Source: Methanobacteriota archaeon (GTDB lineage Archaea; JAADCQ01; Methanopyri; Methanopyrales; Methanopyraceae). Taken from it: a stretch of DNA of 64,000 nt. Positions within the stretch are counted from its first letter, which is position 1. Each line of letters opens with the position of its first letter. Made by a program: the position numbers and the translations under genes. The stretch is from assembly GCA_027064425.1 (NCBI GenBank), contig JAMOPO010000015.1:160001-224000 (forward strand), written 5' to 3'. Positions 1 to 64,000 of the stretch are shown here, piece by piece. The notes under the pieces were generated by a model that was not told the origin of the DNA, did no database searches, and saw only the letters and a list, made by a program, of their open reading frames with translations.

Positions 1-1026
1 CGCGACCCTGAGAAGGCCCGCCGGCTCGCGCGGCGGATCCGCGAGCTGGAGGTCGTCCGCGTCGAGCGCGAGCGGAAGCGAGTACCACCCCCGCCCCCGT
101 TCAACCTGACCGACCTGCAGCGGGCCGCCGGCAAGATCCTGAAAATCTCGCCGAAGAAGGCCCTCGACACGGCCCAGCGGCTCTACGAGGAGGGCCTGAT
201 CACGTACCCCAGAACGGCCACGAACAGGTACCCGCCCACCTTCAACCACGACGCCCTACTGCGCAAGCTGGAGCGGGCTCACCCGGGCGCGATGGCGGAC
301 TTCCGCCGGGCCGGGCGGCGCGGCAAGCCCGTGTCCGGTAAGGAGTACGACGGTGCTCACCCGCCCATCACCCCGACCGGGGAGCGGAAGCGCGTCAAGG
401 ACCGGCTCGGGACGCTAGCCTGGAAGCTCTACGACCTGGTCACCCGGCGCTACCTGGCCACGCTGTCCAGGGACGCCGAGGTGCTGGAGTGGAAGATCGT
501 CGCTCGGGACCCTGACACGGGCACCAGGTTCGTCGCGGAGGGCAAGGAGGTCAAGTTCGAGGGCTGGTACGCGGTTTACCCGTGGGAGAAGCCGAAGGAG
601 CGAAGGATGCCCAGCGTGCGCGAGGGGCAGGTCCTGCGGGCCCGAGTCCGGGCCGTGAAGCGGAAGGAGCCGCTGCCGCCGCGGTACTCGCAGTCGCGGC
701 TCGTGGCGAAGATGAAGAAGCTGGGGCTCGGGACGGAGTCCACCCGGGCGGAGATCGTGAAGAAGCTCTTCGACCGGGGGTACGTGAAGCGATCGGGTCG
801 AGGGATGAGGCCCACGCGCCGCGGGGAGCGGTTGATCGAGGTGATGGAGGAGAAGATCCCCGAGCTGGTGAGCGTGGAGCTCACGCGCCGGATCGAACAG
901 AAGATGGAGGAGATCTCGGAGCTGCCGCCCGAGAAAGCTCGAAAGCGAATGGAAGAGGTCACGAGGGAGGTAAAGCGAGCGGTCCGGAGGAACGCGAAGA
1001 AACTCGACGAGGTTCGGGTGGTATAA
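1..1026 (+). CDS. topA: DNA topoisomerase IA (archaeal Topo I/III), 5'-truncated by the window edge
   Basis: Frame is open from base 1: PPPFNLTDLQ, active-site LYEEGLITYPRT, GAHPPITPT, GLGTESTRAEI motifs. Confidence 0.9.
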   Translation, partial: RDPEKARRLARRIRELEVVRVERERKRVPPPPPFNLTDLQRAAGKILKISPKKALDTAQRLYEEGLITYPRTATNRYPPTFNHDALLRKLERAHPGAMADFRRAGRRGKPVSGKEYDGAHPPITPTGERKRVKDRLGTLAWKLYDLVTRRYLATLSRDAEVLEWKIVARDPDTGTRFVAEGKEVKFEGWYAVYPWEKPKERRMPSVREGQVLRARVRAVKRKEPLPPRYSQSRLVAKMKKLGLGTESTRAEIVKKLFDRGYVKRSGRGMRPTRRGERLIEVMEEKIPELVSVELTRRIEQKMEEISELPPEKARKRMEEVTREVKRAVRRNAKKLDEVRVV

Positions 1027-1029
1027 ACC

Positions 1030-1731
1030 ATGGTGGAGGCCGAGAAGGCCAAGATCCGGCGGAAGGTGTGGCAGGAGCTGGAGGAGTCCGGTGAGGCGGC
1101 TCCGCCGTTCCCCATCGAGGGCCGGATCCCGAACTTCAAGGGCGCCCAGCTCGCGGCCAGGAACCTGACCTCGACCGACGACTACGAGGACGCGGACGTG
1201 ATCAAGGTCAACCCGGACTCACCGCAGCGCCCAGTTCGGGAACGAGCCCTTCGGGACGGCAAGACGCTGATTATGCCCACGCCGCGCCTGCGCCGGGGCT
1301 TCCTGGTGGTGAAGAACCCGCGTAACCCGCGCCGGGCTTCCACCATCGGCGGGGCGTTCCAGGAGGGTCGCCTCGCGATGCCCGACGAGCTGCCCGCGCC
1401 GGACCTGGTGGTGGCGGGCTCCGTGGCGGTGGCACCGGACGGGGCCCGGCTGGGCAAGGGTGGCGGGTACTTCGACCTCGAGTGGGGTATCCTGGCCGAG
1501 CTAGGGCTGGTGGACGAGGACACGCCCGTTCATACGACCGTCCACGACATCCAGGTGCTGCCGGCCGGCGAGATCCCCATGGAGGAGCACGACGTTCCCG
1601 TCGACGTCGTTCACACGCCCACGGGGACCAACGAGTGCGACCGGAAGTACGAGAAGCCGGAGGGGTTACTCCGGGACCGAGTGAAGGAGAAGCTGGATGA
1701 GGTGAAGTGGTTGCGAGATTACCTGGACTGA
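1030..1731 (+). CDS. 5-formyltetrahydrofolate cyclo-ligase family protein (MTHFSD-like)
   Basis: RIPNFKGA, VNPDSPQ, PTPRLR, GARLGKGGGYFDLE, HDVPVD motifs. Confidence 0.85.
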   Translation: MVEAEKAKIRRKVWQELEESGEAAPPFPIEGRIPNFKGAQLAARNLTSTDDYEDADVIKVNPDSPQRPVRERALRDGKTLIMPTPRLRRGFLVVKNPRNPRRASTIGGAFQEGRLAMPDELPAPDLVVAGSVAVAPDGARLGKGGGYFDLEWGILAELGLVDEDTPVHTTVHDIQVLPAGEIPMEEHDVPVDVVHTPTGTNECDRKYEKPEGLLRDRVKEKLDEVKWLRDYLD

Positions 1732-1772
1732 TATCCCCAGACTAACCGCTGCTAACGGACTGCGCGTCCGAG

Positions 1773-2951
1773 CTAGTCGGCCGAGTCGGCGATCACGTCC
1801 GCGAGCTCCGTGAGCGCCGTCTCCAGCTCCTCTTCCTCGATAACTAGCGGCGGCACCAGCCGGATCACGTCTCCCGAGGTCACGTTCACTAGCACGCCTC
1901 GGTCCAGCATCTCTCGCGCGATCTCCTCGGCCCGGTCCTCGTCACCGACCTCGATACCGATCATCAGACCCTTGCCTCTGACCTCCACCACGTGATCCTC
2001 GATCTCCGACAGGATCTCCATCGCCAGCTCTCCCTTCCGCTCCGCGGCCTTCGGCAGGTCCTCCTCCAGCACCGTGCGCACCGTGGCCACCACGGCGGCG
2101 CACGCCAGTGGGTTGCCGCCGAACGTCGACCCATGGTCCCCGGGCTCGAAGGCCTCCGCAACCTCTTCCCGGGCGATCGTCGCGCCGACCGGAACCCCTC
2201 CCCCCAATCCCTTGGCGAGGCAAACGATGTCCGGCACGATGCCCTCGTGCTCGAACGCGAAGAACCTCCCGGTCCGCCCCATTCCCGTCTGGACCTCGTC
2301 GACGATCAGCAGCGCCCCGTACTCGTCGCAGAGCTCGCGCAGCCCCTTCAGAAAGCCCTCCGGCGGAACCCGGACGCCACCCTCGCCCTGCACCGGCTCC
2401 ACAATAACCCCGGCCGTGTCCTCGTCGATGGCCTCCTCCACGGCGTCCAGGTCGCCGTAGGGTACGTGTTCGAAGCCTGGGACCAGGGGCTCGAACGGCT
2501 CACGGAACTCGGGTTTCCAGGTCGCGGAGAGCGATCCCAGGGTGCGGCCGTGGAAGCCGTGCTCAAACGCGATGAACTTGGTGCGGCCCGTGTACTTCCG
2601 GGCGAGCTTGATCGCGCACTCCATGCTCTCGGTCCCGGAGTTGCAGAAGAAGACCCGGTTGAGGTCCCCGGGGGCCGTCTCCGCGAGGAGCTTCGCGGCC
2701 TCGGCCTGGGGCTCGTTGTAGTACAGGTTGGAGCAGTGGATCAGCCGGGAGGCCTGCTCGGTGATGGCCTCCACCACGGCCGGGTGGCAGTGCCCGAGCA
2801 CGTTCACCGCGATCCCGGCCACGAGGTCGATGTACTCGCGCCCCTCGTCGTCCTTCACCCGGGCTCCCTTACCCTCCACGATCGTGATCGGAAACCGGGA
2901 GTAAACGTCCATGTGGTACTCGTCCAGGATCTCCTTCGCGTTCAGGATCAC
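1773..2951 (-). CDS. argD: Acetylornithine aminotransferase (class III PLP)
   Basis: YIDLVAGIAV, NSGTE, FHGRT, DEVQTGMGRTG, AKGLGGG, HGSTFGGNPLA. Confidence 0.9.
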   Translation of the reverse strand: MILNAKEILDEYHMDVYSRFPITIVEGKGARVKDDEGREYIDLVAGIAVNVLGHCHPAVVEAITEQASRLIHCSNLYYNEPQAEAAKLLAETAPGDLNRVFFCNSGTESMECAIKLARKYTGRTKFIAFEHGFHGRTLGSLSATWKPEFREPFEPLVPGFEHVPYGDLDAVEEAIDEDTAGVIVEPVQGEGGVRVPPEGFLKGLRELCDEYGALLIVDEVQTGMGRTGRFFAFEHEGIVPDIVCLAKGLGGGVPVGATIAREEVAEAFEPGDHGSTFGGNPLACAAVVATVRTVLEEDLPKAAERKGELAMEILSEIEDHVVEVRGKGLMIGIEVGDEDRAEEIAREMLDRGVLVNVTSGDVIRLVPPLVIEEEELETALTELADVIADSAD

Positions 2952-3850
2952 TCCCCCTCCAGCAGGCCCAGGTCCTTCAGCACCCGCTTGAGGAGCTCCT
3001 TGGTGTCTTCCCGGGCCTCCTTTAGGGGCGGCCTCGGGGGGCTGGACGCCATGCCGACCATCTCCGCGGCCGCCTTGACGGGGATCGGGTTCGTCTCGGT
3101 GAACAGGGCCCGGTGCAGCGGGAGCAGCTTGTAGTGGAGCTCTCGCGCCTTCTCCAAGTCACCCCGCTTCCAGGCCTCGTACATCTCGACCATCAGCTCG
3201 GGGGCTACGTTGGCCGTCACGGAGATCACGCCACAGCCGCCCACGGCCAGGATGGGCAGGGTCAGCTCGTCCACGCCGGACAGCACGATGAAGTCGTCGG
3301 GGGTCTCCTCCACGAAGCGCTGAACCAGGTCCAGGTCGCCGCTCGCCTCCTTCACCCCGATGATGTGTGAGTACTCCTCAGCGAGCTTGGCGGCCGTCTC
3401 AGGGTCCAGTGAGCACCCGGTCCGCGAGGGCACGTTGTAGAGAATGATCGGGCACTCGACCGCCTCGGCGATCCGGGAGAAGTGAAGGTACAACCCTTCC
3501 TGCGGCGGCCGGTTGTAGTACGGGACCACGGACAGGATCGCGTCGGCACCCACGTCCTCAGCGTACCGGGAGAGCTCGAGCGCTTCCCGGGTCGAGTTCG
3601 AGCCGGCGCCGGCGATGACGGGAACCTTACCGTTCACCTCGTCCACAACGATCTCGATCACGCGCCGGTGCTCCGCGTGGCTGAGTGTGGAGGACTCACC
3701 GGTCGTCCCGGCCGGGACGACCCCGTGCACGCCGGCCTCGATCAGCCTTGAAACGTTCTCGCGGAGGCCTTCCTCGTCGATCCCTTTAAGGTCGTCCGTG
3801 AACGGTGTGATCAGGGCGGGAATGACGCCCTCAATGTCCACGCCGGTCAA
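2948..3850 (-). CDS. dapA: 4-hydroxy-tetrahydrodipicolinate synthase
   Basis: GTTGES, PYYN, YNVPSRTG, KEASG, ETNPIPVK. Confidence 0.95.
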   Translation of the reverse strand: MTGVDIEGVIPALITPFTDDLKGIDEEGLRENVSRLIEAGVHGVVPAGTTGESSTLSHAEHRRVIEIVVDEVNGKVPVIAGAGSNSTREALELSRYAEDVGADAILSVVPYYNRPPQEGLYLHFSRIAEAVECPIILYNVPSRTGCSLDPETAAKLAEEYSHIIGVKEASGDLDLVQRFVEETPDDFIVLSGVDELTLPILAVGGCGVISVTANVAPELMVEMYEAWKRGDLEKARELHYKLLPLHRALFTETNPIPVKAAAEMVGMASSPPRPPLKEAREDTKELLKRVLKDLGLLEGE

Positions 3851-3865
3851 GGCGTGTCCTCCCGG

Positions 3866-4081
3866 TTACTCCTCCTCGGCCTCCTCCTTCTGCTTCTCCT
3901 TGAGCTTCATCAGGTGAGTGACGTAGCCCGCGATCAGGTTCCGGAGGCGCTTGGTCTTAGGCTCCGCCACGATCTCAACGACCTTCTTGTTGTGCTCGAA
4001 GTCGGTCGTCAGGTACTCCTCGTACTTCTCCACGATCTCCCGAGCCGGCCGCTTGACGAACGAGGGGCGGACTTTACCCAT
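3866..4081 (-). CDS. rps17e: 30S ribosomal protein S17e
   Basis: MGKVRP, TTDFEHNKK, RLRNLIAGYVT. Confidence 0.95.
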   Translation of the reverse strand: MGKVRPSFVKRPAREIVEKYEEYLTTDFEHNKKVVEIVAEPKTKRLRNLIAGYVTHLMKLKEKQKEEAEEE

Positions 4082-4358
4082 CCTCCATCACCCCTCGCTG
4101 CACCCTCTTGCTGGCCTCAAGGAGCGAGTCCAGGATCAGGTCCGCGAGCGCGGGATCCAACCCCTCAGCTTTAAACCTCTCCCTCCACCTCCTCCGGAGC
4201 TCCCGCTCCCGCTCGCGGTCGGTCAGTGGCAGACCCTCCCTGGCCTTGACCCTCCCGATCTTCTCAGCGACCTTCAGCCTGCGGATGATGGTGTCCAGGA
4301 GATCCTCGTCGATGTCGTCAATTTGCCGCCTAAGACCCTCGAGCGCGCTCAAGACCAA
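4074..4358 (-). CDS. aroQ: Chorismate mutase (AroQ type); TTG start at 4352 or 4358
   Basis: LEGLRRQIDDIDEDLL..RRLKVAEKIGRVK..DRERE; adjacent to shikimate kinase. Confidence 0.85.
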   Translation of the reverse strand: MVLSALEGLRRQIDDIDEDLLDTIIRRLKVAEKIGRVKAREGLPLTDRERERELRRRWRERFKAEGLDPALADLILDSLLEASKRVQRGVMEDG

Positions 4359-5169
4359 CGACCCGCGCCCGAAGCGTTCTCCCCAGTTCTTCCCACTCAT
4401 CCTCTACGGCCTGGGCGTCCGAGCCGGTCTCGCACAGGGCCACGTAGGCCGGCCCGGTGCCGGATAACCCCGCCGCTGCCGCCCCGGCCTCCAGCGCGTC
4501 CACCACGGGGTCCAGGTCGTGCCCCAGCAGGGGACAGTACGCGGCCGAGTTGATCAGCATCGCCGACCGGTAGTCGCCGGCGAGCGCTCGCTCGAAGGCT
4601 GCCTCCGCCACCGGAGCCACCCTCTCCAGTCGCTCAACGTCCACCTCCCTGGTCTCCACCCTTCCTCCGGGGAGGAGGATCACCGCGTGATCGTAGGGGG
4701 GCTCGCGCAGGTCGACGATCCTGCGCTCGTCGTTCAGCGTGAGCACGATCCCGCCCAAAAAGGAGGCGCAGGCGTCGTCGTAAGCTCCCGTCGCCGTCAC
4801 TCCCGCCCTGATGCTGGCCTCGACCCCGAGCCGGACGACCTCGATGGGCTCCGGGTCCTCCCCCAGCGCCCGGAGCAGCGCCTCGATCACGGCGTTCGAT
4901 ACGGCGCTGCTGCTGGCCAGGCCCACCGCCACCGGGATCTCCGAGTCGATCTCGATGCGGAAGCCCACGTCCTCACCGGTCCGCTCCCGCACCACGTCGG
5001 CGCAGTGCTCGACGAGCGACGTGTCGTCAACGTCCGTCCTGACCTCGTCCTCGTCGGCCACCTGAGCACGGACGGTAACCTTCAAATCAAGCGCGAAGGC
5101 GCACCCCTTCTTGGCGGAGATGGCGTTGACGATGGTGCCGGCGGCGTAGGCGCTGCCCCGTCCCGGCAC
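4330..5169 (-). CDS. aroK: Archaeal shikimate kinase (GHMP family)
   Basis: GTIVNAI, GLASSSA, TGAYDDACAS, GLSGTGPA. Confidence 0.9.
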   Translation of the reverse strand: MPGRGSAYAAGTIVNAISAKKGCAFALDLKVTVRAQVADEDEVRTDVDDTSLVEHCADVVRERTGEDVGFRIEIDSEIPVAVGLASSSAVSNAVIEALLRALGEDPEPIEVVRLGVEASIRAGVTATGAYDDACASFLGGIVLTLNDERRIVDLREPPYDHAVILLPGGRVETREVDVERLERVAPVAEAAFERALAGDYRSAMLINSAAYCPLLGHDLDPVVDALEAGAAAAGLSGTGPAYVALCETGSDAQAVEDEWEELGRTLRARVVGLERARGS

Positions 5170-5211
5170 GATACCACCCCGGCACGCTCACTAGAGCCCG
5201 AGCGCGGGCCC

Positions 5212-5370
5212 GCCCCGGCGCGGCAGGCGGTGGGGAGGTGGCTGAGGGCCGCCGATGATCCACCGTTCAACGGTCGGGGCACACGGGCGATGAGCCCCGC
5301 TGGCCCGACCGGGCGGAGTTGGGCTCGCGCCCGACGATGACGCCCCGGTCCCGTCGGGCGGGGTACAGTC
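5212..5370 (+). ncRNA. Two-hairpin H/ACA guide sRNA (candidate)
   Basis: Each hairpin has a lower stem, a bipartite pocket, an upper stem with a GA/GAUGA K-turn, and an ACA box (5281-83, 5365-67) 14 nt from the pocket. Confidence 0.75.
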
Positions 5371-5821
5371 ACTCCTTTGGTTTCTCCAATCGCTCCATGA
5401 CGAACTCGCACTTCTCCTCGTCCACGTTGATCTCCTTCATGCGCATCTCCTGGTTGAACGTCTCCTCGGTGGCCTTCAGGATGAAGGAGGCGAACGGGCA
5501 GACCACCGGCACCTTGTCGCGCCTCAGCAGCGCCCGCTTCGCGTCGGAGAAGGGGCACTCGACCACCGTCACGCGGATCTCGTCCTCGGTCTCCTCAACC
5601 TCGACCGCCTCCACCGAGTCCAGCTTCTCGAGCACGTCCTCGATGTCGTGGGCCAGTGACTCCGCCGTGTCCCCTGTGATCTCCAGCAGCTCCTCGTCCT
5701 CAATGTGCTTGAGCATCGCACGGCCGGCGATCCGGTTGAGTGCCAGTGCCATCTTGCCATGCGTCTCGTAAAGGGCCTCTTGCAGCCCAATCACGAAGAG
5801 CTTTGATACCTTCTTCACCAT
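5369..5821 (-). CDS. Hypothetical protein, V4R/methanogen output-domain-like
   Basis: Typical codon usage; VTVVECPF...VCPF...CEF cysteine pattern. Confidence 0.55.
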   Translation of the reverse strand: MVKKVSKLFVIGLQEALYETHGKMALALNRIAGRAMLKHIEDEELLEITGDTAESLAHDIEDVLEKLDSVEAVEVEETEDEIRVTVVECPFSDAKRALLRRDKVPVVCPFASFILKATEETFNQEMRMKEINVDEEKCEFVMERLEKPKE

Positions 5822-5830
5822 ATCCCCGCG

Positions 5831-7180
5831 CTACCCCCTTAGCACGTTTCTTATAACTCTACCGAGCTCCCCACCTATTCTCGGGATGCGGCCGCTCTGG
5901 ATGTCCTCGAGCACCTCCTTCATCATCTTATAGTGGTTTAAGAGTTCTATGACGTCCTTCTCGGACGTGCCCGAACCGATCGCTATCCTCCTGATTCTGG
6001 ACTTGTTCAGGATCTCCGGGTTCTTCAGCTCCTCCTCGGTCATCGAATCCATGATCACCTTGTACTTCTTCAGCCGCTCCTCCGTGATCTTGGACAGCTC
6101 CTTCGCCCGGCGCCCCGCACCCATTCCGGGCACGAGCTGTAGCAGCTTATCCACGGGCCCCATCTTGCTCAGCGCCTCAAGCTGCTCGTACAGGTCCTTC
6201 AGCGTGAACTCGCCCTCCAGGACGTCCTCCTCTCCCTCTTCCTCCTCCTCAAGCATCTCCTCCGTGCGCCGCAGCAGCTCGTCGATGTCGCCGATGCCCA
6301 GCAGCCGCGCCACGAAGCTCTTCGGGTTGAACTCCTCCAGGTCGTCCAGCCGCTCACCGGTTCCAATGAACTTGATCGGAGCGCCCGTCCTGGCCACGGC
6401 CGAGAGCGCTCCGCCTCCCTTCGCCGCCGTGTCGAGCTTGGTCAGGATCACCCCCGTCAGCGGGACCGCCTCGTGGAACGCCTCCGCGTGATCGCCCGCC
6501 TTCTGACCCACCGTGGCGTCCAGCACCAGCAGCACCTCGTGCGGCTCCACCTTCTCCGCCATCTCCTTGAGCTCCTCGATCAGGTCCTCGCTCAGCCGAT
6601 CCCGGCCCGCCGTGTCGATGATAATCACGTCACACTCGTCCTTGAGCGCCTCGACGCCCTTGACGGCCATCTCAACGGCGTCGTCCGTGTCCTCCGTGTG
6701 GACGGGGGCCCCAACCTCCTCGGCCAGCTGCCGCAGCTGCTCGTCAGCCGCCGGTCGGTAAGGGTCCGCGCAGACGAGGCCGACCTTGAACCCCCTCCGC
6801 TGCAGGTACCGGGCCAGCTTGGCCGCCGTGGTGGTTTTACCCATTCCGTAGAGACCAACCAGCATAATGACGTTGACGTCACGGGACGGGTCCACGTCGA
6901 GCTCCTCCGTCTCCTCACCGCCCAGCAGCTCGACCAGCTCCTCGTACACGATCCTTAGCAGGTAGTCGCGCTTGGGCACGCCGGCGGGCGGCTCCTCCTC
7001 CAGCGCCCGCTTCTCGATCCGCTTGCTGAGATCCAGCACGAGCTGCACGTCCACGTCCGCCTCGAGCAGCGCCCGCTGAACGTCGCGCACCACCTCCTTC
7101 ACGAGCTTCTCGTCGATGACCGGGGCACCCTTGATCTTGTCCACTAGCGAGGAGAGACGGTCGCCCAGTCCCCCGATCAC
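5831..7180 (-). CDS. srp54: Signal recognition particle protein SRP54
   Basis: GLYGMGKTTT, DTAGR, TKLD, M-domain SRIRRIAIGSG. Confidence 0.97.
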   Translation of the reverse strand: MIGGLGDRLSSLVDKIKGAPVIDEKLVKEVVRDVQRALLEADVDVQLVLDLSKRIEKRALEEEPPAGVPKRDYLLRIVYEELVELLGGEETEELDVDPSRDVNVIMLVGLYGMGKTTTAAKLARYLQRRGFKVGLVCADPYRPAADEQLRQLAEEVGAPVHTEDTDDAVEMAVKGVEALKDECDVIIIDTAGRDRLSEDLIEELKEMAEKVEPHEVLLVLDATVGQKAGDHAEAFHEAVPLTGVILTKLDTAAKGGGALSAVARTGAPIKFIGTGERLDDLEEFNPKSFVARLLGIGDIDELLRRTEEMLEEEEEGEEDVLEGEFTLKDLYEQLEALSKMGPVDKLLQLVPGMGAGRRAKELSKITEERLKKYKVIMDSMTEEELKNPEILNKSRIRRIAIGSGTSEKDVIELLNHYKMMKEVLEDIQSGRIPRIGGELGRVIRNVLRG

Positions 7181-8271
7181 GCCGACTCACCCCCGGTGAC
7201 GCGCTCGACGAACCACTCCGGGGTGAACCGCTTCAGGTCGTCGTAGCCCTGCCCCACGCCTAAGTATAGGATGGGGGCCCCGGTCACCTTGGTGATGGAC
7301 AGGACCGCACCTCCCTTCGCGTCCGCGTCCACCTTGGTCAGGATGGCGCAGTCGATGCCGACGTACTCGTCGAACGTCCGAGCCTGCTCCACGGCGTCGT
7401 TGCCCGCGAGCGCGTCTCCCACGAAAATAACCAGGTCGGGCTCGAGCACGCGCTTCATCTTCTTGAGCTCTTCCATCAGGTTCACGTCCGTGTAGGCCCG
7501 GCCGGCGGTGTCCACCAGCACGACATCCTTGCCCTTCGACTCCGCGTGCTGGACCGCGTTGAACGCGACCGCCGCCGGATCGTCGCCTTTCTCGCCCTTG
7601 ATCAGCGTGACCCCGAGCCGCTCGGCGTGCTCCTCCAGCTGCTCAATCGCGGCGGCTCGAAACGTGTCCGCGGCGGCGATGACCACGGAGTAGCCGCGGT
7701 CCTTGAGCAGCTTGGCCACCTTGGCGATGGTCGTCGTCTTGCCGCTGCCGTTCACGCCGACGAACATGAGAACGGCGGGCCGGCCCTCCTCTCGGGCCTT
7801 TTCCACGACCTCGAACAGGTCGACCTCCTTCTCCGGCTCGAGCACGGAGAGCAGCGCCCGCCTGAGGCTCCGCTCGACGACCTTAGGGATCTCGGACTTG
7901 CCCTTCACCTTCTTGCCGATCAGCTCCTGCTCGAGCTCCTCCCGGATACTCTCCGCCACCTCCACCGCCACGTCGTTGCTGATCAGCTCCAGCTCGAGCT
8001 CGTCCAGAACGTCCTTAACATCCTCCCGGGTGATCATGACCTCGCGCTTGATCACCCGCTTCAGCTTCTCCTTCAGCGAGGGCTTCTCCAGCTCCTCCGG
8101 AATCTCCTCCCTCTCGTCTCGCTCCTCGGGCTTTTCGCGCTCTTCAATCGTTTCGGTTTCCTTAACTTTTCCCGGCTCGCTTTCGGCCCCCGCCTCCTCG
8201 GCCCGCTTCTCCACGCGCCTGGTGACCCTCTCCTTGACGCTGCTGAGCAGCTCCTTCATCTTTCCGAACAC
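7177..8271 (-). CDS. ftsY: SRP receptor FtsY
   Basis: GVNGSGKTTT, DTFRAAA, DTAGR, GVGQGYDDL. Confidence 0.97.
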   Translation of the reverse strand: MFGKMKELLSSVKERVTRRVEKRAEEAGAESEPGKVKETETIEEREKPEERDEREEIPEELEKPSLKEKLKRVIKREVMITREDVKDVLDELELELISNDVAVEVAESIREELEQELIGKKVKGKSEIPKVVERSLRRALLSVLEPEKEVDLFEVVEKAREEGRPAVLMFVGVNGSGKTTTIAKVAKLLKDRGYSVVIAAADTFRAAAIEQLEEHAERLGVTLIKGEKGDDPAAVAFNAVQHAESKGKDVVLVDTAGRAYTDVNLMEELKKMKRVLEPDLVIFVGDALAGNDAVEQARTFDEYVGIDCAILTKVDADAKGGAVLSITKVTGAPILYLGVGQGYDDLKRFTPEWFVERVTGGESA

Positions 8272-8296
8272 GGCTCAATCCCCCAAAGACGTGGGG

Positions 8297-8818
8297 TTAA
8301 GAGCCGCCGGAGGAGCCTCCCGTCTGCCGCTGCTGAGCGGTCTGCGGAGCCTGCTGGGCCTGCTGCGGCGGCTGGGCCAGACCGAGCTTCTCGGCCAGCT
8401 GCTGCGCCTCACGCTGCTTCTCCTGCAGCTCCTGCGAGAGCTTCTGCAGCCGCTTTTGCGCCTCCGAGCGCGCCTTCTCCAGCTCCTGCCGCCGGTTATC
8501 GATGGACTCCAGCGCCTCGTCGATCGTGCGCTCGACGGCCACGCCCGCGCCGATGCCCACGATGACCTTGTCCGTGTCCACGATCGTCGCCTTCACGAAC
8601 GACTGGGCGCCGACGGGGACCAGGACCTCCTCCTCGCCCTTGAGCTCGCGCACGCCCTTGAGCGTCTCCTCCACGCGATTCAGCTCCTCGATGGAGGACT
8701 CGATCAGGTCCAGCTGCGCGTTGATCGCCTCCATTTGACCTTGCAGCTGCTGGATCTCGGCCAGCAGGCGCTGAAGCTTCTCCCGGTCCTTCTCCTTCCC
8801 TTCCTTCTCCGCCATCAC
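8297..8818 (-). CDS. pfdA: Prefoldin alpha subunit with Gln-rich C-terminal tail
   Basis: Coiled coils flanking EVLVPVGAQSFV / VIVGIGAGVAVE; conserved gene order. Confidence 0.92.
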   Translation of the reverse strand: MMAEKEGKEKDREKLQRLLAEIQQLQGQMEAINAQLDLIESSIEELNRVEETLKGVRELKGEEEVLVPVGAQSFVKATIVDTDKVIVGIGAGVAVERTIDEALESIDNRRQELEKARSEAQKRLQKLSQELQEKQREAQQLAEKLGLAQPPQQAQQAPQTAQQRQTGGSSGGS

Positions 8819-9084
8819 TCCTCCACCCCGAGGAGCCTCCTGAGCACGGGGTCCTCGACGTCTTCCGGCTCGATCTCCTTGATCTCCTCGATCCGAATCT
8901 CCGTCCGAGACACCCGGTGCTCGCTGCCCAGCTCGGAGTACACCTTCTCGAGCGCCTCCTCCTTGCAGGTGGCCGTCACCTGCTTCCGGAAGGGCTGCTT
9001 GGGCTCGTCACCCATCCGGAACGTGCCGCGGACCTCGTACACCCTCACCTCGGGACCCTCCTCCGACACGGGGCACACCCCCAC
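8815..9084 (-). CDS. rpl18a: 50S ribosomal protein L18Ae/LX
   Basis: YEVRG, EKVYSELGSEH..R; located between eIF6 and pfdA. Confidence 0.88.
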   Translation of the reverse strand: MGVCPVSEEGPEVRVYEVRGTFRMGDEPKQPFRKQVTATCKEEALEKVYSELGSEHRVSRTEIRIEEIKEIEPEDVEDPVLRRLLGVEE

Positions 9085-9755
9085 TACACCAGGTGAAGCG
9101 CGTCCTCGATGCGGGCGAGCTCGGGGCCGGTCGTCTCCTCCCCGACCAGGGCGCCCTTGGAGTTTACCACCAGCCCGGTCCCGACGTACGGGGAACCCTT
9201 GTTAACGGTCCCCACCTCGGCCTCCACTCCGAGAACCTTGGACACGAGCTCCAGCTCCTCCTCCGTTGCGCCCGGGTGGATCAGGGCCCCCTTCGAGTTC
9301 GCCACGCCGGCGGACCCTACCGTCTTCACCCCGCCGATCTCCGCCCGCTCCACCCGGCAGCCGAGCACGGACTCGACGACCTCGAGCGCGTGATCGTCCA
9401 GGTCAGGGTGAACCAGGGCGCCTTTGTCGTTCGTCAGGATGAGGTTGCCCACCGCGTTCATCTTCGAGGGAAGCACGTCCACCTCCACGCCCAGCTCGGC
9501 GACGGCCCTGATCTCCCGGTCGTCGGCCTGCCGCGGGAAGAGGGCCCCGTTGGAGTTCACGGCCAGCAGGGAGCCGACCAGGTTGCTCCCCGCGACGGTG
9601 GTCTTCACCACCTCTACGTCCAGCGCCTCCTCGATCTCCTTGACCACGTCATCCGGAACCCGGGGGGCGACCACCGCAAACTCCTCGGATACAGCGATCC
9701 AGGCGCCTACGTTCGGGTCCCCGCGGATCGAGGCTTTGACGACCGTCATCGTCAC
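9084..9755 (-). CDS. eif6: Translation initiation factor aIF6
   Basis: [39 protein letters not shown]. Confidence 0.95.
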
Positions 9756-10024
9756 TCCGCCAGCCTGACCTCGACGGTTCCATCCTCGTACTTCACCGCG
9801 CGGACCCTCACCCGGGAGGGCGGCTTCTTGATGCCGCGCTCCCAGATCTTCTCGTTCACGTCGTTCCCGATCTTCACCTCCTCCGCCTTCATGTGCCGCT
9901 CGATGAACTGTCGGAGCACCTTGATCGCCTTAGGGGCCCGCTTCTTCAGGGGCGCCTTCTTGGCGTCCCTCAGCGGGACCGTGTAGACGCGCTCCTCCAC
10001 GATCTCACCCTCGCCCTCCGCCAT
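9752..10024 (-). CDS. rpl31e: 50S ribosomal protein L31e
   Basis: [28 protein letters not shown]. Confidence 0.95.
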
Positions 10025-10037
10025 CGCAGTCGCCCCC

Positions 10038-10193
10038 TCACGGCTTCAGCTTGTTCCTCCGCCAGTGCCGCTGCTTCGGGTTCTCGATGTCTCGGCCGCC
10101 CGTCTTCGCGATCACCCAGGGCGGGACCCGCCGGTTCTGCTTGATCGCCCGCCCCATCCTCAGCTTCTTGCCCAGCGGCTTGGCCTTGGCCAT
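10038..10193 (-). CDS. rpl39e: 50S ribosomal protein L39e (51 aa; absent from the ORF track)
   Basis: Manual translation: [51 protein letters not shown]. Confidence 0.95.
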
Positions 10194-10205
10194 CGGGGGC
10201 TCCCC

Positions 10206-10586
10206 CTACTTCCGCTCGATCCGGATCCGGAAGTCCTTCCTCGTCGCCTCGGACACCTGCTTCAGAATCTTCTTGAGCTGATCCTCGTCTACCTTACCGT
10301 TGAGCTGCCCGGACTGCGCCATCTGGATCAGGTAGTTCTCCACGGTCTGGGCCAGCTGCGGCCGGGCCAGGCGGACCCGGGCCAGCCTCTCTCGTGCCTC
10401 CGGGGTCAGGATCTTGCGCAGAAGCGCCCGACGCTGCGCCTCCTCCAGAGCGCGCCGCTCCTCTTCCTTACGCCGCTCCTCCTCGGACCGACCCTCCTGA
10501 GCCTGCTGGGCCTGAGCCCGACGCTGAAGCTCGAGCATCCTCTTCCTCCGAAGCCGCTCCAGTTCGGGGTCCGTCATGATAAGCAC
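10206..10586 (-). CDS. PDCD5/TFAR19-like DNA-binding protein
   Basis: ELERLRRKRM, ILTPEARERL, VENYLIQMAQSG. Confidence 0.9.
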   Translation of the reverse strand: MLIMTDPELERLRRKRMLELQRRAQAQQAQEGRSEEERRKEEERRALEEAQRRALLRKILTPEARERLARVRLARPQLAQTVENYLIQMAQSGQLNGKVDEDQLKKILKQVSEATRKDFRIRIERK

Positions 10587-10602
10587 CCGCCCGGGCAGAG
10601 GG

Positions 10603-11058
10603 TTAGAGCGGGGACTCGAACTTGTCCGTGTAACCTTTCTCCTTAGCGATTTCGTGCGCGGTCGAGTCCACCAGCGACCGGCCCTCCGGCGTGATCACCC
10701 GGCCCTCGTCCGTCTTCTCCACCAGCCCCGCCTCCTCCAGCTGCTGCAGGATCTTCCGAATGATCGCACCGCTGCCCTTCCGGAACCGCTCCGGCCGCGC
10801 CCCGCGGTCCTGCCGGCCGCCGTAATACGTTCGCAGTCGCTCGACTCCCACCGGGCCGTCGATGTAGATCCGGCGCAGCACGGACGCCGCCCGCATGTAC
10901 CACCAGTCCGGATCCTCCGGCGGGCGCTCCTTGTGCCGCCCTGTCTTCACGTACTTCGCCCACTCCGGTGGCTTGATCTCGTCGTACTCCTTCAGCTTCT
11001 CCGCGAGCCGCTCCACGAGCTCGTGTCCCGGGACCGCGAACGCGTCGTACGCCGGCAC
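10603..11058 (-). CDS. rps19e: 30S ribosomal protein S19e
   Basis: [34 protein letters not shown]. Confidence 0.97.
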
Positions 11059-11104
11059 GGACCCGACACCCCCGCGTCGGCGCGCCCGGCCGCGTTAATT
11101 TGGT

Positions 11105-11437
11105 TTACCGGGAGAAGCGCTCCAGGTACCGCTTCCAGCCCTGCCGCGGTCGGAAGAGGACGGCCGTGCGGCCCCGAACGTCGATCAGCTCCGCGTTCAC
11201 CTTCTTGGCGAGCTCCACCGCCAGCTCCTTTCGGTCGTACTTACGCAGGATGTTTCGCTCGAAGCGGACCTTGATCAGCTCCCGCTCCTCCAGCTGCCGG
11301 TCCACCTCCTCGATGACCCCCGACGTCAGCCCGCGCTTCCCGATCCTTACCACCGGGTCCAGCATCACTCCCTTGGCCCGCAGGCGGCGACGCTCCTTGC
11401 CCGGGAGGCGCTTAACCTCCGGAGGATACTTGGTCAC
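11105..11437 (-). CDS. CRM-domain (YhbY) RNA-binding protein
   Basis: PVVRIGKRGL, ELIKVRF, VRGRTAVLFR. Confidence 0.9.
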   Translation of the reverse strand: MTKYPPEVKRLPGKERRRLRAKGVMLDPVVRIGKRGLTSGVIEEVDRQLEERELIKVRFERNILRKYDRKELAVELAKKVNAELIDVRGRTAVLFRPRQGWKRYLERFSR

Positions 11438-11795
11438 GACGACCCTCCCCCTCCCGCCGCTCCGCGCGGCGACGCCGTCGCTCTTTCACCTCCCGTAAAT
11501 ACGGATACCTGTATATGTACCCACACTCGAGGCACGTGACCGACACGTGCGGCATCCGGTTCTGCCGCAGCCGGACCCGGGCGGTGACACCGGGGATCAA
11601 CGGGGTGTAACAGCGCTTGCAGAAGCTCCTTCGGAGGTGCTTGGGCAGCCTCACGCGGGCCTTCATCGCGATCCTCCTGGCCAGCTCCACGTACCTGCGG
11701 GCGCGGTCCGGGTTCTCCTCGTACACCTCCCTGGCGAGGTTCAACAGCCTCTCCACGCGCTCCAGCGCGATCCTCCTGATCTCACCCCTCCTCAT
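11412..11795 (-). CDS. rnp4: RNase P protein component 4 (Rpp21)
   Basis: IALERVERL, RRSFCKRC, TCLECG. Confidence 0.93.
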   Translation of the reverse strand: MRRGEIRRIALERVERLLNLAREVYEENPDRARRYVELARRIAMKARVRLPKHLRRSFCKRCYTPLIPGVTARVRLRQNRMPHVSVTCLECGYIYRYPYLREVKERRRRRAERREGEGRRDQVSSGG

Positions 11796-11829
11796 ATCAC
11801 TCCCACCTACCCCGGTCTCGGCCCAGTCG

Positions 11830-12846
11830 GTGCACGTTCACCCCACCGACGTCCTAGCCCGGTTCGACGGCACCCCGCTGACCCCCGCCACGGTCGACGT
11901 GAAACTCCCGGCAAGCCCGTCCCAGTCCCACCAGCCCGGGCTGAGCGCCGTGGGGTACTGGGTGGAGGGCGTCTTCGTGGGCAGGCCCGCGGGCTCCCGG
12001 GATCTCATCCTGATTAAAACGCCCAGGGCGCAGCGCGTCGAGCGCCGCCCGGGCCCGCTTCCCCTGCTCCTACCGCCGCTGGACCCGGCCCGGCACCCGA
12101 CCGAGGTCCTCCTCTGCTTGCCCGTCCGCAAAAAGGTCCTCGTCAGGCCCGCGCTGGCCGAGATCGTGCTCTCGGGATCGGACTGGACGACCCAGCTCCG
12201 AGTGACCGGAGTCACGCTGTTCGAGGGCGGGGAGACCGTGAGCGTCACTTACGTCCCCGACGAGAGCGTGGCGACGCTTACGTTCGAGGGTCTGCTCCCG
12301 AGGCCCCGTAAGGCGGCCGACAGCGTCGTGAGGTTCCTCTCCACCTGGGTCTGGCCCCGGGTCGTGAACGGGCTCATCGGGTCGATTCAGAGGGCGCTGG
12401 AGTCCAGGCTGGGGAGGGACGTCGTCGCGGCCCTCACGCCGTACCTCAACCTTCTGTTCACCGCCGTCAGGGCCGCCCTGGACAGGATCTGGGAGGCCTG
12501 CCTGGCGGACGCCGTCAAGGTGCTGGTGGAGGAGGCGGTGAGGGGGCTGGACGAGGCCCTCAAGGCGGTTTTCGCGGCCCTGTACCCCGACCGCGTGGAC
12601 CGGACCGCGCTCGAGGACCGCGAGCGCGTCTTCAAGGACCACGCCTACGGGCTGGTCGCGGGATGGCTTTCCTCCGAGCTCAGGGCGGGGTTCTACGACG
12701 CGCTCCGATCTCTGGCTCGATCGATCGAGCGGCGGACGGGGATCACGGTCCCGGAGGAGAGCGTTGAGGGGCTCGCCGGGGCCCTCTGGCGGCCGCTGGA
12801 GGTGCTGCTTAAGCTCCTGGCGCTGGACCTGATGGCGGGGTCGTGA
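11830..12846 (+). CDS. Hypothetical lineage-specific protein (start uncertain)
   Basis: Long ORF with genome-like codon usage, ending 3 nt before the maturation protease gene; GTG 11830 chosen to avoid antisense overlap with rnp4. Confidence 0.55.
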   Translation: MHVHPTDVLARFDGTPLTPATVDVKLPASPSQSHQPGLSAVGYWVEGVFVGRPAGSRDLILIKTPRAQRVERRPGPLPLLLPPLDPARHPTEVLLCLPVRKKVLVRPALAEIVLSGSDWTTQLRVTGVTLFEGGETVSVTYVPDESVATLTFEGLLPRPRKAADSVVRFLSTWVWPRVVNGLIGSIQRALESRLGRDVVAALTPYLNLLFTAVRAALDRIWEACLADAVKVLVEEAVRGLDEALKAVFAALYPDRVDRTALEDRERVFKDHAYGLVAGWLSSELRAGFYDALRSLARSIERRTGITVPEESVEGLAGALWRPLEVLLKLLALDLMAGS

Positions 12847-12849
12847 GCG

Positions 12850-13359
12850 ATGCTGAGCTTCCTGAAGAAGCGGGTCCTGATCGTTGGGTGCGGGAACGAG
12901 CTCTTCGGCGATGACGGGTTCGGACCGGCCGTCGTCCGGGAGATCGAGCGACGAGGCTGGTCGCACCCGGACGCCGAGGTCATCGACGCCGGGGCCGGCG
13001 CCCCGCAGAACGTGTTCTCGCTGATCGACGAGGACTCTCGGGTCGAGTTCATCGTCGTCGTGGACGCCGTGGACGTGGGCGAGGAGCCCGGGACGCTCCT
13101 CGAGTTCGGTCCCGAGGATCTGGATCCCGAGGCCCGGATTATTCCGGTCGACGCGCACGGGTGGAGCGTGGAGGCCGCCCTGCTCGAGCTGCACGAGCGG
13201 GTCGGGGTCGAGTTCCGGATCGTGGGGTGCCAGGTGAAGGAGCTGCCGATCCCCGAGATAAAGCCCGGAATGTCCGAGCCCGTGCGCCGCGCCGTGCCCC
13301 GGGCGGCGGACCGGGCCATAGAGCTGGCGGAAAGCTACCTCTCCCGCGAGACCTCGTAG
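12850..13359 (+). CDS. Hydrogenase maturation protease (FrhD-like)
   Basis: GCGNELFGDDGFG, VIDAG, VVDAVD, DAH motifs. Confidence 0.88.
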   Translation: MLSFLKKRVLIVGCGNELFGDDGFGPAVVREIERRGWSHPDAEVIDAGAGAPQNVFSLIDEDSRVEFIVVVDAVDVGEEPGTLLEFGPEDLDPEARIIPVDAHGWSVEAALLELHERVGVEFRIVGCQVKELPIPEIKPGMSEPVRRAVPRAADRAIELAESYLSRETS

Positions 13360-13784
13360 ACCGCGTCCCGGTAGGACACCTCGAGGCTTCGCGCGCCGGT
13401 CGAGCAGGCCCTAACGCACTCCCCACACCCCAGGCAGGTGTCGTCGGGGGCGGGGCAGGCCTCCGCGCACCGCCCGCAGGAGACGCACCGCGCGTCGTCC
13501 ACCCGGACCCGGGCCTCGACCTTGTCCTTCACCAGCCACCTCAGCACCTCCGACGCCACCTCCCGGCCCAGCTCCTCCTCCAACAGTGGCCAGAGCCCGA
13601 ACGGCGGTGACCTACGGAGCACCCGCTCCGCCGCAGCCCTGGCGCGCTCGCTCGGGTAGTCTCCGCGGAGGTAATGGGAGACCGTGGAGACGTCCACGCC
13701 CAGCCTCTCTGCGACCTCGGTCAGCGGCATCTCACGCGACATCTTCTCGGCGGCCAACGCCCTCAGCGCGGCGGCCAGCCGCAC
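13335..13784 (-). CDS. HTH protein fused to a 2[4Fe-4S] ferredoxin domain
   Basis: EVAERLGVDVSTVSHYL HTH; CVSCGRCAEACP and CLGCGECVRAC. Confidence 0.8.
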   Translation of the reverse strand: MRLAAALRALAAEKMSREMPLTEVAERLGVDVSTVSHYLRGDYPSERARAAAERVLRRSPPFGLWPLLEEELGREVASEVLRWLVKDKVEARVRVDDARCVSCGRCAEACPAPDDTCLGCGECVRACSTGARSLEVSYRDAVYEVSRER

Positions 13785-13796
13785 CCGAGGGCCCCC

Positions 13797-15338
13797 TTAC
13801 CTCCCCACCACCTGGAGTCTCTTCAGGGCCCTAATCAACCCGACAGCACCGACGCGATCGGCCCCACGCTCTAAGATCCTCCACTCCAGGTCACTGACGC
13901 CGCCCAGCGCGATCACGAGCAGCGCGTAGACCGCCGAGCCCGCCGTGAGGCCCGCCAGGAGCTTGAGCACCAGCCACGGGACCGTCTCCTCGAGCCACCG
14001 CGCGACCACCCAGGCTACGGCCCCCGCGAGCACCGGGACCATGAGCCACCGGAACCGGAGCTCCACCGGCGCGTTGACCAGCACCGCCCTCACGGCCAAG
14101 ATCATGGCTAGCCAGTTGGAGATCGCGGTGGCGAGGGAGGCCCCGAAGATGCCGAGGCGCGGGACGAGCAGGACGTTCAGCCCCACGTTCAGGGCCAGGG
14201 ACAGCGAGAGGATGAAGAGCGGGTGTCGCTCCTTCCCGATCCCCTGCAGCAGGCTCGCGCAGCTGCGGAAGATCACGATGAACGCCATCGCCGTGGGCAG
14301 GACGTAGAGCGCCTGCGCGCCCGGCCGGAACGGCGCCCCGAAGAAGAGCACGATCAGGGGCTCGGCCAGCGCCCCGGTGAGCGCGGCCACCGGTACGAGG
14401 AGCGTCCACATGGTCTTGACGGAGACGTGGGCGTACTGCCGCAGCGTCCTCTCGTCCCGGAGCGCCTCGGCCTCGGAGGCCGCGGGCAGGAGCGCCGTTG
14501 CGACGGCGGCGCACAGGGTCGTGGGGAGCCGGGCGATGGGCCCCGCCGCGTCGTAGAACCCAACCCACAGCGTGCCCAGAAAGTAACCGATCGCGAGCAG
14601 GTCCACGTTGGACTGGATCATGTCGGCGATCCCGGTCAGGGCGACGGGCAGGCCGAAGGTCAGCGCCTCCCGGGCGACGCGGGTCGGCGGCAGCGGCTCC
14701 CCCTTCTCCGGGACGTTCGGTAGGTGCTTCCGCCTCAGCTCGACCGCGCCGTAGGCGCCGGAGGTGATGTACGCGAGCGCGGCCGAAGCGAACACGGCGC
14801 CCGCGGGCCCGTACCCCGCGAGAATCAGCGCCGGGGCACCGCCCACCCGGGTACCCTGCTCCACGAACTGCGTCATCACGTACCCTCGCATGTCCTGAAA
14901 GCCCTGGAAGGCGCCCCGGACGCACGAGGCGAACGCCGCGAACGGCAGGCCGACGGCCGTGAGCACCAGCGGCCAGTACAGCCGCGGGTTGTGAAAGTAC
15001 CAGTTCGCCAGGTACGGGGCGAGAAGCGCGAGGATGGTGGCGGTCAGGGCAGAGATGGCGACCAGGGCGAGGGTGGGGACGCCGATGAACTGCCGGACCT
15101 TGACCCCGTCTCCCAGGGCCTGGTACCGGGACACGTATCTCGCGATCGCGGGCGGGACGCCGAACGTGGCCAGGAACATCACGATCGTCTGAACGACCAT
15201 CGTGGCCGAGACGATCCCGTAACCGTCGGGGCCGAGCAGGCGGCCCACCAGCAGCCGGTAAACGTAGCCACCCAGGCGCAGGACGAGGGAGCCGACGAAG
15301 ACCGTCAGACTGCCCTTAACGAGTCGGAGGAGGGACAA
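13797..15338 (-). CDS. MOP/Wzx-type flippase (polysaccharide export)
   Basis: Many TM segments; RLLGPDGYG, FQGFQDM, VGFYDAA, LVPRLGIFGASLAT. Confidence 0.85.
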   Translation of the reverse strand: MSLLRLVKGSLTVFVGSLVLRLGGYVYRLLVGRLLGPDGYGIVSATMVVQTIVMFLATFGVPPAIARYVSRYQALGDGVKVRQFIGVPTLALVAISALTATILALLAPYLANWYFHNPRLYWPLVLTAVGLPFAAFASCVRGAFQGFQDMRGYVMTQFVEQGTRVGGAPALILAGYGPAGAVFASAALAYITSGAYGAVELRRKHLPNVPEKGEPLPPTRVAREALTFGLPVALTGIADMIQSNVDLLAIGYFLGTLWVGFYDAAGPIARLPTTLCAAVATALLPAASEAEALRDERTLRQYAHVSVKTMWTLLVPVAALTGALAEPLIVLFFGAPFRPGAQALYVLPTAMAFIVIFRSCASLLQGIGKERHPLFILSLSLALNVGLNVLLVPRLGIFGASLATAISNWLAMILAVRAVLVNAPVELRFRWLMVPVLAGAVAWVVARWLEETVPWLVLKLLAGLTAGSAVYALLVIALGGVSDLEWRILERGADRVGAVGLIRALKRLQVVGR

Positions 15339-15350
15339 CGGGGCACCCCG

Positions 15351-16247
15351 TCACTCCTCGTCCTCGTACACTGGCGTGCCCTCCTTCCGCGTCAGCTCCC
15401 GGAACGCCTCCATGATCTTCCTCGTGATCGGGCCCGGGCACTCCTCACCGATCTTCCGACCGTCCACCTTCCTCACCGGTGCCACCTCCGCCGCCGTCCC
15501 CGTCAGGAACACCTCGTCCGCCGAGTACAGCTCCCCCAGCGTGATCCTCTTCTCCTCCACCGGAATCCCCAGCTCCTCGCACAGCTCCATCACCGTCGCC
15601 CGCGTAATCCCGCGCAGAATCGTGTCCTCCGGCGGCGTGTAGACCACGCCGTCCTCCACCACGAACACGTTGTCACCCGTGCCCTCGCACACGTACCCCT
15701 CGTGGTCCAGCATGATCGCCTCGTCCGCGCCCGCCAGGTTCGCCTGGATCTTCGCCAGGATGTTGTTCAGGTAGTTGCAGGACTTGATCTTCGGATCCAG
15801 CGCGTCCGGCGGAATCCGCCGCACCGAGGCCGTGATCACCTCGATCCCCTTCTCGTACAGGTCCCCGTACAGCGGTTCCATCGGCTCCGCGATGATCACG
15901 ACCGTCGGCTCCTCGCACTTTTCCGGGTCCAGTCCCAGGTCACCCTCGCCCCGCGAAACCACCACCCGGATGTACGCGTCCCGGAGCTCGTTCGCCCGCA
16001 CCGTCTCGATGATCGCCTCCTTCATCTCCTCTTTGCTCATCGGAATGTCCAGCATGATCGCCTTCGCCGAGTCGTACAGCCGGTCCACGTGCTCATCCAG
16101 CTTGAAGATCCGGCCGTCGTACGCCCGGATCCCCTCGAACACACCGTCCCCGTACAGGAACCCGTGATCGTAGACGGAGACCTTGGCCTCCTCCCGCGGC
16201 ACAAGCTTGCCGTTCAGGTAGATGAGCTGCTCGCGCTTCTCGGACAA
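15351..16247 (-). CDS. ilvE: Branched-chain amino acid aminotransferase
   Basis: [32 protein letters not shown]; TTG start at 16247. Confidence 0.95.
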
Positions 16248-16342
16248 CCCGCAACCCCCGGCCGCTGCCCGACTAGCGGGCGTTAAAACACTCTCCCTTC
16301 GCCTCCGCCCGGGAGCCGTCGACCCGCCGGGGTGGGGCGGCA

Positions 16343-17785
16343 ATGATTCAGTACATCATCCTTGAGCACGTCCTCGGCGCCGTCATCTCGATGGTGATCG
16401 AGGAGTACGTGGCGGACCTCGCAGCCCGGCGCTACGTCCGGCAGATGGCGGAGCGCGTCGTCAGAGAGATCATCCGTGAGGCGAGGAGGCGAGAGATCGG
16501 ACTCACCGACCTGTTCAAGTCCACCGGTTGGATCGTGGAGGAGGCGACCGAGCGGATCACGGAAATGCTCAGGTCCGTCGGGGTCTCGGGCGAGGACGTC
16601 GAGGAAGGCATCCGACGCCAAATCTCGGACAAGCTGTCCCTCTACGAGGTCGCGAAGGAGGGGCTCCGGACGCTCGTCTCCGAGGTGCTCGGCGGCAGCG
16701 AGGACGAGGAGAATCTCGAGTTCTACGAGTACTCCGAGAAGGTCCTGGATCGACTGATCGACGAGGCCAGCGAGTTCGTCTACCTCGCCAGCCCGTGGGT
16801 TTCCAACCCGGACAGGCTGGTAGAGGAGGGTGTTCGGAGCCTCCCGGACCTACCGGAGCGTGACCTGGAGCTCTTCCTGCTCGTGGCCGCCGACGAGAAC
16901 GAGCCAGAGACGCTGAGGGAGTGGGCGCGCTTGGGCTTCGAAGTCCGGGAGGCTGAGGGTCGAGGGGGAGGGCTAGGGATCCACTGCAAGATCTACGCCA
17001 ACGAGCGGGTGGCGCTCAGCGCCAGCTGGAACCTCACCGTCAGCAGCCTCAAGCGCCTGAGGGCTATGCGCGAGGTCCACACGGTGAATATAAAGAAGGA
17101 CGAGTGCGGCACGTGCAGCGCGAACTACGAGCAGCTGCTGACGGAGTTCTCAACGCGTTGGTCCGAGGCCAAGCAGCGTTATTTCCGCGACGAAGGGGAG
17201 AAGGGCCCCGCGATTCTCGAGGTGCACTGGGGCGACGACCGGCCGGAGCGGGTCGTGATCTACCGCGAGAACGGCGAGCGCTGGTTCACGGTCGAGCTGG
17301 GCGAAGACCACGAGGGGTTCGTGTTCAACGGTCGCGCCTACCGATACGACCCGGAGTACCGAGGGTTCGTTCCACTCGTGTTCGAGGACCGGGACCTCGC
17401 ATCCCGGGTCCTGCTACCCTTCGTCGGGGTCAGGCTGCGGGGCGTACGACCCGACCGACTCGACGTCGTCCGACACGACGTGACGTGGGAGGAAGGCCAG
17501 GCGGAGCGCGTGCGAGAGCTCACCGACGCGTGCTACGATCGGGCTCTCGTCGTGTGGGGTCTCGACCCCGACCCTGAGGAGGACTTCTACGTCGCGGGCG
17601 GGGGCAAGGCGCTCGCGGTCCGATGCCAACGACGCGGGGACGAGCTAATCGTGGATCGTGTGGACGTGATCGAGCCCGGTAACCCGCCAGGCTGGGCCTC
17701 GGGCCGACGGCTCGTGGACTTGGGCTGGCTGTACGATCCCGACACCGGGTACGGCACGCCCGCCCTGTTCTTCTACCCGGACTAA
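16343..17785 (+). CDS. Phospholipase D-like (single HxK motif) domain protein
   Basis: FVYLASPW and [20 protein letters not shown]. Confidence 0.65.
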
Positions 17786-19131
17786 CCTCCCCGCAGCTTC
17801 GCCACGAAGAACCCCGCGGTGTCGTGCCGGAACGGCCAGTACCGGCGCACCTTGTCGTACCCGGAGAACCGCTCCCCGCGGAACTCCTTGAGGCCCGGGG
17901 AGCCGGGTACCCCCGCGTCGACCAGCTTGACGTTGTACTCCTCCAGCGCCCGCTTCACGATCGCCTCGTTCTCCTCCCAGGACACCGCACACGTGGAGTA
18001 GACCAGCGTGCACCCGTGCTCCTCCGCGATTCTCAGCGCCGGCTCCAGGATGTTCCACTCCCGTCGGGCGAACTTCTCCAACGGCTTCGGCTTCCACCGG
18101 CTGTCCGGGTTCCGGTTCCACACGCCCGTCGTCGAGCAGGGCGGGTCCACGAGGATGCGGTCCGGCACCTCCGGCAGGTCGTCCGGGGACAGTCCACGGG
18201 CGTCCCGGCAGACGGTCTCCACGCAGGTGATGCCCAGCCGACGGCACCGTCGCCGGAGGACCTCCAGCCCGCGCTCGGAGACGTCGATCGAGATGATCGT
18301 CCCCTCGTCCAGCATCTGCTCCGCCATGTGCGTCGTCTTGCTGCCCGGGGCCGCGCACACGTCCAGCACGACCTCCCCCGGCTCGGGCGAGAGCGCCGCC
18401 GACGCGCACGCCGAGGCCAGGTCCTGAACGTCGAACAGCCCCTCCCGCCAGGCCTTCGAGCCGTACCCGCGCCCCTTGACCAGGACCTTGACCTCCTCCA
18501 GGAACGTTGGTTCCACGACGATCCCGTACTCCCGGCGCAGGACCTCCTCCCCGGTCAGCGGGTCCAGCTGAAGCCGATTAATGCGCAGGTACTGCGGCGG
18601 GATCCGGTTGTTCGCCCGAAGCAGCCGTTCCACCCGCTCCCGGTCCCCGTCGAACAGGTCCAGCGCGTAGAGCACGAACCACTCCGGGTGCCCGTACCGG
18701 AGCGCGAGCCGCTCCGTCCAGGGCCGGTCCTCGAGCACCTCCTCGACCGAGACGCGCTCCACGCCCCGGAGCACGGCGTTTACAAAGTCGCCCGCGCGCT
18801 CCCCCACCAGCCGCTTCGCGATCCGCACCATGCAGTCCGTCACCGCGGGCGCGGGGTTGCCCCACAGCTTCATCTCCAGCGTGCCGACCCGGACGATCTG
18901 CTTGACGTACGGGGAGCGGATCCGCTCCGGTTCCGCCTCCGACCCCGCCCGGATCAGCTCGTCCAGCAGGTTCCGATGCTTTATAGTCTCGTAGACGAAG
19001 GCCTGGACCGACCGGCGCACCTCCCTCGGCCGGTCCCCGCAGACCCGCTCCACCGCCTCCGGGATCGGCACGCCCCGCGTCTCGATCAGCACCAGCGCCC
19101 GGACAGCCAGCAGTTGGTTCTCCAACACCAA
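17782..19131 (-). CDS. NusB-RsmB/NOP2 family RNA m5C methyltransferase
   Basis: FVNAVLR, VQDLAS, LDVCAAPGSKT, DPPCS, YSTC; start near 19125-19131. Confidence 0.9.
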   Translation of the reverse strand: MVLENQLLAVRALVLIETRGVPIPEAVERVCGDRPREVRRSVQAFVYETIKHRNLLDELIRAGSEAEPERIRSPYVKQIVRVGTLEMKLWGNPAPAVTDCMVRIAKRLVGERAGDFVNAVLRGVERVSVEEVLEDRPWTERLALRYGHPEWFVLYALDLFDGDRERVERLLRANNRIPPQYLRINRLQLDPLTGEEVLRREYGIVVEPTFLEEVKVLVKGRGYGSKAWREGLFDVQDLASACASAALSPEPGEVVLDVCAAPGSKTTHMAEQMLDEGTIISIDVSERGLEVLRRRCRRLGITCVETVCRDARGLSPDDLPEVPDRILVDPPCSTTGVWNRNPDSRWKPKPLEKFARREWNILEPALRIAEEHGCTLVYSTCAVSWEENEAIVKRALEEYNVKLVDAGVPGSPGLKEFRGERFSGYDKVRRYWPFRHDTAGFFVAKLRGG

Positions 19132-19141
19132 CCGCCCCTGG

Positions 19142-19897
19142 GTGGTGGTTCCCGTGGAGGTGATCAAGGTCGGCGGGGAGGTCCTGGATCGGGTCGACCG
19201 CCTCGCCGAGGCCCTCCGGGACGAGACCATCCTCGTGCACGGCGGCGGGCCCGAGGTCTCCCGGGTCATGGAGGAGCTCGGGCTCGAGCCCAAGTTCGTG
19301 AGGGGACTTCGGGTCACCGACGAGGAGACCCTACGCGTGGTGACCATGGTGCTCGCCGGCTCCATCAACAAGCGCCTCGTCGCCGGGCTCCGCGCGCACG
19401 GGATCGACGCGGTCGGCCTCTCCGGGGTGGACGGTGGCCTCCTCCTCGCCGAGAAGCGGGTCGAGCGCGTGGACGGAGAGGAGGTCGACCTGGGCTACGT
19501 GGGCGACGTGAAGGCCGTGAACGTCCGCCTGCTCCGCTCGCTCCTCGAGGACGGTCGCGTGCCCGTGGTCGCCCCGCTCGGCGTGGACGAGCGCGGCACC
19601 ATTTACAACATCAACGCCGACACCGCCGCCGGCGCCATCGCCGCGGAGGCCGAGGCGGACCGGCTCGTGCTCCTCACCGACGTCCCCGGCGTGCTGGAGG
19701 ACGTGGACGACCCCAACAGCGTGATCGATCGCCTGACGCCTGAAGAGGCGCGCGACCTCCAGCGCGAGGGTGTGATTAAGGGGGGCATGATCCCCAAGGT
19801 CGAAGCCGCGCTACGGGCGGTGGAGGGAGGATGTCGGGAGGCGATCGTGACGAACTTGTCCGGGCTGTTGAACGGCGAGGGGACAGTCATAAGATAG
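19142..19897 (+). CDS. argB: Acetylglutamate kinase
   Basis: IKVGG, VHGGGP, GLRVTD, NINAD, GGMIPKV. Confidence 0.93.
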   Translation: MVVPVEVIKVGGEVLDRVDRLAEALRDETILVHGGGPEVSRVMEELGLEPKFVRGLRVTDEETLRVVTMVLAGSINKRLVAGLRAHGIDAVGLSGVDGGLLLAEKRVERVDGEEVDLGYVGDVKAVNVRLLRSLLEDGRVPVVAPLGVDERGTIYNINADTAAGAIAAEAEADRLVLLTDVPGVLEDVDDPNSVIDRLTPEEARDLQREGVIKGGMIPKVEAALRAVEGGCREAIVTNLSGLLNGEGTVIR

Positions 19898-20142
19898 CCC
19901 GGCGCCTCCTCGACCGGCTGGACCAGTACCTCCGCACCCTCCCCGACCTCATCGAGCGCGCCGAGCCGGTGACCCTCGAGGGAGAGGAGCTCCTCGACCT
20001 CGCCGAGCGGTACTACCACGACGGTCGGTACTACCTCGCCCACGACCAGCCCGTCGAGGCCTTCGCCTGCCTCTCCTACGCCTGGGCCCTCCTCAAGGCG
20101 GGGAAGGAGGCGGGGATGCTCGAGCTGGAAGGAGAGGTATGA
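19831..20142 (+). CDS. DUF357-like small archaeal protein (start uncertain)
   Basis: AERYYHDGRYY...AFACLSYAWALLKAG. Confidence 0.7.
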   Translation: MSGGDRDELVRAVERRGDSHKIARRLLDRLDQYLRTLPDLIERAEPVTLEGEELLDLAERYYHDGRYYLAHDQPVEAFACLSYAWALLKAGKEAGMLELEGEV

Positions 20143-20191
20143 TGACTGTCATCCCGGCCGACGGAACGGATGACGAGGACCACCCGGCCGA
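20139..20191 (+). ncRNA. C/D box sRNA candidate
   Basis: C ATGATGA, 12-nt guide, D' CCGA, C' GGATGA, guide, D CCGA; the C box overlaps the upstream stop codon. Confidence 0.6.
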
Positions 20192-20204
20192 CCCGCCGAC
20201 CCAT

Positions 20205-20228
20205 ATCGTTACGAACCTCGTAACGATT
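20205..20228 (-). repeat. tRNA-trailer dyad element, copy 1 (AATCGTTACGAGGTTCGTAACGAT)
   Basis: Perfect 10-bp inverted repeat 5 nt after the tRNA-Gly CCA; homologous to three other copies. Confidence 0.85.
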
Positions 20229-20233
20229 CCGGG

Positions 20234-20309
20234 TGGTGCGGCCGCCGGGATTTGAACCCGGGCCACGGGCTCGGCAGGCCCGCGTCCTACCAGACTAGAC
20301 TGCGGCCGC
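20234..20309 (-). tRNA. tRNA-Gly(GCC), C at position 8, encoded CCA
   Basis: GCGGCCG-C-A...CGGGC CT GCC GA GCCCG...GGTTCAAATCC...ACCA cloverleaf. Confidence 0.97.
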
Positions 20310-20337
20310 GCCTCCAGGCACGCGCACTCCAACCCGA

Positions 20338-20997
20338 CTAAATATCTTTTTCGGCCTCCCGCAGCGCCGACTCGATCGCCGACTCCGCCTCCCCCACCAC
20401 CTCGAACCCGTGCCCCGGGAAGATCGACTCCACACCCACCGCCAGCAACCGCTCCAACGACTCGCACAGCCGCTCCCGATCCCCGCCCGGCAGATCCCAG
20501 CGACCCGGCCCGAACCCGAACACCGTATCCCCCGTGAACGCCACGTCCTCCACCAAAAAGCAGCAACTCCCCGGCGAGTGCCCCGGCGTGTGCAGCACCC
20601 GCACCTCCACCTCCCCCACCTCGATCACGTCCCCGTCCCGGAACGTGAACGACGGATCGAACGCCGGCATCGACTCCCCGAACAGGTACGCCGCCGACCT
20701 CCGATCATCCCCCTCCCGCAGCACCTCCGCCTCCGCCGGATGAATGCCCACCCTCCATCCCCGCTCCAGCGCCCGCGGTCCCGCCGCCGCGTGATCGTAG
20801 TGCGAGTGCGTCAGCACAACCCCCACGATCTCAACGTCACCGACCTCCCGAACCACCTCGCCCGTCGCCCCCACGTCCACCAGCAGCCCCTCCTCACCCG
20901 ACCGCAGCAGGTAGCAGTTGCAGTCCGGTGCCGGCGTCACTCCCTTACCGCCCACCCTGTACACCGAGAACTCCTCGCACGAGTACACCTCCAGCAA
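20338..20997 (-). CDS. Metallo-beta-lactamase fold hydrolase (glyoxalase II-like)
   Basis: THSHYDH, HTPGHSPG, FTGD, PGHG; TTG start 20997. Confidence 0.9.
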   Translation of the reverse strand: MLEVYSCEEFSVYRVGGKGVTPAPDCNCYLLRSGEEGLLVDVGATGEVVREVGDVEIVGVVLTHSHYDHAAAGPRALERGWRVGIHPAEAEVLREGDDRRSAAYLFGESMPAFDPSFTFRDGDVIEVGEVEVRVLHTPGHSPGSCCFLVEDVAFTGDTVFGFGPGRWDLPGGDRERLCESLERLLAVGVESIFPGHGFEVVGEAESAIESALREAEKDI

Positions 20998-21001
20998 GGG
21001 G

Positions 21002-21865
21002 GTGCCCCCCATCCGACCCGAGAGGCTCGCCCACCGCGCCGTCAAAAAAGCCCTCGAGCGCACCGTCTTCGACCCCGACGCCTGGATCCACGTGACCACC
21101 GTCTCCAACGACACCATCCACATTCACGTCCTCACCAACCAGCGCCGCAACGTCGAGGGCAAGGGCGGCCGCAACCGCCAGTACCTCGAGGGCTACGTCG
21201 AGGGCTACCTCGCCGCCCACGACCACCACGCCCGCGTCCACGTCAGCGTGATCAACGCCGGCCTCCGCGACGAGACCGAGGAGTTCCGCTACCTCCCCCT
21301 CGAGCGCGCCCTCAAGGAGGGCGTCCTCGACGAGAACCACCCCATCTGCCGAACCTGCCGCGAGCTCGACATCCCCTACGTCGTCCTCGGCGCCCGCGAG
21401 ATCGTCGGCCCCAACCCCGTCCTCCCCGAGCTCGTCCAGGAGACCGAGGGAGAGCGCGCCGTCGACCTCTTCACCGGCACCGGAGCCGCCGCACTCGCCG
21501 CCGCCCGCGCCGGTTACGACGAGATCTACGCCATCGACGCCAAGATTCACCCCGACGTGCGCGAGCGCCTCGAGAGCGAGGGCATCGAGGTAATCGAGAC
21601 CGACTTCCGCGACCTCGACCTCCGCGAGCTCGAGCCCATCGACCTCCTCACCGCCGACCCACCCTACGCCTCCGCCCTCGAGCTCCTCAAGAAGCTGGAG
21701 GAGGAGCGGCCCCGCGTCCGCACCGCCATCATCGCCCACGGCTTCACCGGCTGGGTCCGAGCCGTCCGCGAGATCCGCGGCTACCTCCTCGAGCTGTTCC
21801 GGGAGGTGGAGCCCGTCTCCAGGCACGGCCACGAGCTCAGCGTCTGCCGCGAGCTAAAGCGCTGA
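21002..21865 (+). CDS. SAM-dependent amino-methyltransferase (DPPY type) with an N-terminal extra domain
   Basis: AVDLFTGTGAAA motif I and ADPPY motif IV. Confidence 0.75.
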   Translation: MPPIRPERLAHRAVKKALERTVFDPDAWIHVTTVSNDTIHIHVLTNQRRNVEGKGGRNRQYLEGYVEGYLAAHDHHARVHVSVINAGLRDETEEFRYLPLERALKEGVLDENHPICRTCRELDIPYVVLGAREIVGPNPVLPELVQETEGERAVDLFTGTGAAALAAARAGYDEIYAIDAKIHPDVRERLESEGIEVIETDFRDLDLRELEPIDLLTADPPYASALELLKKLEEERPRVRTAIIAHGFTGWVRAVREIRGYLLELFREVEPVSRHGHELSVCRELKR

Positions 21866-23522
21866 CCGATACCACCCGATCGACCACCCGACCACCCGGC
21901 AGGCAGCGCTCACGCACGAACCGCTCGAACGAGCCCCCTCCTCCCCGGGACCGGTGCCGCAGGAACGCGCCCGCCCACAGCCCGCGCGCCCGCTTCCGCA
22001 GCGAGTACTCGAAGGGAACCCGGGTCAGGAACCGCTCCGCGCGCTCGCCACGGAGCTCCATACTGAAAACGAGCCGATTCTCACCTGATGACGTCTCGTA
22101 AGTCCCGCCTCTGGAGACCACCGCACGTGCGCCGACTACTTTGTTCAGCACCTCATTAACTCCCTCCAGGATGCAAGGAGGGTCCTCGAACGGTGATGCT
22201 TGGGCAATGCCCACCCTCACGTCCCCCCTGTCAGTCACCGACACCCATCCATCGGCACCGAAGAACCCGGCCAGGAACTCCAACGCGACCCTATCAGGGC
22301 CGCGGCGAATCCACTCGGCCACCTCAGTCTTACCCGCCTTCCGGCCCTCCGGCACCCCGAGCTCCCGCAGCAGCGCCGCGAACCCCTCCGAGTGCACGGC
22401 TACCTCCACCGCATCCCTATCCTCGTACTCGTACCTCACCGGCGAGAGGCCCAACGTCCCGAGGTCTCGCTCCAGCCAACGCAGTCCCGCCGGCTCCCCG
22501 TAGAACTTGACCACGTCCCGCTCCAAGTGACCGTCGCCCACCGCGTAGCCCACGATCCTCGCCAGCGCCGGGATCGCCGGATCCTCCCACCGCAGCGGCA
22601 GCAGATCCAGATCCCGCAGGAACTCGAGGGCACCGTCCGAGGCGTCAACGGCCGACAGCAACACACCCCGCCGATCCACCGCTGGGGGAACCTCCACCGG
22701 GTACAGCACGACCCGATCCCCCGGCTCGAGGTCACCCAACCGGCGCTCGCCCTCCGGGGTGAGAACGCGCTGACCCTCCGGGCCCGCGAGCTCGAACCCC
22801 AGCCTGGTGCCCACGACCACGCCGGCGCCCCGGTCTCCGGCGAGACTGGCCGCCCCGTTCCACCGAGCCGGCCACCGCGCCGACAGCCTCGCCTCCCGCC
22901 GAGCGAGCTCTTCCAGAACCAACCGGGCCCGCTCCTCCCGGGGATTGTAGCGGAACCGGACCCGCGAGAGGAACCGGAGCAGGTCGCGCCGACCGCGCAC
23001 CAGCACCTCCACCCGAGCGTACCGGTAGCGCCCGGAGGAGACCGGAGACAGCCCCACCACCTCCGCGCTCACGCCCAGCGAGTCGAGCAGCTTGAGGACG
23101 TCAAGCGCCAGGAAGATCAGGCCACCCTCCCGATCCGCCCGCGCCCGAAGCTCCAGCCGCACCGGCCGAGGACGACCTCCGTCGAACCCGAGCACCTCCC
23201 CGCGCACGCTGTAGAGCCCGGCCAGCAGCTCACGCGCCGCGCTCGGATCCTCGAACACCCAGCCCGGGATCCGACCCGTGTCCGGGGACGCACCGGCCAC
23301 GGCCAGCGCGCTCAGGAGGCGAGCGTCCCGTGACTCCACGCTCGTCCACCGCTTGCCCCGCCGCACTGATGGGCTCACGCCGAACCGGCGCAGGTCCTCG
23401 AGGAGCTTCTGCGCCCCCTCGTTGGGCACCGAGAGGCGCACGCGCGACCGGTCGCCCTCACGGAGCGTTCCCCTGCCCAGCAGCACTCCGAGTAGCCTGG
23501 CGAGGACGAGCTCCAACTCCAT
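21837..23522 (-). CDS. Free-standing intein-derived protein with two tandem LAGLIDADG endonuclease units and degenerate HINT remnants
   Basis: Motifs LLGVLLGRG/LLAGLYSVRG and IVGYAVGDG/FLAGFFGADG; block-B-like GFELAGPEGQRVLTPEG..DLEPGDRV; no extein, no N-terminal Cys, no C-terminal HN. Confidence 0.8.
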   Translation of the reverse strand: MELELVLARLLGVLLGRGTLREGDRSRVRLSVPNEGAQKLLEDLRRFGVSPSVRRGKRWTSVESRDARLLSALAVAGASPDTGRIPGWVFEDPSAARELLAGLYSVRGEVLGFDGGRPRPVRLELRARADREGGLIFLALDVLKLLDSLGVSAEVVGLSPVSSGRYRYARVEVLVRGRRDLLRFLSRVRFRYNPREERARLVLEELARREARLSARWPARWNGAASLAGDRGAGVVVGTRLGFELAGPEGQRVLTPEGERRLGDLEPGDRVVLYPVEVPPAVDRRGVLLSAVDASDGALEFLRDLDLLPLRWEDPAIPALARIVGYAVGDGHLERDVVKFYGEPAGLRWLERDLGTLGLSPVRYEYEDRDAVEVAVHSEGFAALLRELGVPEGRKAGKTEVAEWIRRGPDRVALEFLAGFFGADGWVSVTDRGDVRVGIAQASPFEDPPCILEGVNEVLNKVVGARAVVSRGGTYETSSGENRLVFSMELRGERAERFLTRVPFEYSLRKRARGLWAGAFLRHRSRGGGGSFERFVRERCLPGGRVVDRVVSVSALARGRR

Positions 23523-23610
23523 CGCGAGCACCTCTCGAGACCGCGTTCGGCCGGGCGTAAGCGGAGAACGATGCGGACTGACCGCCCCCTCCGGGCTGCG
23601 ATCCGGAAAC

Positions 23611-23634
23611 AACGTTTTGAGTCTCATAACGATT
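23611..23634 (-). repeat. tRNA-trailer dyad element, copy 2 (AATCGTTATGAGACTCAAAACGTT)
   Basis: 10 nt after the tRNA-Phe CCA; aligns without gaps to the other copies. Confidence 0.75.
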
Positions 23635-23644
23635 TGCGGCTTTT

Positions 23645-23753
23645 TGGTGCCGCGGCCGGGATTTGAACCCGGGCCCACCGGATGGCCGAGGCCCCGCGGA
23701 CGACCCGCGGGGCCTCTTCAGTCCGGCGCTCTCCCAGGCTGAGCTGCCGCGGC
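23645..23753 (-). tRNA. tRNA-Phe(GAA), C8, with a 32-nt BHB intron at 37/38 (23684-23715)
   Basis: Cloverleaf; BHB central helix CTGA/TCGG with AGA and CCA bulges; encoded CCA. Confidence 0.95.
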
Positions 23754-23848
23754 CTCGCATCGGGGCCGTCGGGGGCGGCCCGCTTTGCCTATTTAACTTT
23801 GTCGGCCGGTGGGGGCCGCGGTCGATCGGGGCGCGGGGGCGCGGGTCA

Positions 23849-24943
23849 TTGTACCTGACGAGGGAGGAGGAGCGGATCCTGGACGGCGAGGAGGGGGAGC
23901 TGAAGGCGCGGCTGTTGGAGGTGCTGGTGAAGCTGGGGGAGACGTTCGGCGCGGAGCGGTTGGTGAGGCCGGCGTCGGTGCACGTGTCGGGGGTGTCGTA
24001 CAAGACGATCGGGGATGCGGGGCTGCGGTTCCTGCGGCGGGTGGCGGAGGAGGGGCTGCGGGTGGAGGTGCCGACGAGCGTGAACCCGTGCGGGATCTGC
24101 CTGGAGGGTAACTTGAAGGTGGACGAGGGGTTCGAGCGGCGGCAGCGGGAGATCCTGGAGGCGCTGGAGTCGTTGGGCGCGGCGCCGGTGTACACCTGCG
24201 CGCCGTACCAGCAGGGGTTCCAGCCGTCGGTGGGTGACGTGCTGGCGTGGGGGGAGTCGTCGGCGGTCTTCGTGGCGAACACGTGGTTCGGGGCGCGGGC
24301 GAACCGGGAGGGGGCGCCGGCGACGGTGGCGGCGGCGGTCACGGGGCGGGTCCCGGAGTACGGGCTGCACCTGGAGGAGAACCGGGTGGCGGAGTACGAG
24401 GTGGTCGTGGAGTTCGAGCCGCGGAACGACTTCGAGTGGTCGGCGCTGGGGTACTGGCTGGGGGAGGCGGTGGACGGGATCCCGGTGCTGAGGCTGCCGG
24501 TGCGGCCGTCGCTGTCGAACGTGAAGTACCTGGGGGCGGCCGCGGCGGCGTCTGGGGCGCTGGCGATGGCGTACATCCCGGGGGTGACGCCGGAGGAGCC
24601 GCGGGTGGACGATCCGGAGCGGGTTGAGGTGGAGCGGGAGGACGTGCTCGATCTGGTGGAGTCGCGGTTCGGGAGGGAGCGGGAGGGGCTGGCGTTCACG
24701 GGGTGCCCGCACCGGGTGGACGGGGAGGCGTTCCGGTTCCGCGGGTGCGACTGCTACGTGTGCTGCCCGGCGAACGCGGTGTTCGAGGGCAGGGTGCTAC
24801 GGGGTACCTGCCCGGTGGTCGCGCCGATCGAGGAGGTGTGCGACGCGGTGTACACGGACTCGCTGAAGGCGGCGCACTACCTGGCGTCGCGGGTGGAGGT
24901 GAACGTGGGCCCGCTGGGGCCAGAAAACGATAAAAGTGAGTGA
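23849..24943 (+). CDS. Aconitase X large subunit (probable phosphomevalonate dehydratase large subunit)
   Basis: MYLTREEE, HVSGVSYKTIGDAG, TCAPY, AWGESSA, GCPH, TCPVV; TTG start. Confidence 0.88.
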   Translation: MYLTREEERILDGEEGELKARLLEVLVKLGETFGAERLVRPASVHVSGVSYKTIGDAGLRFLRRVAEEGLRVEVPTSVNPCGICLEGNLKVDEGFERRQREILEALESLGAAPVYTCAPYQQGFQPSVGDVLAWGESSAVFVANTWFGARANREGAPATVAAAVTGRVPEYGLHLEENRVAEYEVVVEFEPRNDFEWSALGYWLGEAVDGIPVLRLPVRPSLSNVKYLGAAAAASGALAMAYIPGVTPEEPRVDDPERVEVEREDVLDLVESRFGREREGLAFTGCPHRVDGEAFRFRGCDCYVCCPANAVFEGRVLRGTCPVVAPIEEVCDAVYTDSLKAAHYLASRVEVNVGPLGPENDKSE

Positions 24944-24966
24944 CCGCGGGGTAGGCACGGACGCGA

Positions 24967-25044
24967 GGGGCCGTGGGGTAGCCTGGTCTATCCTTCCGGC
25001 TTTGGGGGCCGGAGACCCCGGTTCAAATCCGGGCGGCCCCACCA
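24967..25044 (+). tRNA. tRNA-Pro(TGG), U8, encoded CCA
   Basis: GGGGCCG-T-G...CCGGC TT TGG GG GCCGG...GGTTCAAATCC...ACCA. Confidence 0.97.
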
Positions 25045-25052
25045 ATCCCGCG

Positions 25053-25076
25053 AATTGTTACGAGTTCCTTAACGAT
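25053..25076 (+). repeat. tRNA-trailer dyad element, copy 3 (AATTGTTACGAGTTCCTTAACGAT)
   Basis: 8 nt after the tRNA-Pro CCA. Confidence 0.85.
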
Positions 25077-25792
25077 CGCGCCGTGAGGCGTTGGGAGGGG
25101 CGGGAAAAGCCAGCACCCGCCGCCTCCACCCGAGCTTTCGGGGGGCGTCGAGGCGGGGTCGCCGATCGCCCCGTCGCCGAGGACGATGATCGTCGGGGCG
25201 ACGATGACCACCGTCACGGCGCTCTTCAGGCCGAGCTCCCCGAGCACGGAGAGCATAACCGACGCCCTGAGGCTGCGAGCCGTAGCGCGGTAGCGGCTAG
25301 CTTCGGGTTGGCGCGGATCCTGTGCGAGGTGGGCTCTAACCCGCCCAGCCGGGGGCATTGTAGCACCCGTCCTGACGCGGGCTGACCGGTGCGCGCGGCG
25401 CTCCGGGCGCGTCCCGTCGTGCTGGATCCGCCGACCGCCCGCGGACGCCGCGATCCGCACGTCACCTCCTTCTCGCAGGCTCCCAGGGCCGAGGGAGATC
25501 TCAGCGAGCGTGGTCCCGCGGTACGGCGGGGGCGACGATGCGACGGTGGGCCAGCTCGGACCGGTGATCCCGGCCGTGCCGGGCTCGCTCGCGGGCAGCC
25601 TCGCGGTCTCCTCGCCCTCAGCGTCGGCCGCGACCACGGTCAGCTCGAGTACCCGGAGCGCCTCACTAGGGTCCGGTTCGCGATTCAGGGTGCGGCTGCG
25701 GGGCGACGGTGACCTGGGTGAGCGGGAGGATGGCCGGGCCCGTGCCCGGCTCTCGTCCCTCCGGTTCGGCTGAGTGTTGGTGGAGCCAGCGG

Positions 25793-26632
25793 TCAGCCGG
25801 AGGCCAGCTTGGGCAGGCGGAGGATCCGGGTGGCTCGCGTCAGTTCGCGAATCCTCCACTTGGGCTTGCCGATGACGGCGCGCTGGGCCTCGCGCCACCT
25901 GTACGTGAGCCGCGCGCGCCAGGAGTCGGTCCGCTGGGCCTCGGAGCGGTAGTTGTCCTGCGGCGCCATCAGGATCGGCTTGTCCGGCTCCTCCAGTGGG
26001 TTCACCTCGGCCCACTCGGCGAGGGCCCTGAGGGCGTCGAGTCCGCGCTCGGTCACCGGGAACTCGATGGTCTCCTCGAACTTCTCGACGCGGAGTCGCG
26101 GCTCCTCCGGCGTGGTGGTCAGCCAGTCCTCGCCGGGGCAGACGTCGCGCCAGCGCATGCGAACGAGGTCCATGACGCTGACGCCGGACTCGACGATGGT
26201 CCGGAAGGGCGCCCACCAGGATGCGTCCTTGTTTTCTTTTGCCCACTCCTCGATCAAATCTACTTTACTTAAAATCTCCTTAGCCTCCTCCTCGGTCATC
26301 TCGGGGGAGGCCGGCGACCCGTACGCCTTCACGGTGAGCACGATCATGGGGTCGCGGTCCACGGCCTTCAGGGCCTTGGTGAAGGCGTACCAGCACAGCC
26401 GGCCCATCTCGTGGTCCAGCTCCATGTTCTCGACCTTGTCAACGAGCAGCCGGCGCAGCTGCCTGGCGACCTCGACGATCTCCTCGTTGTCGGCCTCCTC
26501 GAGCCACCGGAGCGGCTCCTCGTCGATGATCTCTGAGAGGAACTCGTCCAGCCTCCTCAGGGCGAACCGGTACGAGTGCCGGGTGTTATCGTTCTCCACG
26601 TCCAGCTGGTCGGCCAGGACCTCGAGGGACAT
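25793..26632 (-). CDS. Tyrosine recombinase/integrase-like protein, catalytic residues apparently lost
   Basis: SAM-like N-terminus (NTRHSYRFALRRL); box I-like TIVESGVSVMDLVRMRWRDV (Arg replaced by Ser); ends at WRIRELTR with no HxxR and no Tyr. Confidence 0.65.
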   Translation of the reverse strand: MSLEVLADQLDVENDNTRHSYRFALRRLDEFLSEIIDEEPLRWLEEADNEEIVEVARQLRRLLVDKVENMELDHEMGRLCWYAFTKALKAVDRDPMIVLTVKAYGSPASPEMTEEEAKEILSKVDLIEEWAKENKDASWWAPFRTIVESGVSVMDLVRMRWRDVCPGEDWLTTTPEEPRLRVEKFEETIEFPVTERGLDALRALAEWAEVNPLEEPDKPILMAPQDNYRSEAQRTDSWRARLTYRWREAQRAVIGKPKWRIRELTRATRILRLPKLASG

Positions 26633-26705
26633 TTAACCGGACCCCCGGGCGCGGGTCGACCGAGCTGGGAATGAGATATTTTTTCCGGGAAGGGCGAGCG
26701 GGGGG

Positions 26706-27596
26706 TTGAGCGTGGCTGAATCCGTGGAGCTATATCACGGGGATTTGTACTCGATAGCCTACAGGGCGGAGCTCGACAAGTTCCTGCCGGTGATCGGGCG
26801 GGCTAGGATCACGCCGGCGGAGCTGGCCCTGGCCGGCCTGCTGAGGAAGGGTTACAGGGTCGTGGTGAAGACGCTGGAGGGCAAGCAGCTGCCCGGCCGG
26901 CGGCGGATCGAGCTGGCCAGCGAGGTCAAGGACCTGACGGGCCGGTTCGTCGAGGAACTCGTCGAGTCGAAGCGGGCGCACCACCTGCGGCTCTCGGCCC
27001 GGTGCCTGGGGGCCCCGGTCACGCTGGAGTACGAGCCGGACTGGACGGTGAAGGTGGGTGGCCGGCACGAGGTCGACCCGGAGCGGCTGCACAAGAACCG
27101 GGCGCTGGTCAAGCTGCTGGAGTTCGTTTCAGAGCACGAGGTGGAGTTCCCGGACGTGGTCATCGACCTGGGGGCCGCCCCGGGCGGATGGTCTTCGTTC
27201 GCCGCGCAGGTCGCCGAGCACGTGATCTCGGTGGACCCGGCCCGGCTGGAGGAGCGGGTGAAGGAGCTGGAGAACGTGCACCATCTGCGCGTGACCATCC
27301 AGGAGTTCGCGCTCCCGGACATGGTGAGCGCGGCGTTCCCCGGTGAGAACGCGTGCCTGCTGTCCGACGTGTACTCGGGCGACCCGGAGGAGGACCTTTA
27401 CGGGGTGCTCCGCGTCCTGGAGAACGTGAACCTGAAGATCGAGTGGGCGCTGATCAAGGTCGCCCCCACGGACGAGGCGGAGGGCGTGGTCGAGTGGTTC
27501 CGGGAGGAGGCGGAGGACCTGGGGTTCGAGTCGGAGGAGGTGGAGCTCGAGTCGGCGAGCTCTAACGAGACCTTCCTCTACCTGACACGAGGGTAG
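26706..27596 (+). CDS. FtsJ/RlmM-like 2'-O-ribose RNA methyltransferase
   Basis: NRALVKLLE, VIDLGAAPGGWS, SVDP, LSD, K, SNE catalytic pattern. Confidence 0.8.
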   Translation: MSVAESVELYHGDLYSIAYRAELDKFLPVIGRARITPAELALAGLLRKGYRVVVKTLEGKQLPGRRRIELASEVKDLTGRFVEELVESKRAHHLRLSARCLGAPVTLEYEPDWTVKVGGRHEVDPERLHKNRALVKLLEFVSEHEVEFPDVVIDLGAAPGGWSSFAAQVAEHVISVDPARLEERVKELENVHHLRVTIQEFALPDMVSAAFPGENACLLSDVYSGDPEEDLYGVLRVLENVNLKIEWALIKVAPTDEAEGVVEWFREEAEDLGFESEEVELESASSNETFLYLTRG

Positions 27597-27936
27597 TCCC
27601 CTCGTGGCGGTACGGGGGCGAGCACACGCACAGGATGCGCATCGGCTCGGTGCCCTCGTTCCGGACCCAGTGCACGGTGCCGCGCGGGATCTCCACGCAG
27701 TCCTCGGGACCAACCTCCAGCGCCCGGTCGTCCAGGTAGACCGTGCCCCGACCCTCAAGGATCCAGTAGACCTCATCGAACTCGTGGTAATGAGGTCGCG
27801 TGGACTCCCCCGGTGGGATCACCGCCACCGCCAGGCTCATGCCCTTGATCTCCGAGAACTCGGGCCTCACGAGCTCGTACACCAGCGATCCGTCCAGGGT
27901 CTCGTAGGGTTCCACGTCGCGCGGGTTCCTGCGCAA
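27562..27936 (-). CDS. Cupin-domain protein
   Basis: PHYHEFDEVYWILEGRG, IPRGTVH, CSPPYRH. Confidence 0.85.
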   Translation of the reverse strand: MRRNPRDVEPYETLDGSLVYELVRPEFSEIKGMSLAVAVIPPGESTRPHYHEFDEVYWILEGRGTVYLDDRALEVGPEDCVEIPRGTVHWVRNEGTEPMRILCVCSPPYRHEGTTLVSGRGRSR

Positions 27937-27946
27937 GGACCCGGCC

Positions 27947-28003
27947 CCGATGACGAGACGGGTGAGCGGTGAGCGCGGCGATGATCGGTCCGTCCATTGC
28001 CGA
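27947..28003 (+). ncRNA. C/D box sRNA candidate
   Basis: CCGATGA..GTGA..GCGATGA..CCGA with flanking CCCC/GGGG stem, intergenic. Confidence 0.5.
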
Positions 28004-28100
28004 GGGGATGATCGGCGAAAGGGAGTTTCGTCATCCGCGGGGTCGGCGTCGGGAGCCCCTCCTCATTAACGCCTCCGAACCGCCGCGGCGCGCGGGTCGC

Positions 28101-29501
28101 CTAATGTCTTACCGCCTGGCCACCCTGCCGGTGCTCGTGGGCGCTCTCCGCCAGATTTCGGGCGAAGGTCGGGTGCGACGCCGCGTGAACGTGCACGTAG
28201 GTGCCCAGGACGTTGGGCATCCCCCTCGGCTGGATCCCCTCGCGCCCGCTCATGCCCTGCCCACGCAGGATCCTGTAGGCGAAGACGGCGTCCTTTAAGC
28301 TCAGGAGGCGGGAGTAGTGGAACTCGTGACCCTTGAACACCTCCCCTTGCCGGGTGACCGGGGTGTCTCGCACGGCCTCCGCCACGGTGTAGCTGAGCCC
28401 CTGAACGCGCGACGTCATCTCCACCGAGGCGTCCAGGACGCCGACCCACCGGTACCGCTCTCCCCCGTAACGCAGCTCCCTGCACAGGTACATCATGCCG
28501 CCGCACTCGGCGTAGACAGGGGCGCCGGACTCGGCCAGCTCCCGGATCGATTCCCGGCAGGCCTCGGCCTCCTCCAGCTCTCGGGCGAAGAGCTCGGGGT
28601 AGCCTCCACCGAGGTACAGCGCGTCGGCCGAGGGTGGGACCTCCTCGTCCTTGACCGGGCTGAACTCGAGCACCTTGGCCCCGTTCTCTTCGAGCGCCTC
28701 CAGGTTTTCGGGGTAGTAGAAGTTGAACGCCTCGTCCAGCGCCACGGCCACCCGGCAGCGGTGCGGGCTAACCTCCCAGGGCCGCTCTCCCTCCTCGACG
28801 GGCCCGGCTCGGTCGGCGATGTCGAGCAGGAGGTCAAGGTCCAACTGGTCGGCGATCAGCCGGGAGATCTCCTCGAGGCGACGCTCCATCTCCCGCCTGC
28901 GCTCGGGGGTCGGCGTGAGGCCCAGGTGCCGGTACTCAACCTTCATCGTCTCGGTGCGGGGCACGTACCCCAAGACTTCCACGTCCGGGACGTACTTGCG
29001 GAGCGCCCGCCTCGCCTTGCGGTAGTGGAGCTCGGAGCGGACGTTGTTGAGAATGACCCCCTCGATCCGGGCGTTCTCGAGCCGCCGGTAGCCCAGGACC
29101 ACGGCGGCGGCGCTCTTTGTCAGGCTGCGGGTGTCGACGACGAGCACGATCGGCGCGTTGAGGACCTCGGAGACGTGGTAAGTGCTCCCGCGGATCCCGA
29201 CCGCCCCGATCCCCTCGTAGAGCCCGCGGACACCCTCCACGATCGCGAGGTCGGCGTCCCGGGACCGCCGGTTGAAGAGCCAGAGGACGTGTTCCTCGCG
29301 GAACAGGAAGGTGTCAAGGTTCCCGCAGGGCCTGCCCGACGCCAGCCAGTGGTAAGATGGGTCGATGTAGTCGGGCCCGACCTTGAAGGGTTGAACGTCG
29401 AGCCCCTCCTCGGTGAGCGCCCGGATGATCCCGGCCGTGATGAGCGTCTTCCCGCAGGCGCTGGAGGTCCCGGCGACGACTACCCGGGGCGTTGAGGACA
29501 C
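28101..29501 (-). CDS. cbiA: Cobyrinate (or Ni-sirohydrochlorin) a,c-diamide synthase CbiA/CfbB
   Basis: GKTLIT, FKVGPDYIDP, EGVRGLYEG, AFNFYY, AECGGMMYL, GHEFHYS. Confidence 0.92.
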   Translation of the reverse strand: MSSTPRVVVAGTSSACGKTLITAGIIRALTEEGLDVQPFKVGPDYIDPSYHWLASGRPCGNLDTFLFREEHVLWLFNRRSRDADLAIVEGVRGLYEGIGAVGIRGSTYHVSEVLNAPIVLVVDTRSLTKSAAAVVLGYRRLENARIEGVILNNVRSELHYRKARRALRKYVPDVEVLGYVPRTETMKVEYRHLGLTPTPERRREMERRLEEISRLIADQLDLDLLLDIADRAGPVEEGERPWEVSPHRCRVAVALDEAFNFYYPENLEALEENGAKVLEFSPVKDEEVPPSADALYLGGGYPELFARELEEAEACRESIRELAESGAPVYAECGGMMYLCRELRYGGERYRWVGVLDASVEMTSRVQGLSYTVAEAVRDTPVTRQGEVFKGHEFHYSRLLSLKDAVFAYRILRGQGMSGREGIQPRGMPNVLGTYVHVHAASHPTFARNLAESAHEHRQGGQAVRH

Positions 29502-29577
29502 CGCGACCGCCCCGGTTAAATTTGATATAGGGGTTCCTCCCCGCGCCGGCGCTCACGGGGGGAGAGCGCTCCTAGCC

Positions 29578-29772
29578 ATGAGGTGCAAGAAGTGCGGGTC
29601 ATCGCGCGTGGTTGAGTGCGAGGACGGGAAGTACACCGTGGTCCGGTGCAGGGATTGCGGCCACGCGGTGGTCCGGAAGCGTGTCGAGCCCGTGGGAACG
29701 ACGCACGACGTCATCAGCCTCGCCATCGCCGCGACGCTGGCGGTCGGCGCCATCGCCTCGGTCCTCGTGTAG
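29578..29772 (+). CDS. Small Zn-ribbon protein with C-terminal TM helix (64 aa)
   Basis: MRCKKCGS...RCRDCG followed by a hydrophobic tail. Confidence 0.7.
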   Translation: MRCKKCGSSRVVECEDGKYTVVRCRDCGHAVVRKRVEPVGTTHDVISLAIAATLAVGAIASVLV

Positions 29773-29850
29773 GCGGCCCGCGTGAGTGAGCGTTGAGGGG
29801 CGGAGGGAAGAGAGCGGTCATCGGTGGCGCGCAGCGCCTCCTCGCGGGGT

Positions 29851-29938
29851 CGGTGTCCCGGCCCGGTACGTGCGGTGCTCATCCCAGGAGGGGACGCCTC
29901 CGGGGTCACACCGCCCGCAGCGTACCGCTGTGACCGGG
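29851..29938 (-). ncRNA. H/ACA guide sRNA candidate
   Basis: Stem CCCGGTC/GGCCGGG followed by ACA; K-turn GTGTGA...GATGAGCAC. Confidence 0.55.
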
Positions 29939-29991
29939 TCGGGGGACGCGCACGCCCCTCCGGCCGGCCTTTTTCTCCAATTTATTCCTTC

Positions 29992-31191
29992 CTACCCGAT
30001 CAGGTGCCGGACGTGCTTGATCAGCGAGGGTTTCCTCTTGACCACCTTCTTGGCTACCCTCGCCACCCCCTCGCCGCGAACCAGCTTCAGGATGTCCTCC
30101 TGGTCCAGCGCCTCCGCGAGCGCGTTCAGCTCGTCGTTGCTCATGTTGGAGAGCGCGCGGGACGCCTTCCTCGTCAGCTTGAACATCCTGCCGAACTCCT
30201 CCTCCCAGCGCTCCTGGTACTCCTTCAACCGCTCCGCGGACGGGTCCTCCTCGCTCGCAGCCTCCGCCGCCACCTCGCCCGCGATCCGACCGCACACCAG
30301 GGAGGTGTGGAGCCCGCCACCGGTGATGGGGTTCACCTGCCGGGCCGCGTCCCCCACGACGAGGATCCCGTCGTCGTACGTCCTCCCCAGCGGCCCGCAC
30401 ACCGGCACGCCACCCACGTTCAGCTCGACCGGTTTGGCCCCCTCCAGGACGTCCGAGAGGAGCTCGTGCTCTCGGATGGCCCGGTCGAGCAGCTCCAGGG
30501 CGAGTCCCGGCTCGGCCTCGGAGCCACGGATTCCGAGTCCCACGTTCGCCCGCCCGTCGCCCTTCGGGAAGACCCAGAAGTACCCGCCCGGGAAGGTCTC
30601 GTTGTCGACGAAGAAGTGGGTGGCGTCCTCCTCCACGTCCACACCGACCATCTCGTACTGGGCGCAGGTGCAGAGGTCCTCCGGCTCGAGCGGCGGGACG
30701 AGCCCCGCGCTCCGCCCGACCCGCGACTCGATCCCGTCCGCCGCGATCACCACCTCGGCCCGCACCTCGTGCACGCCCTCCTCGTCCTCGAACTCGACGC
30801 CCACGACCCGTCCCTCCTCCAGGAGGGCTCGCCTGGCGTGAGCCAGAAGCCGGAGCTCGGCCCCCTCGTCGACCGCGCGGGCGGCGAGCCACCGGTCGAA
30901 CAGCTTCCGCTCCAGGATGTACCCGTCCCCGGGCACCTCGAACCGCTCGCCGTTGGGCGCGTAGATTAGCGCCCGGGACACCTCGTTCGCGATCCACTCG
31001 TCCTGCGGCTTGATCCCCGCGTGCTTGAGCCCTCGGGCGCTGATGCCTTCGGCGCACTGCTTGGGCACGCCGATCTCGGCCCGGCGCTCCAGGACCAGAA
31101 CGTCACAGCCCTCCCGCGCGGCCGCCCACGCCGCCATCGACCCGGCCGGACCCGCCCCCACCACGACCACGTCGTAACGCTCCTCCGTCAA
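29992..31191 (-). CDS. Digeranylgeranylglycerophospholipid reductase (GGR family)
   Basis: YDVVVVGAGPAG, PKQCAEG, PGGYFWVFPKG, GDAARQVNPITGGG; TTG start. Confidence 0.92.
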   Translation of the reverse strand: MTEERYDVVVVGAGPAGSMAAWAAAREGCDVLVLERRAEIGVPKQCAEGISARGLKHAGIKPQDEWIANEVSRALIYAPNGERFEVPGDGYILERKLFDRWLAARAVDEGAELRLLAHARRALLEEGRVVGVEFEDEEGVHEVRAEVVIAADGIESRVGRSAGLVPPLEPEDLCTCAQYEMVGVDVEEDATHFFVDNETFPGGYFWVFPKGDGRANVGLGIRGSEAEPGLALELLDRAIREHELLSDVLEGAKPVELNVGGVPVCGPLGRTYDDGILVVGDAARQVNPITGGGLHTSLVCGRIAGEVAAEAASEEDPSAERLKEYQERWEEEFGRMFKLTRKASRALSNMSNDELNALAEALDQEDILKLVRGEGVARVAKKVVKRKPSLIKHVRHLIG

Positions 31192-31361
31192 CGCTCCTCC
31201 CCCTCGCGCAGGGCGCCGGTCGGACAGACCCGGGCGCAGAGCCCGCAGTCGTTGCAGTCGGAGGAGAACTCGGGCTTCCCTCCGGAGATCGTAACGGCAT
31301 CGTTCGGGCAGACGGCCGCGCACACGGCGCACCCGAGGCACAGCCTTTGGTCCACGATCAA
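31188..31361 (-). CDS. 2[4Fe-4S] ferredoxin (57 aa; absent from the ORF track)
   Basis: MIVDQRLCLGCAVCAAVCPNDA...DCNDCGLCARVCPTGAL; TTGA-coupled to pus10 and GGR. Confidence 0.9.
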   Translation of the reverse strand: MIVDQRLCLGCAVCAAVCPNDAVTISGGKPEFSSDCNDCGLCARVCPTGALREGEER

Positions 31362-32677
31362 CCTCGATCACCCTCCTCCAGGAACTCGATCACGTCCAAC
31401 CGCTCGCACTCGGCGCGAACGCCGACCAGCTCCGCCAGGCTGGGTCGCGTCCGACCCTCGTCTCCGGATATTAACTCTTTCACGTACAGCCCGGGATCGC
31501 ACAGGAACTCAACCACCGCCTCGTCGCCCTCGTGCCTGATCAGCCGCGCCTCATGCACCCGCTTGACCCTCACCTTGTCCGCCCGACGGTGTAGCACCCG
31601 CCTCGGAGTGCGCTGGTGGATCTCGCGCTCGGTGAGCTCGTTCAGCGCCTTCCGAACGCGGTCCTCCGAGACCTCACGCTCGAAGACCACCCACGCCCGG
31701 TAGCGCTTAAGCGACCGCTCGGAGAGGTCCTTAACGCGCCGCACGTCCTCGGCCTCGCCGAGCTCCAGGTCCCTGACGCGGACCTTGTTGCCGACCTCCT
31801 TCTCGATCCTCTCCTCCAGCCGCCGTAGGTCCGCGGTCCGGCGCTTCGGGTAGAGGAGCTCGATCACGAACGGGCGCCCGTTGCCCAGCATCCTTACGTC
31901 GATGTCCTCGCGACCCGCCGCGTGGAACTTGTGGTACTCCGCCAGGAACGCGTCCTTGAGCACCATCCCGATCAGCTCCTCCACCGACTCCAGGTACACC
32001 TTGCCCGTGTAGTCGCACTCCGAGCAGCCCGCGCCCTTGCACTTCGGGCAGGGCCACTTGGTCTGCGGCAGCCCGCGGCGGAGCTTGAGGTACCGGCCCC
32101 GCACGTACACGGGCTTGACGTTCAGCTCCAGCTTGGGGTCGTCCAGGGAGGGGCGGAAGTCGAAGATCAGCTCGGCGTCGGGGTCCCTCGGGTCCGCCCG
32201 TTCTCCGAGGATGCGCTCGACGCGCTTGCCCACCTCCCGGTTGAACTCCCGCTTGATGGGCTCCCCCTCGGTCTCCAGCACGTCCCAGAGCTCCCGCTCC
32301 CGGTCGAGGACGCGGTCCGGCCACCGGGAGCCGATGATGAACCCGTCGAAGTCCAGCTCCTCGAGCTCCAGCGCGGCCGCCTCCGCGAACTCGTCGCAGC
32401 GCGAGAGGACGCCCTCGCAGATCCCGCAGGGCTCGGGTGAGGGCGGGTCGTCGAGGACGGCGGTCGCCTCCTCGAGACCGGAGCGGGCGAGGAGCTCGAG
32501 CGCGTCGGTGTCGTCCTCGGCCTGCGCGAGCATACCCAGGGTGAGCTTGAGCGCCCGGCCGCGCTCCCGGTTCTCCAGCCCGGTGAGCCGGTACCCGAAG
32601 GCCCTGCCCAGGCAGGCGTCGCACGGGTTGAACCGGTCAAGGGCCTCGAGCAGCCGCTCCCTGAGCCGCTCGTCCAC
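31358..32677 (-). CDS. pus10: tRNA pseudouridine(54/55) synthase Pus10
   Basis: CDACLGR, FHAAGREDIDVRMLG, QRTPRRV, GLYVKELISGD. Confidence 0.95.
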   Translation of the reverse strand: MDERLRERLLEALDRFNPCDACLGRAFGYRLTGLENRERGRALKLTLGMLAQAEDDTDALELLARSGLEEATAVLDDPPSPEPCGICEGVLSRCDEFAEAAALELEELDFDGFIIGSRWPDRVLDRERELWDVLETEGEPIKREFNREVGKRVERILGERADPRDPDAELIFDFRPSLDDPKLELNVKPVYVRGRYLKLRRGLPQTKWPCPKCKGAGCSECDYTGKVYLESVEELIGMVLKDAFLAEYHKFHAAGREDIDVRMLGNGRPFVIELLYPKRRTADLRRLEERIEKEVGNKVRVRDLELGEAEDVRRVKDLSERSLKRYRAWVVFEREVSEDRVRKALNELTEREIHQRTPRRVLHRRADKVRVKRVHEARLIRHEGDEAVVEFLCDPGLYVKELISGDEGRTRPSLAELVGVRAECERLDVIEFLEEGDRG

Positions 32678-32733
32678 GGCGATTCCCCCGCGATCGGGGC
32701 GGTTTCACCGTGCCGAGCGTGCCTGAGCGGTAA

Positions 32734-35416
<2,683 letters not shown>

Positions 35417-35420
<4 letters not shown>

Positions 35421-36790
35421 GCCTCACCCCCTCCGTCGGGGGGCACCGGGGTCGGGTACTCGCCGGTGAGGCAACCCACGCAGAGCTGGTTGCGCTTCAG
35501 GCCGATGGCGTCGACGAGGCCTTCGAGGGACAGGTACGCGAGCGAGTCCGCGGCGATCTCGTCCCGGATCTCCGGGATGTCCTTGTCCGCGGCTATCAGC
35601 TCTTCCTTGGTCGCCATGTCGATGCCGTAATAACACGGTGAGACGATCGGCGGCGAGGCGATCCGCACGTGGATGCTCTCCGCTCCGGCGTCCCTTAGCA
35701 TCTCGACGATCTGTCGGGACGTGTTCCCGCGGACGATGCTGTCGTCGATGACGGCGACGGACTTACCCTCGACGAGCTCGCGGATGGGGTTCAGCTTGAT
35801 CCGAATGCTGCGGACGCGCTCCTCCTGCTCGGGCATGATGAACGTCCGGCCGACGTACCGGTTCTTGATCAGCCCCTCCTCCATCGGCACGCCCAGCTTC
35901 TCGGCGTACCCCAGGGCGGCCGTGCGGCCGGAGTCCGGGACGGGGACCACGACGTCGCACTCGACCGGGGCCTCCTCGGCCAGTCGGTACCCCATCCGCT
36001 TCCGGCAAGCGTACACGCACCGACCCTCGATGATCGAGTCCGGCCGGGCGAAGTAGACGTACTCGAACATGCACACGGCGGGGCGCTCGCGTCGAACGAC
36101 CTTGGATTCGACCTCGCCGTCGCGGATCCAGACCACCTCGCCTCGGTCCAGCTCCCGCCACTCCTCCACGCCGAGCACGTCCAGCCCCACGGTCTCGGAG
36201 GACACGAAGTAACCCCGCTCGTCCCAGCCCAGGCACAGCGGCCGGAAGCCCCACGGGTCCCTCACCGCGATCAGGTCGCCGGAGCTGGTCACGATGGTCA
36301 GCGAGTAGGCCCCGACGAGCTCCTCCATCACGCGCTCGAAGGCCTCGAACACGTCGTCCGTCTCCGTAAGCTCCATGGCCAGGAGCCGGGCGATCACCTC
36401 GGAGTCCGTTTCGGAAACGAAGGCGTGACCTTCGGAAACCAGCCGCCTCCGCAGCTCCTCGGAGTTCACGATGTCGCCGTTGTGCGCCAGGGCCAGCTCC
36501 CCACCCGAGTAACCGACCTTGAAGGGCTGCGCGTTGATCAGCTCCGAGGCGCCGGTCGTGGAGTACCGGACGTGACCGATCCCCACCGGCCCGGAGAGCT
36601 TGCGGAGGTCCCTCCGGTCGAAGACCTCGGTGACTAGGCCCATCCCCTTCTTCCCGGTAAGCCGCAGCCCGTCGTACACGCAGATGCCGGCCGACTCCTG
36701 CCCGCGGTGCTGGTTGGCGTGCAGAATAAGGTAGTTGTAAGTGCCCGCACTGTCCCCATCCAGCAGGTAGCACCCCGAGACCCCGCACAT
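35417..36790 (-). CDS. purF: Amidophosphoribosyltransferase
   Basis: MCGV start, QHRGQESAG, GHVRYST, VIDDSIVRG. Confidence 0.96.
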
Positions 36791-36818
36791 GGGGATCATC
36801 CCCCGGAGGGAGGGCGCG

Positions 36819-37253
36819 TTGATCGAGCTCGTTGCGCTCGTCTTCATATCCTGCCCGGGCCCGGAGGATCTCGCCCTGCAGAACCATGCGCTGGAGGTCA
36901 AGAAGTCGTCCGAGCTCGAGCGTAGGTCATGGAGCGAGGTCAAGGTGACGAGCGAGCGGCGCGAGGAGGTCCCGCGCCCCTCACCCGGTGGGCGCCTGCG
37001 GCGATCCGAGGTTGCCGGGGAGAAGCAGGTGAGGGAGAGGGTGAAGCGGGAGGCTCCGACCGGCCGCGCGAGCGGGGTCGCGGGCGGGGGCAAGGGCGTG
37101 GCGGTGGGAAGGAAGAAGTCCAGACCGCGCCACCGGGGCGTCGGCTCCTGCCCGGGCCCCGAGCGGCCGGACCTCCTGGGGGCCCTGGTCACGTTCTCGC
37201 TCTCGGCGCTGGGCGGGCTGGGCATGTGGCTCAGCTCTCGGTCTCTCCGATGA
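36819..37253 (+). CDS. Hypothetical protein with low-complexity basic linker and C-terminal TM
   Basis: GGAGGGAGG RBS before TTG, typical codon usage, fills the gap between purF and polC. Confidence 0.45.
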   Translation: MIELVALVFISCPGPEDLALQNHALEVKKSSELERRSWSEVKVTSERREEVPRPSPGGRLRRSEVAGEKQVRERVKREAPTGRASGVAGGGKGVAVGRKKSRPRHRGVGSCPGPERPDLLGALVTFSLSALGGLGMWLSSRSLR

Positions 37254-40200
37254 ATCTCTTGAGGGAAACCTGCTCGGTGGATCCGAACAGCGTCCTCGCC
37301 TCCTCCTCCAGCAGTTCGACCTCCGAGGCGATGCTTCTCCACTCCTCGTCGGACTCACCGAACTCCTCCACGAGCCGCTTGGCGGGTTCCAGGTACTTCG
37401 TGGCGGTCGCCGGGTAGATGGTCAGGAGGACGTCACCGCCGCAGCGCGGGCACTTACCGCTGAGTGGTGGTACCTGGAACTTCGCGTTGCACTTGGAGCA
37501 TCGGAACTGCTGCCGGCCGAACTTGCGCAGGTTGCCCTTTATATCCGGTAGGAAGTGCGAGTCCAGGACGATCTTGGCGACGTCGGAGGCCTCGACGGCT
37601 CGGATCTTGCGGGCCAGCTCGAGCTGCTCCTCGAGCTTCTGCTCCATCTTCTCGAGCCGGGAGTATCGGGTCACGGTCGGGCCGAGGTCGATGGCCTCCG
37701 TGTCGTGGGTGAACTCGAGTCCGCGCGGGCAGTCCAGGTGGTTTTCCAGCCGGTCGACGAGGTCCTCCACCTCGCCCGGGTCGGCGAACTCCAGGGCCTT
37801 CCGGTACAGCTTCAGTGGGTAGTGGCTGCAGACGTCCATGTTCCAGACCTCGTCGTCTGTCTCGTGTGGGTTGACCACGACGGTGAGCACGAGCGGCGCG
37901 TCCATCAGACCGCCGCGCTTGTCCGGCAGGTAGATGCGGCTGAAGTTCAGCAGGACGTCCAGCAGGATCATGAACGCGTCCTCGTCGCCGTCGCAGTTCC
38001 GGCGCCGGGCGGCGTTGATGACCGGGTGGTTGTACCAGCAGTTGATGTCGGCGATGCCGACGATGCGGCCGACGACGCCGCAGGACGTGTGCGGCGCGAG
38101 CGTCACGATCAGGTGACCGATGAGGTCCTCCGGCCGCTCGACGCCGTACACGGGCTCGAGACCGTAGTACTTCTCCAGCAGCTCGTCGATGAACTGGCAG
38201 ACCTTTACGGCCCACTCGGCGGCCTTCCGCGGGAGGACCACGTCCTGCGGGTACAGCTCGACGACCTGATCCTCCGAGACCACGGGGTCGCCGTTCACGT
38301 CCCGCTCGAAGCCGAGGAGCCGGGCCTTGAGCGGCGTAAGCCCGATCTCCTTCAACCGCACGTGCGTGAGCGGGCAGTCGTTGCAGTCGAACCGCAGCGT
38401 GCCGTCCTTGAACACGTGCAGGTCACGCTTGGCCCGCAGCAGCCCCTTCTGCAGCGGCTCCGGCATCTTCAGCCGGCTCGTCATCCCCTTGACGCCCTTC
38501 AGGATGTCCGCCGTGCCACCCACGTCCTCCTCGGCCGCCCGCAGCAGCTTCTTGACGGGCAGCCGGGAGTAGGGGTCGTCGCCCTCCCCCACCTTCGCCC
38601 GCACGACCGGGTCGCACTCGTCGCAGTCGCACTCGTCCTCCGGCGCGTCACACCGGTTGCAGAACTGCTTCGTCTCCGAGCCGCACAGCGGGCAGACGCG
38701 GTACGGAACCAGCAGGTCGCACTCCGGGCAGATCCGGTAGCACACCTCGACCTCGTCCGACTCCTCCGAGTCCCCGCGGTAGAACTTCATGATATCTCGC
38801 TGGTTCCCACCCGCGATGCCGATCGGGAACAGCACGTGCGGCGGCGGGCTCATCTTCCGCTCGCGCGCCTTCTCCGGGCGTCCCATCCGGGCACCGATGC
38901 GCGTCGGCGCCTTCTCTCGGACCGGGAACCCGGCCAGCTTGGACACGTACCGGCACGTCTCGTCCCGGATGATCAGGTAGTCCAGCAGGTCGTCAAGGTC
39001 CTCGTCCGGCTCCCGGAACTCGCCCTCCTCGACCTCGTAACCCAGCTGCGCGGCCAGCGCTGACGCCCAGGGCTCCTCGATGACAACCTCCCCATCCTCC
39101 ACGCGGTGCGGTACGAGCAGATCCTCGAGGATCCCCTTCACGTCCTCCGGCGCCCGGATCTCCAGCTCGCCCCACTCCGAACCCCGGACCTCGATCGCCT
39201 CCCTCAGCTCGTCCACGTCCTCGGGCTCCACGTCGTGCCACAGGAACGTGTACTCCGGGTGGAACGGAACCCGGAACTCGCGGGAGAGCCGGATCGCGTC
39301 CTCGACTGAGACGTCCTTCGGGTCGGAGATGAGCGGCTGCACCTTCTTGCGCACGAGGCTGACTACGGACCGGGCGACCCGGGCGGGTCCGTTGATGTAC
39401 CCGTCCAAGCCCTTGCCCGAGCCCGACAGCCTGCTGGCCTCCTTGGGCAGCTCGCTCAGCGGCACATCCTTCAGCTTCTCGAACAGTCGCTTCGGCAGGT
39501 TCTCCTTCAGGACGTTGTACTTGACGACGTCCGGGACCTCCTCCACCCACCACTCCGGGCAGTAGGCGGGCGGCACGAGCGGGTGGTTGTTCTCGATGAA
39601 CTCGCCGACCGCGACGAGCATCTCGCCGAGGTCCAGGATCTCGTCGATCTCGTCCTTCTCGGCCAGCTCCTTAGCCTCCCGCGGGTCGTCGAGCCGCACG
39701 ACCGACCCGTCCTTCAGCCGCACGACCGGCGGCTCGATGTCGGTGACCGGAAGCACGCATGCGGCCTTACCGGGCCGCTCGATCTTCAGCTGGGTGCCGA
39801 TCACGATGAAGCCCTTGGTCACGTACATCAGCGACGGGTGGACGCCGACCGCGGCGAAGCCGGTGTTCCGCGCCCGACCCAGCCGAAGCCGGAAGCCACC
39901 CTTCGCGGACGGGTGCGAGAGCAGCGGGCGCCCGGCGACGAGATCACTCATGTACTTGTCATCGGGCTTGACGGCGGCCTCGTTTTCCTCCTCACCCTCT
40001 TCTTCGCCGTCCTCCTCTTCCTCCTTCTCGACGAGCTTCTCCAGGAACTCCCAGCCGTCCATCTCGTACTTCTCCACGCGCTTGAGCAGCTTGGGGGCCT
40101 TCTGGCAGATGCCCTCGCAGATGACCAGGAGCGCGCCACCGCGGAGCCGGTTGGGCAGGTGCGGGATGTCGCGGTGACCCTGGACCTCGACCTCTTCCGT

Positions 40201-40968
40201 CGGCTCACCATCGATCTCGATCGGGACGTGCCTCGCGACGATCTCGACCTCCTCCTCGGAGGGGTTATACTGGAAAGAACCTACCTTGTCCAGGTACGTC
40301 AGGACCTCCTCCACGTACCGGCCCACGAGGTCGTGCTCGAAGTCCTCCGGGTTGAACTCGGACAGGCCCGCCACCCGGCGAGCGTAGTCCGCAATCAGCG
40401 CGGACAGGGCCGCGGCGGTACCACCCGCCGCCCGGATCGGGCCCGCGTACTTAACCGCCAGGTAGCAGTCCTCCGGGTCGAGCTCCTTCCCACACTCCTC
40501 GCAGACCAGCTTGGGCTCGTCGTGCGGGGGCTCGGACTCATCCACCACCCGGTGCCCGGTTCCCCTCTCTCGGATCTCCACCGCAGCAATGCCCTCGAGC
40601 GGCGCCGACACGACGGCCTCGGTCATGATGGCGAGGCCGACTCGAACCGCGTAGTCCAGCCGCTTATGCAGGGGTAGGTCGCCCTTGACCTTGAGCTCTC
40701 CCTCCACGATCTCTCGAACGATCCTGAACGTGGCCTCCTCGCGGTCTCCCAGCTTCTCCTCGAGCTCCTTCAACCGATCGGCCACGTTCTCCACCTGCAG
40801 CAGACCCTCTACCCGCTCGCCGATTGAGGTGGCGAGCATCACCTCCGGCTCCGGCTTGGGGTCCTCACGCCTGCTTCGAGCCTCCTTGGCCACCTCGTAG
40901 AGCCCGGAGGCGACCTCCTCCAGGGTCTCCCAGTACCGCTCCAGCTCGCGCTCCGCGCGGGTGGTCAC
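37231..40968 (-). CDS. polC: DNA polymerase D large subunit DP2 (no intein)
   Basis: AGPIRAAGGT, GARMGRPEK, RRRNCDGDED, FRCSKC..CPRCGG. Confidence 0.97.
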   Translation of the reverse strand: MTTRAERELERYWETLEEVASGLYEVAKEARSRREDPKPEPEVMLATSIGERVEGLLQVENVADRLKELEEKLGDREEATFRIVREIVEGELKVKGDLPLHKRLDYAVRVGLAIMTEAVVSAPLEGIAAVEIRERGTGHRVVDESEPPHDEPKLVCEECGKELDPEDCYLAVKYAGPIRAAGGTAAALSALIADYARRVAGLSEFNPEDFEHDLVGRYVEEVLTYLDKVGSFQYNPSEEEVEIVARHVPIEIDGEPTEEVEVQGHRDIPHLPNRLRGGALLVICEGICQKAPKLLKRVEKYEMDGWEFLEKLVEKEEEEDGEEEGEEENEAAVKPDDKYMSDLVAGRPLLSHPSAKGGFRLRLGRARNTGFAAVGVHPSLMYVTKGFIVIGTQLKIERPGKAACVLPVTDIEPPVVRLKDGSVVRLDDPREAKELAEKDEIDEILDLGEMLVAVGEFIENNHPLVPPAYCPEWWVEEVPDVVKYNVLKENLPKRLFEKLKDVPLSELPKEASRLSGSGKGLDGYINGPARVARSVVSLVRKKVQPLISDPKDVSVEDAIRLSREFRVPFHPEYTFLWHDVEPEDVDELREAIEVRGSEWGELEIRAPEDVKGILEDLLVPHRVEDGEVVIEEPWASALAAQLGYEVEEGEFREPDEDLDDLLDYLIIRDETCRYVSKLAGFPVREKAPTRIGARMGRPEKARERKMSPPPHVLFPIGIAGGNQRDIMKFYRGDSEESDEVEVCYRICPECDLLVPYRVCPLCGSETKQFCNRCDAPEDECDCDECDPVVRAKVGEGDDPYSRLPVKKLLRAAEEDVGGTADILKGVKGMTSRLKMPEPLQKGLLRAKRDLHVFKDGTLRFDCNDCPLTHVRLKEIGLTPLKARLLGFERDVNGDPVVSEDQVVELYPQDVVLPRKAAEWAVKVCQFIDELLEKYYGLEPVYGVERPEDLIGHLIVTLAPHTSCGVVGRIVGIADINCWYNHPVINAARRRNCDGDEDAFMILLDVLLNFSRIYLPDKRGGLMDAPLVLTVVVNPHETDDEVWNMDVCSHYPLKLYRKALEFADPGEVEDLVDRLENHLDCPRGLEFTHDTEAIDLGPTVTRYSRLEKMEQKLEEQLELARKIRAVEASDVAKIVLDSHFLPDIKGNLRKFGRQQFRCSKCNAKFQVPPLSGKCPRCGGDVLLTIYPATATKYLEPAKRLVEEFGESDEEWRSIASEVELLEEEARTLFGSTEQVSLKRFIGETES

Positions 40969-40981
40969 GGGGACGGGACCC

Positions 40982-41368
40982 CTAGCGGTTCTCCTCTCGC
41001 CACTCACGATCGCGCGACTCGACCTTCAGGGGGACGCCACCCACGTCGATGACCTCCTCGGTTCGGTCCCCACCCTTCCGCCGCTCCTCCTTCTCCTCTT
41101 CAACTGGGAGCTCCTCGATCCGGTCCTTCAGGCTGCCCGACGACGAGCCGGTCGAGCCGGTCCCACCGGGGACCTGCAGCGTGTAAGTCTCGACTCGCAC
41201 GTAACCGCCCGGGAACCGGTACTCGCGGACCTCCCGCTGACCCTTCTCCTCCAGCTTCTTCATCTCCTCTCGAACCTTCTTCTCCATCTCTTTCTCGAGC
41301 TCCTTGAGCGACTCGTCAACCATCTTGAAGAGCATCCGGAACAGGTGGTCGAACAAGCGCCTCCTCAC
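40982..41368 (-). CDS. Hypothetical protein
   Basis: Lys/Glu-rich ORF with typical codon usage, co-oriented with its neighbours. Confidence 0.6.
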   Translation of the reverse strand: MRRRLFDHLFRMLFKMVDESLKELEKEMEKKVREEMKKLEEKGQREVREYRFPGGYVRVETYTLQVPGGTGSTGSSSGSLKDRIEELPVEEEKEERRKGGDRTEEVIDVGGVPLKVESRDREWREENR

Positions 41369-41371
41369 CCC

Positions 41372-42331
41372 CTACGTCGGGCACGCCGGGTTCCCACAGT
41401 CGGTGCAGAAGCGGCCCTTCCAGCACTCGTTCGGGCAGGGCACGCCGGCGGCGCTCGCGCACGCGCAGCACGCCGCGGCGAAGGGGGTCAGGCCCACCTC
41501 GCGGGCCAAGCTCAGGATCCGGTCCTTGAGGTCGCCCGTCCGGATGTACCGCTGCCTCCTTCCGTCCGGGATCTCGTCAGCCCTCTTAACAATTTCCGAG
41601 ACGTCGAACCCGGCCCGCCTCAGCCGCTCCACGATGGATCGATTGATCCGGAACCCTCCCACCACGACCCCGCGAGCGCCCGCGTCCTTGGCCTCCCGGA
41701 GCAGGTCCTCGATCTCCTCGGTGCTCACCAGTCCAGGTAGGATAGGCCTCAGGAACAGGTCGACCGTGACCCCCGCCTCCGCCAGCCGCTCAATGCTCTC
41801 CAACCGCTCCCTCGGGGTCGGAGCCTGGGGCTCCAGTCGCCGGGCCTTGTCCTCGTCGGGTGTGAGCACCGTGACCAGACCGTTGACCGGCAGGCTCAGC
41901 GAGGAAAGGTCGTTCGCCACGTCCTCCTCGACGCGCGACTTCGTCGAGAACTGGGTCGGGTTGCCGAGCCACCGGTCGAACGCCCGGAGGTACTCCAGCG
42001 TCTTCTCCTTGAGCTCGGGCAGGAACGGGTCCGTGACGCTGCCCACGGCGATGAAGGTGCCCTCCGGTCCGGGCTCGAACCGGCGGTTGTAGAGCAGGGC
42101 CAGCGCCATCTCCTCGCCGGACAACGGGTACGGGCGCGCCCGCTCGAACTTGAATCCCATCTCCGGGATGTAGCAGTAGACGCACCCGCGCGGGCAGCCA
42201 TGCCCCGGGTGCACGGTGATCCCGCAGGGCCTCGGTCGGCGCCGAGCGTGAGAGTCCCGCCGGGCTCTCCTGGCACCTTCCCGACCCACGCGGCGCTCCA
42301 GCTCCCGGATCAGCCCGCCCCTATCCACCAC
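41372..42331 (-). CDS. Radical SAM protein with Cys-rich C-terminus
   Basis: GCPRGCVYCY motif; C-terminal CCAC..CPNEC..CTDCGNPAC. Confidence 0.85.
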   Translation of the reverse strand: MVDRGGLIRELERRVGREGARRARRDSHARRRPRPCGITVHPGHGCPRGCVYCYIPEMGFKFERARPYPLSGEEMALALLYNRRFEPGPEGTFIAVGSVTDPFLPELKEKTLEYLRAFDRWLGNPTQFSTKSRVEEDVANDLSSLSLPVNGLVTVLTPDEDKARRLEPQAPTPRERLESIERLAEAGVTVDLFLRPILPGLVSTEEIEDLLREAKDAGARGVVVGGFRINRSIVERLRRAGFDVSEIVKRADEIPDGRRQRYIRTGDLKDRILSLAREVGLTPFAAACCACASAAGVPCPNECWKGRFCTDCGNPACPT

Positions 42332-43650
42332 AGGAGCGTCACCCACGGTCCGGTCACCCCCGCCAGGTACAGGGTTCCCAGGAGCCCCCTCCGCATGATT
42401 CTCTTCTCGTGCGACCGCACCGCCGCGGCGGCCACGGCCACGTTGTACGGGCAGGAGGCCGCCCCGCATACGGCCCCCGCGAGCGTGACCTCGGGGTGAG
42501 GGGTGCCCGAGGAGAACGTGGCCATAACCGCCGTCGTGCTGCCCATCACCATCTCGCCCACGAGTCCCACCGCAAAGGCCACCAGCGGCATCGAGGCGTA
42601 CCGGCGCAGGAGCTCAGGGAGCGGGGAGGCGGCGATCAGCGCGCCGAAGACCAGGCAGAGGACGACGGCGACCAGCTCCCGCCAGGAGCGCGACAGCACC
42701 GTCCTCACGTGGCCCGGTACCCGGGACCACTCCGGGGCCGCGTAGGCCAGCACGGCCGCCCACAGCACCATCCAGGGGCGCACGTGGCTCAGGTGCAGCG
42801 ACTTGACGGCCCCCAAGGTCAGGACCGCGGCGCCGTACACGAGCACGGCCCGCGCGGCCCTGGGATGCAGCTCCAAGGACAGCCCATCCTCCAGCAGCTT
42901 CAGGTACCATAGGAACCCAGCCACCGCCCCGAAGGTCAGGAGGGGGCCCGTCAGGACCGGCGCCCGCAGGGCGTACCCCACCGCGGCCGCGGCGAGAGTC
43001 ATCACGCCCACCGTGACCGGGAGGAGCCGTCCGGGACTGACGTCGACGGAGTGAGCCACGATCACCGGTAGGAGGGCCAGGGCGGGCAGCTCGCACAGCA
43101 GGACGCCGGAGGCCAGGTCGGCGGGGTCCCGACCGGTAATCTCCGACGCGACGAGCACCGGAACGCCGAAGGCCGCGAAGGCCCCGAACGGGGCGTGCCC
43201 CACCAGGGCCGACGCGGCCGCGCGCGGCTTGCTGACGCCCGCCTCGGTCAGCAGCGGTCCTACCAGCGTCGTGGGCGTGCCGAAGCTGGCGACGCTCTCC
43301 AGCGCTCCGGACCCGACGAGGGACGCACCCAGCAGGTACCGATCGCGGTGCTTCGAGTCCGGCTCCAGGGCGGCGAGCAACGACCTGAGGGCATCGTCCC
43401 GCCGCATCATCTCGACCAGGGTCAGGCTCGCCAGCACGACGAGGGCGATCTCCACGCCCCTGGCCGCAGCCTCGCCCACCTGCAACCAAGGTATCTGAGC
43501 CGTGCAGTGCGTGAATAGTGAGGCTAAAACCGTTAGGGCGATGTGAAGGGCCACGGCGAGCGCCACGGCCCTGAGGAGCTCCCACCCGGCCAGAGCGGTG
43601 ACCAGGAGGGTCAGCATCGATGCTAGCGCGACCGCCAGCGCGGGCTGCAA
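42310..43650 (-). CDS. L-lactate permease (LctP)-like membrane protein
   Basis: LESVASFGTP, FAAFGVPV, MVMGSTT motifs; many TMs. Confidence 0.65.
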   Translation of the reverse strand: MQPALAVALASMLTLLVTALAGWELLRAVALAVALHIALTVLASLFTHCTAQIPWLQVGEAAARGVEIALVVLASLTLVEMMRRDDALRSLLAALEPDSKHRDRYLLGASLVGSGALESVASFGTPTTLVGPLLTEAGVSKPRAAASALVGHAPFGAFAAFGVPVLVASEITGRDPADLASGVLLCELPALALLPVIVAHSVDVSPGRLLPVTVGVMTLAAAAVGYALRAPVLTGPLLTFGAVAGFLWYLKLLEDGLSLELHPRAARAVLVYGAAVLTLGAVKSLHLSHVRPWMVLWAAVLAYAAPEWSRVPGHVRTVLSRSWRELVAVVLCLVFGALIAASPLPELLRRYASMPLVAFAVGLVGEMVMGSTTAVMATFSSGTPHPEVTLAGAVCGAASCPYNVAVAAAAVRSHEKRIMRRGLLGTLYLAGVTGPWVTLLWWIGAG

Positions 43651-44564
43651 CGGTGACCACCCTCGCGGCGTTGATGGTCGCCGTCAGCGGCTCCCACGCC
43701 CTATCGGTCTGCATAACCTCGGACACCATTAACGGGTACCGAAGCGACGTCGCCTTCCTGCGGGAGCTCGCCACGAGACTGCTCGAAAAGGCGCGCGAGC
43801 ACGGGATTCGCATCGACCGCCTGTACGTCAGCTACAGCGGTCGGGGTCAGGAGTACGTGTTCTACGTCCCGAGGCCCGGAGAAATGGTTCTGATCGGCAG
43901 GTACCCTCGCGTTGGCGAGGTTCCGCGCGGGTTCTGGGTCTGCCGGCGGTACGGCCTGAACGCGCTCATCTGGATCGCGGGCCGGGACGGCTCCTCTTAC
44001 TACGAGCTCAAGCGGCAGCTGCTGCGGGGCGACTCCCCCGTTCGGTACGTCGTGTACGTGAACGTCTCGCCGCGCTACCTGGTCGCCGATGATCCCAGCA
44101 AACCCGGGTTTCTAAGCGTGCTTGGGTACTGGGACGGTCCTTGCAAGATCTGGTACCCTTACTACTATCTCCGCCTCTTGGGCGTCGAGGTCGTGAACGT
44201 GAAGGACGTGTGCCCCTGGTACTCCCGGTTCGTGGAGCTGAACAGCACCGTGCCGCACCTGGTGGACGCCATCCTGAGAGCGCTGCGCCGAGCACTCCAG
44301 CACGGGGTGATTAGCTCTCGGCCCCCGTGGGTCGTCGACGCGGTCGAGACCATCCTGGGCGAGCTCGAGGGCCCGGAGCCGCCGGCGATCGATCCGAGCC
44401 AGCTCTCGGCCGCCGTCAGGCTGATCGAGGCGAGCGAGGGAGGGCCGGCGGGCCGCCGCGACTGCGCCCGGAGCGCTCCGGTAAACGTTATATATGGGCT
44501 CCTTCTGGCGGGGATGCTGGCGGGCCGCCCCGGCGGTGTAGCCCGGTCAAGGGCCCGCGGGTGA
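43620..44564 (+). CDS. Secreted lineage-specific hypothetical protein
   Basis: N-terminal hydrophobic signal and hydrophobic C-terminus; 3' end overlaps tRNA-Glu. Confidence 0.55.
   Translation: MLARPPARAATVTTLAALMVAVSGSHALSVCITSDTINGYRSDVAFLRELATRLLEKAREHGIRIDRLYVSYSGRGQEYVFYVPRPGEMVLIGRYPRVGEVPRGFWVCRRYGLNALIWIAGRDGSSYYELKRQLLRGDSPVRYVVYVNVSPRYLVADDPSKPGFLSVLGYWDGPCKIWYPYYYLRLLGVEVVNVKDVCPWYSRFVELNSTVPHLVDAILRALRRALQHGVISSRPPWVVDAVETILGELEGPEPPAIDPSQLSAAVRLIEASEGGPAGRRDCARSAPVNVIYGLLLAGMLAGRPGGVARSRARG
44488..44495 (+). promoter_or_regulatory. TATA box of tRNA-Glu
   Basis: TTATATAT preceded by GTAAAC, about 32 nt upstream of the mature tRNA 5' end. Confidence 0.65.
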
Positions 44565-44661
44565 CCGCGGGCCCGCCGATATCATGCGGGACTTTCGAGG
44601 CCCGCGTCCCGCGGGCCGAGGATATCCCGCGACCCGGGTTCAAATCCCGGCCGGGGCACCA
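44527..44661 (+). tRNA. tRNA-Glu(TTC), C8, with two BHB introns (D-loop 44550-44580; anticodon 37/38 44598-44623)
   Basis: Removing both introns gives a canonical cloverleaf; BHB helices CGGT/GCCG and CTTT/GAGG with 3-nt bulges. Confidence 0.93.
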
Positions 44662-44668
44662 AACCCGG

Positions 44669-44692
44669 AATCGTTACGAGTTCATTAACGAT
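44669..44692 (+). repeat. tRNA-trailer dyad element, copy 4 (AATCGTTACGAGTTCATTAACGAT)
   Basis: 7 nt after the tRNA-Glu CCA. Confidence 0.85.
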
Positions 44693-44710
44693 TGGCTCGG
44701 GGAGAACCCG

Positions 44711-45736
44711 TTGGACCGCGCCACCCTGTTGAAGGCGCTCCTGGGCGCCGGCCTCGGGGCGGCCGCGCTCTACGTCACCCTGGCTCACCTGGTGGACGCG
44801 CGCCGCGTCCTCCACGAGCTGGCCACCGCGGACCCGGGCTGGATGCTGGCGGCGGGAGCGTGTGAGATCCTCTGGTTCCTAGCTTGCGCGTGCGGGTGGA
44901 GGGCTACCTTCATCCCGCTCGGAGAAGCCCCCGCCCGCCGGTGGCTCCTCGCCCTGTACACCGTGAAGCTGATGGTGAACAACGTCCTCTCCGCGGGGAG
45001 AGTGCTCGGCGACGTGGCCCGGGTCTACTACGGGGCCCGGCTGGGGTGGCCCCTCCGGAGCACCGTTCCCACGGTCTTGGCGGACATCGTCCTCGGTAAC
45101 CTAGGCTACATTCTCGTCGTGCTCGCCGCCCTCGCGCTCTCGCTGTCGGTCGCGCGCGTCCCCCTCGAGCTGGCGGTGCTGAACGTCGCTGGGCTGGTCG
45201 CGGGCGCGGTCCTGTGGGCCGCGATGAGGTCCGAGAGGGCGTGCAGGGAGCTTTATGGGGTGGTGTGCGAGGCCGCGGAGGGGCTCCTGCGCCGGCTGGG
45301 TTACCCGTTGGAGAGCGCGGACGAGTTCGCGGACGCGACCGTCCGGATCTTCCGGTCCGACCGGGCCTGGACGGCCCTCGCCCACTACACCGTGGGTTGG
45401 GCGGCGCGGGTCCTGCGGCTCTGCTGCGTGACGTGGGCCATCTGGCCCTCCGCCCCGCCGCTCGTACCGGTGCTGATGTCGGTCGCTGTCCGCGGGTCGG
45501 CGGTGCTGTCCGTCTCCCCCGCCGGGATCGGGATCATCGAGGGGATCACGGCCGGGGCGATGGCGGTGCTGGGAGTTGACCCGTCTCGGGTGGTCGCCGC
45601 CCTGCTGCTGGACCGCGTGTACGCGACCCTGATTCCGGTGCTGCTCGGCGCGGTGAGCGTCCTCGTGCTGGAGCAGCGCGCCCTTCGGGGGGCGGGTGAG
45701 CGTGGACGTTCACGGGGAGGTGGTGGGGTTCGGTGA
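44711..45736 (+). CDS. UPF0104/lysylphosphatidylglycerol-synthase-TM flippase-like membrane protein
   Basis: VNNVLSAG..GDVAR, SPAGIGIIEG, LLDR motifs; TTG start. Confidence 0.8.
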   Translation: MDRATLLKALLGAGLGAAALYVTLAHLVDARRVLHELATADPGWMLAAGACEILWFLACACGWRATFIPLGEAPARRWLLALYTVKLMVNNVLSAGRVLGDVARVYYGARLGWPLRSTVPTVLADIVLGNLGYILVVLAALALSLSVARVPLELAVLNVAGLVAGAVLWAAMRSERACRELYGVVCEAAEGLLRRLGYPLESADEFADATVRIFRSDRAWTALAHYTVGWAARVLRLCCVTWAIWPSAPPLVPVLMSVAVRGSAVLSVSPAGIGIIEGITAGAMAVLGVDPSRVVAALLLDRVYATLIPVLLGAVSVLVLEQRALRGAGERGRSRGGGGVR

Positions 45737-46412
45737 CGTGGCCGCTCTGGCCGACGTGCACATCGGGGTGGAGATCGAGCTGCGGCGCCGCGGGATCCGG
45801 GTCGTTAACAAGACGGAGGACCGGGTCGAGAAGCTGCTGGACCGGCTGGAGACGCTGGACCCCGAGGTGCTCGTGATCGTGGGTGACCTGAAGCACAACG
45901 TGCCCAGGGCCAGCGACCTGGAGTTCAGCGGCGTGCCCAGGTTCGTGGAGGCGGCGCTGGAGGTCGTGGACGAGGTCGTGGTGGTGAAGGGGAACCACGA
46001 TGGTCGCGTGGAGGACCTGCTGAGCGGGCTCGACGGCGTTCGCGTGGTCGGGACGCGGGGAGCGCTGGTCGACGGGATTTACTTCTCTCACGGGCACGCG
46101 GAGCCGGATCCCGACCTGCTAAGGGAGGCGAGGGCGGTCGTGTTCGGGCACGAACACCCGGTCTCGGAGGCCGTCCCCGGGACCACGGTGAAGGTGTTCT
46201 TGGAGCTTGAGCTCGACCTCGAGCGGCTCACTCGGGGTGAGCTGGAGGGCCGGCTGCCCGGGCTGGTGCTGCCAGCGTTCGACGACGTGGTGGGCGGGAC
46301 GGAGGTTGGGGAAGGTGCGGACGACGACCGGCTCCTGCTGGCGCACCGCCGGGGCGCGGTGGTAGAGGAGTCCGTCCTGCCCGTTCCGGACCCGGAGCTG
46401 GAGCCGATTTGA
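45696..46412 (+). CDS. Calcineurin-like metallophosphoesterase
   Basis: ADVHIG, GDLKH, KGNHD, SHGH, GHEHP. Confidence 0.88.
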   Translation: MSVDVHGEVVGFGDVAALADVHIGVEIELRRRGIRVVNKTEDRVEKLLDRLETLDPEVLVIVGDLKHNVPRASDLEFSGVPRFVEAALEVVDEVVVVKGNHDGRVEDLLSGLDGVRVVGTRGALVDGIYFSHGHAEPDPDLLREARAVVFGHEHPVSEAVPGTTVKVFLELELDLERLTRGELEGRLPGLVLPAFDDVVGGTEVGEGADDDRLLLAHRRGAVVEESVLPVPDPELEPI

Positions 46413-46417
46413 GGGGC

Positions 46418-46476
46418 TCGCCCCCGGAAGTTTTCCTCATCGTGAGGTCTCGGGAGAGGGCGCGGCCGGTCATCGC
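46418..46476 (-). ncRNA. C/D box sRNA candidate
   Basis: GCGATGA-guide-CCGA..ACGATGA-guide-GCGA, intergenic. Confidence 0.45.
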
Positions 46477-46538
46477 CCCGGGGCTCGTTCCCAAGGGCTT
46501 TTTAACAGCTCCTCGGGCCGGGGCCTGGGGGTGGCGGG

Positions 46539-47603
46539 ATGCCGAAGGTCCGCGTGGGCGTGCTGGGAGCGACTGGGATCGTGGGTCAGCGGTTCGTGAG
46601 CCTGCTCGTGGATCACCCCTGGTTCGAGCTGGAGGCGCTGACCGCCTCGCCGCGGTCCGCGGGCAAGCCCTACGCGGAAGCCTCGAAGTGGTACCTGAAC
46701 GAGCCGCTGCCGGAGGACGTCGCCGAGATGACCGTGCTGGAGACGGATCCGAAGGAGGTCGAGCGTGAGGCGGACGTGGACCTGGTCTTCTCCGCCCTGC
46801 CGTCGGACGTGGCCAAGGAGGTGGAACCCAAGTTCGCCGAGGCCGGCTTCGCCGTGGCGAGCAACGCGAGCGCGTACCGGATGGAAGAGGACGTCCCGCT
46901 CGTAATCCCGGAGGTGAACCCGGACCACCTGGAGCTGATCGACGTGCAGCGGGACGAGCGGGGCTGGGACGGATTCATCGTGACGAACCCGAACTGCTCC
47001 ACGATCCAAATGGTGCTCACGCTCAAGCCGCTCATGGACGAGTTCGGGGTCGAGGAGGTCATCGTCTCGACCATGCAGGCCGTCTCCGGCGCGGGGTACG
47101 CGGGCGTCCCATCGATGGCCATCCTGGATAACATCATCCCGTACATCGAGGGTGAGGAGGAGAAGATGGAGACCGAGACGCTGAAGATCCTGGGCGAGCT
47201 CGACGGCGATCGCGTGAAGCCGGCGGACATTACCGTCTCGGCATCCTGCCACCGGGTGCCCGTGCTCGACGGGCACACGGAGGCCATCTTCGTGTCGACG
47301 ACCGAGGAGGCCGACCCGAAGGAGGCGGCCGAGGTGCTCGCCGAGTTCAGGGGCGTCCCGCAGGAGAGGGACCTGCCGACGGCGCCCGAGCAGCCCGTCA
47401 TCGTCCGCGAGGAGGAGGACCGGCCGCAGCCACGGTTCGACCGGGAGGCGGACGGCGGCATGGCGGTGGTCGTGGGTCGAATCCGGCGGGACCCGGTCCT
47501 GGGCGGGCTGAAGTACGTCTGCGTGGGTCACAACGCGGTGCGCGGCGCGGCCGGCGCGTCCGTGCTCAACGCCGAGCTGCTGGTCAGCGAAGGCTACCTC
47601 TGA
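46539..47603 (+). CDS. asd: Aspartate-semialdehyde dehydrogenase
   Basis: [33 protein letters not shown]. Confidence 0.97.
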
Positions 47604-48064
47604 GCCAGCCGCTCCGCCAGGTCCACGGCCTCCTTCGGCGACTCCGCCCCCTCGATCTCACCGCGCTCCGCCAGCTCCCTTGCCCAGCCTCCCGAGGGCT
47701 TCAGCCCGATCACGGGCCTGCCCATCTTCCGCGCCAGTGAGATCTCGGAGAGCGTTCCCCAGCCGCCCGCGACCGCGATCACGGCCTCGCCCGCTCGGAC
47801 GACGAGCGCGTTTCGAGCCTCTCCCAGCCCGGTCGGCAGCTTGACGTCCACGTACGGGTTCGCCTCCTCATGATCCTCGCCCGGGAGCACGCCCACGGTG
47901 ATGCCACCTTCCTCCTTCGCGCCCCTGCACGCCGCCTCCATCACCCCACCCCGACCGCCACACACCAGCACGTGACCGCGCCGGGCGATCTCCCGCCCAA
48001 GGTCCTCCGCCAGCTCGAGCACATCACGAGGCGCGCTGGCACTCCCGATCACGGCGATCTGCAC
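47594..48064 (-). CDS. TIGR00725 / LOG-family Rossmann-fold protein
   Basis: [30 protein letters not shown]. Confidence 0.88.
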
Positions 48065-48078
48065 GGGACAGCCCCCTC

Positions 48079-48135
48079 TCAGCTGGCGTAACGGTCCCCA
48101 TCGCCCCCCGGCTAAGCCAACCGGGTGTTCATCAT
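48079..48135 (-). ncRNA. C/D box sRNA candidate
   Basis: C ATGATGA ... D CTGA, about 57 nt. Confidence 0.55.
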
Positions 48136-48161
48136 CGGGCTGAGGGTGAGCGTGAGAGGGG

Positions 48162-48218
48162 TCGGTCCCGGGACTCCCGATCATCCCGGTTCCGGTCAGC
48201 TATCATCCGGTTCCTCAC
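48162..48218 (-). ncRNA. C/D box sRNA candidate
   Basis: GTGAGGA-12 nt-CTGA..GGATGA-guide-CCGA. Confidence 0.6.
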
Positions 48219-48239
48219 TCCCCCTGCACGGCCGACACT

Positions 48240-48265
48240 GTCCCAATTAATCGTCCCAATTAATC
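48240..48265. repeat. Perfect 13-bp tandem repeat GTCCCAATTAATC x2
   Basis: Directly visible in the sequence. Confidence 0.9.
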
Positions 48266-48280
48266 AACGCTCGGGACCGC

Positions 48281-48334
48281 TCGGTCGGGGCGCAGCTCCC
48301 CATCGACGTCGGTCCAAGCCGATGTCCTCATCGC
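48281..48334 (-). ncRNA. C/D box sRNA candidate
   Basis: GCGATGA-guide-CCGA..CGATGG-guide-CCGA. Confidence 0.5.
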
Positions 48335-48347
48335 GGGGGCGGCGGGC

Positions 48348-49121
48348 GTGAGCGTGCTCAACGAGATCCTCTCCACCGTGAGGAAGCGCGTGGACGAGCT
48401 CAAGAACCGCGAGTTCAAGCCCAGGGCCGGAGGTAGGTCCCTCCGGCGGGCGGTCGAGGGCGACGGTGTCGCCGTGATCGCCGAGATTAAACCCTCCTCA
48501 CCCTCCCAGGGTCGCCTCAGGCACGAGGACGAGGAGGGGCTCCGGGAGCGCGCCCGCGCCTACGAGCGGGGCGGGGCCGCGGGCATCTCGGTGCTGACGG
48601 AGCCCGAGTACTTCGACGGCAGGCCCGAGTACATCCCGCTCGTCCGAGAGGCGGTCGACCTGCCGATCCTCAGGAAGGACTTCATCATAGATCCCGTGCA
48701 GGTGGAGGAGAGCGCGCACTACGAGGCGGACGCGATCCTGCTGATCGCGGAGGCGGTGGGCGACCGCGCCCCCGAGCTCATCGACCTGGCCCACGAGCAC
48801 GGTCTCGAGGTCCTCCTGGAGCTGGACCGCCGGGAGCACCTAAGGCTGCTGGACGACGCGCGGCCCGACCTGGTCGGCGTGAACAACCGGGACCTGCGCA
48901 CCCTGGAGGTGGACCTGAACCGCACGCTAGAGCTCGGCCCGGAGGTCAGGGGGAGGGTCGACGCCCCCCTGGTCGCGGAGTCCGGCGTCTCCGGGCCCGA
49001 GGACGTGGCCCGACTGGCCGAGGTCGCGGACGCGGTCCTGGTCGGCACGTACCTGATGAGGGCCGAAGATCCAGAGTCCGCGGTGCGAGGCCTCGTCGAG
49101 GCCGGGAGGAGCGCGAGATGA
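48348..49121 (+). CDS. trpC: Indole-3-glycerol phosphate synthase
   Basis: IAEIKPSSPSQG, ISVLTE, LRKDFI, GVNNRDL, AESG. Confidence 0.96.
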   Translation: MSVLNEILSTVRKRVDELKNREFKPRAGGRSLRRAVEGDGVAVIAEIKPSSPSQGRLRHEDEEGLRERARAYERGGAAGISVLTEPEYFDGRPEYIPLVREAVDLPILRKDFIIDPVQVEESAHYEADAILLIAEAVGDRAPELIDLAHEHGLEVLLELDRREHLRLLDDARPDLVGVNNRDLRTLEVDLNRTLELGPEVRGRVDAPLVAESGVSGPEDVARLAEVADAVLVGTYLMRAEDPESAVRGLVEAGRSAR

Positions 49122-49942
49122 TGTCGCCGGAGAAGCTGGCGTGGGCGACGCTGCTGGGGGTGTCCCGGGGGCTCTACGTGTTCGCGGGCGCGTTCGTGGC
49201 CTCCGTGGTTTACCGGTACGTGGCGGAGGAGCGGATCACGATGACGACCGCCCTCTTCATCGGCCTGTTGACCGCGGGCTTCGCATCGGGTCCCCAGAAG
49301 CTGGCCGCGCTGGCCTTTACACAGATCAACGTCGAGGTCCTGGCCTGGACGCTCGCCGCCCTGTTCTCGATCCCCGGGCGCACCTACGGGGACGCGCTGG
49401 GACGGAGGCTGCTCGAGGCGCGCATCACCAGCGTGAAGCCGACGACCAAGACGTACCGGCTTCCTTCCGACCCGGACAACATCGAGGATGTCCCGGGCGA
49501 GCCGCCCGCGCCCCGAGAGGTCAAGGAGCGGATCGCGGGCCGGGAGTACGAGTTCCCGCGCGGGACGCCCGAAGACGACGTGGAGCGGGTGATCAAACGG
49601 GACCTCGAGCGGGAGGGTGGGATCGGCCGTGCGATCGTGGAGGTGGGTGAGGACGAGGAGGTCCGCGTTAAAGTCGCCGGCTCCAAACCACCCGTGTCGC
49701 ACACGCTGCCGCCCGACAAGGTGGCCGTTTCGGTGAACCCGAAGGGCGGGTCAACCCACGTGGGCGAGGGCGACACGGTGATCGTCTACGCGGACGGGCG
49801 CAAAATCTGCGAGGCGGAGGTCTGGAAGCGGTCCTCGGACGGCGTCGTTCTCGTGGTGGATTCCGATCACGCGGACGAGCTAATGAGGTTGGTCACCAAG
49901 GGAAAGGACGTGTCCCTGGTGGTCAAGCCGGCCAGGGAGTGA
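49118..49942 (+). CDS. Membrane protein of unknown function
   Basis: Three N-terminal TMs plus a soluble domain; coupled to trpC. Confidence 0.65.
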   Translation: MMSPEKLAWATLLGVSRGLYVFAGAFVASVVYRYVAEERITMTTALFIGLLTAGFASGPQKLAALAFTQINVEVLAWTLAALFSIPGRTYGDALGRRLLEARITSVKPTTKTYRLPSDPDNIEDVPGEPPAPREVKERIAGREYEFPRGTPEDDVERVIKRDLEREGGIGRAIVEVGEDEEVRVKVAGSKPPVSHTLPPDKVAVSVNPKGGSTHVGEGDTVIVYADGRKICEAEVWKRSSDGVVLVVDSDHADELMRLVTKGKDVSLVVKPARE

Positions 49943-50025
49943 GGTGTGCCCCGCGGCTAGCCAGGCCGGTCATTCATCGCCTTCCGGTCGTCATTCGTCC
50001 CGGCCCCAGCCTGGGACCGCGGGGC
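49942..50025 (-). ncRNA. H/ACA guide sRNA candidate (possibly preceded by a C/D-like module)
   Basis: Stem GCCCCGCGG/CCGCGGGGC followed by ACA, with internal TGA...GATGA K-turn-like elements. Confidence 0.45.
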
Positions 50026-50128
50026 TCATCGGCAGGCCCCTACTCCCCATCATCGGGCTCGCGCCCTCCGGTTTTCGGGGCCCGCCTCTCGTGAGTCCCA
50101 GAGCCGTCACACGCTAAAAAAGGCTCGA

Positions 50129-50704
50129 TCAGAACGGCTCCAGCTCCGGGTAGTACCGCCGGAACCTCCGCAGGGCCTCCTTGGTCGGTCCGGGGAACCT
50201 GTTCCCCAGCTCGCGCACGAACTCCGACCGAGTCCTTCCCGGGATCAGCTCCAGGATCTCACGCGCCACCTCGACCGTCCTGGAGTCGCAGAACCTGGGC
50301 ACCTCCATCGTGAGCGTGAGCACGTCCTCTCCGAGCACCTGCTTGTGCCCCCGGGGGACCGACCCCAGCAACACTCCCCGCCCGAAATCCACGAGGCCCG
50401 GTACCCGCCCCCGGCTCTCCCGGGTGAGCCGATCGTAGGCTTCGGGCCGGTAGCAGTGCAGCTCCACGTACGCGTCGAACGGGCGCAACGACTCGACCAC
50501 CTCCAACCACCGCGCGCCCACCTCCGACTCGTAGAACCTCGGATCCACGGTGCTCACGTACGGCCCCCGGGACATGACCTTCCTGACCCGGAACTCCGGC
50601 GGGACCATCCGCCCGACCACCGGGTCGAGCCACCGGCCCTCGTCCCCATGCACCCCGTAAAGCAGCACCGGTCGGTGGATGGGGTGGTCACCGCGTGCGC
50701 CCAT
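50129..50704 (-). CDS. DUF2119-like methanogen protein
   Basis: GVHGDEG, YVSTVD, YVELHCY, LLGSV, LTMEVP. Confidence 0.75.
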   Translation of the reverse strand: MGARGDHPIHRPVLLYGVHGDEGRWLDPVVGRMVPPEFRVRKVMSRGPYVSTVDPRFYESEVGARWLEVVESLRPFDAYVELHCYRPEAYDRLTRESRGRVPGLVDFGRGVLLGSVPRGHKQVLGEDVLTLTMEVPRFCDSRTVEVAREILELIPGRTRSEFVRELGNRFPGPTKEALRRFRRYYPELEPF

Positions 50705-51936
50705 GGTTCCCGCAGGCCCCCGAGGTGGACACCCCGACCGTGAAGCCCGAGGAGGTGGAGTCGTACCTAGACGACGTCCGGGAGCGGGTCGGGGCGTACG
50801 CCTTCGGCGAGAAGAGCTGGTCCAAGAAGGTCCGCTCCCGGCGCGCCTACCTCCGTAAGATCGAGGGAGATGACGAGGCGCTGAAGGCTTACTCTGCCCT
50901 CCTCACCATCGCCGCCTCCGGGCCCAGGCCGGCCCGGCACCTGGTCGCGGAGGGCGAGTCCGCCCTCGCCGAGACGGCTCTGTACGAGGCTCGACGAGAG
51001 AGTGACGAGCACGAGTGCCTCGAGGAGCGCGCGCTCCGAGAGCTCTACCGCTGGGACGTCAGGGTCCTGCACCGGGAGCTCCAGCTGTACGCCGTGCACT
51101 TCACCTACCCGCTGCTCCATCGCTCCCCGGGCGGCCAGAAGCTGAAGGTCCACGTCACCGACGACCCGGCGGAGGCACTGCGCGAGCTGCGCTCACCCAG
51201 CACCCTGGGCGTCCGGCTGAAGGGTCGCGTCGACGGAACGGTCCTCGCCTGCCCCCGGTGCGGGTACGCCCGCCTCATGGGGTCCGACGGGCTCGGTCAG
51301 AGCAGGAGCCGTCAGTTCGGCCGCCGCGACGCGTGCCCGGAGTGTCGCTCCCGACTGATTCGAGTCCCCGACAGCGTCCTGGACGTGCTCCGCGAGCCCG
51401 GCGGGTACCTCGTCATGCACTTCCGCACGCTCGCGCGCACCTTCCGGGAGGACGCCCGGCGCCTCACCCTGGAGGACATCGAGCGGGCCCCCTCGGACGA
51501 GGAGCTGCGCGAGGTCTGCCTGGAGCTCTTCCCCCGGCTCAAGGAGCGGATGGAGCGGGCCCGCCGGCGGGCCAAGCGCGGCGGCTTCCCACCCTGCATG
51601 AGGAGCCTCCTGGAGCGGGCTCAAGAGGGCGAGAACCTCCCGCACGAGGCGCGGTTCGCCCTGGCCGCCTTCCTGATCAACGTCGGCTGGGACGAGGACC
51701 AGGTGGTCGAGGTCTTCTCGAACCTACCCGACTTCGACGAGGAGCGCTGCCGGTACCAGGTGCGCCACATCGCCGGAAAGGAGGGGTCGGGAACGAGGTA
51801 CCTTCCGCCCAACTGCGACAAAATGCGCGAGTGGGGCCTCTGCGAGAACCCCGACGGCTGCGGCGTTAAGAACCCGATCGTGTACGCTCGGCGAGGAGGC
51901 GAGTCCGCAGGATCGAGCTCCGACGGCTCGGCATAG
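50695..51936 (+). CDS. priL: DNA primase large subunit with Zn-ribbon insertion
   Basis: FPPCM, NLPHEARF, DFDEERCRYQVRHI, YLPPNC..C..C Fe-S domain. Confidence 0.9.
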   Translation: MRPWFPQAPEVDTPTVKPEEVESYLDDVRERVGAYAFGEKSWSKKVRSRRAYLRKIEGDDEALKAYSALLTIAASGPRPARHLVAEGESALAETALYEARRESDEHECLEERALRELYRWDVRVLHRELQLYAVHFTYPLLHRSPGGQKLKVHVTDDPAEALRELRSPSTLGVRLKGRVDGTVLACPRCGYARLMGSDGLGQSRSRQFGRRDACPECRSRLIRVPDSVLDVLREPGGYLVMHFRTLARTFREDARRLTLEDIERAPSDEELREVCLELFPRLKERMERARRRAKRGGFPPCMRSLLERAQEGENLPHEARFALAAFLINVGWDEDQVVEVFSNLPDFDEERCRYQVRHIAGKEGSGTRYLPPNCDKMREWGLCENPDGCGVKNPIVYARRGGESAGSSSDGSA

Positions 51937-51985
51937 GCGGAACGCTCGTCACCCCGACCTCGGCGATGGGCCTGCTCGTCATCGC
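51928..51985 (-). ncRNA. C/D box sRNA candidate
   Basis: GCGATGA-guide-CCGA..GTGACGA-guide-CCGA, GACGG/CCGTC terminal stem, upstream TTTAAG. Confidence 0.55.
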
Positions 51986-52049
51986 CCGTCCCGCGAGCTT
52001 AACTTAAAGGCCCTTAAGACGACCTCGGTGACGGACGGGGGATGCCAGA

Positions 52050-54935
52050 ATGAGAGTCGCGCTCGCCGTCCTGCTCGCCGCGGTGATCGCGGTCGCGGTG
52101 CCGGGGCCCGCGGGTGCTCTGGGCCCGTTCCTTAAGGGCCTGAAAATCGACTACCCCATCGACTGGCCGCGCTACTCGTTCTGGACGCACTCCGAGGTAA
52201 GGGTCTGTAGCAACGCAGTCGCCTACGACATCAAGCCCGTGGACTTCGGGTACGAGGTGTTCCAGGCGAACGTGGGCGTGCCCGTGTCCAAGGTTCCGGC
52301 CAGGGGAGTACTGATCGGGTGGTACGAGAAGGGGGAGCGGGGCGCTCCGGGCACCCTCGGCCTCACGTTCCTGAACCCGCAAGGATACCGGGTGGACGTG
52401 CTCCGAATCCCCGTTCAGTCCGGGCCGGCTGACCGCACCTGCCTCGGACTGGCCTACGATCGGGGTGCCCGGACGGCCCTCGTGGCCTGGACCTCAGGAG
52501 ACGCGATCTGGTTGATGGCCGTGCGCCTGGGCAGCGTGGCCTACACCGTCCGCACCGAGTCGGGAACGGTCAGGATGACGATGCCCATCGTCGAGGCCGG
52601 GCCGATCCTGACGAGGGTCGACGGCGGCAGATTCCCGGGACTCGCCGCGTACAGGGACTTCAGGCAGGTTCAGGTGGTAAGGCTCGGTGACAACCAGTTC
52701 CTGGTGATGTTCACCGGCCGGAACCCGAGCAAGCCGGGCGAGTACGGCCGGGACCTGCTGTACCTGGTCGCCACCGTCGACTGGAGCCGCCGAGACATCA
52801 ACGTGAAGGTCGGTGGCCAGGACCTGGGCTTCCAGAGCGTGGTGGCGTACCGCGTCAAGCTGATTCGACTCAACCCGCGCCCGAACGTGATCGGCCTCGC
52901 GTTCATAGGTCGGTGGAGGCAGGCTGAGGCCGGCGTCTGGTGGGTGACCCTGGGCTTTGACGGCCGCGGTTTGCGGATCATCGACTACCGGCGAATCAGC
53001 GACGACGAGTTCTACCTACCGCAGACACCGTACGCCCTGTTGGACTTCGCCGTCTGCGACCTGGGCGACAGGTACGTTGTCCTGGTGGTCTGGAACGACT
53101 CGCGGATACCTCACTTCGCGTGGCTGCTCGAGCGGTACCTCCGTTACAAGTACGGTAAAGGCGTCGAGGTGAAGCTGCCGCAGCACGACAAGCTCTGGAC
53201 ACTGTACGGGCAGCGCGTGGTCCTGCGTCGGGACGGCACCGTGGATGAAGCCACGCTGCTGAGGTCGGAGGGTGGGTTCCCGAAGAACTTCGAGGTGGGC
53301 TACCTGGCCCGGGCTGAGGTCTCGAAGTCAGAGGAGGGCGTTACCGTCAGCGTGGACACTGCCGAGATCGACTCCGTCACCGTCCTCACCTGCACGATCA
53401 ACGGGAAACCGTACTTCGTCGTGCACTACGCGGCGAACCTCAGGTGGAAGGACGTGGCTTACTGGGTTGATTACGCCTACCTCGGCTGGGGCTTCGAGAA
53501 GTCGGCACACGGGTACGACGTGTTCGCCACTCCCGTCCCGGCTGACCCGACGGTTCCTCCGTCGGTGATCCCGGAGATGGACGAGTGCAAAACGGGCCGG
53601 CAGGAGACCGAGGCCTACGTTCTGTACCCGGTGCACGTGGAGGGCAAAGCCGGCGTCCTGGTGAGGAGCGGCGGGACAGTCCACATCGACGCCTCAGGGC
53701 TCGCGATGGTGGCCGCGCCGACCGGCACGTACCTGCACCTGCACGACGTCATCCCGTACGTCGAAGTAACGTCGCCGGAGGGCTGGACCCTGGGGCGTAA
53801 GGGGGAGAAGACCCGCGCCGTCTGCATGAACCAGCTGAGCGTCCGGGCGGTCACGCTGCCGGACTCGCCGATCGCGTTCGAGGGATACCTCGAGGTCGAG
53901 AAGGAGTCCGAGACCGGTCCGAAGGTGAGCGGACCGCTCTACGTTCGTGTCTTCGTCCCAATGGTCGGCCCGCTGAAAGACCTGTACCGGGAGTGCTACG
54001 AGCTGGGCCTGCTCCCGGGCAGGATCATGTACGGGCTGCTGACGGACGATGTAGCGTACCAGCTGCAGCTGAAGTACGGAACGTACCAGGGCGAGTTCTA
54101 CGGCGTCGTCACCCTGACGGACGTCCTGGTCTGCGGGACGCTCGAGGCGAGACCGATCGTCATCGAGGATCACCCGTCGATCGTCCCGACGCACCTGCAG
54201 TACGACCTGATGGCCGGGGAGCCGCCCACCGGCCGGCTTGAGGTGTACTACACCACCGACTTCAAGGACGTCCTGCCGCCGGGCTCGGTCTTCCTCGTGA
54301 TGCTCAAGCAGGGGCAGCCCGTGTCGGCCGACTACTTCCTGCTGAAAGGGGGCGAGATCCTCAGCACGGAGGTCTCGATACCGCTCGCCGAGGCGCTGGC
54401 CAAGCTCATGGAGGCGGTGAAGAACGGGGTCCTCGATACGTCGAGGCTGCCCGCCTGCGCTAAGCGCGCCATCGAGGTGCTCGAGAGGCTGCCCAAGACG
54501 CGCATCGTCGAGGAGGCCATCAGCCTGCTGAAGGAGCTGCTCAACGCCCCACCCAACCTACTGCCCCAGACGTTCCGTCGGGTCCTGGGCCGGCTGATCG
54601 AGCTCACGCAGGGACAGTACGTCATCACGGCCTTCTTCCTACCGGCGGTCAGCGACGTCGAGGACCTGCCGCTGCCCGCCAGGCGCGATCAGCGCCTCTC
54701 GCGGGCGATCCACGAGATCGCGTACCTGGGCGCCACCAGCTGGGTGCCGCTGTACATGACCTGCGGGTCGGTTACCATCCGAGTCTCCGGCGGCACCGTG
54801 GTCGTCGCCAGCGGCCACCGCTCCACGCCGACGACCGGGCCCGGCCGCCCCGGTCAGGGTGTCAGGCCGTTCCAGCGGATCTCACCGGTGATCCTCCCGA
54901 TCGCGCCCCCGCGTGCGCGTCGTCGCCGCTCGTAG
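52050..54935 (+). CDS. Large secreted beta-rich hypothetical protein
   Basis: Signal peptide MRVALAVLLAAVIAVAVPGPAGA; C-terminal PVILPIAPPRARRRRS. Confidence 0.75.
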   Translation: MRVALAVLLAAVIAVAVPGPAGALGPFLKGLKIDYPIDWPRYSFWTHSEVRVCSNAVAYDIKPVDFGYEVFQANVGVPVSKVPARGVLIGWYEKGERGAPGTLGLTFLNPQGYRVDVLRIPVQSGPADRTCLGLAYDRGARTALVAWTSGDAIWLMAVRLGSVAYTVRTESGTVRMTMPIVEAGPILTRVDGGRFPGLAAYRDFRQVQVVRLGDNQFLVMFTGRNPSKPGEYGRDLLYLVATVDWSRRDINVKVGGQDLGFQSVVAYRVKLIRLNPRPNVIGLAFIGRWRQAEAGVWWVTLGFDGRGLRIIDYRRISDDEFYLPQTPYALLDFAVCDLGDRYVVLVVWNDSRIPHFAWLLERYLRYKYGKGVEVKLPQHDKLWTLYGQRVVLRRDGTVDEATLLRSEGGFPKNFEVGYLARAEVSKSEEGVTVSVDTAEIDSVTVLTCTINGKPYFVVHYAANLRWKDVAYWVDYAYLGWGFEKSAHGYDVFATPVPADPTVPPSVIPEMDECKTGRQETEAYVLYPVHVEGKAGVLVRSGGTVHIDASGLAMVAAPTGTYLHLHDVIPYVEVTSPEGWTLGRKGEKTRAVCMNQLSVRAVTLPDSPIAFEGYLEVEKESETGPKVSGPLYVRVFVPMVGPLKDLYRECYELGLLPGRIMYGLLTDDVAYQLQLKYGTYQGEFYGVVTLTDVLVCGTLEARPIVIEDHPSIVPTHLQYDLMAGEPPTGRLEVYYTTDFKDVLPPGSVFLVMLKQGQPVSADYFLLKGGEILSTEVSIPLAEALAKLMEAVKNGVLDTSRLPACAKRAIEVLERLPKTRIVEEAISLLKELLNAPPNLLPQTFRRVLGRLIELTQGQYVITAFFLPAVSDVEDLPLPARRDQRLSRAIHEIAYLGATSWVPLYMTCGSVTIRVSGGTVVVASGHRSTPTTGPGRPGQGVRPFQRISPVILPIAPPRARRRRS

Positions 54936-54962
54936 CACGAACCTTTTTTCAAAGCTGATTGA

Positions 54963-54995
54963 GTATTACTCTCAGCTCAACCCGTAATCTTTAAG
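54963..54995 (+). promoter_or_regulatory. NikR-like operator GTATTA-N16-TAATCT abutting a TATA-like TTTAAG
   Basis: Spacing and half-sites resemble NikR operators (E. coli GTATGA-N16-TCATAC); the right half-site is imperfect. Confidence 0.4.
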
Positions 54996-55036
54996 TCGCA
55001 ACCCAGGGCGCCGGCGTCGGGGGTGAGAGCACCTCG

Positions 55037-56782
55037 ATGAGAGCCCCCGCGCTGCTTCTCGTCCTAGCGTCCGTCCTGGTGGCAACCGGGGTTCCGGCCA
55101 GCGCGGCGTCGGAGCGGGACGTCAGCCAGTGCCTGCAGGATTGCATCAAGTGGCTGGTGGAGAACCAGTTCACGGAGCAGGACGTGGGCAAGTCGTGGAC
55201 GTTCGAGGATCCGGGCGGCACGTACCAGGGTGCCAGGTACGCGGTGCACTTCGCCACCGAGGAGAACGGGCAGCTGAAGGACCAGGGTCCGGCTAAGGAG
55301 GTGCTCCGAGTCGAGCAGTACGACGTGGGCGTGTGGCCGGCCACGTTCAAGGGCGACAACCGGATCATCGCGGTGAGGGCCAGCCAGTGCGCGTTTCGGG
55401 ACAAGTACGGCCTGGAGGCCGTGCAGGTGGGTAAGTACATCGCGGCGCTGGTGGACAGGTCCAAGCGCGTGATCTACGTGAAGCCGTCCAGCAAGTACCC
55501 GGGCGTGCTGTTCGGCGGCGAGCCGGCGTACTCGTCGACGAAGTTCGCCGTCCCGATGCTGGTTCTCGCGGTTAAGGAGGGCGTCAAGGATCCAGCCTTC
55601 AAGGAGGCCGTGAAGCGCGCCGTGAAGTGGGTGCTCACGGTCAACAAACCGCGCGGGTATTACTACCAGCGGTCGCTGGCGGCGATCCGCGAGAAGCTGG
55701 AGAAGGAGGGCAACCTCACGACCAGCATCGGCGGCGCGCTGTACTACTACGTGATTCCGCTGCTGCTGGGCCGCGAGCTGGGGATCGTGGACGACGACCT
55801 GTGGAACCAGTGCAAGGACCACGCGCTGTACATCCTGAGGCACGCGGTGCTGGCGCCGGAGGTGCACTGGAAGACGTGGGCCGAGTACCGGAACGTTCTC
55901 GTGATTGACGCGAAGGGCAAGCTGGCCTACTGGCTGAGGCAGAAGCGGAAGGAGGGTGAGTGGGTCAGCTACAGTCGGACGTACGACACCGCGGCGGCCG
56001 TGCTGGCGCTGGTGCACGCGATCAAGCTCGGGCTACTGAAGCCGGACGAGGAGGTTCAGATCGGTGAGGTGAAGGTCAAAGTCGGTGACCTGGTCCGGTA
56101 CGCGACGAACGCGCTGGTGAGGTTCTTCGTCGAGGGCTGCGGCAACCCGTGCTACCTGGAGAAGCAGGCGGTGGAGCAGGGAGTCTACTGGAAGTCGTAT
56201 TACTACCCGGTGAAGTACTCGTTCTACGCCCTGTGGGCGATCCGGGACGCGAGGGAGGCGGGGCTGCTCGGTGACTACGCGCGGAAGCACCTGAGCGTTG
56301 CGCTGCGGCGGTACGTGGGCTGGCTGGAGGGCATGCAGCTGGAGGGCAGGCCGGGGTACTTCCCGTACAACGAGTACATCCTGGGCTCGCCGGACTTCGC
56401 GAGCACCTGCGCCGCGCTGCTGGGCCTGTGCATGGCGGTAGAAATGGGACACCGTAGTCCGACAGCGATCGACCTGATCAAGAGGGTGGTTGACGCGCTG
56501 ATCAGCCAGTACAGGGACGCCAAGAAGCGGGGGCTGAAGTACCTATTCTACGTGCCGACGCCGGAGAGCAGGTACTACCTGTACATGTCCAGGTTCTTCG
56601 CGGACCGCAGCGTGAACGAGGTGGCGTTCGCGACCGCACACGCGGTGGCGGCGCTGGCCGCGGTGGAGAAGCTGCCGGCAGACGTTAAGAAGCAGGTTCT
56701 GAAGGGCAGGAAGGTGCCGGTGGCACCGGTAGTGATGGCGGCGGTGGCACTGCTGTTACTCAGGCGCCGCCTCCCCGCCTAA
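55037..56782 (+). CDS. Secreted alpha/alpha-barrel-like (prenyltransferase-repeat-like) protein with C-terminal anchor
   Basis: Signal peptide; repeats such as CIKWLVENQ, AVKWVL, GWLEGMQ, TAAAVLAL; tail PVAPVVMAAVALLLLRRR. Confidence 0.7.
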   Translation: MRAPALLLVLASVLVATGVPASAASERDVSQCLQDCIKWLVENQFTEQDVGKSWTFEDPGGTYQGARYAVHFATEENGQLKDQGPAKEVLRVEQYDVGVWPATFKGDNRIIAVRASQCAFRDKYGLEAVQVGKYIAALVDRSKRVIYVKPSSKYPGVLFGGEPAYSSTKFAVPMLVLAVKEGVKDPAFKEAVKRAVKWVLTVNKPRGYYYQRSLAAIREKLEKEGNLTTSIGGALYYYVIPLLLGRELGIVDDDLWNQCKDHALYILRHAVLAPEVHWKTWAEYRNVLVIDAKGKLAYWLRQKRKEGEWVSYSRTYDTAAAVLALVHAIKLGLLKPDEEVQIGEVKVKVGDLVRYATNALVRFFVEGCGNPCYLEKQAVEQGVYWKSYYYPVKYSFYALWAIRDAREAGLLGDYARKHLSVALRRYVGWLEGMQLEGRPGYFPYNEYILGSPDFASTCAALLGLCMAVEMGHRSPTAIDLIKRVVDALISQYRDAKKRGLKYLFYVPTPESRYYLYMSRFFADRSVNEVAFATAHAVAALAAVEKLPADVKKQVLKGRKVPVAPVVMAAVALLLLRRRLPA

Positions 56783-56802
56783 ACGCCCCCGCTAGGGGGT
56801 TC

Positions 56803-59800
56803 TTGATGAAGGACGTCCGACGCCTCGCCCTCCCTCTAGCGCTCCTCCTAGTTCACCTCCCGGTCCAGACGGAAGCGTCCCCGCTGCAGGACTCTCCCCA
56901 CCACCTCGTCGTCGTGACCGGGTACTGGTCCCTGGGGCTACCGGCCGCCAAGGCTGCCTCCGGACTGCCCGTCACGGTCGTCGTGGAGGACGCCGTGTCT
57001 CACGGATTCGTCTCACCCGACGCGGTCAAGGAGGCGATCCTGCGCGCCGACACGATCCTACTAGTTCACACGAGGAGCAACCCGATCCTCGGCACGATCC
57101 TAGCGAACCTGCCCGCCGGGAAGCGGGTGTTCGTGTACAACAACGTGCTCCCGAAGCCGCAGGACGCCCGGAACCTGGCGGACGTCACGGTGGAGTGGGA
57201 GGGCGTCACGATACCGCTCTCCCTGTACGTCCAGTCCCGCTCTGAACGCAACCTCCGGAGCCTATTCGAGTACCTGCTGACCGGGCGACCGGGCCCGTTC
57301 CACCCGTTCGACGGCTGGGTCGAGGGCTACGACTACGAGCGCGACGAGATCGTGCGGCCCGAGGATCCCGGTCCGGAGGAGCTCCGGGAGGCGCTCTCCC
57401 GGTACGGATCCGCGCCCGTCTACCTGGGAGATCGGGCGTACCCGCGGTGGTTCGTCGAGCTCCTTAAGTCCCGGCTGCCCGACCTGATCCGAGAGGTACT
57501 CTCGCACGAGCCTCGGCGCGACGGCCCGGCGGTCCTGATCGTCTGCGACTCAACCGCGCTGGAGTGCGGGTGGACGGCCCCGCTGCGAGAGCTCTGCCGG
57601 GCGCTGGTCAAGCGCGGGCTGGCGCCGCTGGTGCTGGCGCTGCACTACGACCTGCTGGACGGGGACCTGGAGGACGTCCTCCGGGCCCTGCGCGAGACGG
57701 TGAGGCGGCTCAACGTCCAGGCCGTGATCTTCCTGGCCGGCTTCTTCCGCATGCGCTCCCCGGACTCCCCGGAGGTGAAGCTGCTTGAGGAGCTCGGTGT
57801 GCCCGTGGTTAAGGCGATCAGGCTCGGGCACACGATGACGGAGTGGCAAGCGTACTGGCGGATGCCCAGCGGCATGGACTGGTCCGCGCTGTACCACATC
57901 GTGATCCCGGAGAACCTGGGCCTGATCGAGGGCATCCCGATCTCGGTCCGCGAGTGGCGGACGGACGGTCCGAGAACCCTGCTGGGCGGCGTCTGGCGCG
58001 CGGACGTGCCCGTCCCGCCCATGGTCGAGCTGCTGGCGAGCCGGGTGGCCGCGTGGGTCAAGCTCCGGCTGAAGCCGAACGCGGAGAAGCGGGTGGTCAT
58101 CCTCTACTGGGCGGCCGAGCCGGGCAAGGAGGGAGTGGGTGTCGCCTCCTCGCTCGACGTCTCGGCCTCGATCGTCAACTTCCTCGCCTGGCTGCTGGCG
58201 CGCGGGTACCGGGTCGAAATCCCGCGGGAGCTCGCCGAGTACCTCCGGCGGTTCGCGGACGAGGTTCCCCGGGACTCCGAGCTGTACCGGGCGCTGAAGT
58301 CCGGCTCGATCGAGGAGGTGGTCAGGGCGATTCGAGGCACGCTCCTCGAGATCAACCGGCTGGAGGTGGAGGCGGAGGAACTCGCGGAGAAGGGTGGGTG
58401 GAGGCGGGCGCTCGAGCTCTACGCGCGGGCTTACCGCCTCATGCGGCCCCTCGCCGACGCGCTCGGCCGGTTGATGGTGGAGGAGGGCTCCAACATCGGG
58501 GCCTACATCCTGCGGCGCGTGCGGGCCGAGGACGGCAGGCTCGTGCTGGAGCTGCTGGCCTACGAGAACGGCAGGTTCGTGCGGAGGGAGTGGGAGGTCC
58601 GCTACGTTCATCTCCTGCCGCTCGACGAGTACCTGCGCTGGTACCGTACCCTGCCGGAGGAGGCCAGGCTGTGCGTGGAGAAAGGCATCTTCGGGTACCT
58701 GGAGGCGCTGCTGAGGTTCGTGAAGCGGTACGGTCCGGTGGTGGATTCGCTGAAGCTCCGGGCGCTGACGAACGGGTTGAGGTCGCTGGTGGCGTACGTC
58801 GAGGGCCACCTGCAGTACCTCCAGCTGTCCGACCGGGAGCGTCGGGAGTTCCTGGGCGACCTCCGGTCGCTGGTGGAGGACGTCGTCTCCGCCCTGACCG
58901 ACCCGAACCGGGTGGATGAGGCGCTGCACCGGTGCGAGGAGCTGCACCGGAAGTGGTCGCGGGTGGAGGCGCTGTACGGGTGGTTCACGGGGTGGGGTCC
59001 GCCCGAACGCTCGCGTTACCTCGTCGAAATTGACGGGAAGAAGTACTTCGTGATTCGCGGGATCCGGTTCGGGAACGTGCTGGTCGCGCCGCAGCCGGCG
59101 CGCGGGTACTACGTGGGCATCAGCGTCGCTTACCACTCCACGATCCTGCCGCCCTGTCACTATTACCTCGCCTGTTACTACTACTTCACCCGCGTTTTCC
59201 GCGCGGACGTGATCGTGAACACGGGCAAGCACGGCACGTACGAGTGGCTCCCGTACAAACCCCTCTTCATGTCCTGGTGGGACTTCCCGCAGATCTGCAT
59301 CCAGGACGTTCCACAGGTGTACCCGTATTACGTGGCCGACCCCTCCGAGGCGCTGGTCGCGAAGCGGCGGGGCTGGGCCGTCCTGGTTAACTACCTGCCG
59401 GAGTCGCTGGCCAGGTGCGAGCTGGAGGACGAGTGGGGCGAGCTACTCGAGCTCCTGCGAGAGTACCTGTCCTCGGGCCTGAGCGTGTACCGGGCGCGGA
59501 TCCTGGAGCTCGTCAAGAAGACGCGGGCGTACGAGCTCCTGAACCTCAGCTCGCTGGAGGAGTTCGAGCGGGATTTTGACGGCAACTGCGCCCGGCTCTA
59601 CTTCCTGCTCCACGACCTGGAGGAGCACGAGGTGGTTCCGGTCGGGCTGCACGTGTTCGGGATGCCGCCGTTGGGTGAGGATCCCGTCGAGACGCTGGCC
59701 AGCTTCGCCGCGAAAATCCTGGTGAACGAGACGCTCGGCGCGCTGGACTACCCGCGCGCCCTGGAGCTCTGTCGGGAGGTGATCGAGCGGCCGGAGGCGA

Positions 59801-62800
59801 GGGAGTCCGACGAGCTGCACCGGGAGGCGGCGCGGGTCGTGGAGCTGCTCTTCCAGAGCGCGCGGCTCGAGCGGGAGAACTTCCTCCGCGCGCTCGAGGG
59901 CCGCTACGTTCCACCAGGGTACGCCTCGAGCCCGTTCAAGGAGATCGACGCGCTGCCCACGGGCAGGAACTCCTGCATGTTCGACCCTCGCAAGTGGCCG
60001 GACTGGATCTCGATCAACCCCGCGTACGCGGTGGCGATCCCCCTCCGACTGGTCGCGAAGAAGGTCGTCGCGTTCGACTGGGCGACGGATAACATCAACA
60101 CGCGGGCGCTGCCGATCGCGGTGCAAATGCTGCTGCTGGGCGTTCTCCCACGCCGGAACTCTGAGGGGGTCGTCGTCGGCGTCGACCCGTGCGCGCCGCT
60201 CCGCCCGAACGCCGTGGCGGGAACGCGCCGATACGGCCAGGTCCTGATCACGGGCAGGCTCGTTCGCATGGATCTCTTGGGTTCGGGCACGGTGCGCCTG
60301 GTGGTCGCACCGCCCGGCGGCGGGACCGAGATCGAGGTGCGAGCCCCGCTCGACTCCCTCCCGTTCCCGCTGTTCGTGGGCGACCACGTGACGATCCTGG
60401 GCACGCTGGTTCCGCCCGAGCGGAGGGTGGAGCTGCTGGACGCCGAGGTGCTGAGATCGTACGAGGGAGGGTACCTGACGCCCACCGAGCTCGCGGCCGT
60501 GGGAAGCGTGGCCTCGGGCCCCGTCGTGGTGAAGGGAACGGTCAAAGAGGTCAGCGGGAACTTCCTGGTGGTTACGGACGGGACGACGGACGTCCGGTGC
60601 TGCGTCGCGGGTCCCGTGCGGGTGAGGCCGGGCGAGACGGTCTTCGTGCGCGGGCGACCGCTGATCCAAGAGGAGCCGCCGATCGTGTCCGCGACGCTCG
60701 TGCTCCGGGGCCGGCTGACGCGGATCACGGACGTGATCGTGCTCGGCACCTCCTGCTTCCGGGACGTGTTCGCCCACAACATCCTCGCGGAGCTGTTCCT
60801 GGGCCGCGCGGCGGCCATTTTAGCGGCGGAGCCGTACCTGGCGGCGGAGCTCGGTGTTCCCTCCTTGGTCGGAGCGCGGGTGAAGGGGGCGAACGTCCCC
60901 GGGCTCGTGCTGGAGCGACTGCGGGAGATCGTGGGCCGGTTGCGGCAGGGTCGGTGGGAGAACCCGCTGCACGAGACCGTGCTGCGGGTCTACGAGGCGG
61001 CGCTGGACCTGGCCTCCTCCATGGGTAGGGAGAGGTTGGCGAGGCTGCTGTGGGAGGGGTTGAAGTCGCTCTACGCTCAGGTTCAGGAGGCGTGCTCGCA
61101 GCAGGGGCTGAGCTTCGACTCCGTGCTCTCTACGGCCAGGGAGCTGGCGTATCTCGCGCCACCGAGCGAGAACTACGCGTTCCTGGACTGGGCGGCGGTC
61201 TACCTGGCGCTACTCGCGTGCCGGGAGCGTGAAGTCAGCGCGCCGCTCCGGGCTTGGGTGGAGCAGGTCCGGAGGATCCCGGAGGCGGATTACCCGCTCC
61301 TGGCGGCGATCGACGTGTTCTGTCAGGCGCCCGGTGACTACACGAACGTGATCGGGAAGACGATCGAGTCGGGCGCGTTCCTGCTGGAGGAGCGGGTTAA
61401 GCTGGCCCTGACCTGGATCTCCGCGATGAGCTACCTGTACGGGCCGCGGTACTGGGGCGTCAGCGTGCCGCTGCTGCTCGCGCTGAACCTGGCGGTCCCG
61501 GACCACACGCTCCACACGATGGTCTCCTCGGACGAGAAGGCGACGTTCTTCTACGACGACTGCATCTACGCGTTCGAAGGCGGGATGCGGCTGGCCGTCG
61601 AGGCCGTGAACGGGCTGGCGCCCGAGCAGGAGCCGGAGATCGGCATGCTCGTGCTCAACCTGCGCCACGCCGCCCTCGGGACCTACACCGGCGGCGACTA
61701 CTCTCGAACGGTGTACCGGCTGGCCCACGTCGCCGAGCTGATCGCCCGCGCCAACCCGAGCCTGGCCCCGTGGCTCCGCGACCTGGCGTCCAGCCTGGCG
61801 GCCGGTAACCTGATGGCGGCGATGATCGCGAGCAACCTGACCCTGCTGATGCAGCCGTCGACCGAGGCGGAGCTGCGGGCGCTGCGCGGCGACCTGACGG
61901 CCGCGTACCGGTACGCCCTGCTGATGCCGTTCCAGTCCTACGCCTGGTACGACCTCATGCGCACGGTCTTCAACCCGCTGTATCTGCGCGGCAAGCGGTT
62001 TCACGGCTACTCAGGTGCGGTGGACCTACTCAAGCGACTCGACTTCCTGATCACCGGCTGGAGCACCCTGACGCCGGGCCTGCTCGGCTGGAACGGCATC
62101 TTCCGCCGCGTCGCCCGGGTTCTGGTCGAGAACAGGTCCTGGCTGGCGCGTTACGCCCCGGAGAGTCTGCTGTCCGTCTCGGTCAAGCTCCTGGTGATCG
62201 CGTTCGATCGGGCCCGGTACGGGCTGGTGAGCGGGGAGCTGCTGCGCAGCCCCGAGTTCGTGCAGCTGGTCCGCGAGGTCATCGTGCCCGAGCTGCTTGA
62301 GGGCGAGCTGTGCTGCTGCCCGGCCGTGTGCGGTAACCCAACGATTCAGGAGCGGTTCCTGCAGGCGCTCGCGGCCTACGAGTCCATCATCCCGCAGGTG
62401 CGTCCGGCCATCGCGGTCTTCACGACCAACTACGTGGGCCGGCCGATCCCAGGCCGGACCGCCAACGTCACCACCGCCCCGGGAGCGGCGCCGGCCCCGA
62501 CCACCGTCGGCCCGACGCCCGCATCGTCCCTCGCACCGACCGCGGCTCCGGCGACGACACCGGCGGTCAGCCCCGCCGCCCTCCCCGCGCCCAGCCCGGC
62601 GCCGCGGCGGGTCTTGAACGCCCAGGCGCCGAGTGCCACCACGGCACCGGTCTCAACATCTACCTCGGGCACCCCGGCGACGAGCGGTACGCGGTCCATC
62701 GCCAGCACCGCCGCGGCCCCCTCAGCCAGCGCGCCGGTCAGCCCGATGACCGGAGCCAGAACCGCCGTCCGGGTGGCCAGAGCGGTGGCCGCCGTCGCGG

Positions 62801-63174
62801 AGGCGTCGGTGAGGGCGCCGGTCCGGTCCCTCGCAACCGCCGTCCGGGGTACCGGAGGGGGAGCCTCGATCTCGACCGTGGGTGCGGCGCTCAAGTCGGT
62901 CGGGGCCGGTTCCGAGCGCGCTGGGGGCGGGAAGTCCGGGGCGTCGGTGAGGGCGGTTCAGGCGGGCGCCGCGTCTCGCGGCGGTGCGTCCGCGCCGGCT
63001 CAGGCTCGGGCTCGGTCGGCTCGGGTCATGGTGAGGTCCTCGCCGGCGACCCCGGCCTCCCAAGCGCCACGCTGGGTCCTTTACGCGCTCATTGCGGCCC
63101 TGCTGATGTCGGTGCTGGCGGTAAGCGTGGGGTACTCCCGGAGGGCTGGGATGTCAAGGACTCCAGGGTGGTAA
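56803..63174 (+). CDS. CobN/Mg-chelatase subunit H family protein, surface-anchored, with OB-fold insertion
   Basis: LRLKPNAEKRVV, FGNVLVAPQP, GKHGTYEWLP, AKRRG, LPTGRN, FRDVF, GYSGA motifs; signal peptide, Ala/Pro/Thr/Ser linker, C-terminal TM. Confidence 0.85.
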   Translation: MMKDVRRLALPLALLLVHLPVQTEASPLQDSPHHLVVVTGYWSLGLPAAKAASGLPVTVVVEDAVSHGFVSPDAVKEAILRADTILLVHTRSNPILGTILANLPAGKRVFVYNNVLPKPQDARNLADVTVEWEGVTIPLSLYVQSRSERNLRSLFEYLLTGRPGPFHPFDGWVEGYDYERDEIVRPEDPGPEELREALSRYGSAPVYLGDRAYPRWFVELLKSRLPDLIREVLSHEPRRDGPAVLIVCDSTALECGWTAPLRELCRALVKRGLAPLVLALHYDLLDGDLEDVLRALRETVRRLNVQAVIFLAGFFRMRSPDSPEVKLLEELGVPVVKAIRLGHTMTEWQAYWRMPSGMDWSALYHIVIPENLGLIEGIPISVREWRTDGPRTLLGGVWRADVPVPPMVELLASRVAAWVKLRLKPNAEKRVVILYWAAEPGKEGVGVASSLDVSASIVNFLAWLLARGYRVEIPRELAEYLRRFADEVPRDSELYRALKSGSIEEVVRAIRGTLLEINRLEVEAEELAEKGGWRRALELYARAYRLMRPLADALGRLMVEEGSNIGAYILRRVRAEDGRLVLELLAYENGRFVRREWEVRYVHLLPLDEYLRWYRTLPEEARLCVEKGIFGYLEALLRFVKRYGPVVDSLKLRALTNGLRSLVAYVEGHLQYLQLSDRERREFLGDLRSLVEDVVSALTDPNRVDEALHRCEELHRKWSRVEALYGWFTGWGPPERSRYLVEIDGKKYFVIRGIRFGNVLVAPQPARGYYVGISVAYHSTILPPCHYYLACYYYFTRVFRADVIVNTGKHGTYEWLPYKPLFMSWWDFPQICIQDVPQVYPYYVADPSEALVAKRRGWAVLVNYLPESLARCELEDEWGELLELLREYLSSGLSVYRARILELVKKTRAYELLNLSSLEEFERDFDGNCARLYFLLHDLEEHEVVPVGLHVFGMPPLGEDPVETLASFAAKILVNETLGALDYPRALELCREVIERPEARESDELHREAARVVELLFQSARLERENFLRALEGRYVPPGYASSPFKEIDALPTGRNSCMFDPRKWPDWISINPAYAVAIPLRLVAKKVVAFDWATDNINTRALPIAVQMLLLGVLPRRNSEGVVVGVDPCAPLRPNAVAGTRRYGQVLITGRLVRMDLLGSGTVRLVVAPPGGGTEIEVRAPLDSLPFPLFVGDHVTILGTLVPPERRVELLDAEVLRSYEGGYLTPTELAAVGSVASGPVVVKGTVKEVSGNFLVVTDGTTDVRCCVAGPVRVRPGETVFVRGRPLIQEEPPIVSATLVLRGRLTRITDVIVLGTSCFRDVFAHNILAELFLGRAAAILAAEPYLAAELGVPSLVGARVKGANVPGLVLERLREIVGRLRQGRWENPLHETVLRVYEAALDLASSMGRERLARLLWEGLKSLYAQVQEACSQQGLSFDSVLSTARELAYLAPPSENYAFLDWAAVYLALLACREREVSAPLRAWVEQVRRIPEADYPLLAAIDVFCQAPGDYTNVIGKTIESGAFLLEERVKLALTWISAMSYLYGPRYWGVSVPLLLALNLAVPDHTLHTMVSSDEKATFFYDDCIYAFEGGMRLAVEAVNGLAPEQEPEIGMLVLNLRHAALGTYTGGDYSRTVYRLAHVAELIARANPSLAPWLRDLASSLAAGNLMAAMIASNLTLLMQPSTEAELRALRGDLTAAYRYALLMPFQSYAWYDLMRTVFNPLYLRGKRFHGYSGAVDLLKRLDFLITGWSTLTPGLLGWNGIFRRVARVLVENRSWLARYAPESLLSVSVKLLVIAFDRARYGLVSGELLRSPEFVQLVREVIVPELLEGELCCCPAVCGNPTIQERFLQALAAYESIIPQVRPAIAVFTTNYVGRPIPGRTANVTTAPGAAPAPTTVGPTPASSLAPTAAPATTPAVSPAALPAPSPAPRRVLNAQAPSATTAPVSTSTSGTPATSGTRSIASTAAAPSASAPVSPMTGARTAVRVARAVAAVAEASVRAPVRSLATAVRGTGGGASISTVGAALKSVGAGSERAGGGKSGASVRAVQAGAASRGGASAPAQARARSARVMVRSSPATPASQAPRWVLYALIAALLMSVLAVSVGYSRRAGMSRTPGW

Positions 63175-63663
63175 GGCGGGGGAGTGGAGCCCGGACCGGC
63201 AGTAGTCCCCCGTCAGAGCGAGCAGGGCGAGTGGAATCAGGACGTAATCCCAGTGCCGGGCTGGGATCGGAGTCAGCGCCAGCCGGATCCAGCCCCTTGG
63301 ACCGGGGAAGATTGGCACTCCGCGCGCGGTGAGCATATCTTGGAGCGTGTGGAAGAGCCCACCCAGCAGGACGAGCGCCAGGGTGCGGTGGTGCGTCCAA
63401 GTCGTCAGGGCGCCGAGCAGCCAAGGCCATGGGCAGTGAAGCGCGCCCCTGTGTCGGAAGGTTCTGGACAGCGACTCTCTGACCCGGGCGCGGGTGACGG
63501 CCTCCAAGGACCCTAAAAGCAGCCGAGTTATGAGCGAGTTCGGGTGGTCGAGGTCCGGGAGCAGAGCGCCCACAGCGGTCAGGAGCGCGGGGTAAGGGCC
63601 CAGGAAGTGGCTCACGATCAAGTAGGTGACCAGAACGTGGGTGATCGCTCTCAGCCCTCTCAC
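63154..63663 (-). CDS. YdjM/DUF457-like membrane metal-dependent hydrolase
   Basis: GALLPDLDHP, HRGALH, HTLQDMLT..GVP. Confidence 0.85.
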   Translation of the reverse strand: MRGLRAITHVLVTYLIVSHFLGPYPALLTAVGALLPDLDHPNSLITRLLLGSLEAVTRARVRESLSRTFRHRGALHCPWPWLLGALTTWTHHRTLALVLLGGLFHTLQDMLTARGVPIFPGPRGWIRLALTPIPARHWDYVLIPLALLALTGDYCRSGLHSPALPPWSP

Positions 63664-63673
63664 CCCGCCGCGG

Positions 63674-63731
63674 GATGAGGAGTCAACCTGGCGCGGAAGC
63701 CTTTCGGATGAAGAGGGGAGGGGGTCCCCGA
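63674..63731 (+). ncRNA. C/D box sRNA candidate
   Basis: GATGAGGA..CGGA..GGATGA..CCGA flanked by CCGCGG/CCGCGG. Confidence 0.5.
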
Positions 63732-63734
63732 CCG

Positions 63735-63814
63735 CGGTGTGCCCGGGCCTATCAGCGGGACCCTCATCGGAGCGGGGGCCGCCCCGCCCTCGGGCCCGCC
63801 GGGGCGACCCGGGC
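63735..63814 (-). ncRNA. H/ACA guide sRNA candidate
   Basis: Stem GCCCGGGTC/GGCCCGGGC followed by ACA, K-turn CCGA..GATGA, 14-nt pocket-to-ACA distance. Confidence 0.6.
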
Positions 63815-63858
63815 CCCCTCGGTTGACCCGCGTCCGGGGCGTTGAATCGGTTTCGGAG

Positions 63859-63912
63859 ATGAGGAGGGTGGTGGACGCTGAGAGGGATCGATGACGACCC
63901 TCTCGGCGCCGA
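63859..63912 (+). ncRNA. C/D box sRNA candidate
   Basis: ATGAGGA-12 nt-CTGA..CGATGA-guide-CCGA. Confidence 0.6.
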
Positions 63913-64000
63913 TCACTCCTCCTCGATCACTCCGCGGATGAAGGCCATGGCCGCCCTGCGAAGCAGCTCTCGACCGGCGATGGAGGCCGGGGCCGAGGCG
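63913..64000 (-). CDS. 3' end of a gene running out of the window
   Basis: ...ASIAGRELLRRAAMAFIRGVIEEE* with typical codon usage. Confidence 0.45.
   Translation of the reverse strand, partial: ASAPASIAGRELLRRAAMAFIRGVIEEE

Follow-up and report, generated by a model that had tools for sequence, protein, structure and literature searches.

The window, i.e. the whole 64,000-nt stretch of DNA that was analysed, carries between two minus-strand genes an intergenic gap of 199 nt, and this gap is occupied by a two-hairpin box H/ACA RNA on the plus strand (Table 1). Such an RNA had been noticed in a sequence-only reading of the same DNA, and the present analysis confirms that observation. The RNA is convergent with the gene of a 150-aa protein and its 3' end abuts the stop codon of that gene (5369-71). 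An SRP54 gene is found further along. A search of genome contigs for loci related to that of the 150-aa protein returned none.

The host genome (57 contigs, 1.54 Mb, 67.8% G+C) contains the genes of all the proteins expected to associate with such an RNA, namely Cbf5, Gar1, Nop10 and L7Ae, each scoring above the curated cut-offs. Among its 35 predicted tRNA genes, 27 have C at tRNA position 8, a trait that has been described for Methanopyrus kandleri (Su et al. 2013, PMC3695527). This trait points to a heat-loving, methanogen-type archaeon, and the genus is probably Methanopyrus or a close neighbour of it. Comparisons were made over six genomes, the host included, all of which belong to one genus; this genus is the sole content of its phylum in the genome collection that was used.

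Table 1. Positions in the window of the flanking genes and of the parts of the H/ACA RNA
Feature	Position	Strand	Remarks
GHMP-kinase gene	4330-5169	minus	starts at the other edge of the gap
5' leader AGA-GCCCG-AGCG-CGGGC-CC	5194-5211	plus	nearly invariant in 6/6 genomes
H/ACA RNA	5212-5367	plus	two hairpins
Hairpin 1 lower stem, 5' strand GCCCCGGC	5212-5219	plus	8 bp with 5273-5280
Hairpin 1 5' pocket strand GCGGCAG	5220-5226	plus	guide CGGCAG at 5221-5226
Hairpin 1 upper stem	5227-34 / 5259-66	plus	6 Watson-Crick pairs between G-U pairs
Hairpin 1 K-turn	GA 5235-36 / bulge GAU 5254-56 and GA 5257-58	plus	read from the sequence
Hairpin 1 closing stem and loop	5237-42 / 5248-53	plus	above the K-turn
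Hairpin 1 3' pocket strand UCAACG	5267-5272	plus	guide UCAAC at 5267-71
Hairpin 1 lower stem, 3' strand GUCGGGGC	5273-80	plus	pairs with 5212-19
Hairpin 1 ACA box	5281-83	plus	invariant in 6/6
Inter-hairpin linker CGGGC-GAU-GA	5284-5293	plus	kept in 6/6, C5288 to U in G004
Hairpin 2 lower stem	5294-5300 / 5358-5364	plus	read from the sequence
Hairpin 2 5' guide UGGCCC	5301-06	plus	identical in 5/6 genomes, replaced in G004
Hairpin 2 upper stem	5307-15 / 5341-50	plus	9 bp, C5343 bulged
Hairpin 2 K-turn	GA 5316-17 / GAU-GA 5336-40	plus	read from the sequence
Hairpin 2 closing stem	5318-24 / 5329-35	plus	above the K-turn
Hairpin 2 3' guide CCGUCGG	5351-57	plus	read from the sequence
Hairpin 2 ACA box	5365-67	plus	invariant in 6/6
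150-aa protein gene	5369-5821	minus	no Pfam match

The distance from the upper stem to the ACA box is 14 nt in hairpin 1 as well as in hairpin 2. The geometry of hairpin 1, with six Watson-Crick pairs from pocket to K-turn, 14-15 nt to the ACA and the target dinucleotide UN left unpaired, has the very values that Muller et al. 2008 (PMC2377435) termed canonical. The upper stem of hairpin 2, at 9 bp with a bulge, is longer than canonical. The sequence-only reading had described both as canonical K-turn H/ACA hairpins; this holds for hairpin 1, while for hairpin 2 the architecture stands and the fully canonical status does not, given the bulged 9-bp stem and a target in which UGA would remain unpaired (see below).

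Outside the two hairpins, two structures are conceivable for the leader, namely a duplex with the inter-hairpin linker and a local hairpin of its own. The replacement of leader G5196 by A in one congener (G004) is matched there by the change of C5288 in the linker. The linker could also supply the strand of a possible third K-turn.

Folding, conservation and presence in RNA libraries

The plus strand of the RNA folds at -103.5 kcal/mol (z = -2.83 versus shuffled sequences), while the fold of the minus strand is no better than that of its shuffles (z = -0.44). A strict descriptor, in which the stems had to be free of mismatches, the GA/GA K-turn had to be capped by a closing stem and the ACA had to follow at 13-16 nt, detected three sites on both strands of the 1.54-Mb genome, hairpin 1 being one of them. 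In the control genomes, of which one had been reversed and the other three shuffled locally, the same descriptor detected 0, 1, 1 and 0 sites. Hairpin 2 was missed by the descriptor because of its bulged stem.

Each of the other five genomes has an orthologue of the RNA, with an identity of 77-95%. In the alignment of the six sequences, standard pairs make up 94.4% of the pair cells, a share that is 36-50% in controls with the 3' partners slid by 1-3 columns, and compensatory double changes are seen at 7 of the 45 pairs as against 0-2 in the slid controls, the set being a small sample of six related sequences. In hairpin 1, the upper-stem pair U5231-A5262 covaries to U-G and C-G, and the lower stem is paired in 100% of the cells, with three of its pairs varying on one side. 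The double changes of hairpin 2 fall on two pairs of the upper stem and two pairs of the closing stem. Both strands of pocket 1 (CGGCAG and UCAAC) are invariant in all six genomes, whereas the stems vary.

Searches against Rfam gave no family match for the window at the gathering threshold. The sole weak match, to the K-turn region of hairpin 3 of HgcG (Pab40), scored 9.2 bits against a threshold of 77 (E = 2.2). HgcF did not match any of the six genomes of the genus, and HgcE had no match to the window even at E = 10. The RNA thus represents a missing annotation, Rfam having no family for it.

Evidence at the RNA level comes from the orthologue in the complete genome G002 of a cultured relative, which is 88% identical over the RNA. 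Contigs from all four of the size-fractionated RNA-seq runs considered (X1-X4, from one study and at most two samples) cover the whole H/ACA region of this orthologue, and as assembled sequences they are neutral as to strand, ends and level. The leader is joined to hairpin 1 within single contigs (L016 1450-1534), and so is hairpin 1 to hairpin 2 (L016 1541-1661). The orthologous sequence is therefore present in RNA libraries, to which read-through from the minus-strand operon could contribute; that the RNA is made from the plus strand, with the ends given in Table 1, is what we infer.

Predicted target sites in 16S rRNA

The rRNA of the host genome is fragmentary. Rfam searches for 16S and 23S rRNA found no match in it, and BLAST with congeneric rRNAs located the native fragments at contig ends: nt 1-121 of 16S at the end of contig C29, nt 1303-1517 of 16S on contig C57, and the ends of 23S on contigs C45 and C26. 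The native 16S starts with ACUCCGGUUGAUCCUGCCGGAGG, and the same start is found in the 16S genes of four out of four congeners.

Against this start, pocket 1 forms a bipartite duplex of 11 Watson-Crick pairs, in which UCAAC pairs with G7-A11 (5 bp) and CGGCAG with C14-G19 (6 bp), leaving U12 and C13 unpaired. The complementarity to GUUGA-U-C-CUGCCG at the 5' end of 16S, which the sequence-only reading had proposed from consensus rRNA sequences, is thus borne out by the native 5' fragment on C29 as well as by all four congeneric 16S sequences. U12 aligns with U17 of E. coli in an alignment to the E. coli rrs gene, in agreement with the equivalence suggested earlier. In the central pseudoknot (helix 17-19/916-918), E. 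coli U17 is the first base.

The match at the 16S 5' end was compared with other possible sites of pocket 1. The next-best site in the 16S and 23S rRNAs of G001 and G002 has 6 bp. When all U positions of the host genome were considered, at least 11 bp were reached at 12 of 495,262, and amongst these the 16S site is the only one that involves no G-U pair; two mRNA-like sites outside rRNA reach 12 bp each, with one G-U pair each. Shuffled pocket 1 strands attained the observed score in 2 of 1000 trials against one pair of 16S and 23S sequences. Three congeners (G001, G002 and G004) carry the guide variant UUCGGCAG, which extends the pairing of the 5' strand with the 16S of G001 and G002 to 8 bp and the complete duplex to 13 bp. 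The duplex of the 3' guide (UCAAC:GUUGA) is short, only 5 bp, and A/U-rich, and the 3' guide duplex is the critical one according to Muller et al. 2008 (PMC2377435).

For pocket 2, no good rRNA site was found when the canonical two unpaired target bases were assumed. When three unpaired bases (UGA) are allowed, a duplex of 8+6 = 14 bp with two G-U pairs is obtained around GGGUCCGACGG-U-GA-GGGCCG of 16S, in which CCGUCGG pairs with (U)CCGACGG and UGGCCC with GGGCCG. The target uridine is at 729 in G001, 730 in G002 and G004, and 732 in G003. This was read on the 16S of the four congeners, as the native 16S is assembled only as nt 1-121 and 1303-1517; the 16S of G003, 100% and 99% identical to these two fragments, served as proxy for the native molecule. 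By alignment to the E. coli rrs gene the site corresponds to E. coli 757, so that the match to CCGACGG-U-GA-GGGNC, which had been called plausible from the sequence alone, is found, as CCGACGG-U-GA-GGGCC, at the expected place in four of four congeneric 16S sequences. The next-best site of pocket 2 has 7-8 bp, and out of 1000 shuffles of the pocket three scored at least as high as pocket 2 itself.

Pab19 of Pyrococcus leaves 5'-UGC-3', with two bases 3' of the target U, unpaired and is nevertheless strongly active in vitro (PMC2377435), which provides a precedent for the unpaired 5'-UGA-3' of hairpin 2, although Pab19 differs in its target (16S 1017) and in its hairpin dimensions. Upper stems of 7 bp were, in the same Pyrococcus study, non-functional. 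In G004, where the 5' guide of hairpin 2 is replaced, the best rRNA match has only 7-10 bp, and the 16S of that genome still keeps the pocket 2 site. On the basis of these comparisons, the chances that hairpin 2 guides modification of the uridine equivalent to E. coli 757 (729-732 in the congeners) appear to be roughly even.

Known guides and distribution

H/ACA guides aimed at the 5'-terminal loop of 16S are established. Motif 2 of Pab105 guides formation of Ψ27 in the 16S of P. abyssi (P. furiosus 15), as known from CMCT mapping and in vitro reconstitution (Muller et al. 2008, PMC2377435). Pab105, also known as Pf3 and classified in Rfam as HgcE (RF00060), occurs in Pyrococcus and Thermococcus; its motif 2, like the hairpins described here, is part of a two-hairpin K-turn H/ACA sRNA, its pocket likewise pairing with the 5'-terminal loop of 16S. 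A Thermococcales-type genome (G011) has an HgcE copy in which CUCCGG and GGAU flank U15 of AUUCCGGUUGAUCCUGCCGGAG. The target of Pab105 motif 2 is this U15, the equivalent of E. coli U20, and so lies 3 nt downstream of U12; the Pyrococcus motif is also reported to serve two 23S sites, and this RNA has no detectable sequence relationship to the window RNA. HgcF was also considered as the Pab105 family and was rejected, since HgcF corresponds to Pab35 and HgcE is the right family. The pairing of pocket 1 around the central pseudoknot, as put forward in the sequence-only reading, is upheld, but it has a precedent in Pab105 motif 2, with a verified pseudouridine only 3 nt away.

A further case is sR109 of Sulfolobus islandicus, an atypical H/ACA RNA which guides 16S-Ψ8; upon its deletion the modification is lost and growth is slower, and a homologous site has been predicted in Pyrobaculum (PMC11077068). 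Its target, too, is a uridine among the first dozen 16S bases, and its action requires Cbf5; with numbering from the usual AUUCCGG, that uridine would lie 4 nt upstream of U12. A different hairpin of the host genome, at G000:C52:73779-73850, is the better candidate for that site.

By RNA-seq, 126 C/D and six H/ACA sRNAs were recorded in M. kandleri, and a pairing of one of these H/ACA sRNAs, through its 5' leader, with a C/D sRNA is mentioned (Su et al. 2013, PMC3695527). The hairpin 1 covariance model gives three to six H/ACA-type matches per genome of the genus, comparable to the six of M. kandleri, and an orthologue of the window RNA is likely to be among those six. Because Su et al. 2013 mention such a pairing, we looked for C/D sRNAs that could bind the 5' leader of the window RNA by complementarity; no match of at least 10 nt with a convincing C/D context was found.

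In eukaryotes, the U3 and snR30/U17 snoRNPs base-pair with pre-18S rRNA and control its folding, U3 acting at the strands of the pseudoknot (PMC8339473). U3 is of C/D type, unlike the window RNA. Moreover, neither U3 nor snR30 modifies the site to which it binds, whereas hairpin 1 has the geometry of a modifying guide: an assembly snoRNP of U3 or snR30 type would be expected to pair with pre-rRNA with no U in the catalytic position, and hairpin 1 places U12 there.

Beyond the genus, no copy of the guide was found with the covariance model over 151 genomes or with the exact guide pattern over 401. The hairpin 1 model reached an E-value of 1 or less in nine of the 151, namely the six of the genus together with G039, G086 and G149. 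Amongst these three, G039 was rejected as a relative on account of its different pockets and G149 for its poor alignment (23.4 bits), and the match in G086 is partial (E = 0.86). The exact pattern was present in 6/6 genomes of the genus and in 3 of 395 other archaeal genomes, where the matches are AT-rich and without a hairpin and were dismissed as chance. A literature search retrieved no report of a guide for U12 or E. coli U17, although supplementary tables could contain one. Both the exact residue predicted as target and the lineage seem to be new.

Proposed mode of action and its alternatives

Considering all of the above, we regard it as probable that positions 5212-5367 of the plus strand encode a two-hairpin box H/ACA guide sRNA of the K-turn type. 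By the same assessment, the whole RNA is likely to be an ordinary modification guide, with U12 and perhaps also U~730 as the bases offered to Cbf5. In such an RNP, each K-turn would be occupied by L7Ae, and each lower stem with its ACA by Cbf5, Nop10 and Gar1. The pocket of hairpin 1 would bind 16S nt 7-11 and 14-19, with U12 and C13 left free, and Cbf5 would isomerise U12 to pseudouridine, a conversion predicted because U12 is 14-15 nt from the ACA, where the active site of Cbf5 lies. Hairpin 2 may do likewise at the equivalent of E. coli 757, by a pairing that is atypical in that three target bases stay free. Since binding of the RNP needs 16S nt 7-19 in an unfolded state, it would have to act early in assembly, and a secondary chaperone effect is therefore conceivable. 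Our search of the literature found no modification data for any member of the genus.

The same RNP might bind at the same sites for a mainly structural purpose, delaying or ordering the folding of nascent 16S in the manner of a U3- or snR30-like chaperone, with pseudouridylation absent or secondary. It would then hold 16S nt 7-19, which comprise helix 1 plus the central pseudoknot's 5' strand, while hairpin 2 held the helix-20 strand. That the paired stretch takes in the 5' strand of helix 1 together with the initial pseudoknot bases, that both hairpins are aimed at the same rRNA and that the geometry of hairpin 2 is atypical for catalysis would all suit such a role, for which eukaryotic H/ACA RNPs with scaffolding functions, snR30 and snR37, offer models. 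Yet the geometry of hairpin 1 is fully canonical for catalysis, with U and one base free at 14-15 nt from the ACA, modification has been verified at neighbouring sites of this 16S loop, in Pyrococcus and in Sulfolobus, and a 2021 review (PMC8339473), in its passages on this point, knows of no modification-independent archaeal snoRNP. We consider a mainly structural role unlikely. A related possibility joins the two activities, in that the RNP would isomerise U12 while sequestering 16S nt 7-19, and hairpin 2 would hold the helix-20 strand at the central-domain junction, making it a counterpart of U3/snR30 that times formation of the central pseudoknot; to this too we can attach only a small likelihood, and a U3-like chaperone role as such is speculation.

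The substrates could also be others altogether, such as mRNAs, tRNAs, other sRNAs or mismatched 23S sites, the RNA being a true H/ACA guide and its 16S matches fortuitous. The two non-rRNA sites of 12 bp for pocket 1 and the many GC-rich matches for pocket 2 speak in favour of this, and Pyrococcus motifs are able to serve several sites (PMC2377435). However, rRNA makes up ~0.15% of the scanned sequence and yet contains the only all-Watson-Crick match, shuffled pockets seldom equal the observed rRNA scores (2/1000 for hairpin 1 and 3/1000 for hairpin 2), and the strands of pocket 1 are invariant throughout the genus, so that we hold an exclusive role on other substrates to be quite improbable. 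It is far harder to see the element as no stable RNA at all, but as a terminator or regulator of the flanking minus-strand genes acting at the level of DNA or mRNA. It does lie between the stop of the 150-aa protein gene and the start of the GHMP-kinase gene, both on the minus strand, and the contigs from the RNA libraries are strandless; against this, the minus strand folds like its shuffles, only the plus strand shows the K-turn, the spacing to the ACA and the covariation, and more hairpins of the same design occur elsewhere in the genome. We judge this last explanation very improbable.

An ordinary modification guide, the reading that we prefer, belongs to a well-known type of RNA and reveals no new mechanism; its target sites, however, appear new. 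It leads to a precise prediction for a hyperthermophilic lineage, that of a pseudouridine at the equivalent of E. coli U17 and probably another at the equivalent of 757. Were the RNP to combine modification with sequestration, it would time the central pseudoknot in an organism whose living temperature is close to 100 degrees C and, together with a second conserved guide that possibly targets U8, would make the 16S 5' loop a controlled checkpoint of archaeal 30S assembly. As it stands, three archaeal lineages direct guides to three different uridines of one 16S loop, U15 in Pyrococcus and U8 in Sulfolobus being verified and U12 in this genus predicted, which suggests that stabilising this loop, or timing its formation, may be a recurrent need.

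Leader, linker and guide change of the studied RNA

The leader in front of hairpin 1 and the linker between the two hairpins could together form a third K-turn, its helix enclosing hairpin 1; in the congeneric genome G004, G5196 of the leader is changed to A together with a change of C5288 in the linker to U. Instead of this K-turn, 5196-5200 and 5205-5209 could pair into a local hairpin, or 5208-11 could pair with 5285-88. In one M. kandleri H/ACA sRNA, the 5' leader is described as the target of a C/D guide (Su et al. 2013, PMC3695527); a C/D guide complementary to the 5' leader of the studied RNA was looked for and none was found. At the orthologous locus of the congeneric genome G002 (L016), short RNA-library contigs cover 1423-1485 (window ~5122-5184); A-tails follow 1475-1479, and T-tails precede 1423-1428. 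These contigs, from which the strand is not readable, could represent the H/ACA precursor's 5' leader in processed form, or else the GHMP-kinase mRNA at its 5' end.

The G004 locus (L018 1584-1673) also differs in hairpin 2, where the 5' guide has been replaced (UAAGAAAGGU) and the 3' guide has changed as well; hairpin 1 is intact. Comparison of the altered pocket with rRNA gave no convincing target. This points to turnover or loss of guides in one species.

Ribosomal and transfer RNA genes

In the assembly of the window's own genome the rRNA operon is fragmented, leaving only 16S and 23S ends at contig edges. An Rfam-based search of this genome reported zero rRNA. Congeneric 16S genes (loci L006-L008 and L010) carry 14-nt complementary segments about 45 nt upstream and about 45 nt downstream (CCGCCCUCCGGGGC / GCCCCGGAGGGCGG in the congeneric genome G001), likely forming a processing stem, with the 16S 5' end lying outside it; a GGGGAUGAUG motif is found directly behind the 3' end of the 16S.

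Position 8 is C in 27 of the 35 tRNA genes predicted genome-wide, a trait known from Methanopyrus kandleri, where C8 is described as edited to U (PMC3695527). Within the window, tRNA-Gly and an intron-containing tRNA are among the C8 genes, and tRNA-Pro has T. The 106-nt tRNA, matched by Rfam at 44.9 bits and missed by ARAGORN, probably has an intron after the anticodon loop.

Features in the window and on other contigs (C-numbers) of the same genome
Feature	Location	Strand	Remark
Leader AGA-GCCCG	window 5194-5200	+	
Linker CGGGC-GAU-GA	window 5284-5293	+	
tRNA gene	window 20234-20309	-	
tRNA gene	window 23648-23753	-	106 nt
tRNA gene	window 24967-25044	+	
Canonical H/ACA hairpin	C52:73779-73850	-	outside window; loci L049, L059-L064
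H/ACA-type hairpin	C3:25966-26049	+	
H/ACA-type hairpin	C57:25903-25969	-	
H/ACA-type hairpin	C27:231326-231418	-	
H/ACA-type hairpin	C52:118847-118924	-	
rRNA fragment	C29:1-121		contig end
rRNA fragment	C57:193138-193351		contig end
rRNA fragment	C45:1-481		contig end
rRNA fragment	C26:1-178		contig end

Other H/ACA hairpins and the 16S 5' end

Amongst the H/ACA-type hairpins elsewhere in the genome, those on C3 and C57 have C/D-box-like motifs directly 5' of them, the latter being followed by a second hairpin with terminal ACA. GAUGA adjoins the 5' side of the lower stem in three hairpins, namely hairpin 2 of the window, C52:73779 and C27. The canonical C52:73779 hairpin is conserved in all six genomes of the genus, with invariant pocket strands UGGGUC / CCGGAG, and its pocket matches 16S by 11 bp around U8 (CUCCGG-U-U-GAUCC), tied with an equal 11-bp match at 23S U2887. 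The predicted U8 target may correspond to the position that is modified in Sulfolobus. If the prediction is right, two guides of the genus would bind stretches of the 16S 5' end that overlap.

Follow-up and report, generated by a model that had tools for sequence, protein, structure and literature searches.

A dyad follows the tRNA genes of the window

The window analyzed here, a stretch of 64,000 nt from one of six Methanopyrus genomes that were compared (G000 to G005; G000 carries the window), raises the question of what signal is carried by the A+T-rich dyad that follows each of its four tRNA genes in the orientation of the tRNA. A first-pass annotation had placed four copies, each 5 to 10 nt past the CCA of its tRNA (Gly, Phe, Pro or Glu), and all four were located. 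The features are as follows.

20205 to 20228, minus strand: dyad copy 1, AATCGTTACGAGGTTCGTAACGAT, 5 nt past the CCA of tRNA-Gly(GCC), 0 mismatches to the core
20234 to 20309, minus strand: tRNA-Gly(GCC), CCA encoded, C at position 8 (ARAGORN; Rfam, 64.4 bits)
23611 to 23634, minus strand: dyad copy 2, AATCGTTATGAGACTCAAAACGTT, 10 nt past the CCA of an intron-bearing tRNA, 2 mismatches, degenerate distal half
23645 to 23753, minus strand: intron-bearing tRNA (putative Phe of the first-pass annotation), encoded CCA ending at 23645 (Rfam, 44.9 bits over 23648-23753; T-arm-to-CCA match G000:C15:183645-183669)
24967 to 25044, plus strand: tRNA-Pro(UGG), CCA encoded (ARAGORN; Rfam)
25053 to 25076, plus strand: dyad copy 3, AATTGTTACGAGTTCCTTAACGAT, 8 nt past the CCA of tRNA-Pro(UGG), 1 mismatch
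44537 to 44661, plus strand: tRNA-Glu(UUC), two introns, encoded CCA, start approximate and placed by eye (T-arm-to-CCA match G000:C15:204637-204661)
44669 to 44692, plus strand: dyad copy 4, AATCGTTACGAGTTCATTAACGAT, 7 nt past the CCA of tRNA-Glu, 0 mismatches

When the window was scanned with the pattern ATCGTTA-N9-TAACGAT, with up to 3 mismatches allowed, six matches were found compared to 0.22 expected, and none of 100 shuffled sequences attained six; the dyad is real and non-random. Four of the six were the copies listed above, at 20205-20227 (0 mismatches), 23611-23633 (2), 25054-25076 (1) and 44670-44692 (0). The remaining matches at 8147-8169 and 15301-15323 were weak, with 3 mismatches each, and the former fell within a coding-like open reading frame; the statement that the window holds no further copy was thus true in substance. 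The published pattern CGTTA-N9-TAACG was exact in copies 1 and 4, and the departures from it were TGTTA in the proximal half of copy 3 and AAACG in the distal half of copy 2. The tRNA-Glu gene was detected neither by ARAGORN nor by Rfam at the gathering score, and was read from the sequence by its anticodon loop (CU-UUC-GA), its T-arm and the CCA ending at 44661. Among CCA-ending tRNAs, position 8 was C in 27 of 31 and T in 4 of 31, in agreement with C at this position as a published hallmark of M. kandleri.

The dyad follows stable RNA genes throughout the genus

The core YGTT-N11-AAC was found after tRNA 3′ ends in 36 of 36 cases in G000, 26 of 29 in G001, 23 of 25 in G003, 23 of 26 in G004 and 29 of 31 in G005, and after 28 of 29 ARAGORN tRNA calls in G002. 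Dyad position 1 lay 6-11 nt past the CCA in 37 copies of G000 and 6-9 nt past it in 29 copies of G002, and all tRNA genes encoded CCA. Copies were also present downstream of the rRNA genes of G000 and G002, at 12 and 8 nt from the 3′ end of 5S, 84 and 82 nt from that of 16S, and 134 and 145 nt from that of 23S rRNA, respectively. When a T5 run was searched for 12-42 nt past the GGTTCRAATCC T-arm, there were no matches at 36 sites in G000, as expected from the claim that these tRNA loci lack oligo-T terminators, and none at 194 sites in the six Methanopyrus genomes. The same search gave matches in 13 of 15 other archaeal genomes.

Most copies lie away from tRNA genes and are conserved between species

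The consensus was a 23-bp dyad, (A)ATCGTTAYGA-N3-TCRTAACGAT. In a matrix scan at a threshold of at least 14 bits, 108 loci were found in G000 and 109 in G002, compared to 1 and 2 with the reversed matrix, respectively. According to gene calls made with a crude ORF scorer, these copies were classed as follows.

G000: 38 tRNA, 29 tandem, 14 convergent, 1 divergent, 8 within a called ORF, 18 at contig edges
G002: 35 tRNA, 37 tandem, 18 convergent, 6 divergent, 13 within a called ORF, 0 at contig edges

The dyad is not tRNA-specific: about two-thirds of the roughly 108 genome copies follow rRNA or protein genes (non-tRNA copies, 70 of 108 in G000 and 74 of 109 in G002). Convergent spacers carried more copies than divergent ones both in G000 (14 versus 1, binomial p = 2e-4) and in G002 (18 versus 6, p = 3e-4). 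About 37-45 copies in G000 belonged to protein genes, and the median distance from the upstream stop codon to the dyad was 31-32 nt in the two genomes. One C/D-box sRNA had a copy on both sides. The element was present in six of six genomes of the genus, and no match was found in any of the 15 other archaeal genomes searched.

Ten of the dyad-bearing protein genes had been recognized beforehand, namely those of McrB, McrA, thermosome, AtpA, L7Ae, S15, L32e, S10, EF-1beta and P0. The G002 ortholog also carried a dyad for 32 of 45 dyad-linked G000 genes compared to 26 of 1020 others (odds ratio 94, p = 7e-35). The median protein identity between the two species was approximately 77%, and the flanks and the spacer of orthologous copies have diverged while the dyad has stayed. 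In both genomes the mcr cluster was arranged as promoter, mcrB, dyad, mcrD, mcrC, a promoter-like box (GAAAYCCCTTTAAAA), mcrG, mcrA and a second dyad. Besides the copy between mcrB and mcrD, intra-operon copies were found between L7Ae and the next gene and between atpA and a small ORF. A T5 run within 80 nt was present in 1 of 42 dyad-linked protein genes of G000. The dyad is not the sole terminator because the majority of genes have neither a dyad nor a T5 run. Since it is placed after tRNA genes, rRNA genes and many of the busiest protein genes, the dyad is most likely a mark of transcription-unit ends, the common archaeal stop signal being absent from this genus.

Recognition as half-sites or as a hairpin

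In the 38 tRNA-linked copies of G000, positions G4, T5, T6, A18, A19 and C20 were invariant. The tRNA-proximal half was better conserved in 19 of these copies, worse in 1 and tied in 18, extending to the whole genome what had been noticed in the window, and a second count at tRNAs gave 27 better and 2 worse. On average 7-8 of 10 arm positions were able to pair. The numbers of Watson-Crick pairs matched the expectation for independent columns in four of four sets (P = 0.18, 0.20, 0.30 and 0.85), and no covariation was found at the variable pairs 2/22, 8/16 and 10/14 in 217 copies, in a test that is low-powered because most paired columns are nearly invariant. In the tRNA-linked copies of G002, the inner pairs 9/15 and 10/14 were Watson-Crick in just 17 and 13 of 35, respectively. 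On the sense strand, A·C mismatches were overall at least as frequent as G·U (G·U versus A·C cells, 17 versus 23, 15 versus 17, 20 versus 34 and 33 versus 32). Methanopyrus grows near 100°C, and the hairpin was predicted to be unfolded in 100% of copies at 98°C and in 74-97% at 85°C, as anticipated in the suggestion that an AU-rich hairpin would be weak at hyperthermophilic temperatures. No stable-loop signature was found in the spacer, and lone half-sites were not over-represented. The lack of arm covariation and of any advantage of G·U over A·C favors recognition of two half-sites, as by the dimeric DNA-binding protein envisaged in the first-pass annotation, over a plain RNA hairpin.

The dyad may instead act in RNA, where a specific protein or nuclease would bind it as a short hairpin or as a sequence and would either cut the precursor (tRNA, rRNA or mRNA punctuation) or shield the upstream RNA from 3′-to-5′ decay, as do bacterial REP and terminator hairpins and the histone mRNA stem-loop. 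We regard this as unlikely, though a serious candidate. The stronger proximal half and a strand-specific C-rich, G-poor tract upstream of the protein-linked copies could equally point to reading at the RNA level, and so could the pairable arm positions. Moreover, the intra-operon copies follow the cistron needed in larger amounts (mcrB/mcrD, L7Ae, atpA), the C/D-box sRNA is flanked by two copies, and the genome contains an RNase Z-like gene together with aCPSF1 (orthologs in G000 and G002 at 909 and 901 bits, respectively). Among the tRNA precursors of M. kandleri listed in the accessible portion of the RNA-seq study of Su et al. (2013), there is a class with 5′ leaders but none with 3′ trailers, and tRNA 3′ processing is placed first in the order. 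These data speak for the boundary signal described below, and the order of processing suits an RNA signal as well. Against it stand the pairing, mismatch, loop and melting results above; without a hairpin, an inverted repeat would be meaningless to a reader of single-stranded RNA. A Rho-independent terminator, consisting of a hairpin and a U-tract, was rejected: the arms are A+T-rich, do not covary and are predicted to be unfolded at 85-98°C, and there is no T run.

A possible leaky 3′ boundary signal read on DNA

The reading that we prefer, with a probability of about 0.45, is that the dyad would be a general, leaky 3′-end signal of transcription units, composed of two half-sites for a dimeric DNA-binding factor. 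As judged from sequence comparison, the genus-wide dyad would mark the 3′ boundary of heavily transcribed units, comprising all tRNAs, 5S, 16S and 23S rRNA and highly expressed protein genes. A putative dimeric, Methanopyrus-specific factor would read both conserved half-sites on double-stranded DNA and, once bound, might halt or slow RNA polymerase, so that termination or attenuation at the site would be leaky and would work in both directions; a C/U-rich tract directly ahead of the dyad and the general factor aCPSF1 are possible partners. The role as terminator or insulator that had been suggested for the tRNA copies fits the gene-end position, the retention at orthologs and the lack of oligo-T. 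Leakiness would be needed because some copies sit within operons, as between mcrB and mcrD. In addition, 9 of 23 tandem copies in G000 and 12 of 24 in G002 (about 40-50%) lay at most 39 nt ahead of the next called start, and one copy overlapped a GTG start codon; therefore, a full stop is impossible at those sites.

Proteins of the roadblock type in eukaryotes and organelles, such as Reb1/Nsi1 and TTF-I at rRNA genes and mTERF in mitochondria, terminate transcription while bound sequence-specifically to DNA 3′ of stable-RNA genes that are heavily transcribed, with an upstream release tract rich in pyrimidines, and some of them double as replication-fork barriers. The sites of Reb1, TTF-I and mTERF are not palindromes, whereas the Methanopyrus dyad is palindromic and its reader protein is putative. 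Stalling at known roadblocks takes place some 10-15 nt upstream. The gap between CCA and dyad in Methanopyrus (6-9 nt) is shorter than this usual distance and is tight for a simple roadblock; polymerase would have to invade the proximal half-site, or the RNA ends would need repair.

The current account of archaeal termination rests on U-tracts that are read with aCPSF1/FttA (Li et al., 2021, eLife, PMC8716108), and these oligo-T terminators are likewise found 3′ of transcription units including stable RNA genes. In contrast, the Methanopyrus signal is a sequence-specific inverted repeat and not a U-tract, and the archaeal intrinsic oligo-T terminator was rejected on the T5 counts given above (0 of 194 T-arms; 1 of 42 dyad-linked protein genes within 80 nt). 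The AGATC motif of Haloferax volcanii, described along with hairpin terminators (Berkemer et al., 2020, RNA Biol, PMC7237163), is another case of leaky termination other than oligo-T in a G+C-rich archaeon, and it acts from DNA downstream of the RNA end. It differs in being a 5-mer with no dyad that occurs mainly within coding regions, whereas the palindrome of Methanopyrus spans 23 bp and lies at gene ends. The G+C content of the genus Methanopyrus is 61-68%. It is possible, if doubtful, that at all stable-RNA genes and the most expressed protein genes the universal archaeal U-tract terminator has been replaced by a palindrome with a dedicated dimeric protein that would halt polymerase in either direction. 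Archaea would then have their first example of a termination or insulator factor that binds DNA sequence-specifically, a functional counterpart of the Reb1, TTF-I and mTERF terminators of eukaryotes, and the protein would also act as an attenuator inside operons (between mcrB and mcrD, and between L7Ae and the next gene). The dyad offers a testable handle on termination and 3′-end formation where the standard signal is missing, with a 23-bp bait and about 100 natural sites at hand.

The DNA-level evidence for this boundary signal, namely the results on covariation, G·U versus A·C and melting, is shared by a DNA site whose main task is not termination. Such a site could be a topoisomerase site relieving supercoils ahead of heavy transcription (cf. 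gyrase and E. coli REP/BIME), a replication-fork barrier, a chromatin boundary, or a point of looping from gene end to promoter for re-initiation. The element is confined to one genus and to the most heavily transcribed units and convergent spacers, and a polymerase block is unnecessary at the intra-operon copies. However, the short gap to the tRNA CCA (6-9 nt) and to the 5S end (8-12 nt) suggests a tie to the RNA end, tRNA genes need some terminator in place of the oligo-T signal, and the presence of a second promoter ahead of mcrG is most readily accounted for if transcripts are lost at the dyad. No particular enzyme is indicated by these data, and we hold a non-termination site to be quite improbable.

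tRNA maturation and mobile repeats as alternatives

A 3′ maturation signal specific to tRNAs, serving as the target of the tRNA 3′ processing enzyme, would agree with a copy at near-fixed distance from every tRNA gene and with the better conserved proximal half. The CCA encoded in all tRNA genes also speaks for such a signal, as in many organisms CCA hinders the cut normally made by RNase Z. The proposal is already in print. An account of CGTTA(N)9TAACG 3′ of the tRNA genes of M. kandleri was given by Tong, Schliekelman and Mrazek (2017, PMC5217627), who proposed this motif as a 3′ maturation signal or maturation-enzyme site and, in the accessible portion of their text, described it as specific to M. 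kandleri. Their motif has the same pattern and palindromic logo and likewise lies about 10 bp past tRNA genes, and the earlier statement that no archaeal element of this kind had been described has to be withdrawn. As far as that portion goes, their account covers tRNA genes only, with exact matches and, at about half of the tRNAs, similar patterns, whereas here the dyad was found at essentially all tRNAs in six genomes, with about two-thirds of the copies after rRNA or protein genes and with conservation at orthologs. These conserved rRNA- and protein-gene copies therefore contradict tRNA processing as the sole function, which had also been one option of the first-pass annotation, and correct the published reading of the motif; we consider a tRNA-specific signal very unlikely.

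A selfish or neutral repeat (REP-, MITE- or uptake-sequence-like) piling up in gene-end spacers where insertions are harmless is an extremely unlikely explanation of the dyad. Bacterial REP/BIME elements, short extragenic palindromes found 3′ of genes and within operons, stabilize upstream mRNA, attenuate transcription and bind gyrase. The approximately 108 palindromic copies, mostly extragenic and after gene ends, resemble them. Unlike REP/BIME, the dyad shows no hairpin covariation and occurs at a fixed place behind each tRNA gene, and a Y1/RAYT transposase (PF01797) was found in none of five genomes searched, while the control search matched 6 of 14 known genomes. Moreover, the copies are single 23-mers without terminal repeats or cargo, lone half-sites are not enriched, and orthologous positions are kept across species at a median protein identity of approximately 77%. 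A recombinase-type core site, also raised earlier, was rejected because one or a few sites flanking a mobile segment would be expected and not about 108 copies kept at orthologous gene ends of two species.

In annotation, the dyad can also serve to mark where a transcription unit stops and to point out intron-bearing tRNAs that are missed by gene finders, such as the tRNA-Glu of the window.

Dyad copies in the window and their tRNA genes

The core pattern ATCGTTA-N9-TAACGAT, with up to three mismatches allowed, was found six times in the window compared to 0.22 matches expected, and none of 100 shuffles reached six. The four copies described in the first-pass annotation were recovered among these six matches, and the observation was correct: as read from the sequence, all four share the orientation of a tRNA gene and lie 5-10 nt past its CCA.

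tRNA genes of the window followed by a dyad
tRNA-Gly(GCC), called by ARAGORN
tRNA-Pro(UGG), called by ARAGORN
23648-23753, intron-bearing tRNA, found by Rfam
44537-44661, plus strand, tRNA-Glu(UUC) with two introns, read from the sequence

The gene at 44537-44661 was called neither by ARAGORN at default settings nor by Rfam at the gathering score. It was identified as a tRNA-Glu(UUC) with two introns because the sequence shows a T-arm, CCA and the anticodon loop CU-UUC-GA, along with two insertions, the first in the D-loop region and the second after the anticodon. When introns were allowed, ARAGORN labeled the locus (204498-204661 of contig C15, where the window spans 160001-224000) as 'Ala cgc', which looks like a mislabel. 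A two-intron tRNA-Glu agreeing with the window gene is described for M. kandleri in the available text of Su et al. 2013 (PMC3695527). The remaining two matches to the core pattern were weak. One of them, at 8147-8169, has three mismatches and was not counted as a fifth copy, since it sits within a charged-residue-rich reading frame that reads as coding. This look-alike is retained at the orthologous place in G002, a second Methanopyrus genome, and is probably kept by the protein rather than as an element.

The dyad follows tRNA genes throughout Methanopyrus

In G000, the draft genome to which the window belongs (1.54 Mb, 57 contigs, 67.8% G+C), a dyad was found downstream of 32 of 35 ARAGORN calls, and the three exceptions, all without CCA, look like false calls. 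In G002, a complete genome of the same genus (1,694,969 bp, 61% G+C), 28 of 29 ARAGORN calls were followed by a dyad. Between CCA and dyad, 25 of the 37 G000 copies have a spacer of 6 nt; in G002 the spacer length is 6-9 nt. When a T-arm-to-CCA pattern was used as an unbiased denominator of tRNA ends and the minimal core YGTT-N11-AAC was scored after each, the core was present in 36/36 cases in G000, and in 26/29, 23/25, 23/26 and 29/31 cases in the other four genomes of the genus (G001, G003, G004 and G005), respectively; part of the missing cases fall at contig ends. The dyad pattern with at most one mismatch was present in all six Methanopyrus genomes (24-96 matches each) and absent from all 15 other archaeal genomes scanned, and a reversed-pattern control gave no match in any of the six or the 15.

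Position 8 of the CCA-ending ARAGORN tRNAs was C in 27 of 31 in G000 and in 18 of 22 in G002, the remaining four in each genome having T. C at this position, edited to U, is a published hallmark of M. kandleri according to the accessible portion of Su et al. 2013 (PMC3695527), and the pattern in both genomes matches base-8 C-to-U editing of this kind.

Genome-wide distribution of the dyad

A weight matrix trained on the tRNA-linked copies was scanned at a threshold of at least 14 bits, with the reversed matrix as control. This genome scan, which had been proposed in the first-pass annotation, returned 108 loci for G000 and 109 for G002 compared to one and two, respectively, with the reversed matrix. 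tRNA-linked loci accounted for 38 in G000 and 35 in G002, and copies were also found at the 3' ends of the 5S, 16S and 23S rRNA genes. The framing of the dyad as a tRNA-linked element was thus too narrow, as it lies at rRNA and protein gene ends as well.

Spacing between rRNA 3' ends and dyads
5S rRNA, 12 nt in G000 and 8 nt in G002
16S rRNA, 84 nt in G000 and 82 nt in G002
23S rRNA, 134 nt in G000 and 145 nt in G002

The rRNA genes of G002 are unlinked and scattered (5S at 510731-510854, 16S at 516776-518289, 23S at 585271-588370), and a tRNA-Val with its own dyad lies approximately 195 nt before the 23S gene.

Gene contexts were taken from a crude ORF scorer (1369 and 1485 genes, about 81-83% coding), whose classes 'inside ORF' and 'unassigned' are soft; 17-24 copies fell into the latter. 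Within 100 nt past the stop codon of a called protein gene, 37 loci were found in G000 and 42 in G002, at a median distance of 31-32 nt. Convergent spacers held 14 and 18 copies in G000 and G002, respectively, compared to one and six in divergent spacers (p = 2e-4 and 3e-4), although divergent spacers contain more DNA. Isolated half-sites showed no enrichment; the element is always the full dyad.

Twenty of the 45 dyad-linked G000 proteins were searched in Pfam, the first ten having been picked because they were recognized and not at random. Those ten were McrB, McrA, thermosome, A-ATPase subunit A, L7Ae, S15, L32e, S10, EF-1beta and P0; the other ten were PdxS, a rubrerythrin, topoisomerase VI-A, NrdD, DHQ synthase II and five orphans without a Pfam family. 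Although biased by choice, this sample does show that many of the most-expressed genes of the cell bear a dyad. The five orphans (G000 C15:41536-42882, C27:47037-49715, C52:143035-144087, C52:203597-204505 and C11:469-2574) have signal-peptide-like starts and a C-terminal hydrophobic stretch followed by RRR(R/F). Sixteen G000 proteins end in this way, five of them with a dyad downstream, and the RRR(R/F)-tailed orphans are likely to be abundant surface proteins with a common C-terminal sorting tail.

Conservation at orthologous gene ends

Between G000 and G002, 1065 reciprocal best hits were obtained, with a median protein identity of 77%. A dyad was found within 100 nt past the G002 ortholog for 32 of the 45 dyad-linked G000 genes compared to 26 of 1020 other genes (odds ratio 94, p = 7e-35). 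In alignments of the two genomes, the half-sites persist and the flanks and the 3-nt center diverge. These findings point to selection on the dyad itself.

The dyad at the place of oligo-T

The first-pass annotation had noted that the tRNA loci lack oligo-T, and this holds for the genus: the six Methanopyrus genomes have 194 T-arm sites, and at none of them was a T5 run found 12-42 nt past the T-arm. T5 runs were found in this interval in 13 of the 15 other archaeal genomes, T5 matches including overlapping runs so that match numbers are not site counts. Among G000 protein genes, just 35 of 1368 have T5 within 60 nt past the stop. The dyad stands where other archaea have oligo-T and appears to take the place of the usual terminator. 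The general termination factor aCPSF1 was detected at 909 and 901 bits (cut-off 580), and an RNase Z-like gene is present at 187 bits, under the equivalog cut-off of 293.

DNA-level or RNA-level recognition

The arms of the dyad are pairable at 7-8 of 10 positions on average, and only because both halves hold the same letters. At variable pairs, Watson-Crick counts were equal to the product of column frequencies in four sets (tRNA-linked and other copies of G000 and G002); the observed count was attained in a fraction of 0.18, 0.20, 0.30 and 0.85 of the shuffles, with low power at nearly invariant columns. On the sense strand, G.U was not preferred to A.C in the four sets (17 compared to 23, 15 to 17, 20 to 34, and 33 to 32). 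With standard salt parameters, ViennaRNA predicted 74-97% of copies to be unfolded at 85 C and 100% at 98 C, in line with the earlier suggestion that the hairpin would be weak at high temperature. The very high salt within Methanopyrus cells could stabilize pairing. Base-specific conservation of an inverted repeat that lacks a pairing signature is the pattern of a symmetric dimer on duplex DNA, and this is the main reason for favoring a DNA-level reader. In sequence terms, the dyad behaves more like the DNA site of a dimer than like a hairpin.

Two polar features stand against a DNA-level reader. The tRNA-proximal half is the better conserved one, as had been noticed from the window (19 compared to 1 in G000 and 27 compared to 2 in G002), and, read on the sense strand, the 20 nt upstream of copies linked to protein genes are rich in C and poor in G (C 0.50, G 0.23 in G000; C 0.44, G 0.18 in G002). 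Both are oriented with respect to transcription and could serve an RNA-level step too. Four sequencing runs of size-fractionated RNA from 2013 contain 68-69% of the sequence words found in a G002 stretch. In the available text of Su et al. 2013 (PMC3695527), tRNA precursors are listed with 5' leaders, introns and unedited C8 and without a 3'-trailer class, and 3' processing is placed first in order. These precursor classes fit ends at or very near CCA, through termination or through fast cleavage.

Copies inside operons and competing explanations

Tandem copies lie at most 39 nt before the next called start in 9 of 23 cases in G000 and 12 of 24 in G002. A tRNA-trained promoter matrix gave 0-1 matches after dyads compared to 3/71 and 12/120 in long control spacers, but it barely detects protein-gene promoters, so that operon-internal and terminal copies are not separable by it and only spacer lengths were used.

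Arrangement of the mcr cluster
G000 C26:18480-24011 and G002 610854-616410: promoter-like box, mcrB, dyad, mcrD, mcrC, promoter-like box, mcrG, mcrA, dyad

The second promoter-like box, GAAAYCCCTTTAAAA, lies about 35 nt upstream of the mcrG start in both genomes. With a dyad between mcrB and mcrD and two promoter-like boxes, the cluster seems to be split into two units, and the presence of a second promoter ahead of mcrG is understandable if the majority of transcripts stop at the mcrB dyad and a minority reaches mcrD and mcrC. L7Ae likewise has a dyad before the next gene, which fits the same attenuator logic. A leaky stop or attenuator fits the copies at mcr and L7Ae, as well as the copy after atpA that overlaps the next start codon. 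The main rival, a hairpin-type stabilizer at the 3' end of the upstream RNA, fits these intra-operon copies equally well. The preferred reading is a protein-dependent, leaky and bidirectional terminator, which would act at the dyad through a putative binding protein. As a further rival, the dyad may instead be a site used by a topoisomerase, by a looping factor or as a fork barrier.

The remaining readings were rejected. A pre-tRNA 3'-processing signal, one of the functions offered in the first-pass annotation, is ruled out as the only function by the copies away from tRNA genes, and its recombinase-type core site, like a mobile repeat, by the copy number (108 and 109 per genome) together with conservation at orthologous gene ends. 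The tRNA promoters have the form GAAA-N2-3-TTTAWA about 32-45 nt upstream and resemble the dyad no more than by chance; an uptake-sequence-like element does not agree with half-sites that lack enrichment when isolated, nor a REP/RAYT system with Y1 transposase in none of the five genomes searched.

Relation to the published motif

The first-pass annotation knew of no described archaeal element of this kind, but the motif was printed in 2017: 'Methanopyrus kandleri AV19, CGTTA(N)9TAACG, tRNA downstream' is listed by Tong, Schliekelman and Mrazek 2017 (PMC5217627). In the accessible part of that paper, it is called palindromic and specific to M. kandleri, is placed about 10 bp past tRNA genes with similar patterns at about half of them, and is speculated to be the target of a 3' maturation enzyme. 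Literature searches returned no other paper on the motif; in the available text of the RNA-seq study by Su et al. 2013 (PMC3695527) it is not mentioned, nor does the word 'trailer' occur. As far as these searches reach, it is new that the dyad is an end mark shared by tRNA, rRNA and top-expressed protein genes and that it is conserved genus-wide at orthologous positions. Also new within the same limits are its location at the oligo-T place of other archaea and its sequence character, which is dimer-site-like rather than hairpin-like. What was reported in 2017 as a tRNA-downstream curiosity is far more general.

Additional observations

The dyad after atpA has exactly the same sequence in G000 and G002 and overlaps the next ORF, whose GTG start codon makes up the final three nucleotides of the dyad. 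This 193-aa ORF is bracketed by two dyads (G000 C3:145632-146269, G002 981464-982106), and the dyad at its start has GGGGGT in the center, at the position expected of a ribosome-binding site. Three half-sites 17 nt apart, forming overlapping or adjoining dyads, were found at G000 C3:131778-131817, between the thermosome gene and a convergent small gene, and at C52:74060-74099; two dyads 28 nt apart lie at C11:390-440. One clear C/D-box sRNA is flanked by dyads (G000 contig C2), and a strict C/D-box regex added one further copy in G000 and two in G002, compared to 9-10 matches per 2000 random positions.

Near-identical flanks surround tRNA-His on three G000 contigs (C3:10741, C16:2594, C18:379) and tRNA-Ser UGA on two (C29:41813, C32:283), some of these contigs being very short. 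Such repeated tRNAs with alike flanks on different contigs suggest assembly redundancy or strain variants in the draft.

A C-rich box such as CCCCCTCACGCCCC occurs in the first 40 nt after many G000 stop codons (e.g., C15:42883-42916). ACGCCC was found within 40 nt past 69 of 1368 G000 stops (expected, about 0.026 per search window) and past 15 of 42 dyad-linked genes, and was weaker in G002 (45/1485 overall and 6/53 dyad-linked). A 25-nt box, CAATCAACTTATGCGATGAGCTCGC, with at most five changes, occurs six times on small G000 contigs (C2:620, C2:2908, C2:3229, C13:2168, C46:46 and C48:806) and has no copy in G002. A dyad lies 58-61 nt past five of the six copies, and the box may represent a small repeated RNA gene or belong to a unit that is mobile or CRISPR-linked.

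What the first reader, a model, noticed from the sequence alone, without database searches (positions are those of the whole stretch)
54963..63174. Surface-anchored CobN-like chelatase locus under a NikR-like operator: candidate metal/tetrapyrrole scavenging system
Seen: a 2123-aa CobN/ChlH protein with a signal peptide, an Ala/Pro/Thr stalk and a C-terminal TM. It follows a secreted, anchored alpha-barrel-like protein by 20 nt, and no AAA+ chelatase partner (ChlI/D, CobS/T) is in the window. Upstream, GTATTA-N16-TAATCT abuts the TATA-like box. Established: CobN/ChlH bind tetrapyrroles and normally need cytoplasmic ATPases, and methanogens need Ni (F430, hydrogenases) and Co. Inference: extracellular capture or de-chelation of F430/corrinoids, induced on Ni limitation.
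Basis: partly seen in the sequence, partly recalled or inferred. Interest (0 to 1): 0.7.

Follow-up and report, generated by a model that had tools for sequence, protein, structure and literature searches.

The report
Surface-anchored CobN-like chelatase module in Methanopyrus
A heat-loving methane-producing archaeon encodes a giant relative of the cobalt and magnesium chelatases that is built to sit outside the cell next to a secreted barrel-shaped partner protein, probably to scavenge a trace metal such as nickel and not to make vitamin B12.

Summary
Window 56806-63174 encodes a 2122-aa CobN/ChlH/HmuS-superfamily protein (Pfam 1.9e-136; body model matches HmuS, CobN and ChlH at E 1e-20). It has a signal peptide, a 210-aa Ala/Ser/Pro/Thr stalk and one C-terminal TM helix. 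All eight orthogroup members keep this layout. The gene 23 nt upstream encodes a secreted, anchored (alpha/alpha)6-toroid protein known only from Methanopyrus.

New here:
- The genome (Methanopyrus, 1.54 Mb) has five such exported CobN paralogs, each beside an alpha/alpha-toroid gene.
- This orthogroup keeps the superfamily catalytic His (H810). It has Cys where HmuS has His-1209, and a lineage-specific tandem OB-fold insert.
- The "operator" is better read as GTATTAC-N14-GTAATct. GTATTAC is the heptamer repeated at the nikR promoter (conserved in 5 of 6 genomes), upstream of cooT, and at a paralogous module. As a pair the site is no rarer than in shuffled sequence, and orthologous promoters do not align.

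Closest known is the Bacteroidota haem dechelatase HmuS, which is membrane-anchored and has no AAA+ partner. Published proteomics shows a CobN paralog and NikR induced under nickel limitation in Methanothermobacter.

Exported CobN-likes are common in Methanobacteriales, and this scan noted them before on other genomes. Function is untested. Verdict: new variant of a known kind.

The parts
54936..55036 (+). Intergenic promoter region between the upstream secreted-protein gene and the toroid gene. It holds an oligo-T run (54944-54949), the candidate operator, a TATA-like box and a Shine-Dalgarno-like GGTGA (55022-55026).
   Evidence: Sequence read. The crude gene caller marks 54936-55036 as non-coding.
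54963..54990 (+). Candidate NikR-type operator GTATTAC-N14-GTAATct (half-sites 54963-54969 and 54984-54990).
   Evidence: Two mismatches to GTRTTAC-N13/14-GTAAYAC, one of 4 such sites in the genome. The consensus is taken from PMC545781. The same heptamer sits at the nikR promoter, at cooT and at the paralogous module.
54989..54996 (+). TATA-like box CTTTAAGT, about 40 nt before the ATG.
   Evidence: The paralogous module has ATTATAAGTCG at a like distance. No transcription start data.
55037..56782 (+). Secreted, C-terminally anchored (alpha/alpha)6-toroid protein, 581 aa (P0002).
   Evidence: signal peptide, C-terminal hydrophobic segment plus RRR. (fold). (relatives only in Methanopyrus: 9 and 7 hits).
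56806..63174 (+). Exported CobN/ChlH/HmuS-superfamily protein, 2122 aa from the ATG (P0001 numbering counts the preceding TTG as residue 1).
56806..56877 (+). Predicted signal peptide (residues 2-25, ...QTEA|SP).
   Evidence: Orthologs show the same kind of N-terminus. Hydropathy test 8 of 8.
59230..59232 (+). Codon of His-810 in NTGKHG, the superfamily-invariant histidine (His-538 of HmuS).
   Evidence: Alignments. Role of the HmuS residue from PMC12583661, sections 14 and 22.
60238..60708 (+). Lineage-specific insert of two OB-fold beta-barrels (about residues 1146-1302). It is followed by a helical insert to about residue 1500.
   Evidence: Secondary structure of the model. Weak Foldseek hits to LysRS OB, MalK and ModE Mop domains, E 0.01-0.03. 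Pfam tRNA_anti-codon E 0.0044, below cut-off. Insert occupancy is 370-397 residues in the orthogroup against 64-130 in 12 other aligned proteins.
61561..61563 (+). Codon of Cys-1587 in YDDCIYAFEGG. This position aligns with Asp in CobN. Read across to the HmuS motif LSLDHxxEFMGG, it corresponds to His-1209.
   Evidence: invariant in 8 of 8. HmuS motif from PMC12583661, section 14. The HmuS correspondence is by motif register, not a direct alignment.
62428..63057 (+). Ala/Ser/Pro/Thr/Gly-rich stalk (residues 1876-2085).
   Evidence: Composition.
63076..63132 (+). C-terminal transmembrane helix (residues 2092-2110), followed by a basic tail ending in Trp.
   Evidence: The same tail type is in the four other exported paralogs and in most orthologs.
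52050..54935 (+). Upstream 961-aa secreted protein of no known family (P0003). It is probably a separate transcription unit and is not part of the conserved module.
   Evidence: The gene upstream of the orthologous toroid gene is a different one in G001/G002 and G003.

Best explanation
This is a two-gene envelope module. The CobN-family protein is exported by its signal peptide. It is held at the outer face of the cytoplasmic membrane by a C-terminal helix and raised on a low-complexity stalk. Its chelatase body, with the catalytic-type His-810 in a cavity that has acquired several cysteines, handles a metal or metal-macrocycle outside the cell without an AAA+ ATPase. The haem dechelatase HmuS of Bacteroidota works in this way.

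The co-transcribed secreted alpha/alpha-toroid protein is its dedicated helper, either for binding or presenting the ligand or for docking. Methanopyrus has five such chelatase-plus-toroid pairs.

The most likely purpose is trace-metal acquisition, with nickel first and cobalt second. The released or captured metal would then be taken up by separate transporters: CbiM-type, or the unlinked DUF2162-MotA/ExbB-DUF2149 set. Transcription is probably repressed by Ni-NikR through the GTATTAC element next to the TATA box.

Shown: family, fold, export architecture, five-fold pairing, motif conservation, and recurrence of the DNA heptamer at nikR and cooT.

Inferred: location outside the cell, catalysis, substrate, direction of the reaction, partnership with the toroid, and NikR control.
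For: Family and fold:
- Pfam PF02514, 1.9e-136.
- PDB sequence hits CobN 9uk9 4e-50, ChlH 4zhj 4e-46, HmuS 9d26 6e-31.
- Model of residues 700-1880 (pLDDT 79) matches HmuS, CobN and ChlH at E 1e-20 to 1e-17, TM about 0.5.

Not the biosynthetic CobN:
- The best NCBIfam equivalog scores 280 bits against a cut-off of 822.
- A separate 1171-aa paralog without a signal peptide lies at C15:261189-264704.

Export: signal peptide, stalk and a single C-terminal TM with a basic tail, kept in 8 of 8 orthogroup proteins.

Pairing: all 5 exported paralogs have an adjacent alpha/alpha-toroid gene. Four have Pfam SQHop_cyclase_C at 1.8e-10, 4.4e-13, 1.9e-4 and 8.6e-5, and this one is assigned by fold.

Catalytic-type motifs kept: GKHG (H810), PQPARGY, YHS..PP.H.Y, LPTGRN, GLHVFG, FEGG. 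Orthogroup-only cysteines C785, C791, C1058 and C1587 are invariant in 8 of 8.

Precedents:
- HmuS is membrane-anchored, needs no AAA+ partner, and loses activity on H538A (PMC12583661; sections 14, 22, 23 read).
- hmuS is followed by MotA/ExbB and DUF2149 genes (PMC11681262, table passage).
- In three other methanogen genomes, exported CobN-likes sit next to DUF2162, with MotA/ExbB in two of them.
- This genome has DUF2162-MotA/ExbB-DUF2149 at C27.
- 96 of 120 listed Methanobacteriales homologs pass both hydropathy tests.

Nickel link:
- In M. marburgensis, CobN1 and NikR1 are high only under Ni limitation (PMC12350162, passage).
- nikR is present.
- The tandem GT(G/A)TTAC-N3-GTATTAC lies about 20 nt after the TATA box of nikR in 5 of 6 genomes.
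- GTRTTAC sits at the same spot before cooT in 3 of 6 genomes.
- GTAATAC is in the paralogous module's promoter in 3 of 3 genomes examined.
Against: - No experiment and no expression data exist for this organism.
- No dedicated signal-peptide predictor was available. Topology rests on hydropathy, charge and conservation.
- The first His of the HxGxHG motif is Asn, and the HmuS His-1209 / CobN Asp position is Cys. The cavity may therefore do different chemistry, or none.
- The HmuS haem ligands Met-79 and His-254 were not examined.
- The MotA/ExbB-type module is not linked to any of the five paralogs here.
- Operator: the second half-site matches 5 of 7. There are 4 paired sites with 2 mismatches or fewer in the genome against 5-10 in three shuffles and 6 and 8 in two more.
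- The heptamer occurs 38 times genome-wide, about what base composition predicts (my hand estimate is 37).
- The promoters of the two divergently arranged paralogs, C15:85670 and C3:61404, lack it.
- Orthologous promoters in G001, G002 and G003 carry only half-site-like words in other arrangements.
- Which M. marburgensis paralog is 'CobN1', and whether it is an exported one, could not be settled because supplements are closed.
Confidence: 0.55

Rival explanations
1. It is a corrinoid-handling enzyme: cobalt or cobamide salvage at the cell surface, like the B12-riboswitch-linked exported CobN relatives of bacteria. On this view it is not a nickel device.
For: The best sequence matches are to CobN. 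Methanogens need corrinoids for methyl transfer, as stated in PMC3087415 (passage). Five paralogs could divide several substrates between them. Earlier scan notes describe B12-riboswitch-controlled exported CobN relatives in bacteria (unchecked).
Against: No cobalamin riboswitch or other Rfam family lies in the window apart from tRNAs. The only regulatory lead points to the nickel regulator.
Confidence: 0.15
2. It is a non-catalytic surface protein that reuses the chelatase fold as a scaffold, for metal or ligand binding only, for wall interaction or for adhesion. The toroid protein would be an unrelated neighbour or a structural partner.
For: Active-site motifs are altered: Asn for the first His, Cys for Asp/His. 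Large lineage-specific inserts are present. The five paralogs have diverged strongly, 24-27% identity in the body for three of them. The PMC12350162 passage calls the induced proteins 'possible metal-chelating proteins'.
Against: The superfamily-invariant His and six other cavity motifs are invariant across 60-65%-identical orthologs. The chelatase-toroid pairing is kept five times.
Confidence: 0.15
3. It is the ordinary cobaltochelatase subunit CobN of cobalamin biosynthesis, as annotated in public records.
For: Public annotation of all orthologs reads 'cobaltochelatase subunit CobN'. There is a Pfam family match.
Against: It scores far below every NCBIfam CobN or BchH equivalog cut-off. It has a signal peptide, a stalk and a C-terminal anchor. 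There is no AAA+ partner in the window. A separate cytoplasmic-looking paralog exists. PMC3087415 states that methanogens follow the anaerobic route with CbiX (passage).
Confidence: 0.03
4. The GTATTAC element is not a NikR site. It would be a promoter-core word or a chance match, and the module would be expressed independently of nickel.
For: The paired site is not enriched over shuffles. The heptamer count matches the composition expectation. TATA boxes of the orthologous promoters themselves read GTATTAAT or ATATTAAT. The cbiM promoter's conserved TTAATAC is its TATA box.
Against: The element lies about 20 nt downstream of a separate TATA box at nikR and cooT, and there it varies only G/A across species. 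Of 10 heptamer-bearing segments among 797 called non-coding, 4 belong to nikR, cooT and two exported-CobN modules.
Confidence: 0.45

Closest known systems
HmuS haem dechelatase of Bacteroidota (B. thetaiotaomicron, PDB 9d26; hmuYRSTUV operon)
   Same: Same superfamily and body fold: Foldseek E 1.2e-20, top hit. Both are membrane-tethered and have no AAA+ ATPase partner. The invariant His of the GxHG loop is kept. Both serve a metal-acquisition context. The genome also holds the MotA/ExbB plus DUF2149 genes that follow hmuS.
   Different: - The anchor is C-terminal, after a cleavable signal peptide and a stalk. HmuS has a predicted N-terminal anchor.
- Cys stands at the His-1209 position.
- It has a tandem OB and helical insert.
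- There are no hmuY or hmuR genes, and no outer membrane.
- The motor genes are unlinked.
- The partner is an alpha/alpha-toroid protein.
- Sequence identity is only about 15% in the structural alignment.
- The substrate is unknown, and no cytochrome- or haem-related role is evident.
CobN of the aerobic cobaltochelatase CobNST (PDB 7c6o, 9uk9) and ChlH of Mg-chelatase (4zhj)
   Same: Pfam family PF02514. Conserved motifs ARGY, PPxHxY, GKHG, LPTGRN, GLHVFG, FEGG. Fold match E 1e-20 to 1e-17.
   Different: It is exported. It scores below all equivalog cut-offs. There is no ChlI/D or CobS/T partner nearby. It is about 900 residues longer, through inserts, a stalk and an anchor.
Exported CobN-like proteins of Methanobacteriales (all annotated 'cobaltochelatase subunit CobN'; for example the 1486-aa M. 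marburgensis protein, cluster of P0061)
   Same: Signal peptide plus C-terminal TM architecture: 96 of 120 listed pass both tests. Methanogen host. There is a published Ni-limitation response of a CobN paralog in that genus (PMC12350162 passage).
   Different: - About 25% identity in the body.
- The examples examined carry CARDB, DUF3344 or CarboxypepD_reg N-terminal domains.
- They sit beside DUF2162 and MotA/ExbB, not beside a toroid gene.
- They lack the Cys substitutions and the OB insert.
NikR operators (E. coli GTATGA-N16-TCATAC; delta-proteobacterial GTGTTAC-N13/14-GTAACAC, PMC545781)
   Same: Two 7-nt half-sites 14 nt apart next to the core promoter. The first half-site is one purine change from GTGTTAC. 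nikR is present in the genome.
   Different: The second half-site matches only 4 of 7 to GTAACAC, or 5 of 7 to GTAATAC. At the organism's own nikR and cooT promoters the element is a direct tandem or a single copy, not an inverted pair.

Membership tests
CobN/ChlH/HmuS class I chelatase superfamily (Pfam PF02514) | Significant match to the family profile | tested here: met
   E 1.9e-136, 457 bits against a cut-off of 24.5, three stretches.
CobN/ChlH/HmuS class I chelatase superfamily (Pfam PF02514) | Multi-domain 'body' fold enclosing a central cavity | tested here: met
   AF2 model of residues 700-1880 (pLDDT 79). Foldseek 9d26 1.2e-20, 7c6o 1.4e-20, ChlH 1e-18 to 1e-15, TM about 0.45-0.50. 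The head and neck (residues 26-700) were not modelled.
CobN/ChlH/HmuS class I chelatase superfamily (Pfam PF02514) | Superfamily-invariant His in the H-x-G-x-H-G loop (HmuS His-538) | tested here: met
   N-T-G-K-H810-G. The second His is invariant in 8 of 8 orthologs and the first His is Asn.
Cobaltochelatase CobN proper (NCBIfam TIGR02257 and PRK equivalogs) | Score above the equivalog cut-off | tested here: not met
   Best score is 280 bits against a cut-off of 822. All 9 CobN/BchH models are below cut-off.
Cobaltochelatase CobN proper (NCBIfam TIGR02257 and PRK equivalogs) | Cytoplasmic protein working with the AAA+/VWA partners CobS/T or ChlI/D | tested here: not met
   Signal peptide and C-terminal anchor. 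No PF01078 or PF13519 match in the window. A single ChlD-like frame lies on contig C27. Functional dependence is not testable here.
HmuS haem dechelatase family | His-1209 within LSLDHxxEFMGG, facing His-538 | tested here: not met
   The motif reads YDDCIYAFEGG, with Cys-1587 at the corresponding register. The cytoplasmic paralog has DLDHYYEFLGG. The register to HmuS was inferred through CobN and the printed motif, not from a direct alignment.
HmuS haem dechelatase family | Head/neck haem site Met-79 / His-254 and the Met-rich insertion | not tested
   The N-terminal 700 residues were neither aligned to HmuS nor modelled.
HmuS haem dechelatase family | Operon with hmuT, hmuU (MotA/ExbB) and hmuV (DUF2149) | tested here: not met
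   The neighbours are the toroid gene upstream and a convergent YdjM gene downstream. DUF2162-MotA/ExbB-DUF2149 exists once, on contig C27.
NikR-regulated promoter | nikR gene in the genome | tested here: met
   PF08753, E 3.9e-25, at C15:59697-59918 with an RHH N-terminus.
NikR-regulated promoter | Inverted pair of half-sites about 27-28 bp overall, overlapping the core promoter | tested here: inconclusive
   GTATTAC-N14-GTAATct matches 12 of 14 positions of GTRTTAC-N14-GTAAYAC. It is not rarer than in shuffles. The half-site is shared with nikR, cooT and the paralog module. The arrangement is not conserved in orthologous promoters.
NikR-regulated promoter | Ni-dependent binding and repression | not testable with these tools
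   Needs EMSA or footprinting, or expression data.
Class II terpene cyclase / squalene-hopene cyclase (for the toroid protein P0002) | (alpha/alpha)6 toroid fold | tested here: met
   VIA Z 23.7 (rmsd 3.8, 325 aligned) to 1w6k, and Z 22-23 to SHC, drimenyl-PP synthase and GH88/105. Foldseek E 2.5e-4.
Class II terpene cyclase / squalene-hopene cyclase (for the toroid protein P0002) | Catalytic DxDD motif and a family profile match | tested here: not met
   No Pfam or NCBIfam hit. There is no D-x-D-D in the translation, only VDDDL (read). A shared fold does not show a shared function.

The most novel reading that the evidence does not exclude
Methanopyrus carries a five-fold expanded extracellular metal-harvesting system not described in print. 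Each unit pairs a surface chelatase-fold enzyme with a secreted alpha/alpha-toroid ligand-binding protein. The unit studied here has a cysteine-lined cavity (C785, C791, C1058, C1587 around H810) and a tandem OB insert. It would be specialised to strip or capture nickel from environmental metallo-tetrapyrroles (F430 or Ni-porphyrin debris) or other chelates, at around 100 C, without ATP, under Ni-NikR repression.
Probability: 0.15. Interest if true: 0.8.

Novelty: new variant of a known kind. Interest (0 to 1): 0.55.

Why it matters
Methanogens have a very high nickel demand (F430, hydrogenases, CODH). How they obtain nickel from sulfidic, metal-sequestering habitats is an open question.

The HmuS paper states that the role of the many archaeal CobN/HmuS homologs is unclear (PMC12583661, section 23). 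The nickel-limitation proteome of M. marburgensis flags a 'CobN' as induced, without explanation (PMC12350162 passage).

This locus gives a concrete, testable candidate: an exported chelatase-fold enzyme with a dedicated secreted partner and a candidate nickel-responsive operator. It comes from a genus with a cultured member.

It also shows that hundreds of archaeal 'cobaltochelatase subunit CobN' annotations are probably wrong as to pathway and cellular location.

Tried and rejected
- Complex prediction of the toroid protein (residues 25-556) with the chelatase N-terminal 27-480 gave no verdict: score 0.00, mark 0.32, controls not run. It says nothing either way.
- The paired NikR-box scan of the genome (inverted, everted and direct arrangements) gave no enrichment over shuffles. 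Two of the four inverted hits are inside long ORFs, C57:154402 and C27:205929 (GC 0.69); the latter was not inspected further.
- The everted 1-mismatch hit at C52:185478 lies at the end of a TruA-like ORF.
- The same motif scan on loci of three other methanogen genomes found only isolated half-sites.
- The cbiM promoter's conserved TTAATAC looks like its TATA box, so it was not counted as an operator.
- Sequence searches for relatives of the toroid protein found none outside Methanopyrus: word-index search 9 hits; HMMER over 1.84 billion representatives 7 hits; PDB sequences 0 hits at E up to 10.
- A transcobalamin-like reading of the toroid protein was considered. No such chain appeared in the Foldseek or VIA lists, which does not exclude it.
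- The 'phylum' genome search reached only the six Methanopyrus genomes. Wider sampling came from 'relatives', where 12 of 41 genomes had a CobN-family match.
- I could not determine which M. marburgensis paralog is 'CobN1'. The paper's supplements are closed.
- Literature searches for an exported archaeal CobN found no paper describing one: CobN + methanogen + signal peptide, 4 papers; Methanopyrus + CobN, 8; CobN + archaea + extracellular + paralogs, 10. I saw listings and abstract starts only, except for the papers cited elsewhere.
- Rodionov 2006 (nickel and cobalt transporters; PMC id recalled from memory) is not held.

Full report
**What is there**

The window is contig C15:160001-224000 of a 1.54-Mb, 67.8% G+C genome. 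The genome encodes methyl-coenzyme M reductase alpha twice. The nearest relatives of its proteins are named Methanopyrus or Methanopyraceae.

ORF 56803-63174 starts TTG-ATG, and the database copy begins at the ATG and is 2122 aa. It matches Pfam CobN-Mg_chel at 1.9e-136 in three stretches. It matches solved CobN, ChlH and HmuS chains by sequence. Every NCBIfam CobN or BchH equivalog model is hit far below its cut-off, the best being 280 bits against 822. It belongs to the superfamily, but it is not the biosynthetic enzyme its orthologs are annotated as.

**Export architecture**

- The N-terminus MKDVRRLALPLALLLVHLPVQTEA|SP has the three regions of a Sec signal peptide.
- Residues 1876-2085 are Ala/Ser/Pro/Thr/Gly-rich.
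- The only strong hydrophobic helix is 2092-2110, followed by a basic tail ending in Trp.
- All eight orthogroup proteins pass a simple N- and C-terminal hydropathy test. Only 3 of 28 bacterial CobNs pass each test.
- No SignalP-type tool was available, so the outside location is an inference from these features and the positive-inside tail.

**The upstream gene**

- Gene 55037-56782 also has a signal peptide and a C-terminal hydrophobic segment plus RRR.
- It has no Pfam, NCBIfam or PDB sequence match.
- Only 9 and 7 relatives were found in the two large protein searches, all Methanopyrus-type.
- Its model (pLDDT 84) is an (alpha/alpha)6 toroid with Z 23.7 to oxidosqualene cyclase and similar scores to squalene-hopene cyclases and GH88/105 enzymes.
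- It lacks a DxDD motif (read).

**A repeated module**

The genome has about seven CobN-family genes:
- one cytoplasmic-looking gene of 1171 aa;
- one split into two divergently transcribed halves on contig C26;
- five with a signal peptide, a low-complexity tail and a C-terminal helix ending in Trp.

Each of the five has an alpha/alpha-toroid gene next to it. Four are recognisable by Pfam SQHop_cyclase_C (1.8e-10, 4.4e-13, 1.9e-4, 8.6e-5), and the fifth is the one studied here. The pairing is therefore a conserved design and not a chance neighbourhood.

The pair studied here is present in G001, G002, G003 and G005. It was not found in G004, which is 89% complete.

One paralog (C15:327107-333188) is in two frames in this assembly but intact in G001 and G002.

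**The chelatase body**

- A model of residues 700-1880 (44-row alignment, pLDDT 79) matches HmuS 9d26 (1.2e-20), M. tuberculosis CobN 7c6o (1.4e-20) and ChlH.
- Cavity motifs are kept: PQPARGY, YHS..PP.H.Y, GKHG, LPTGRN, GLHVFG, FEGG.
- His-810 is the histidine that the HmuS paper calls strictly conserved across the superfamily. Its H538A substitution abolishes de-chelation (PMC12583661, sections 14, 22).
- The orthogroup differs in specific ways. The first His of HxGxHG is Asn.
- Cysteines appear at 785, 791 and 1058, and at 1587. That last position aligns with Asp of CobN and, by motif register, with His-1209 of HmuS. All four are invariant in 8 of 8.
- An insertion of about 300 residues carries two OB-fold barrels and a helical segment: 370-397 residues in the orthogroup against 64-130 in the 12 other proteins checked. 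Only weak OB-type hits support the fold assignment.

**Context elsewhere**

- The flanking genes in the window are housekeeping genes: primase large subunit, IGPS, aspartate-semialdehyde dehydrogenase and YdjM.
- No ChlI or VWA match lies in the window. One ChlD-like frame is on C27.
- In a sample of 41 archaeal genomes, 12 have CobN-family matches.
- In three non-Methanopyrus genomes I inspected, large CobN-likes with a signal peptide and a C-terminal helix sit beside DUF2162, and in two of them also beside MotA/ExbB.
- One of those genomes is Methanothermobacter-like: 84% identity to an M. tenebrarum protein, with pseudomurein-binding repeats next door.
- Of 120 listed Methanobacteriales homologs, 96 pass both hydropathy tests.
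- hmuS of P. gingivalis is followed by a hypothetical gene, a MotA/ExbB gene and a DUF2149 gene (PMC11681262).
- This Methanopyrus genome has DUF2162-MotA/ExbB-DUF2149 once, unlinked, on C27.
- The exported archaeal CobN-likes thus look like relatives of the HmuS system. The Methanopyrus ones differ by their toroid partner.

**The operator**

The sequence is GTATTAC (54963-54969), then 14 nt, then GTAATCT (54984-54990), with CTTTAAGT overlapping its end.

Evidence that weakens it:
- It has two mismatches to GTRTTAC-N13/14-GTAAYAC, a degenerate form of the delta-proteobacterial NikR consensus (PMC545781).
- Only four such sites exist in the genome, but shuffled genomes give 5-10. The pair alone is therefore not significant.
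- The two divergent paralog promoters lack the element.
- The orthologous promoters of this module do not align. They show GTAACAT-N14-GTATTAA or ATATTAA (G001, G002), or GTAACAC plus ATATTAC (G003).

Evidence that strengthens it:
- The nikR gene has GTATTAC-caa-GTATTAC about 20 nt downstream of its TATA box. Five of six genomes keep GT(G/A)(T/C)TA(C/T)-N3-GTATTA(C/A) there.
- A CooT nickel-chaperone gene (PF10133, 3.4e-14) has GTATTAC at the same distance from its TATA box. G004 and G005 have GTGTTAC at that spot, and G001, G002 and G003 do not.
- The promoter of the paralogous toroid-chelatase module has GTAATAC in all three genomes examined.
- With a crude gene caller, 10 of 797 non-coding segments carry the heptamer. 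Four of them are nikR, cooT and the two modules, and about three look like missed coding sequence.

I put NikR control at roughly even odds.

**Published anchors**

- HmuS is a membrane-bound, AAA+-independent haem dechelatase. Its authors state that the use of the many archaeal homologs is unclear (PMC12583661, section 23).
[quoted passage not shown] I could not tell which paralog that is, because supplements are closed.
- Three literature searches found no description of exported archaeal CobN proteins.
- This scan has noted surface-anchored CobN-likes on other genomes before, with similar readings. I reached mine before seeing those notes, and they are not independent evidence.

**Verdict**

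It is a new variant of a known kind. The distinguishing features are the five-fold chelatase-toroid pairing, the cysteine-substituted cavity and the OB insert.

Noticed in passing
G000:C26:28882-32281 (outside the window; locus L048): A cytoplasmic-looking CobN is split into a C-terminal half on the minus strand and an N-terminal half on the plus strand, transcribed divergently. The short shared intergenic region holds GTACCAC-N14-GTAACAC, one of the four best NikR-like pairs in the genome. The split is also seen in G001, G002, G004 and G005.
   Followed up: partly
G000:C15:327107-333188 (outside the window; L047): The paralogous exported CobN gene is in two overlapping frames (1209 and 1233 aa) in this assembly. 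It is a single frame of 2032 aa in G002 and 1951 aa in G001. This is either a frameshift or an assembly error.
   Followed up: partly
window 52050-54935 (+): A 961-aa secreted protein with no Pfam or NCBIfam match. Its C-terminus (ISPVILPIAPP-RARRRRS) resembles the Pro-rich hydrophobic-plus-Arg tails of some toroid orthologs. The exported CobN paralogs instead all end in a TM helix plus a terminal Trp. A weak exosortase/archaeosortase-family match lies at C57:74083-74445.
   Followed up: no
window 23648-23753 (-): Rfam calls a tRNA of 106 nt that ARAGORN does not report. It may be an intron-containing tRNA.
   Followed up: no
G000:C52:53491-53667 (L085:491-667): A small CooT-family nickel-chaperone gene that my crude gene caller missed. 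GTRTTAC is conserved about 13 nt before its start codon in three of six genomes.
   Followed up: yes
G000:C26:9939-16108 (L086): A 411-aa His/Asp-rich protein with no family, a DUF1678 gene and hypF lie together. A GTAATAC sits in the 637-nt gap at C26:12178.
   Followed up: partly
G000:C27:24372-26550 (L084): A DUF2162 - MotA/ExbB - DUF2149 operon, the archaeal counterpart of hmuT?UV. It is unlinked to any CobN paralog in this genome.
   Followed up: yes
G000:C47:6489-7342: Several copies of a repeat of about 36 nt, separated by unique sequence. It looks like a CRISPR array next to an AT-rich leader.
   Followed up: no
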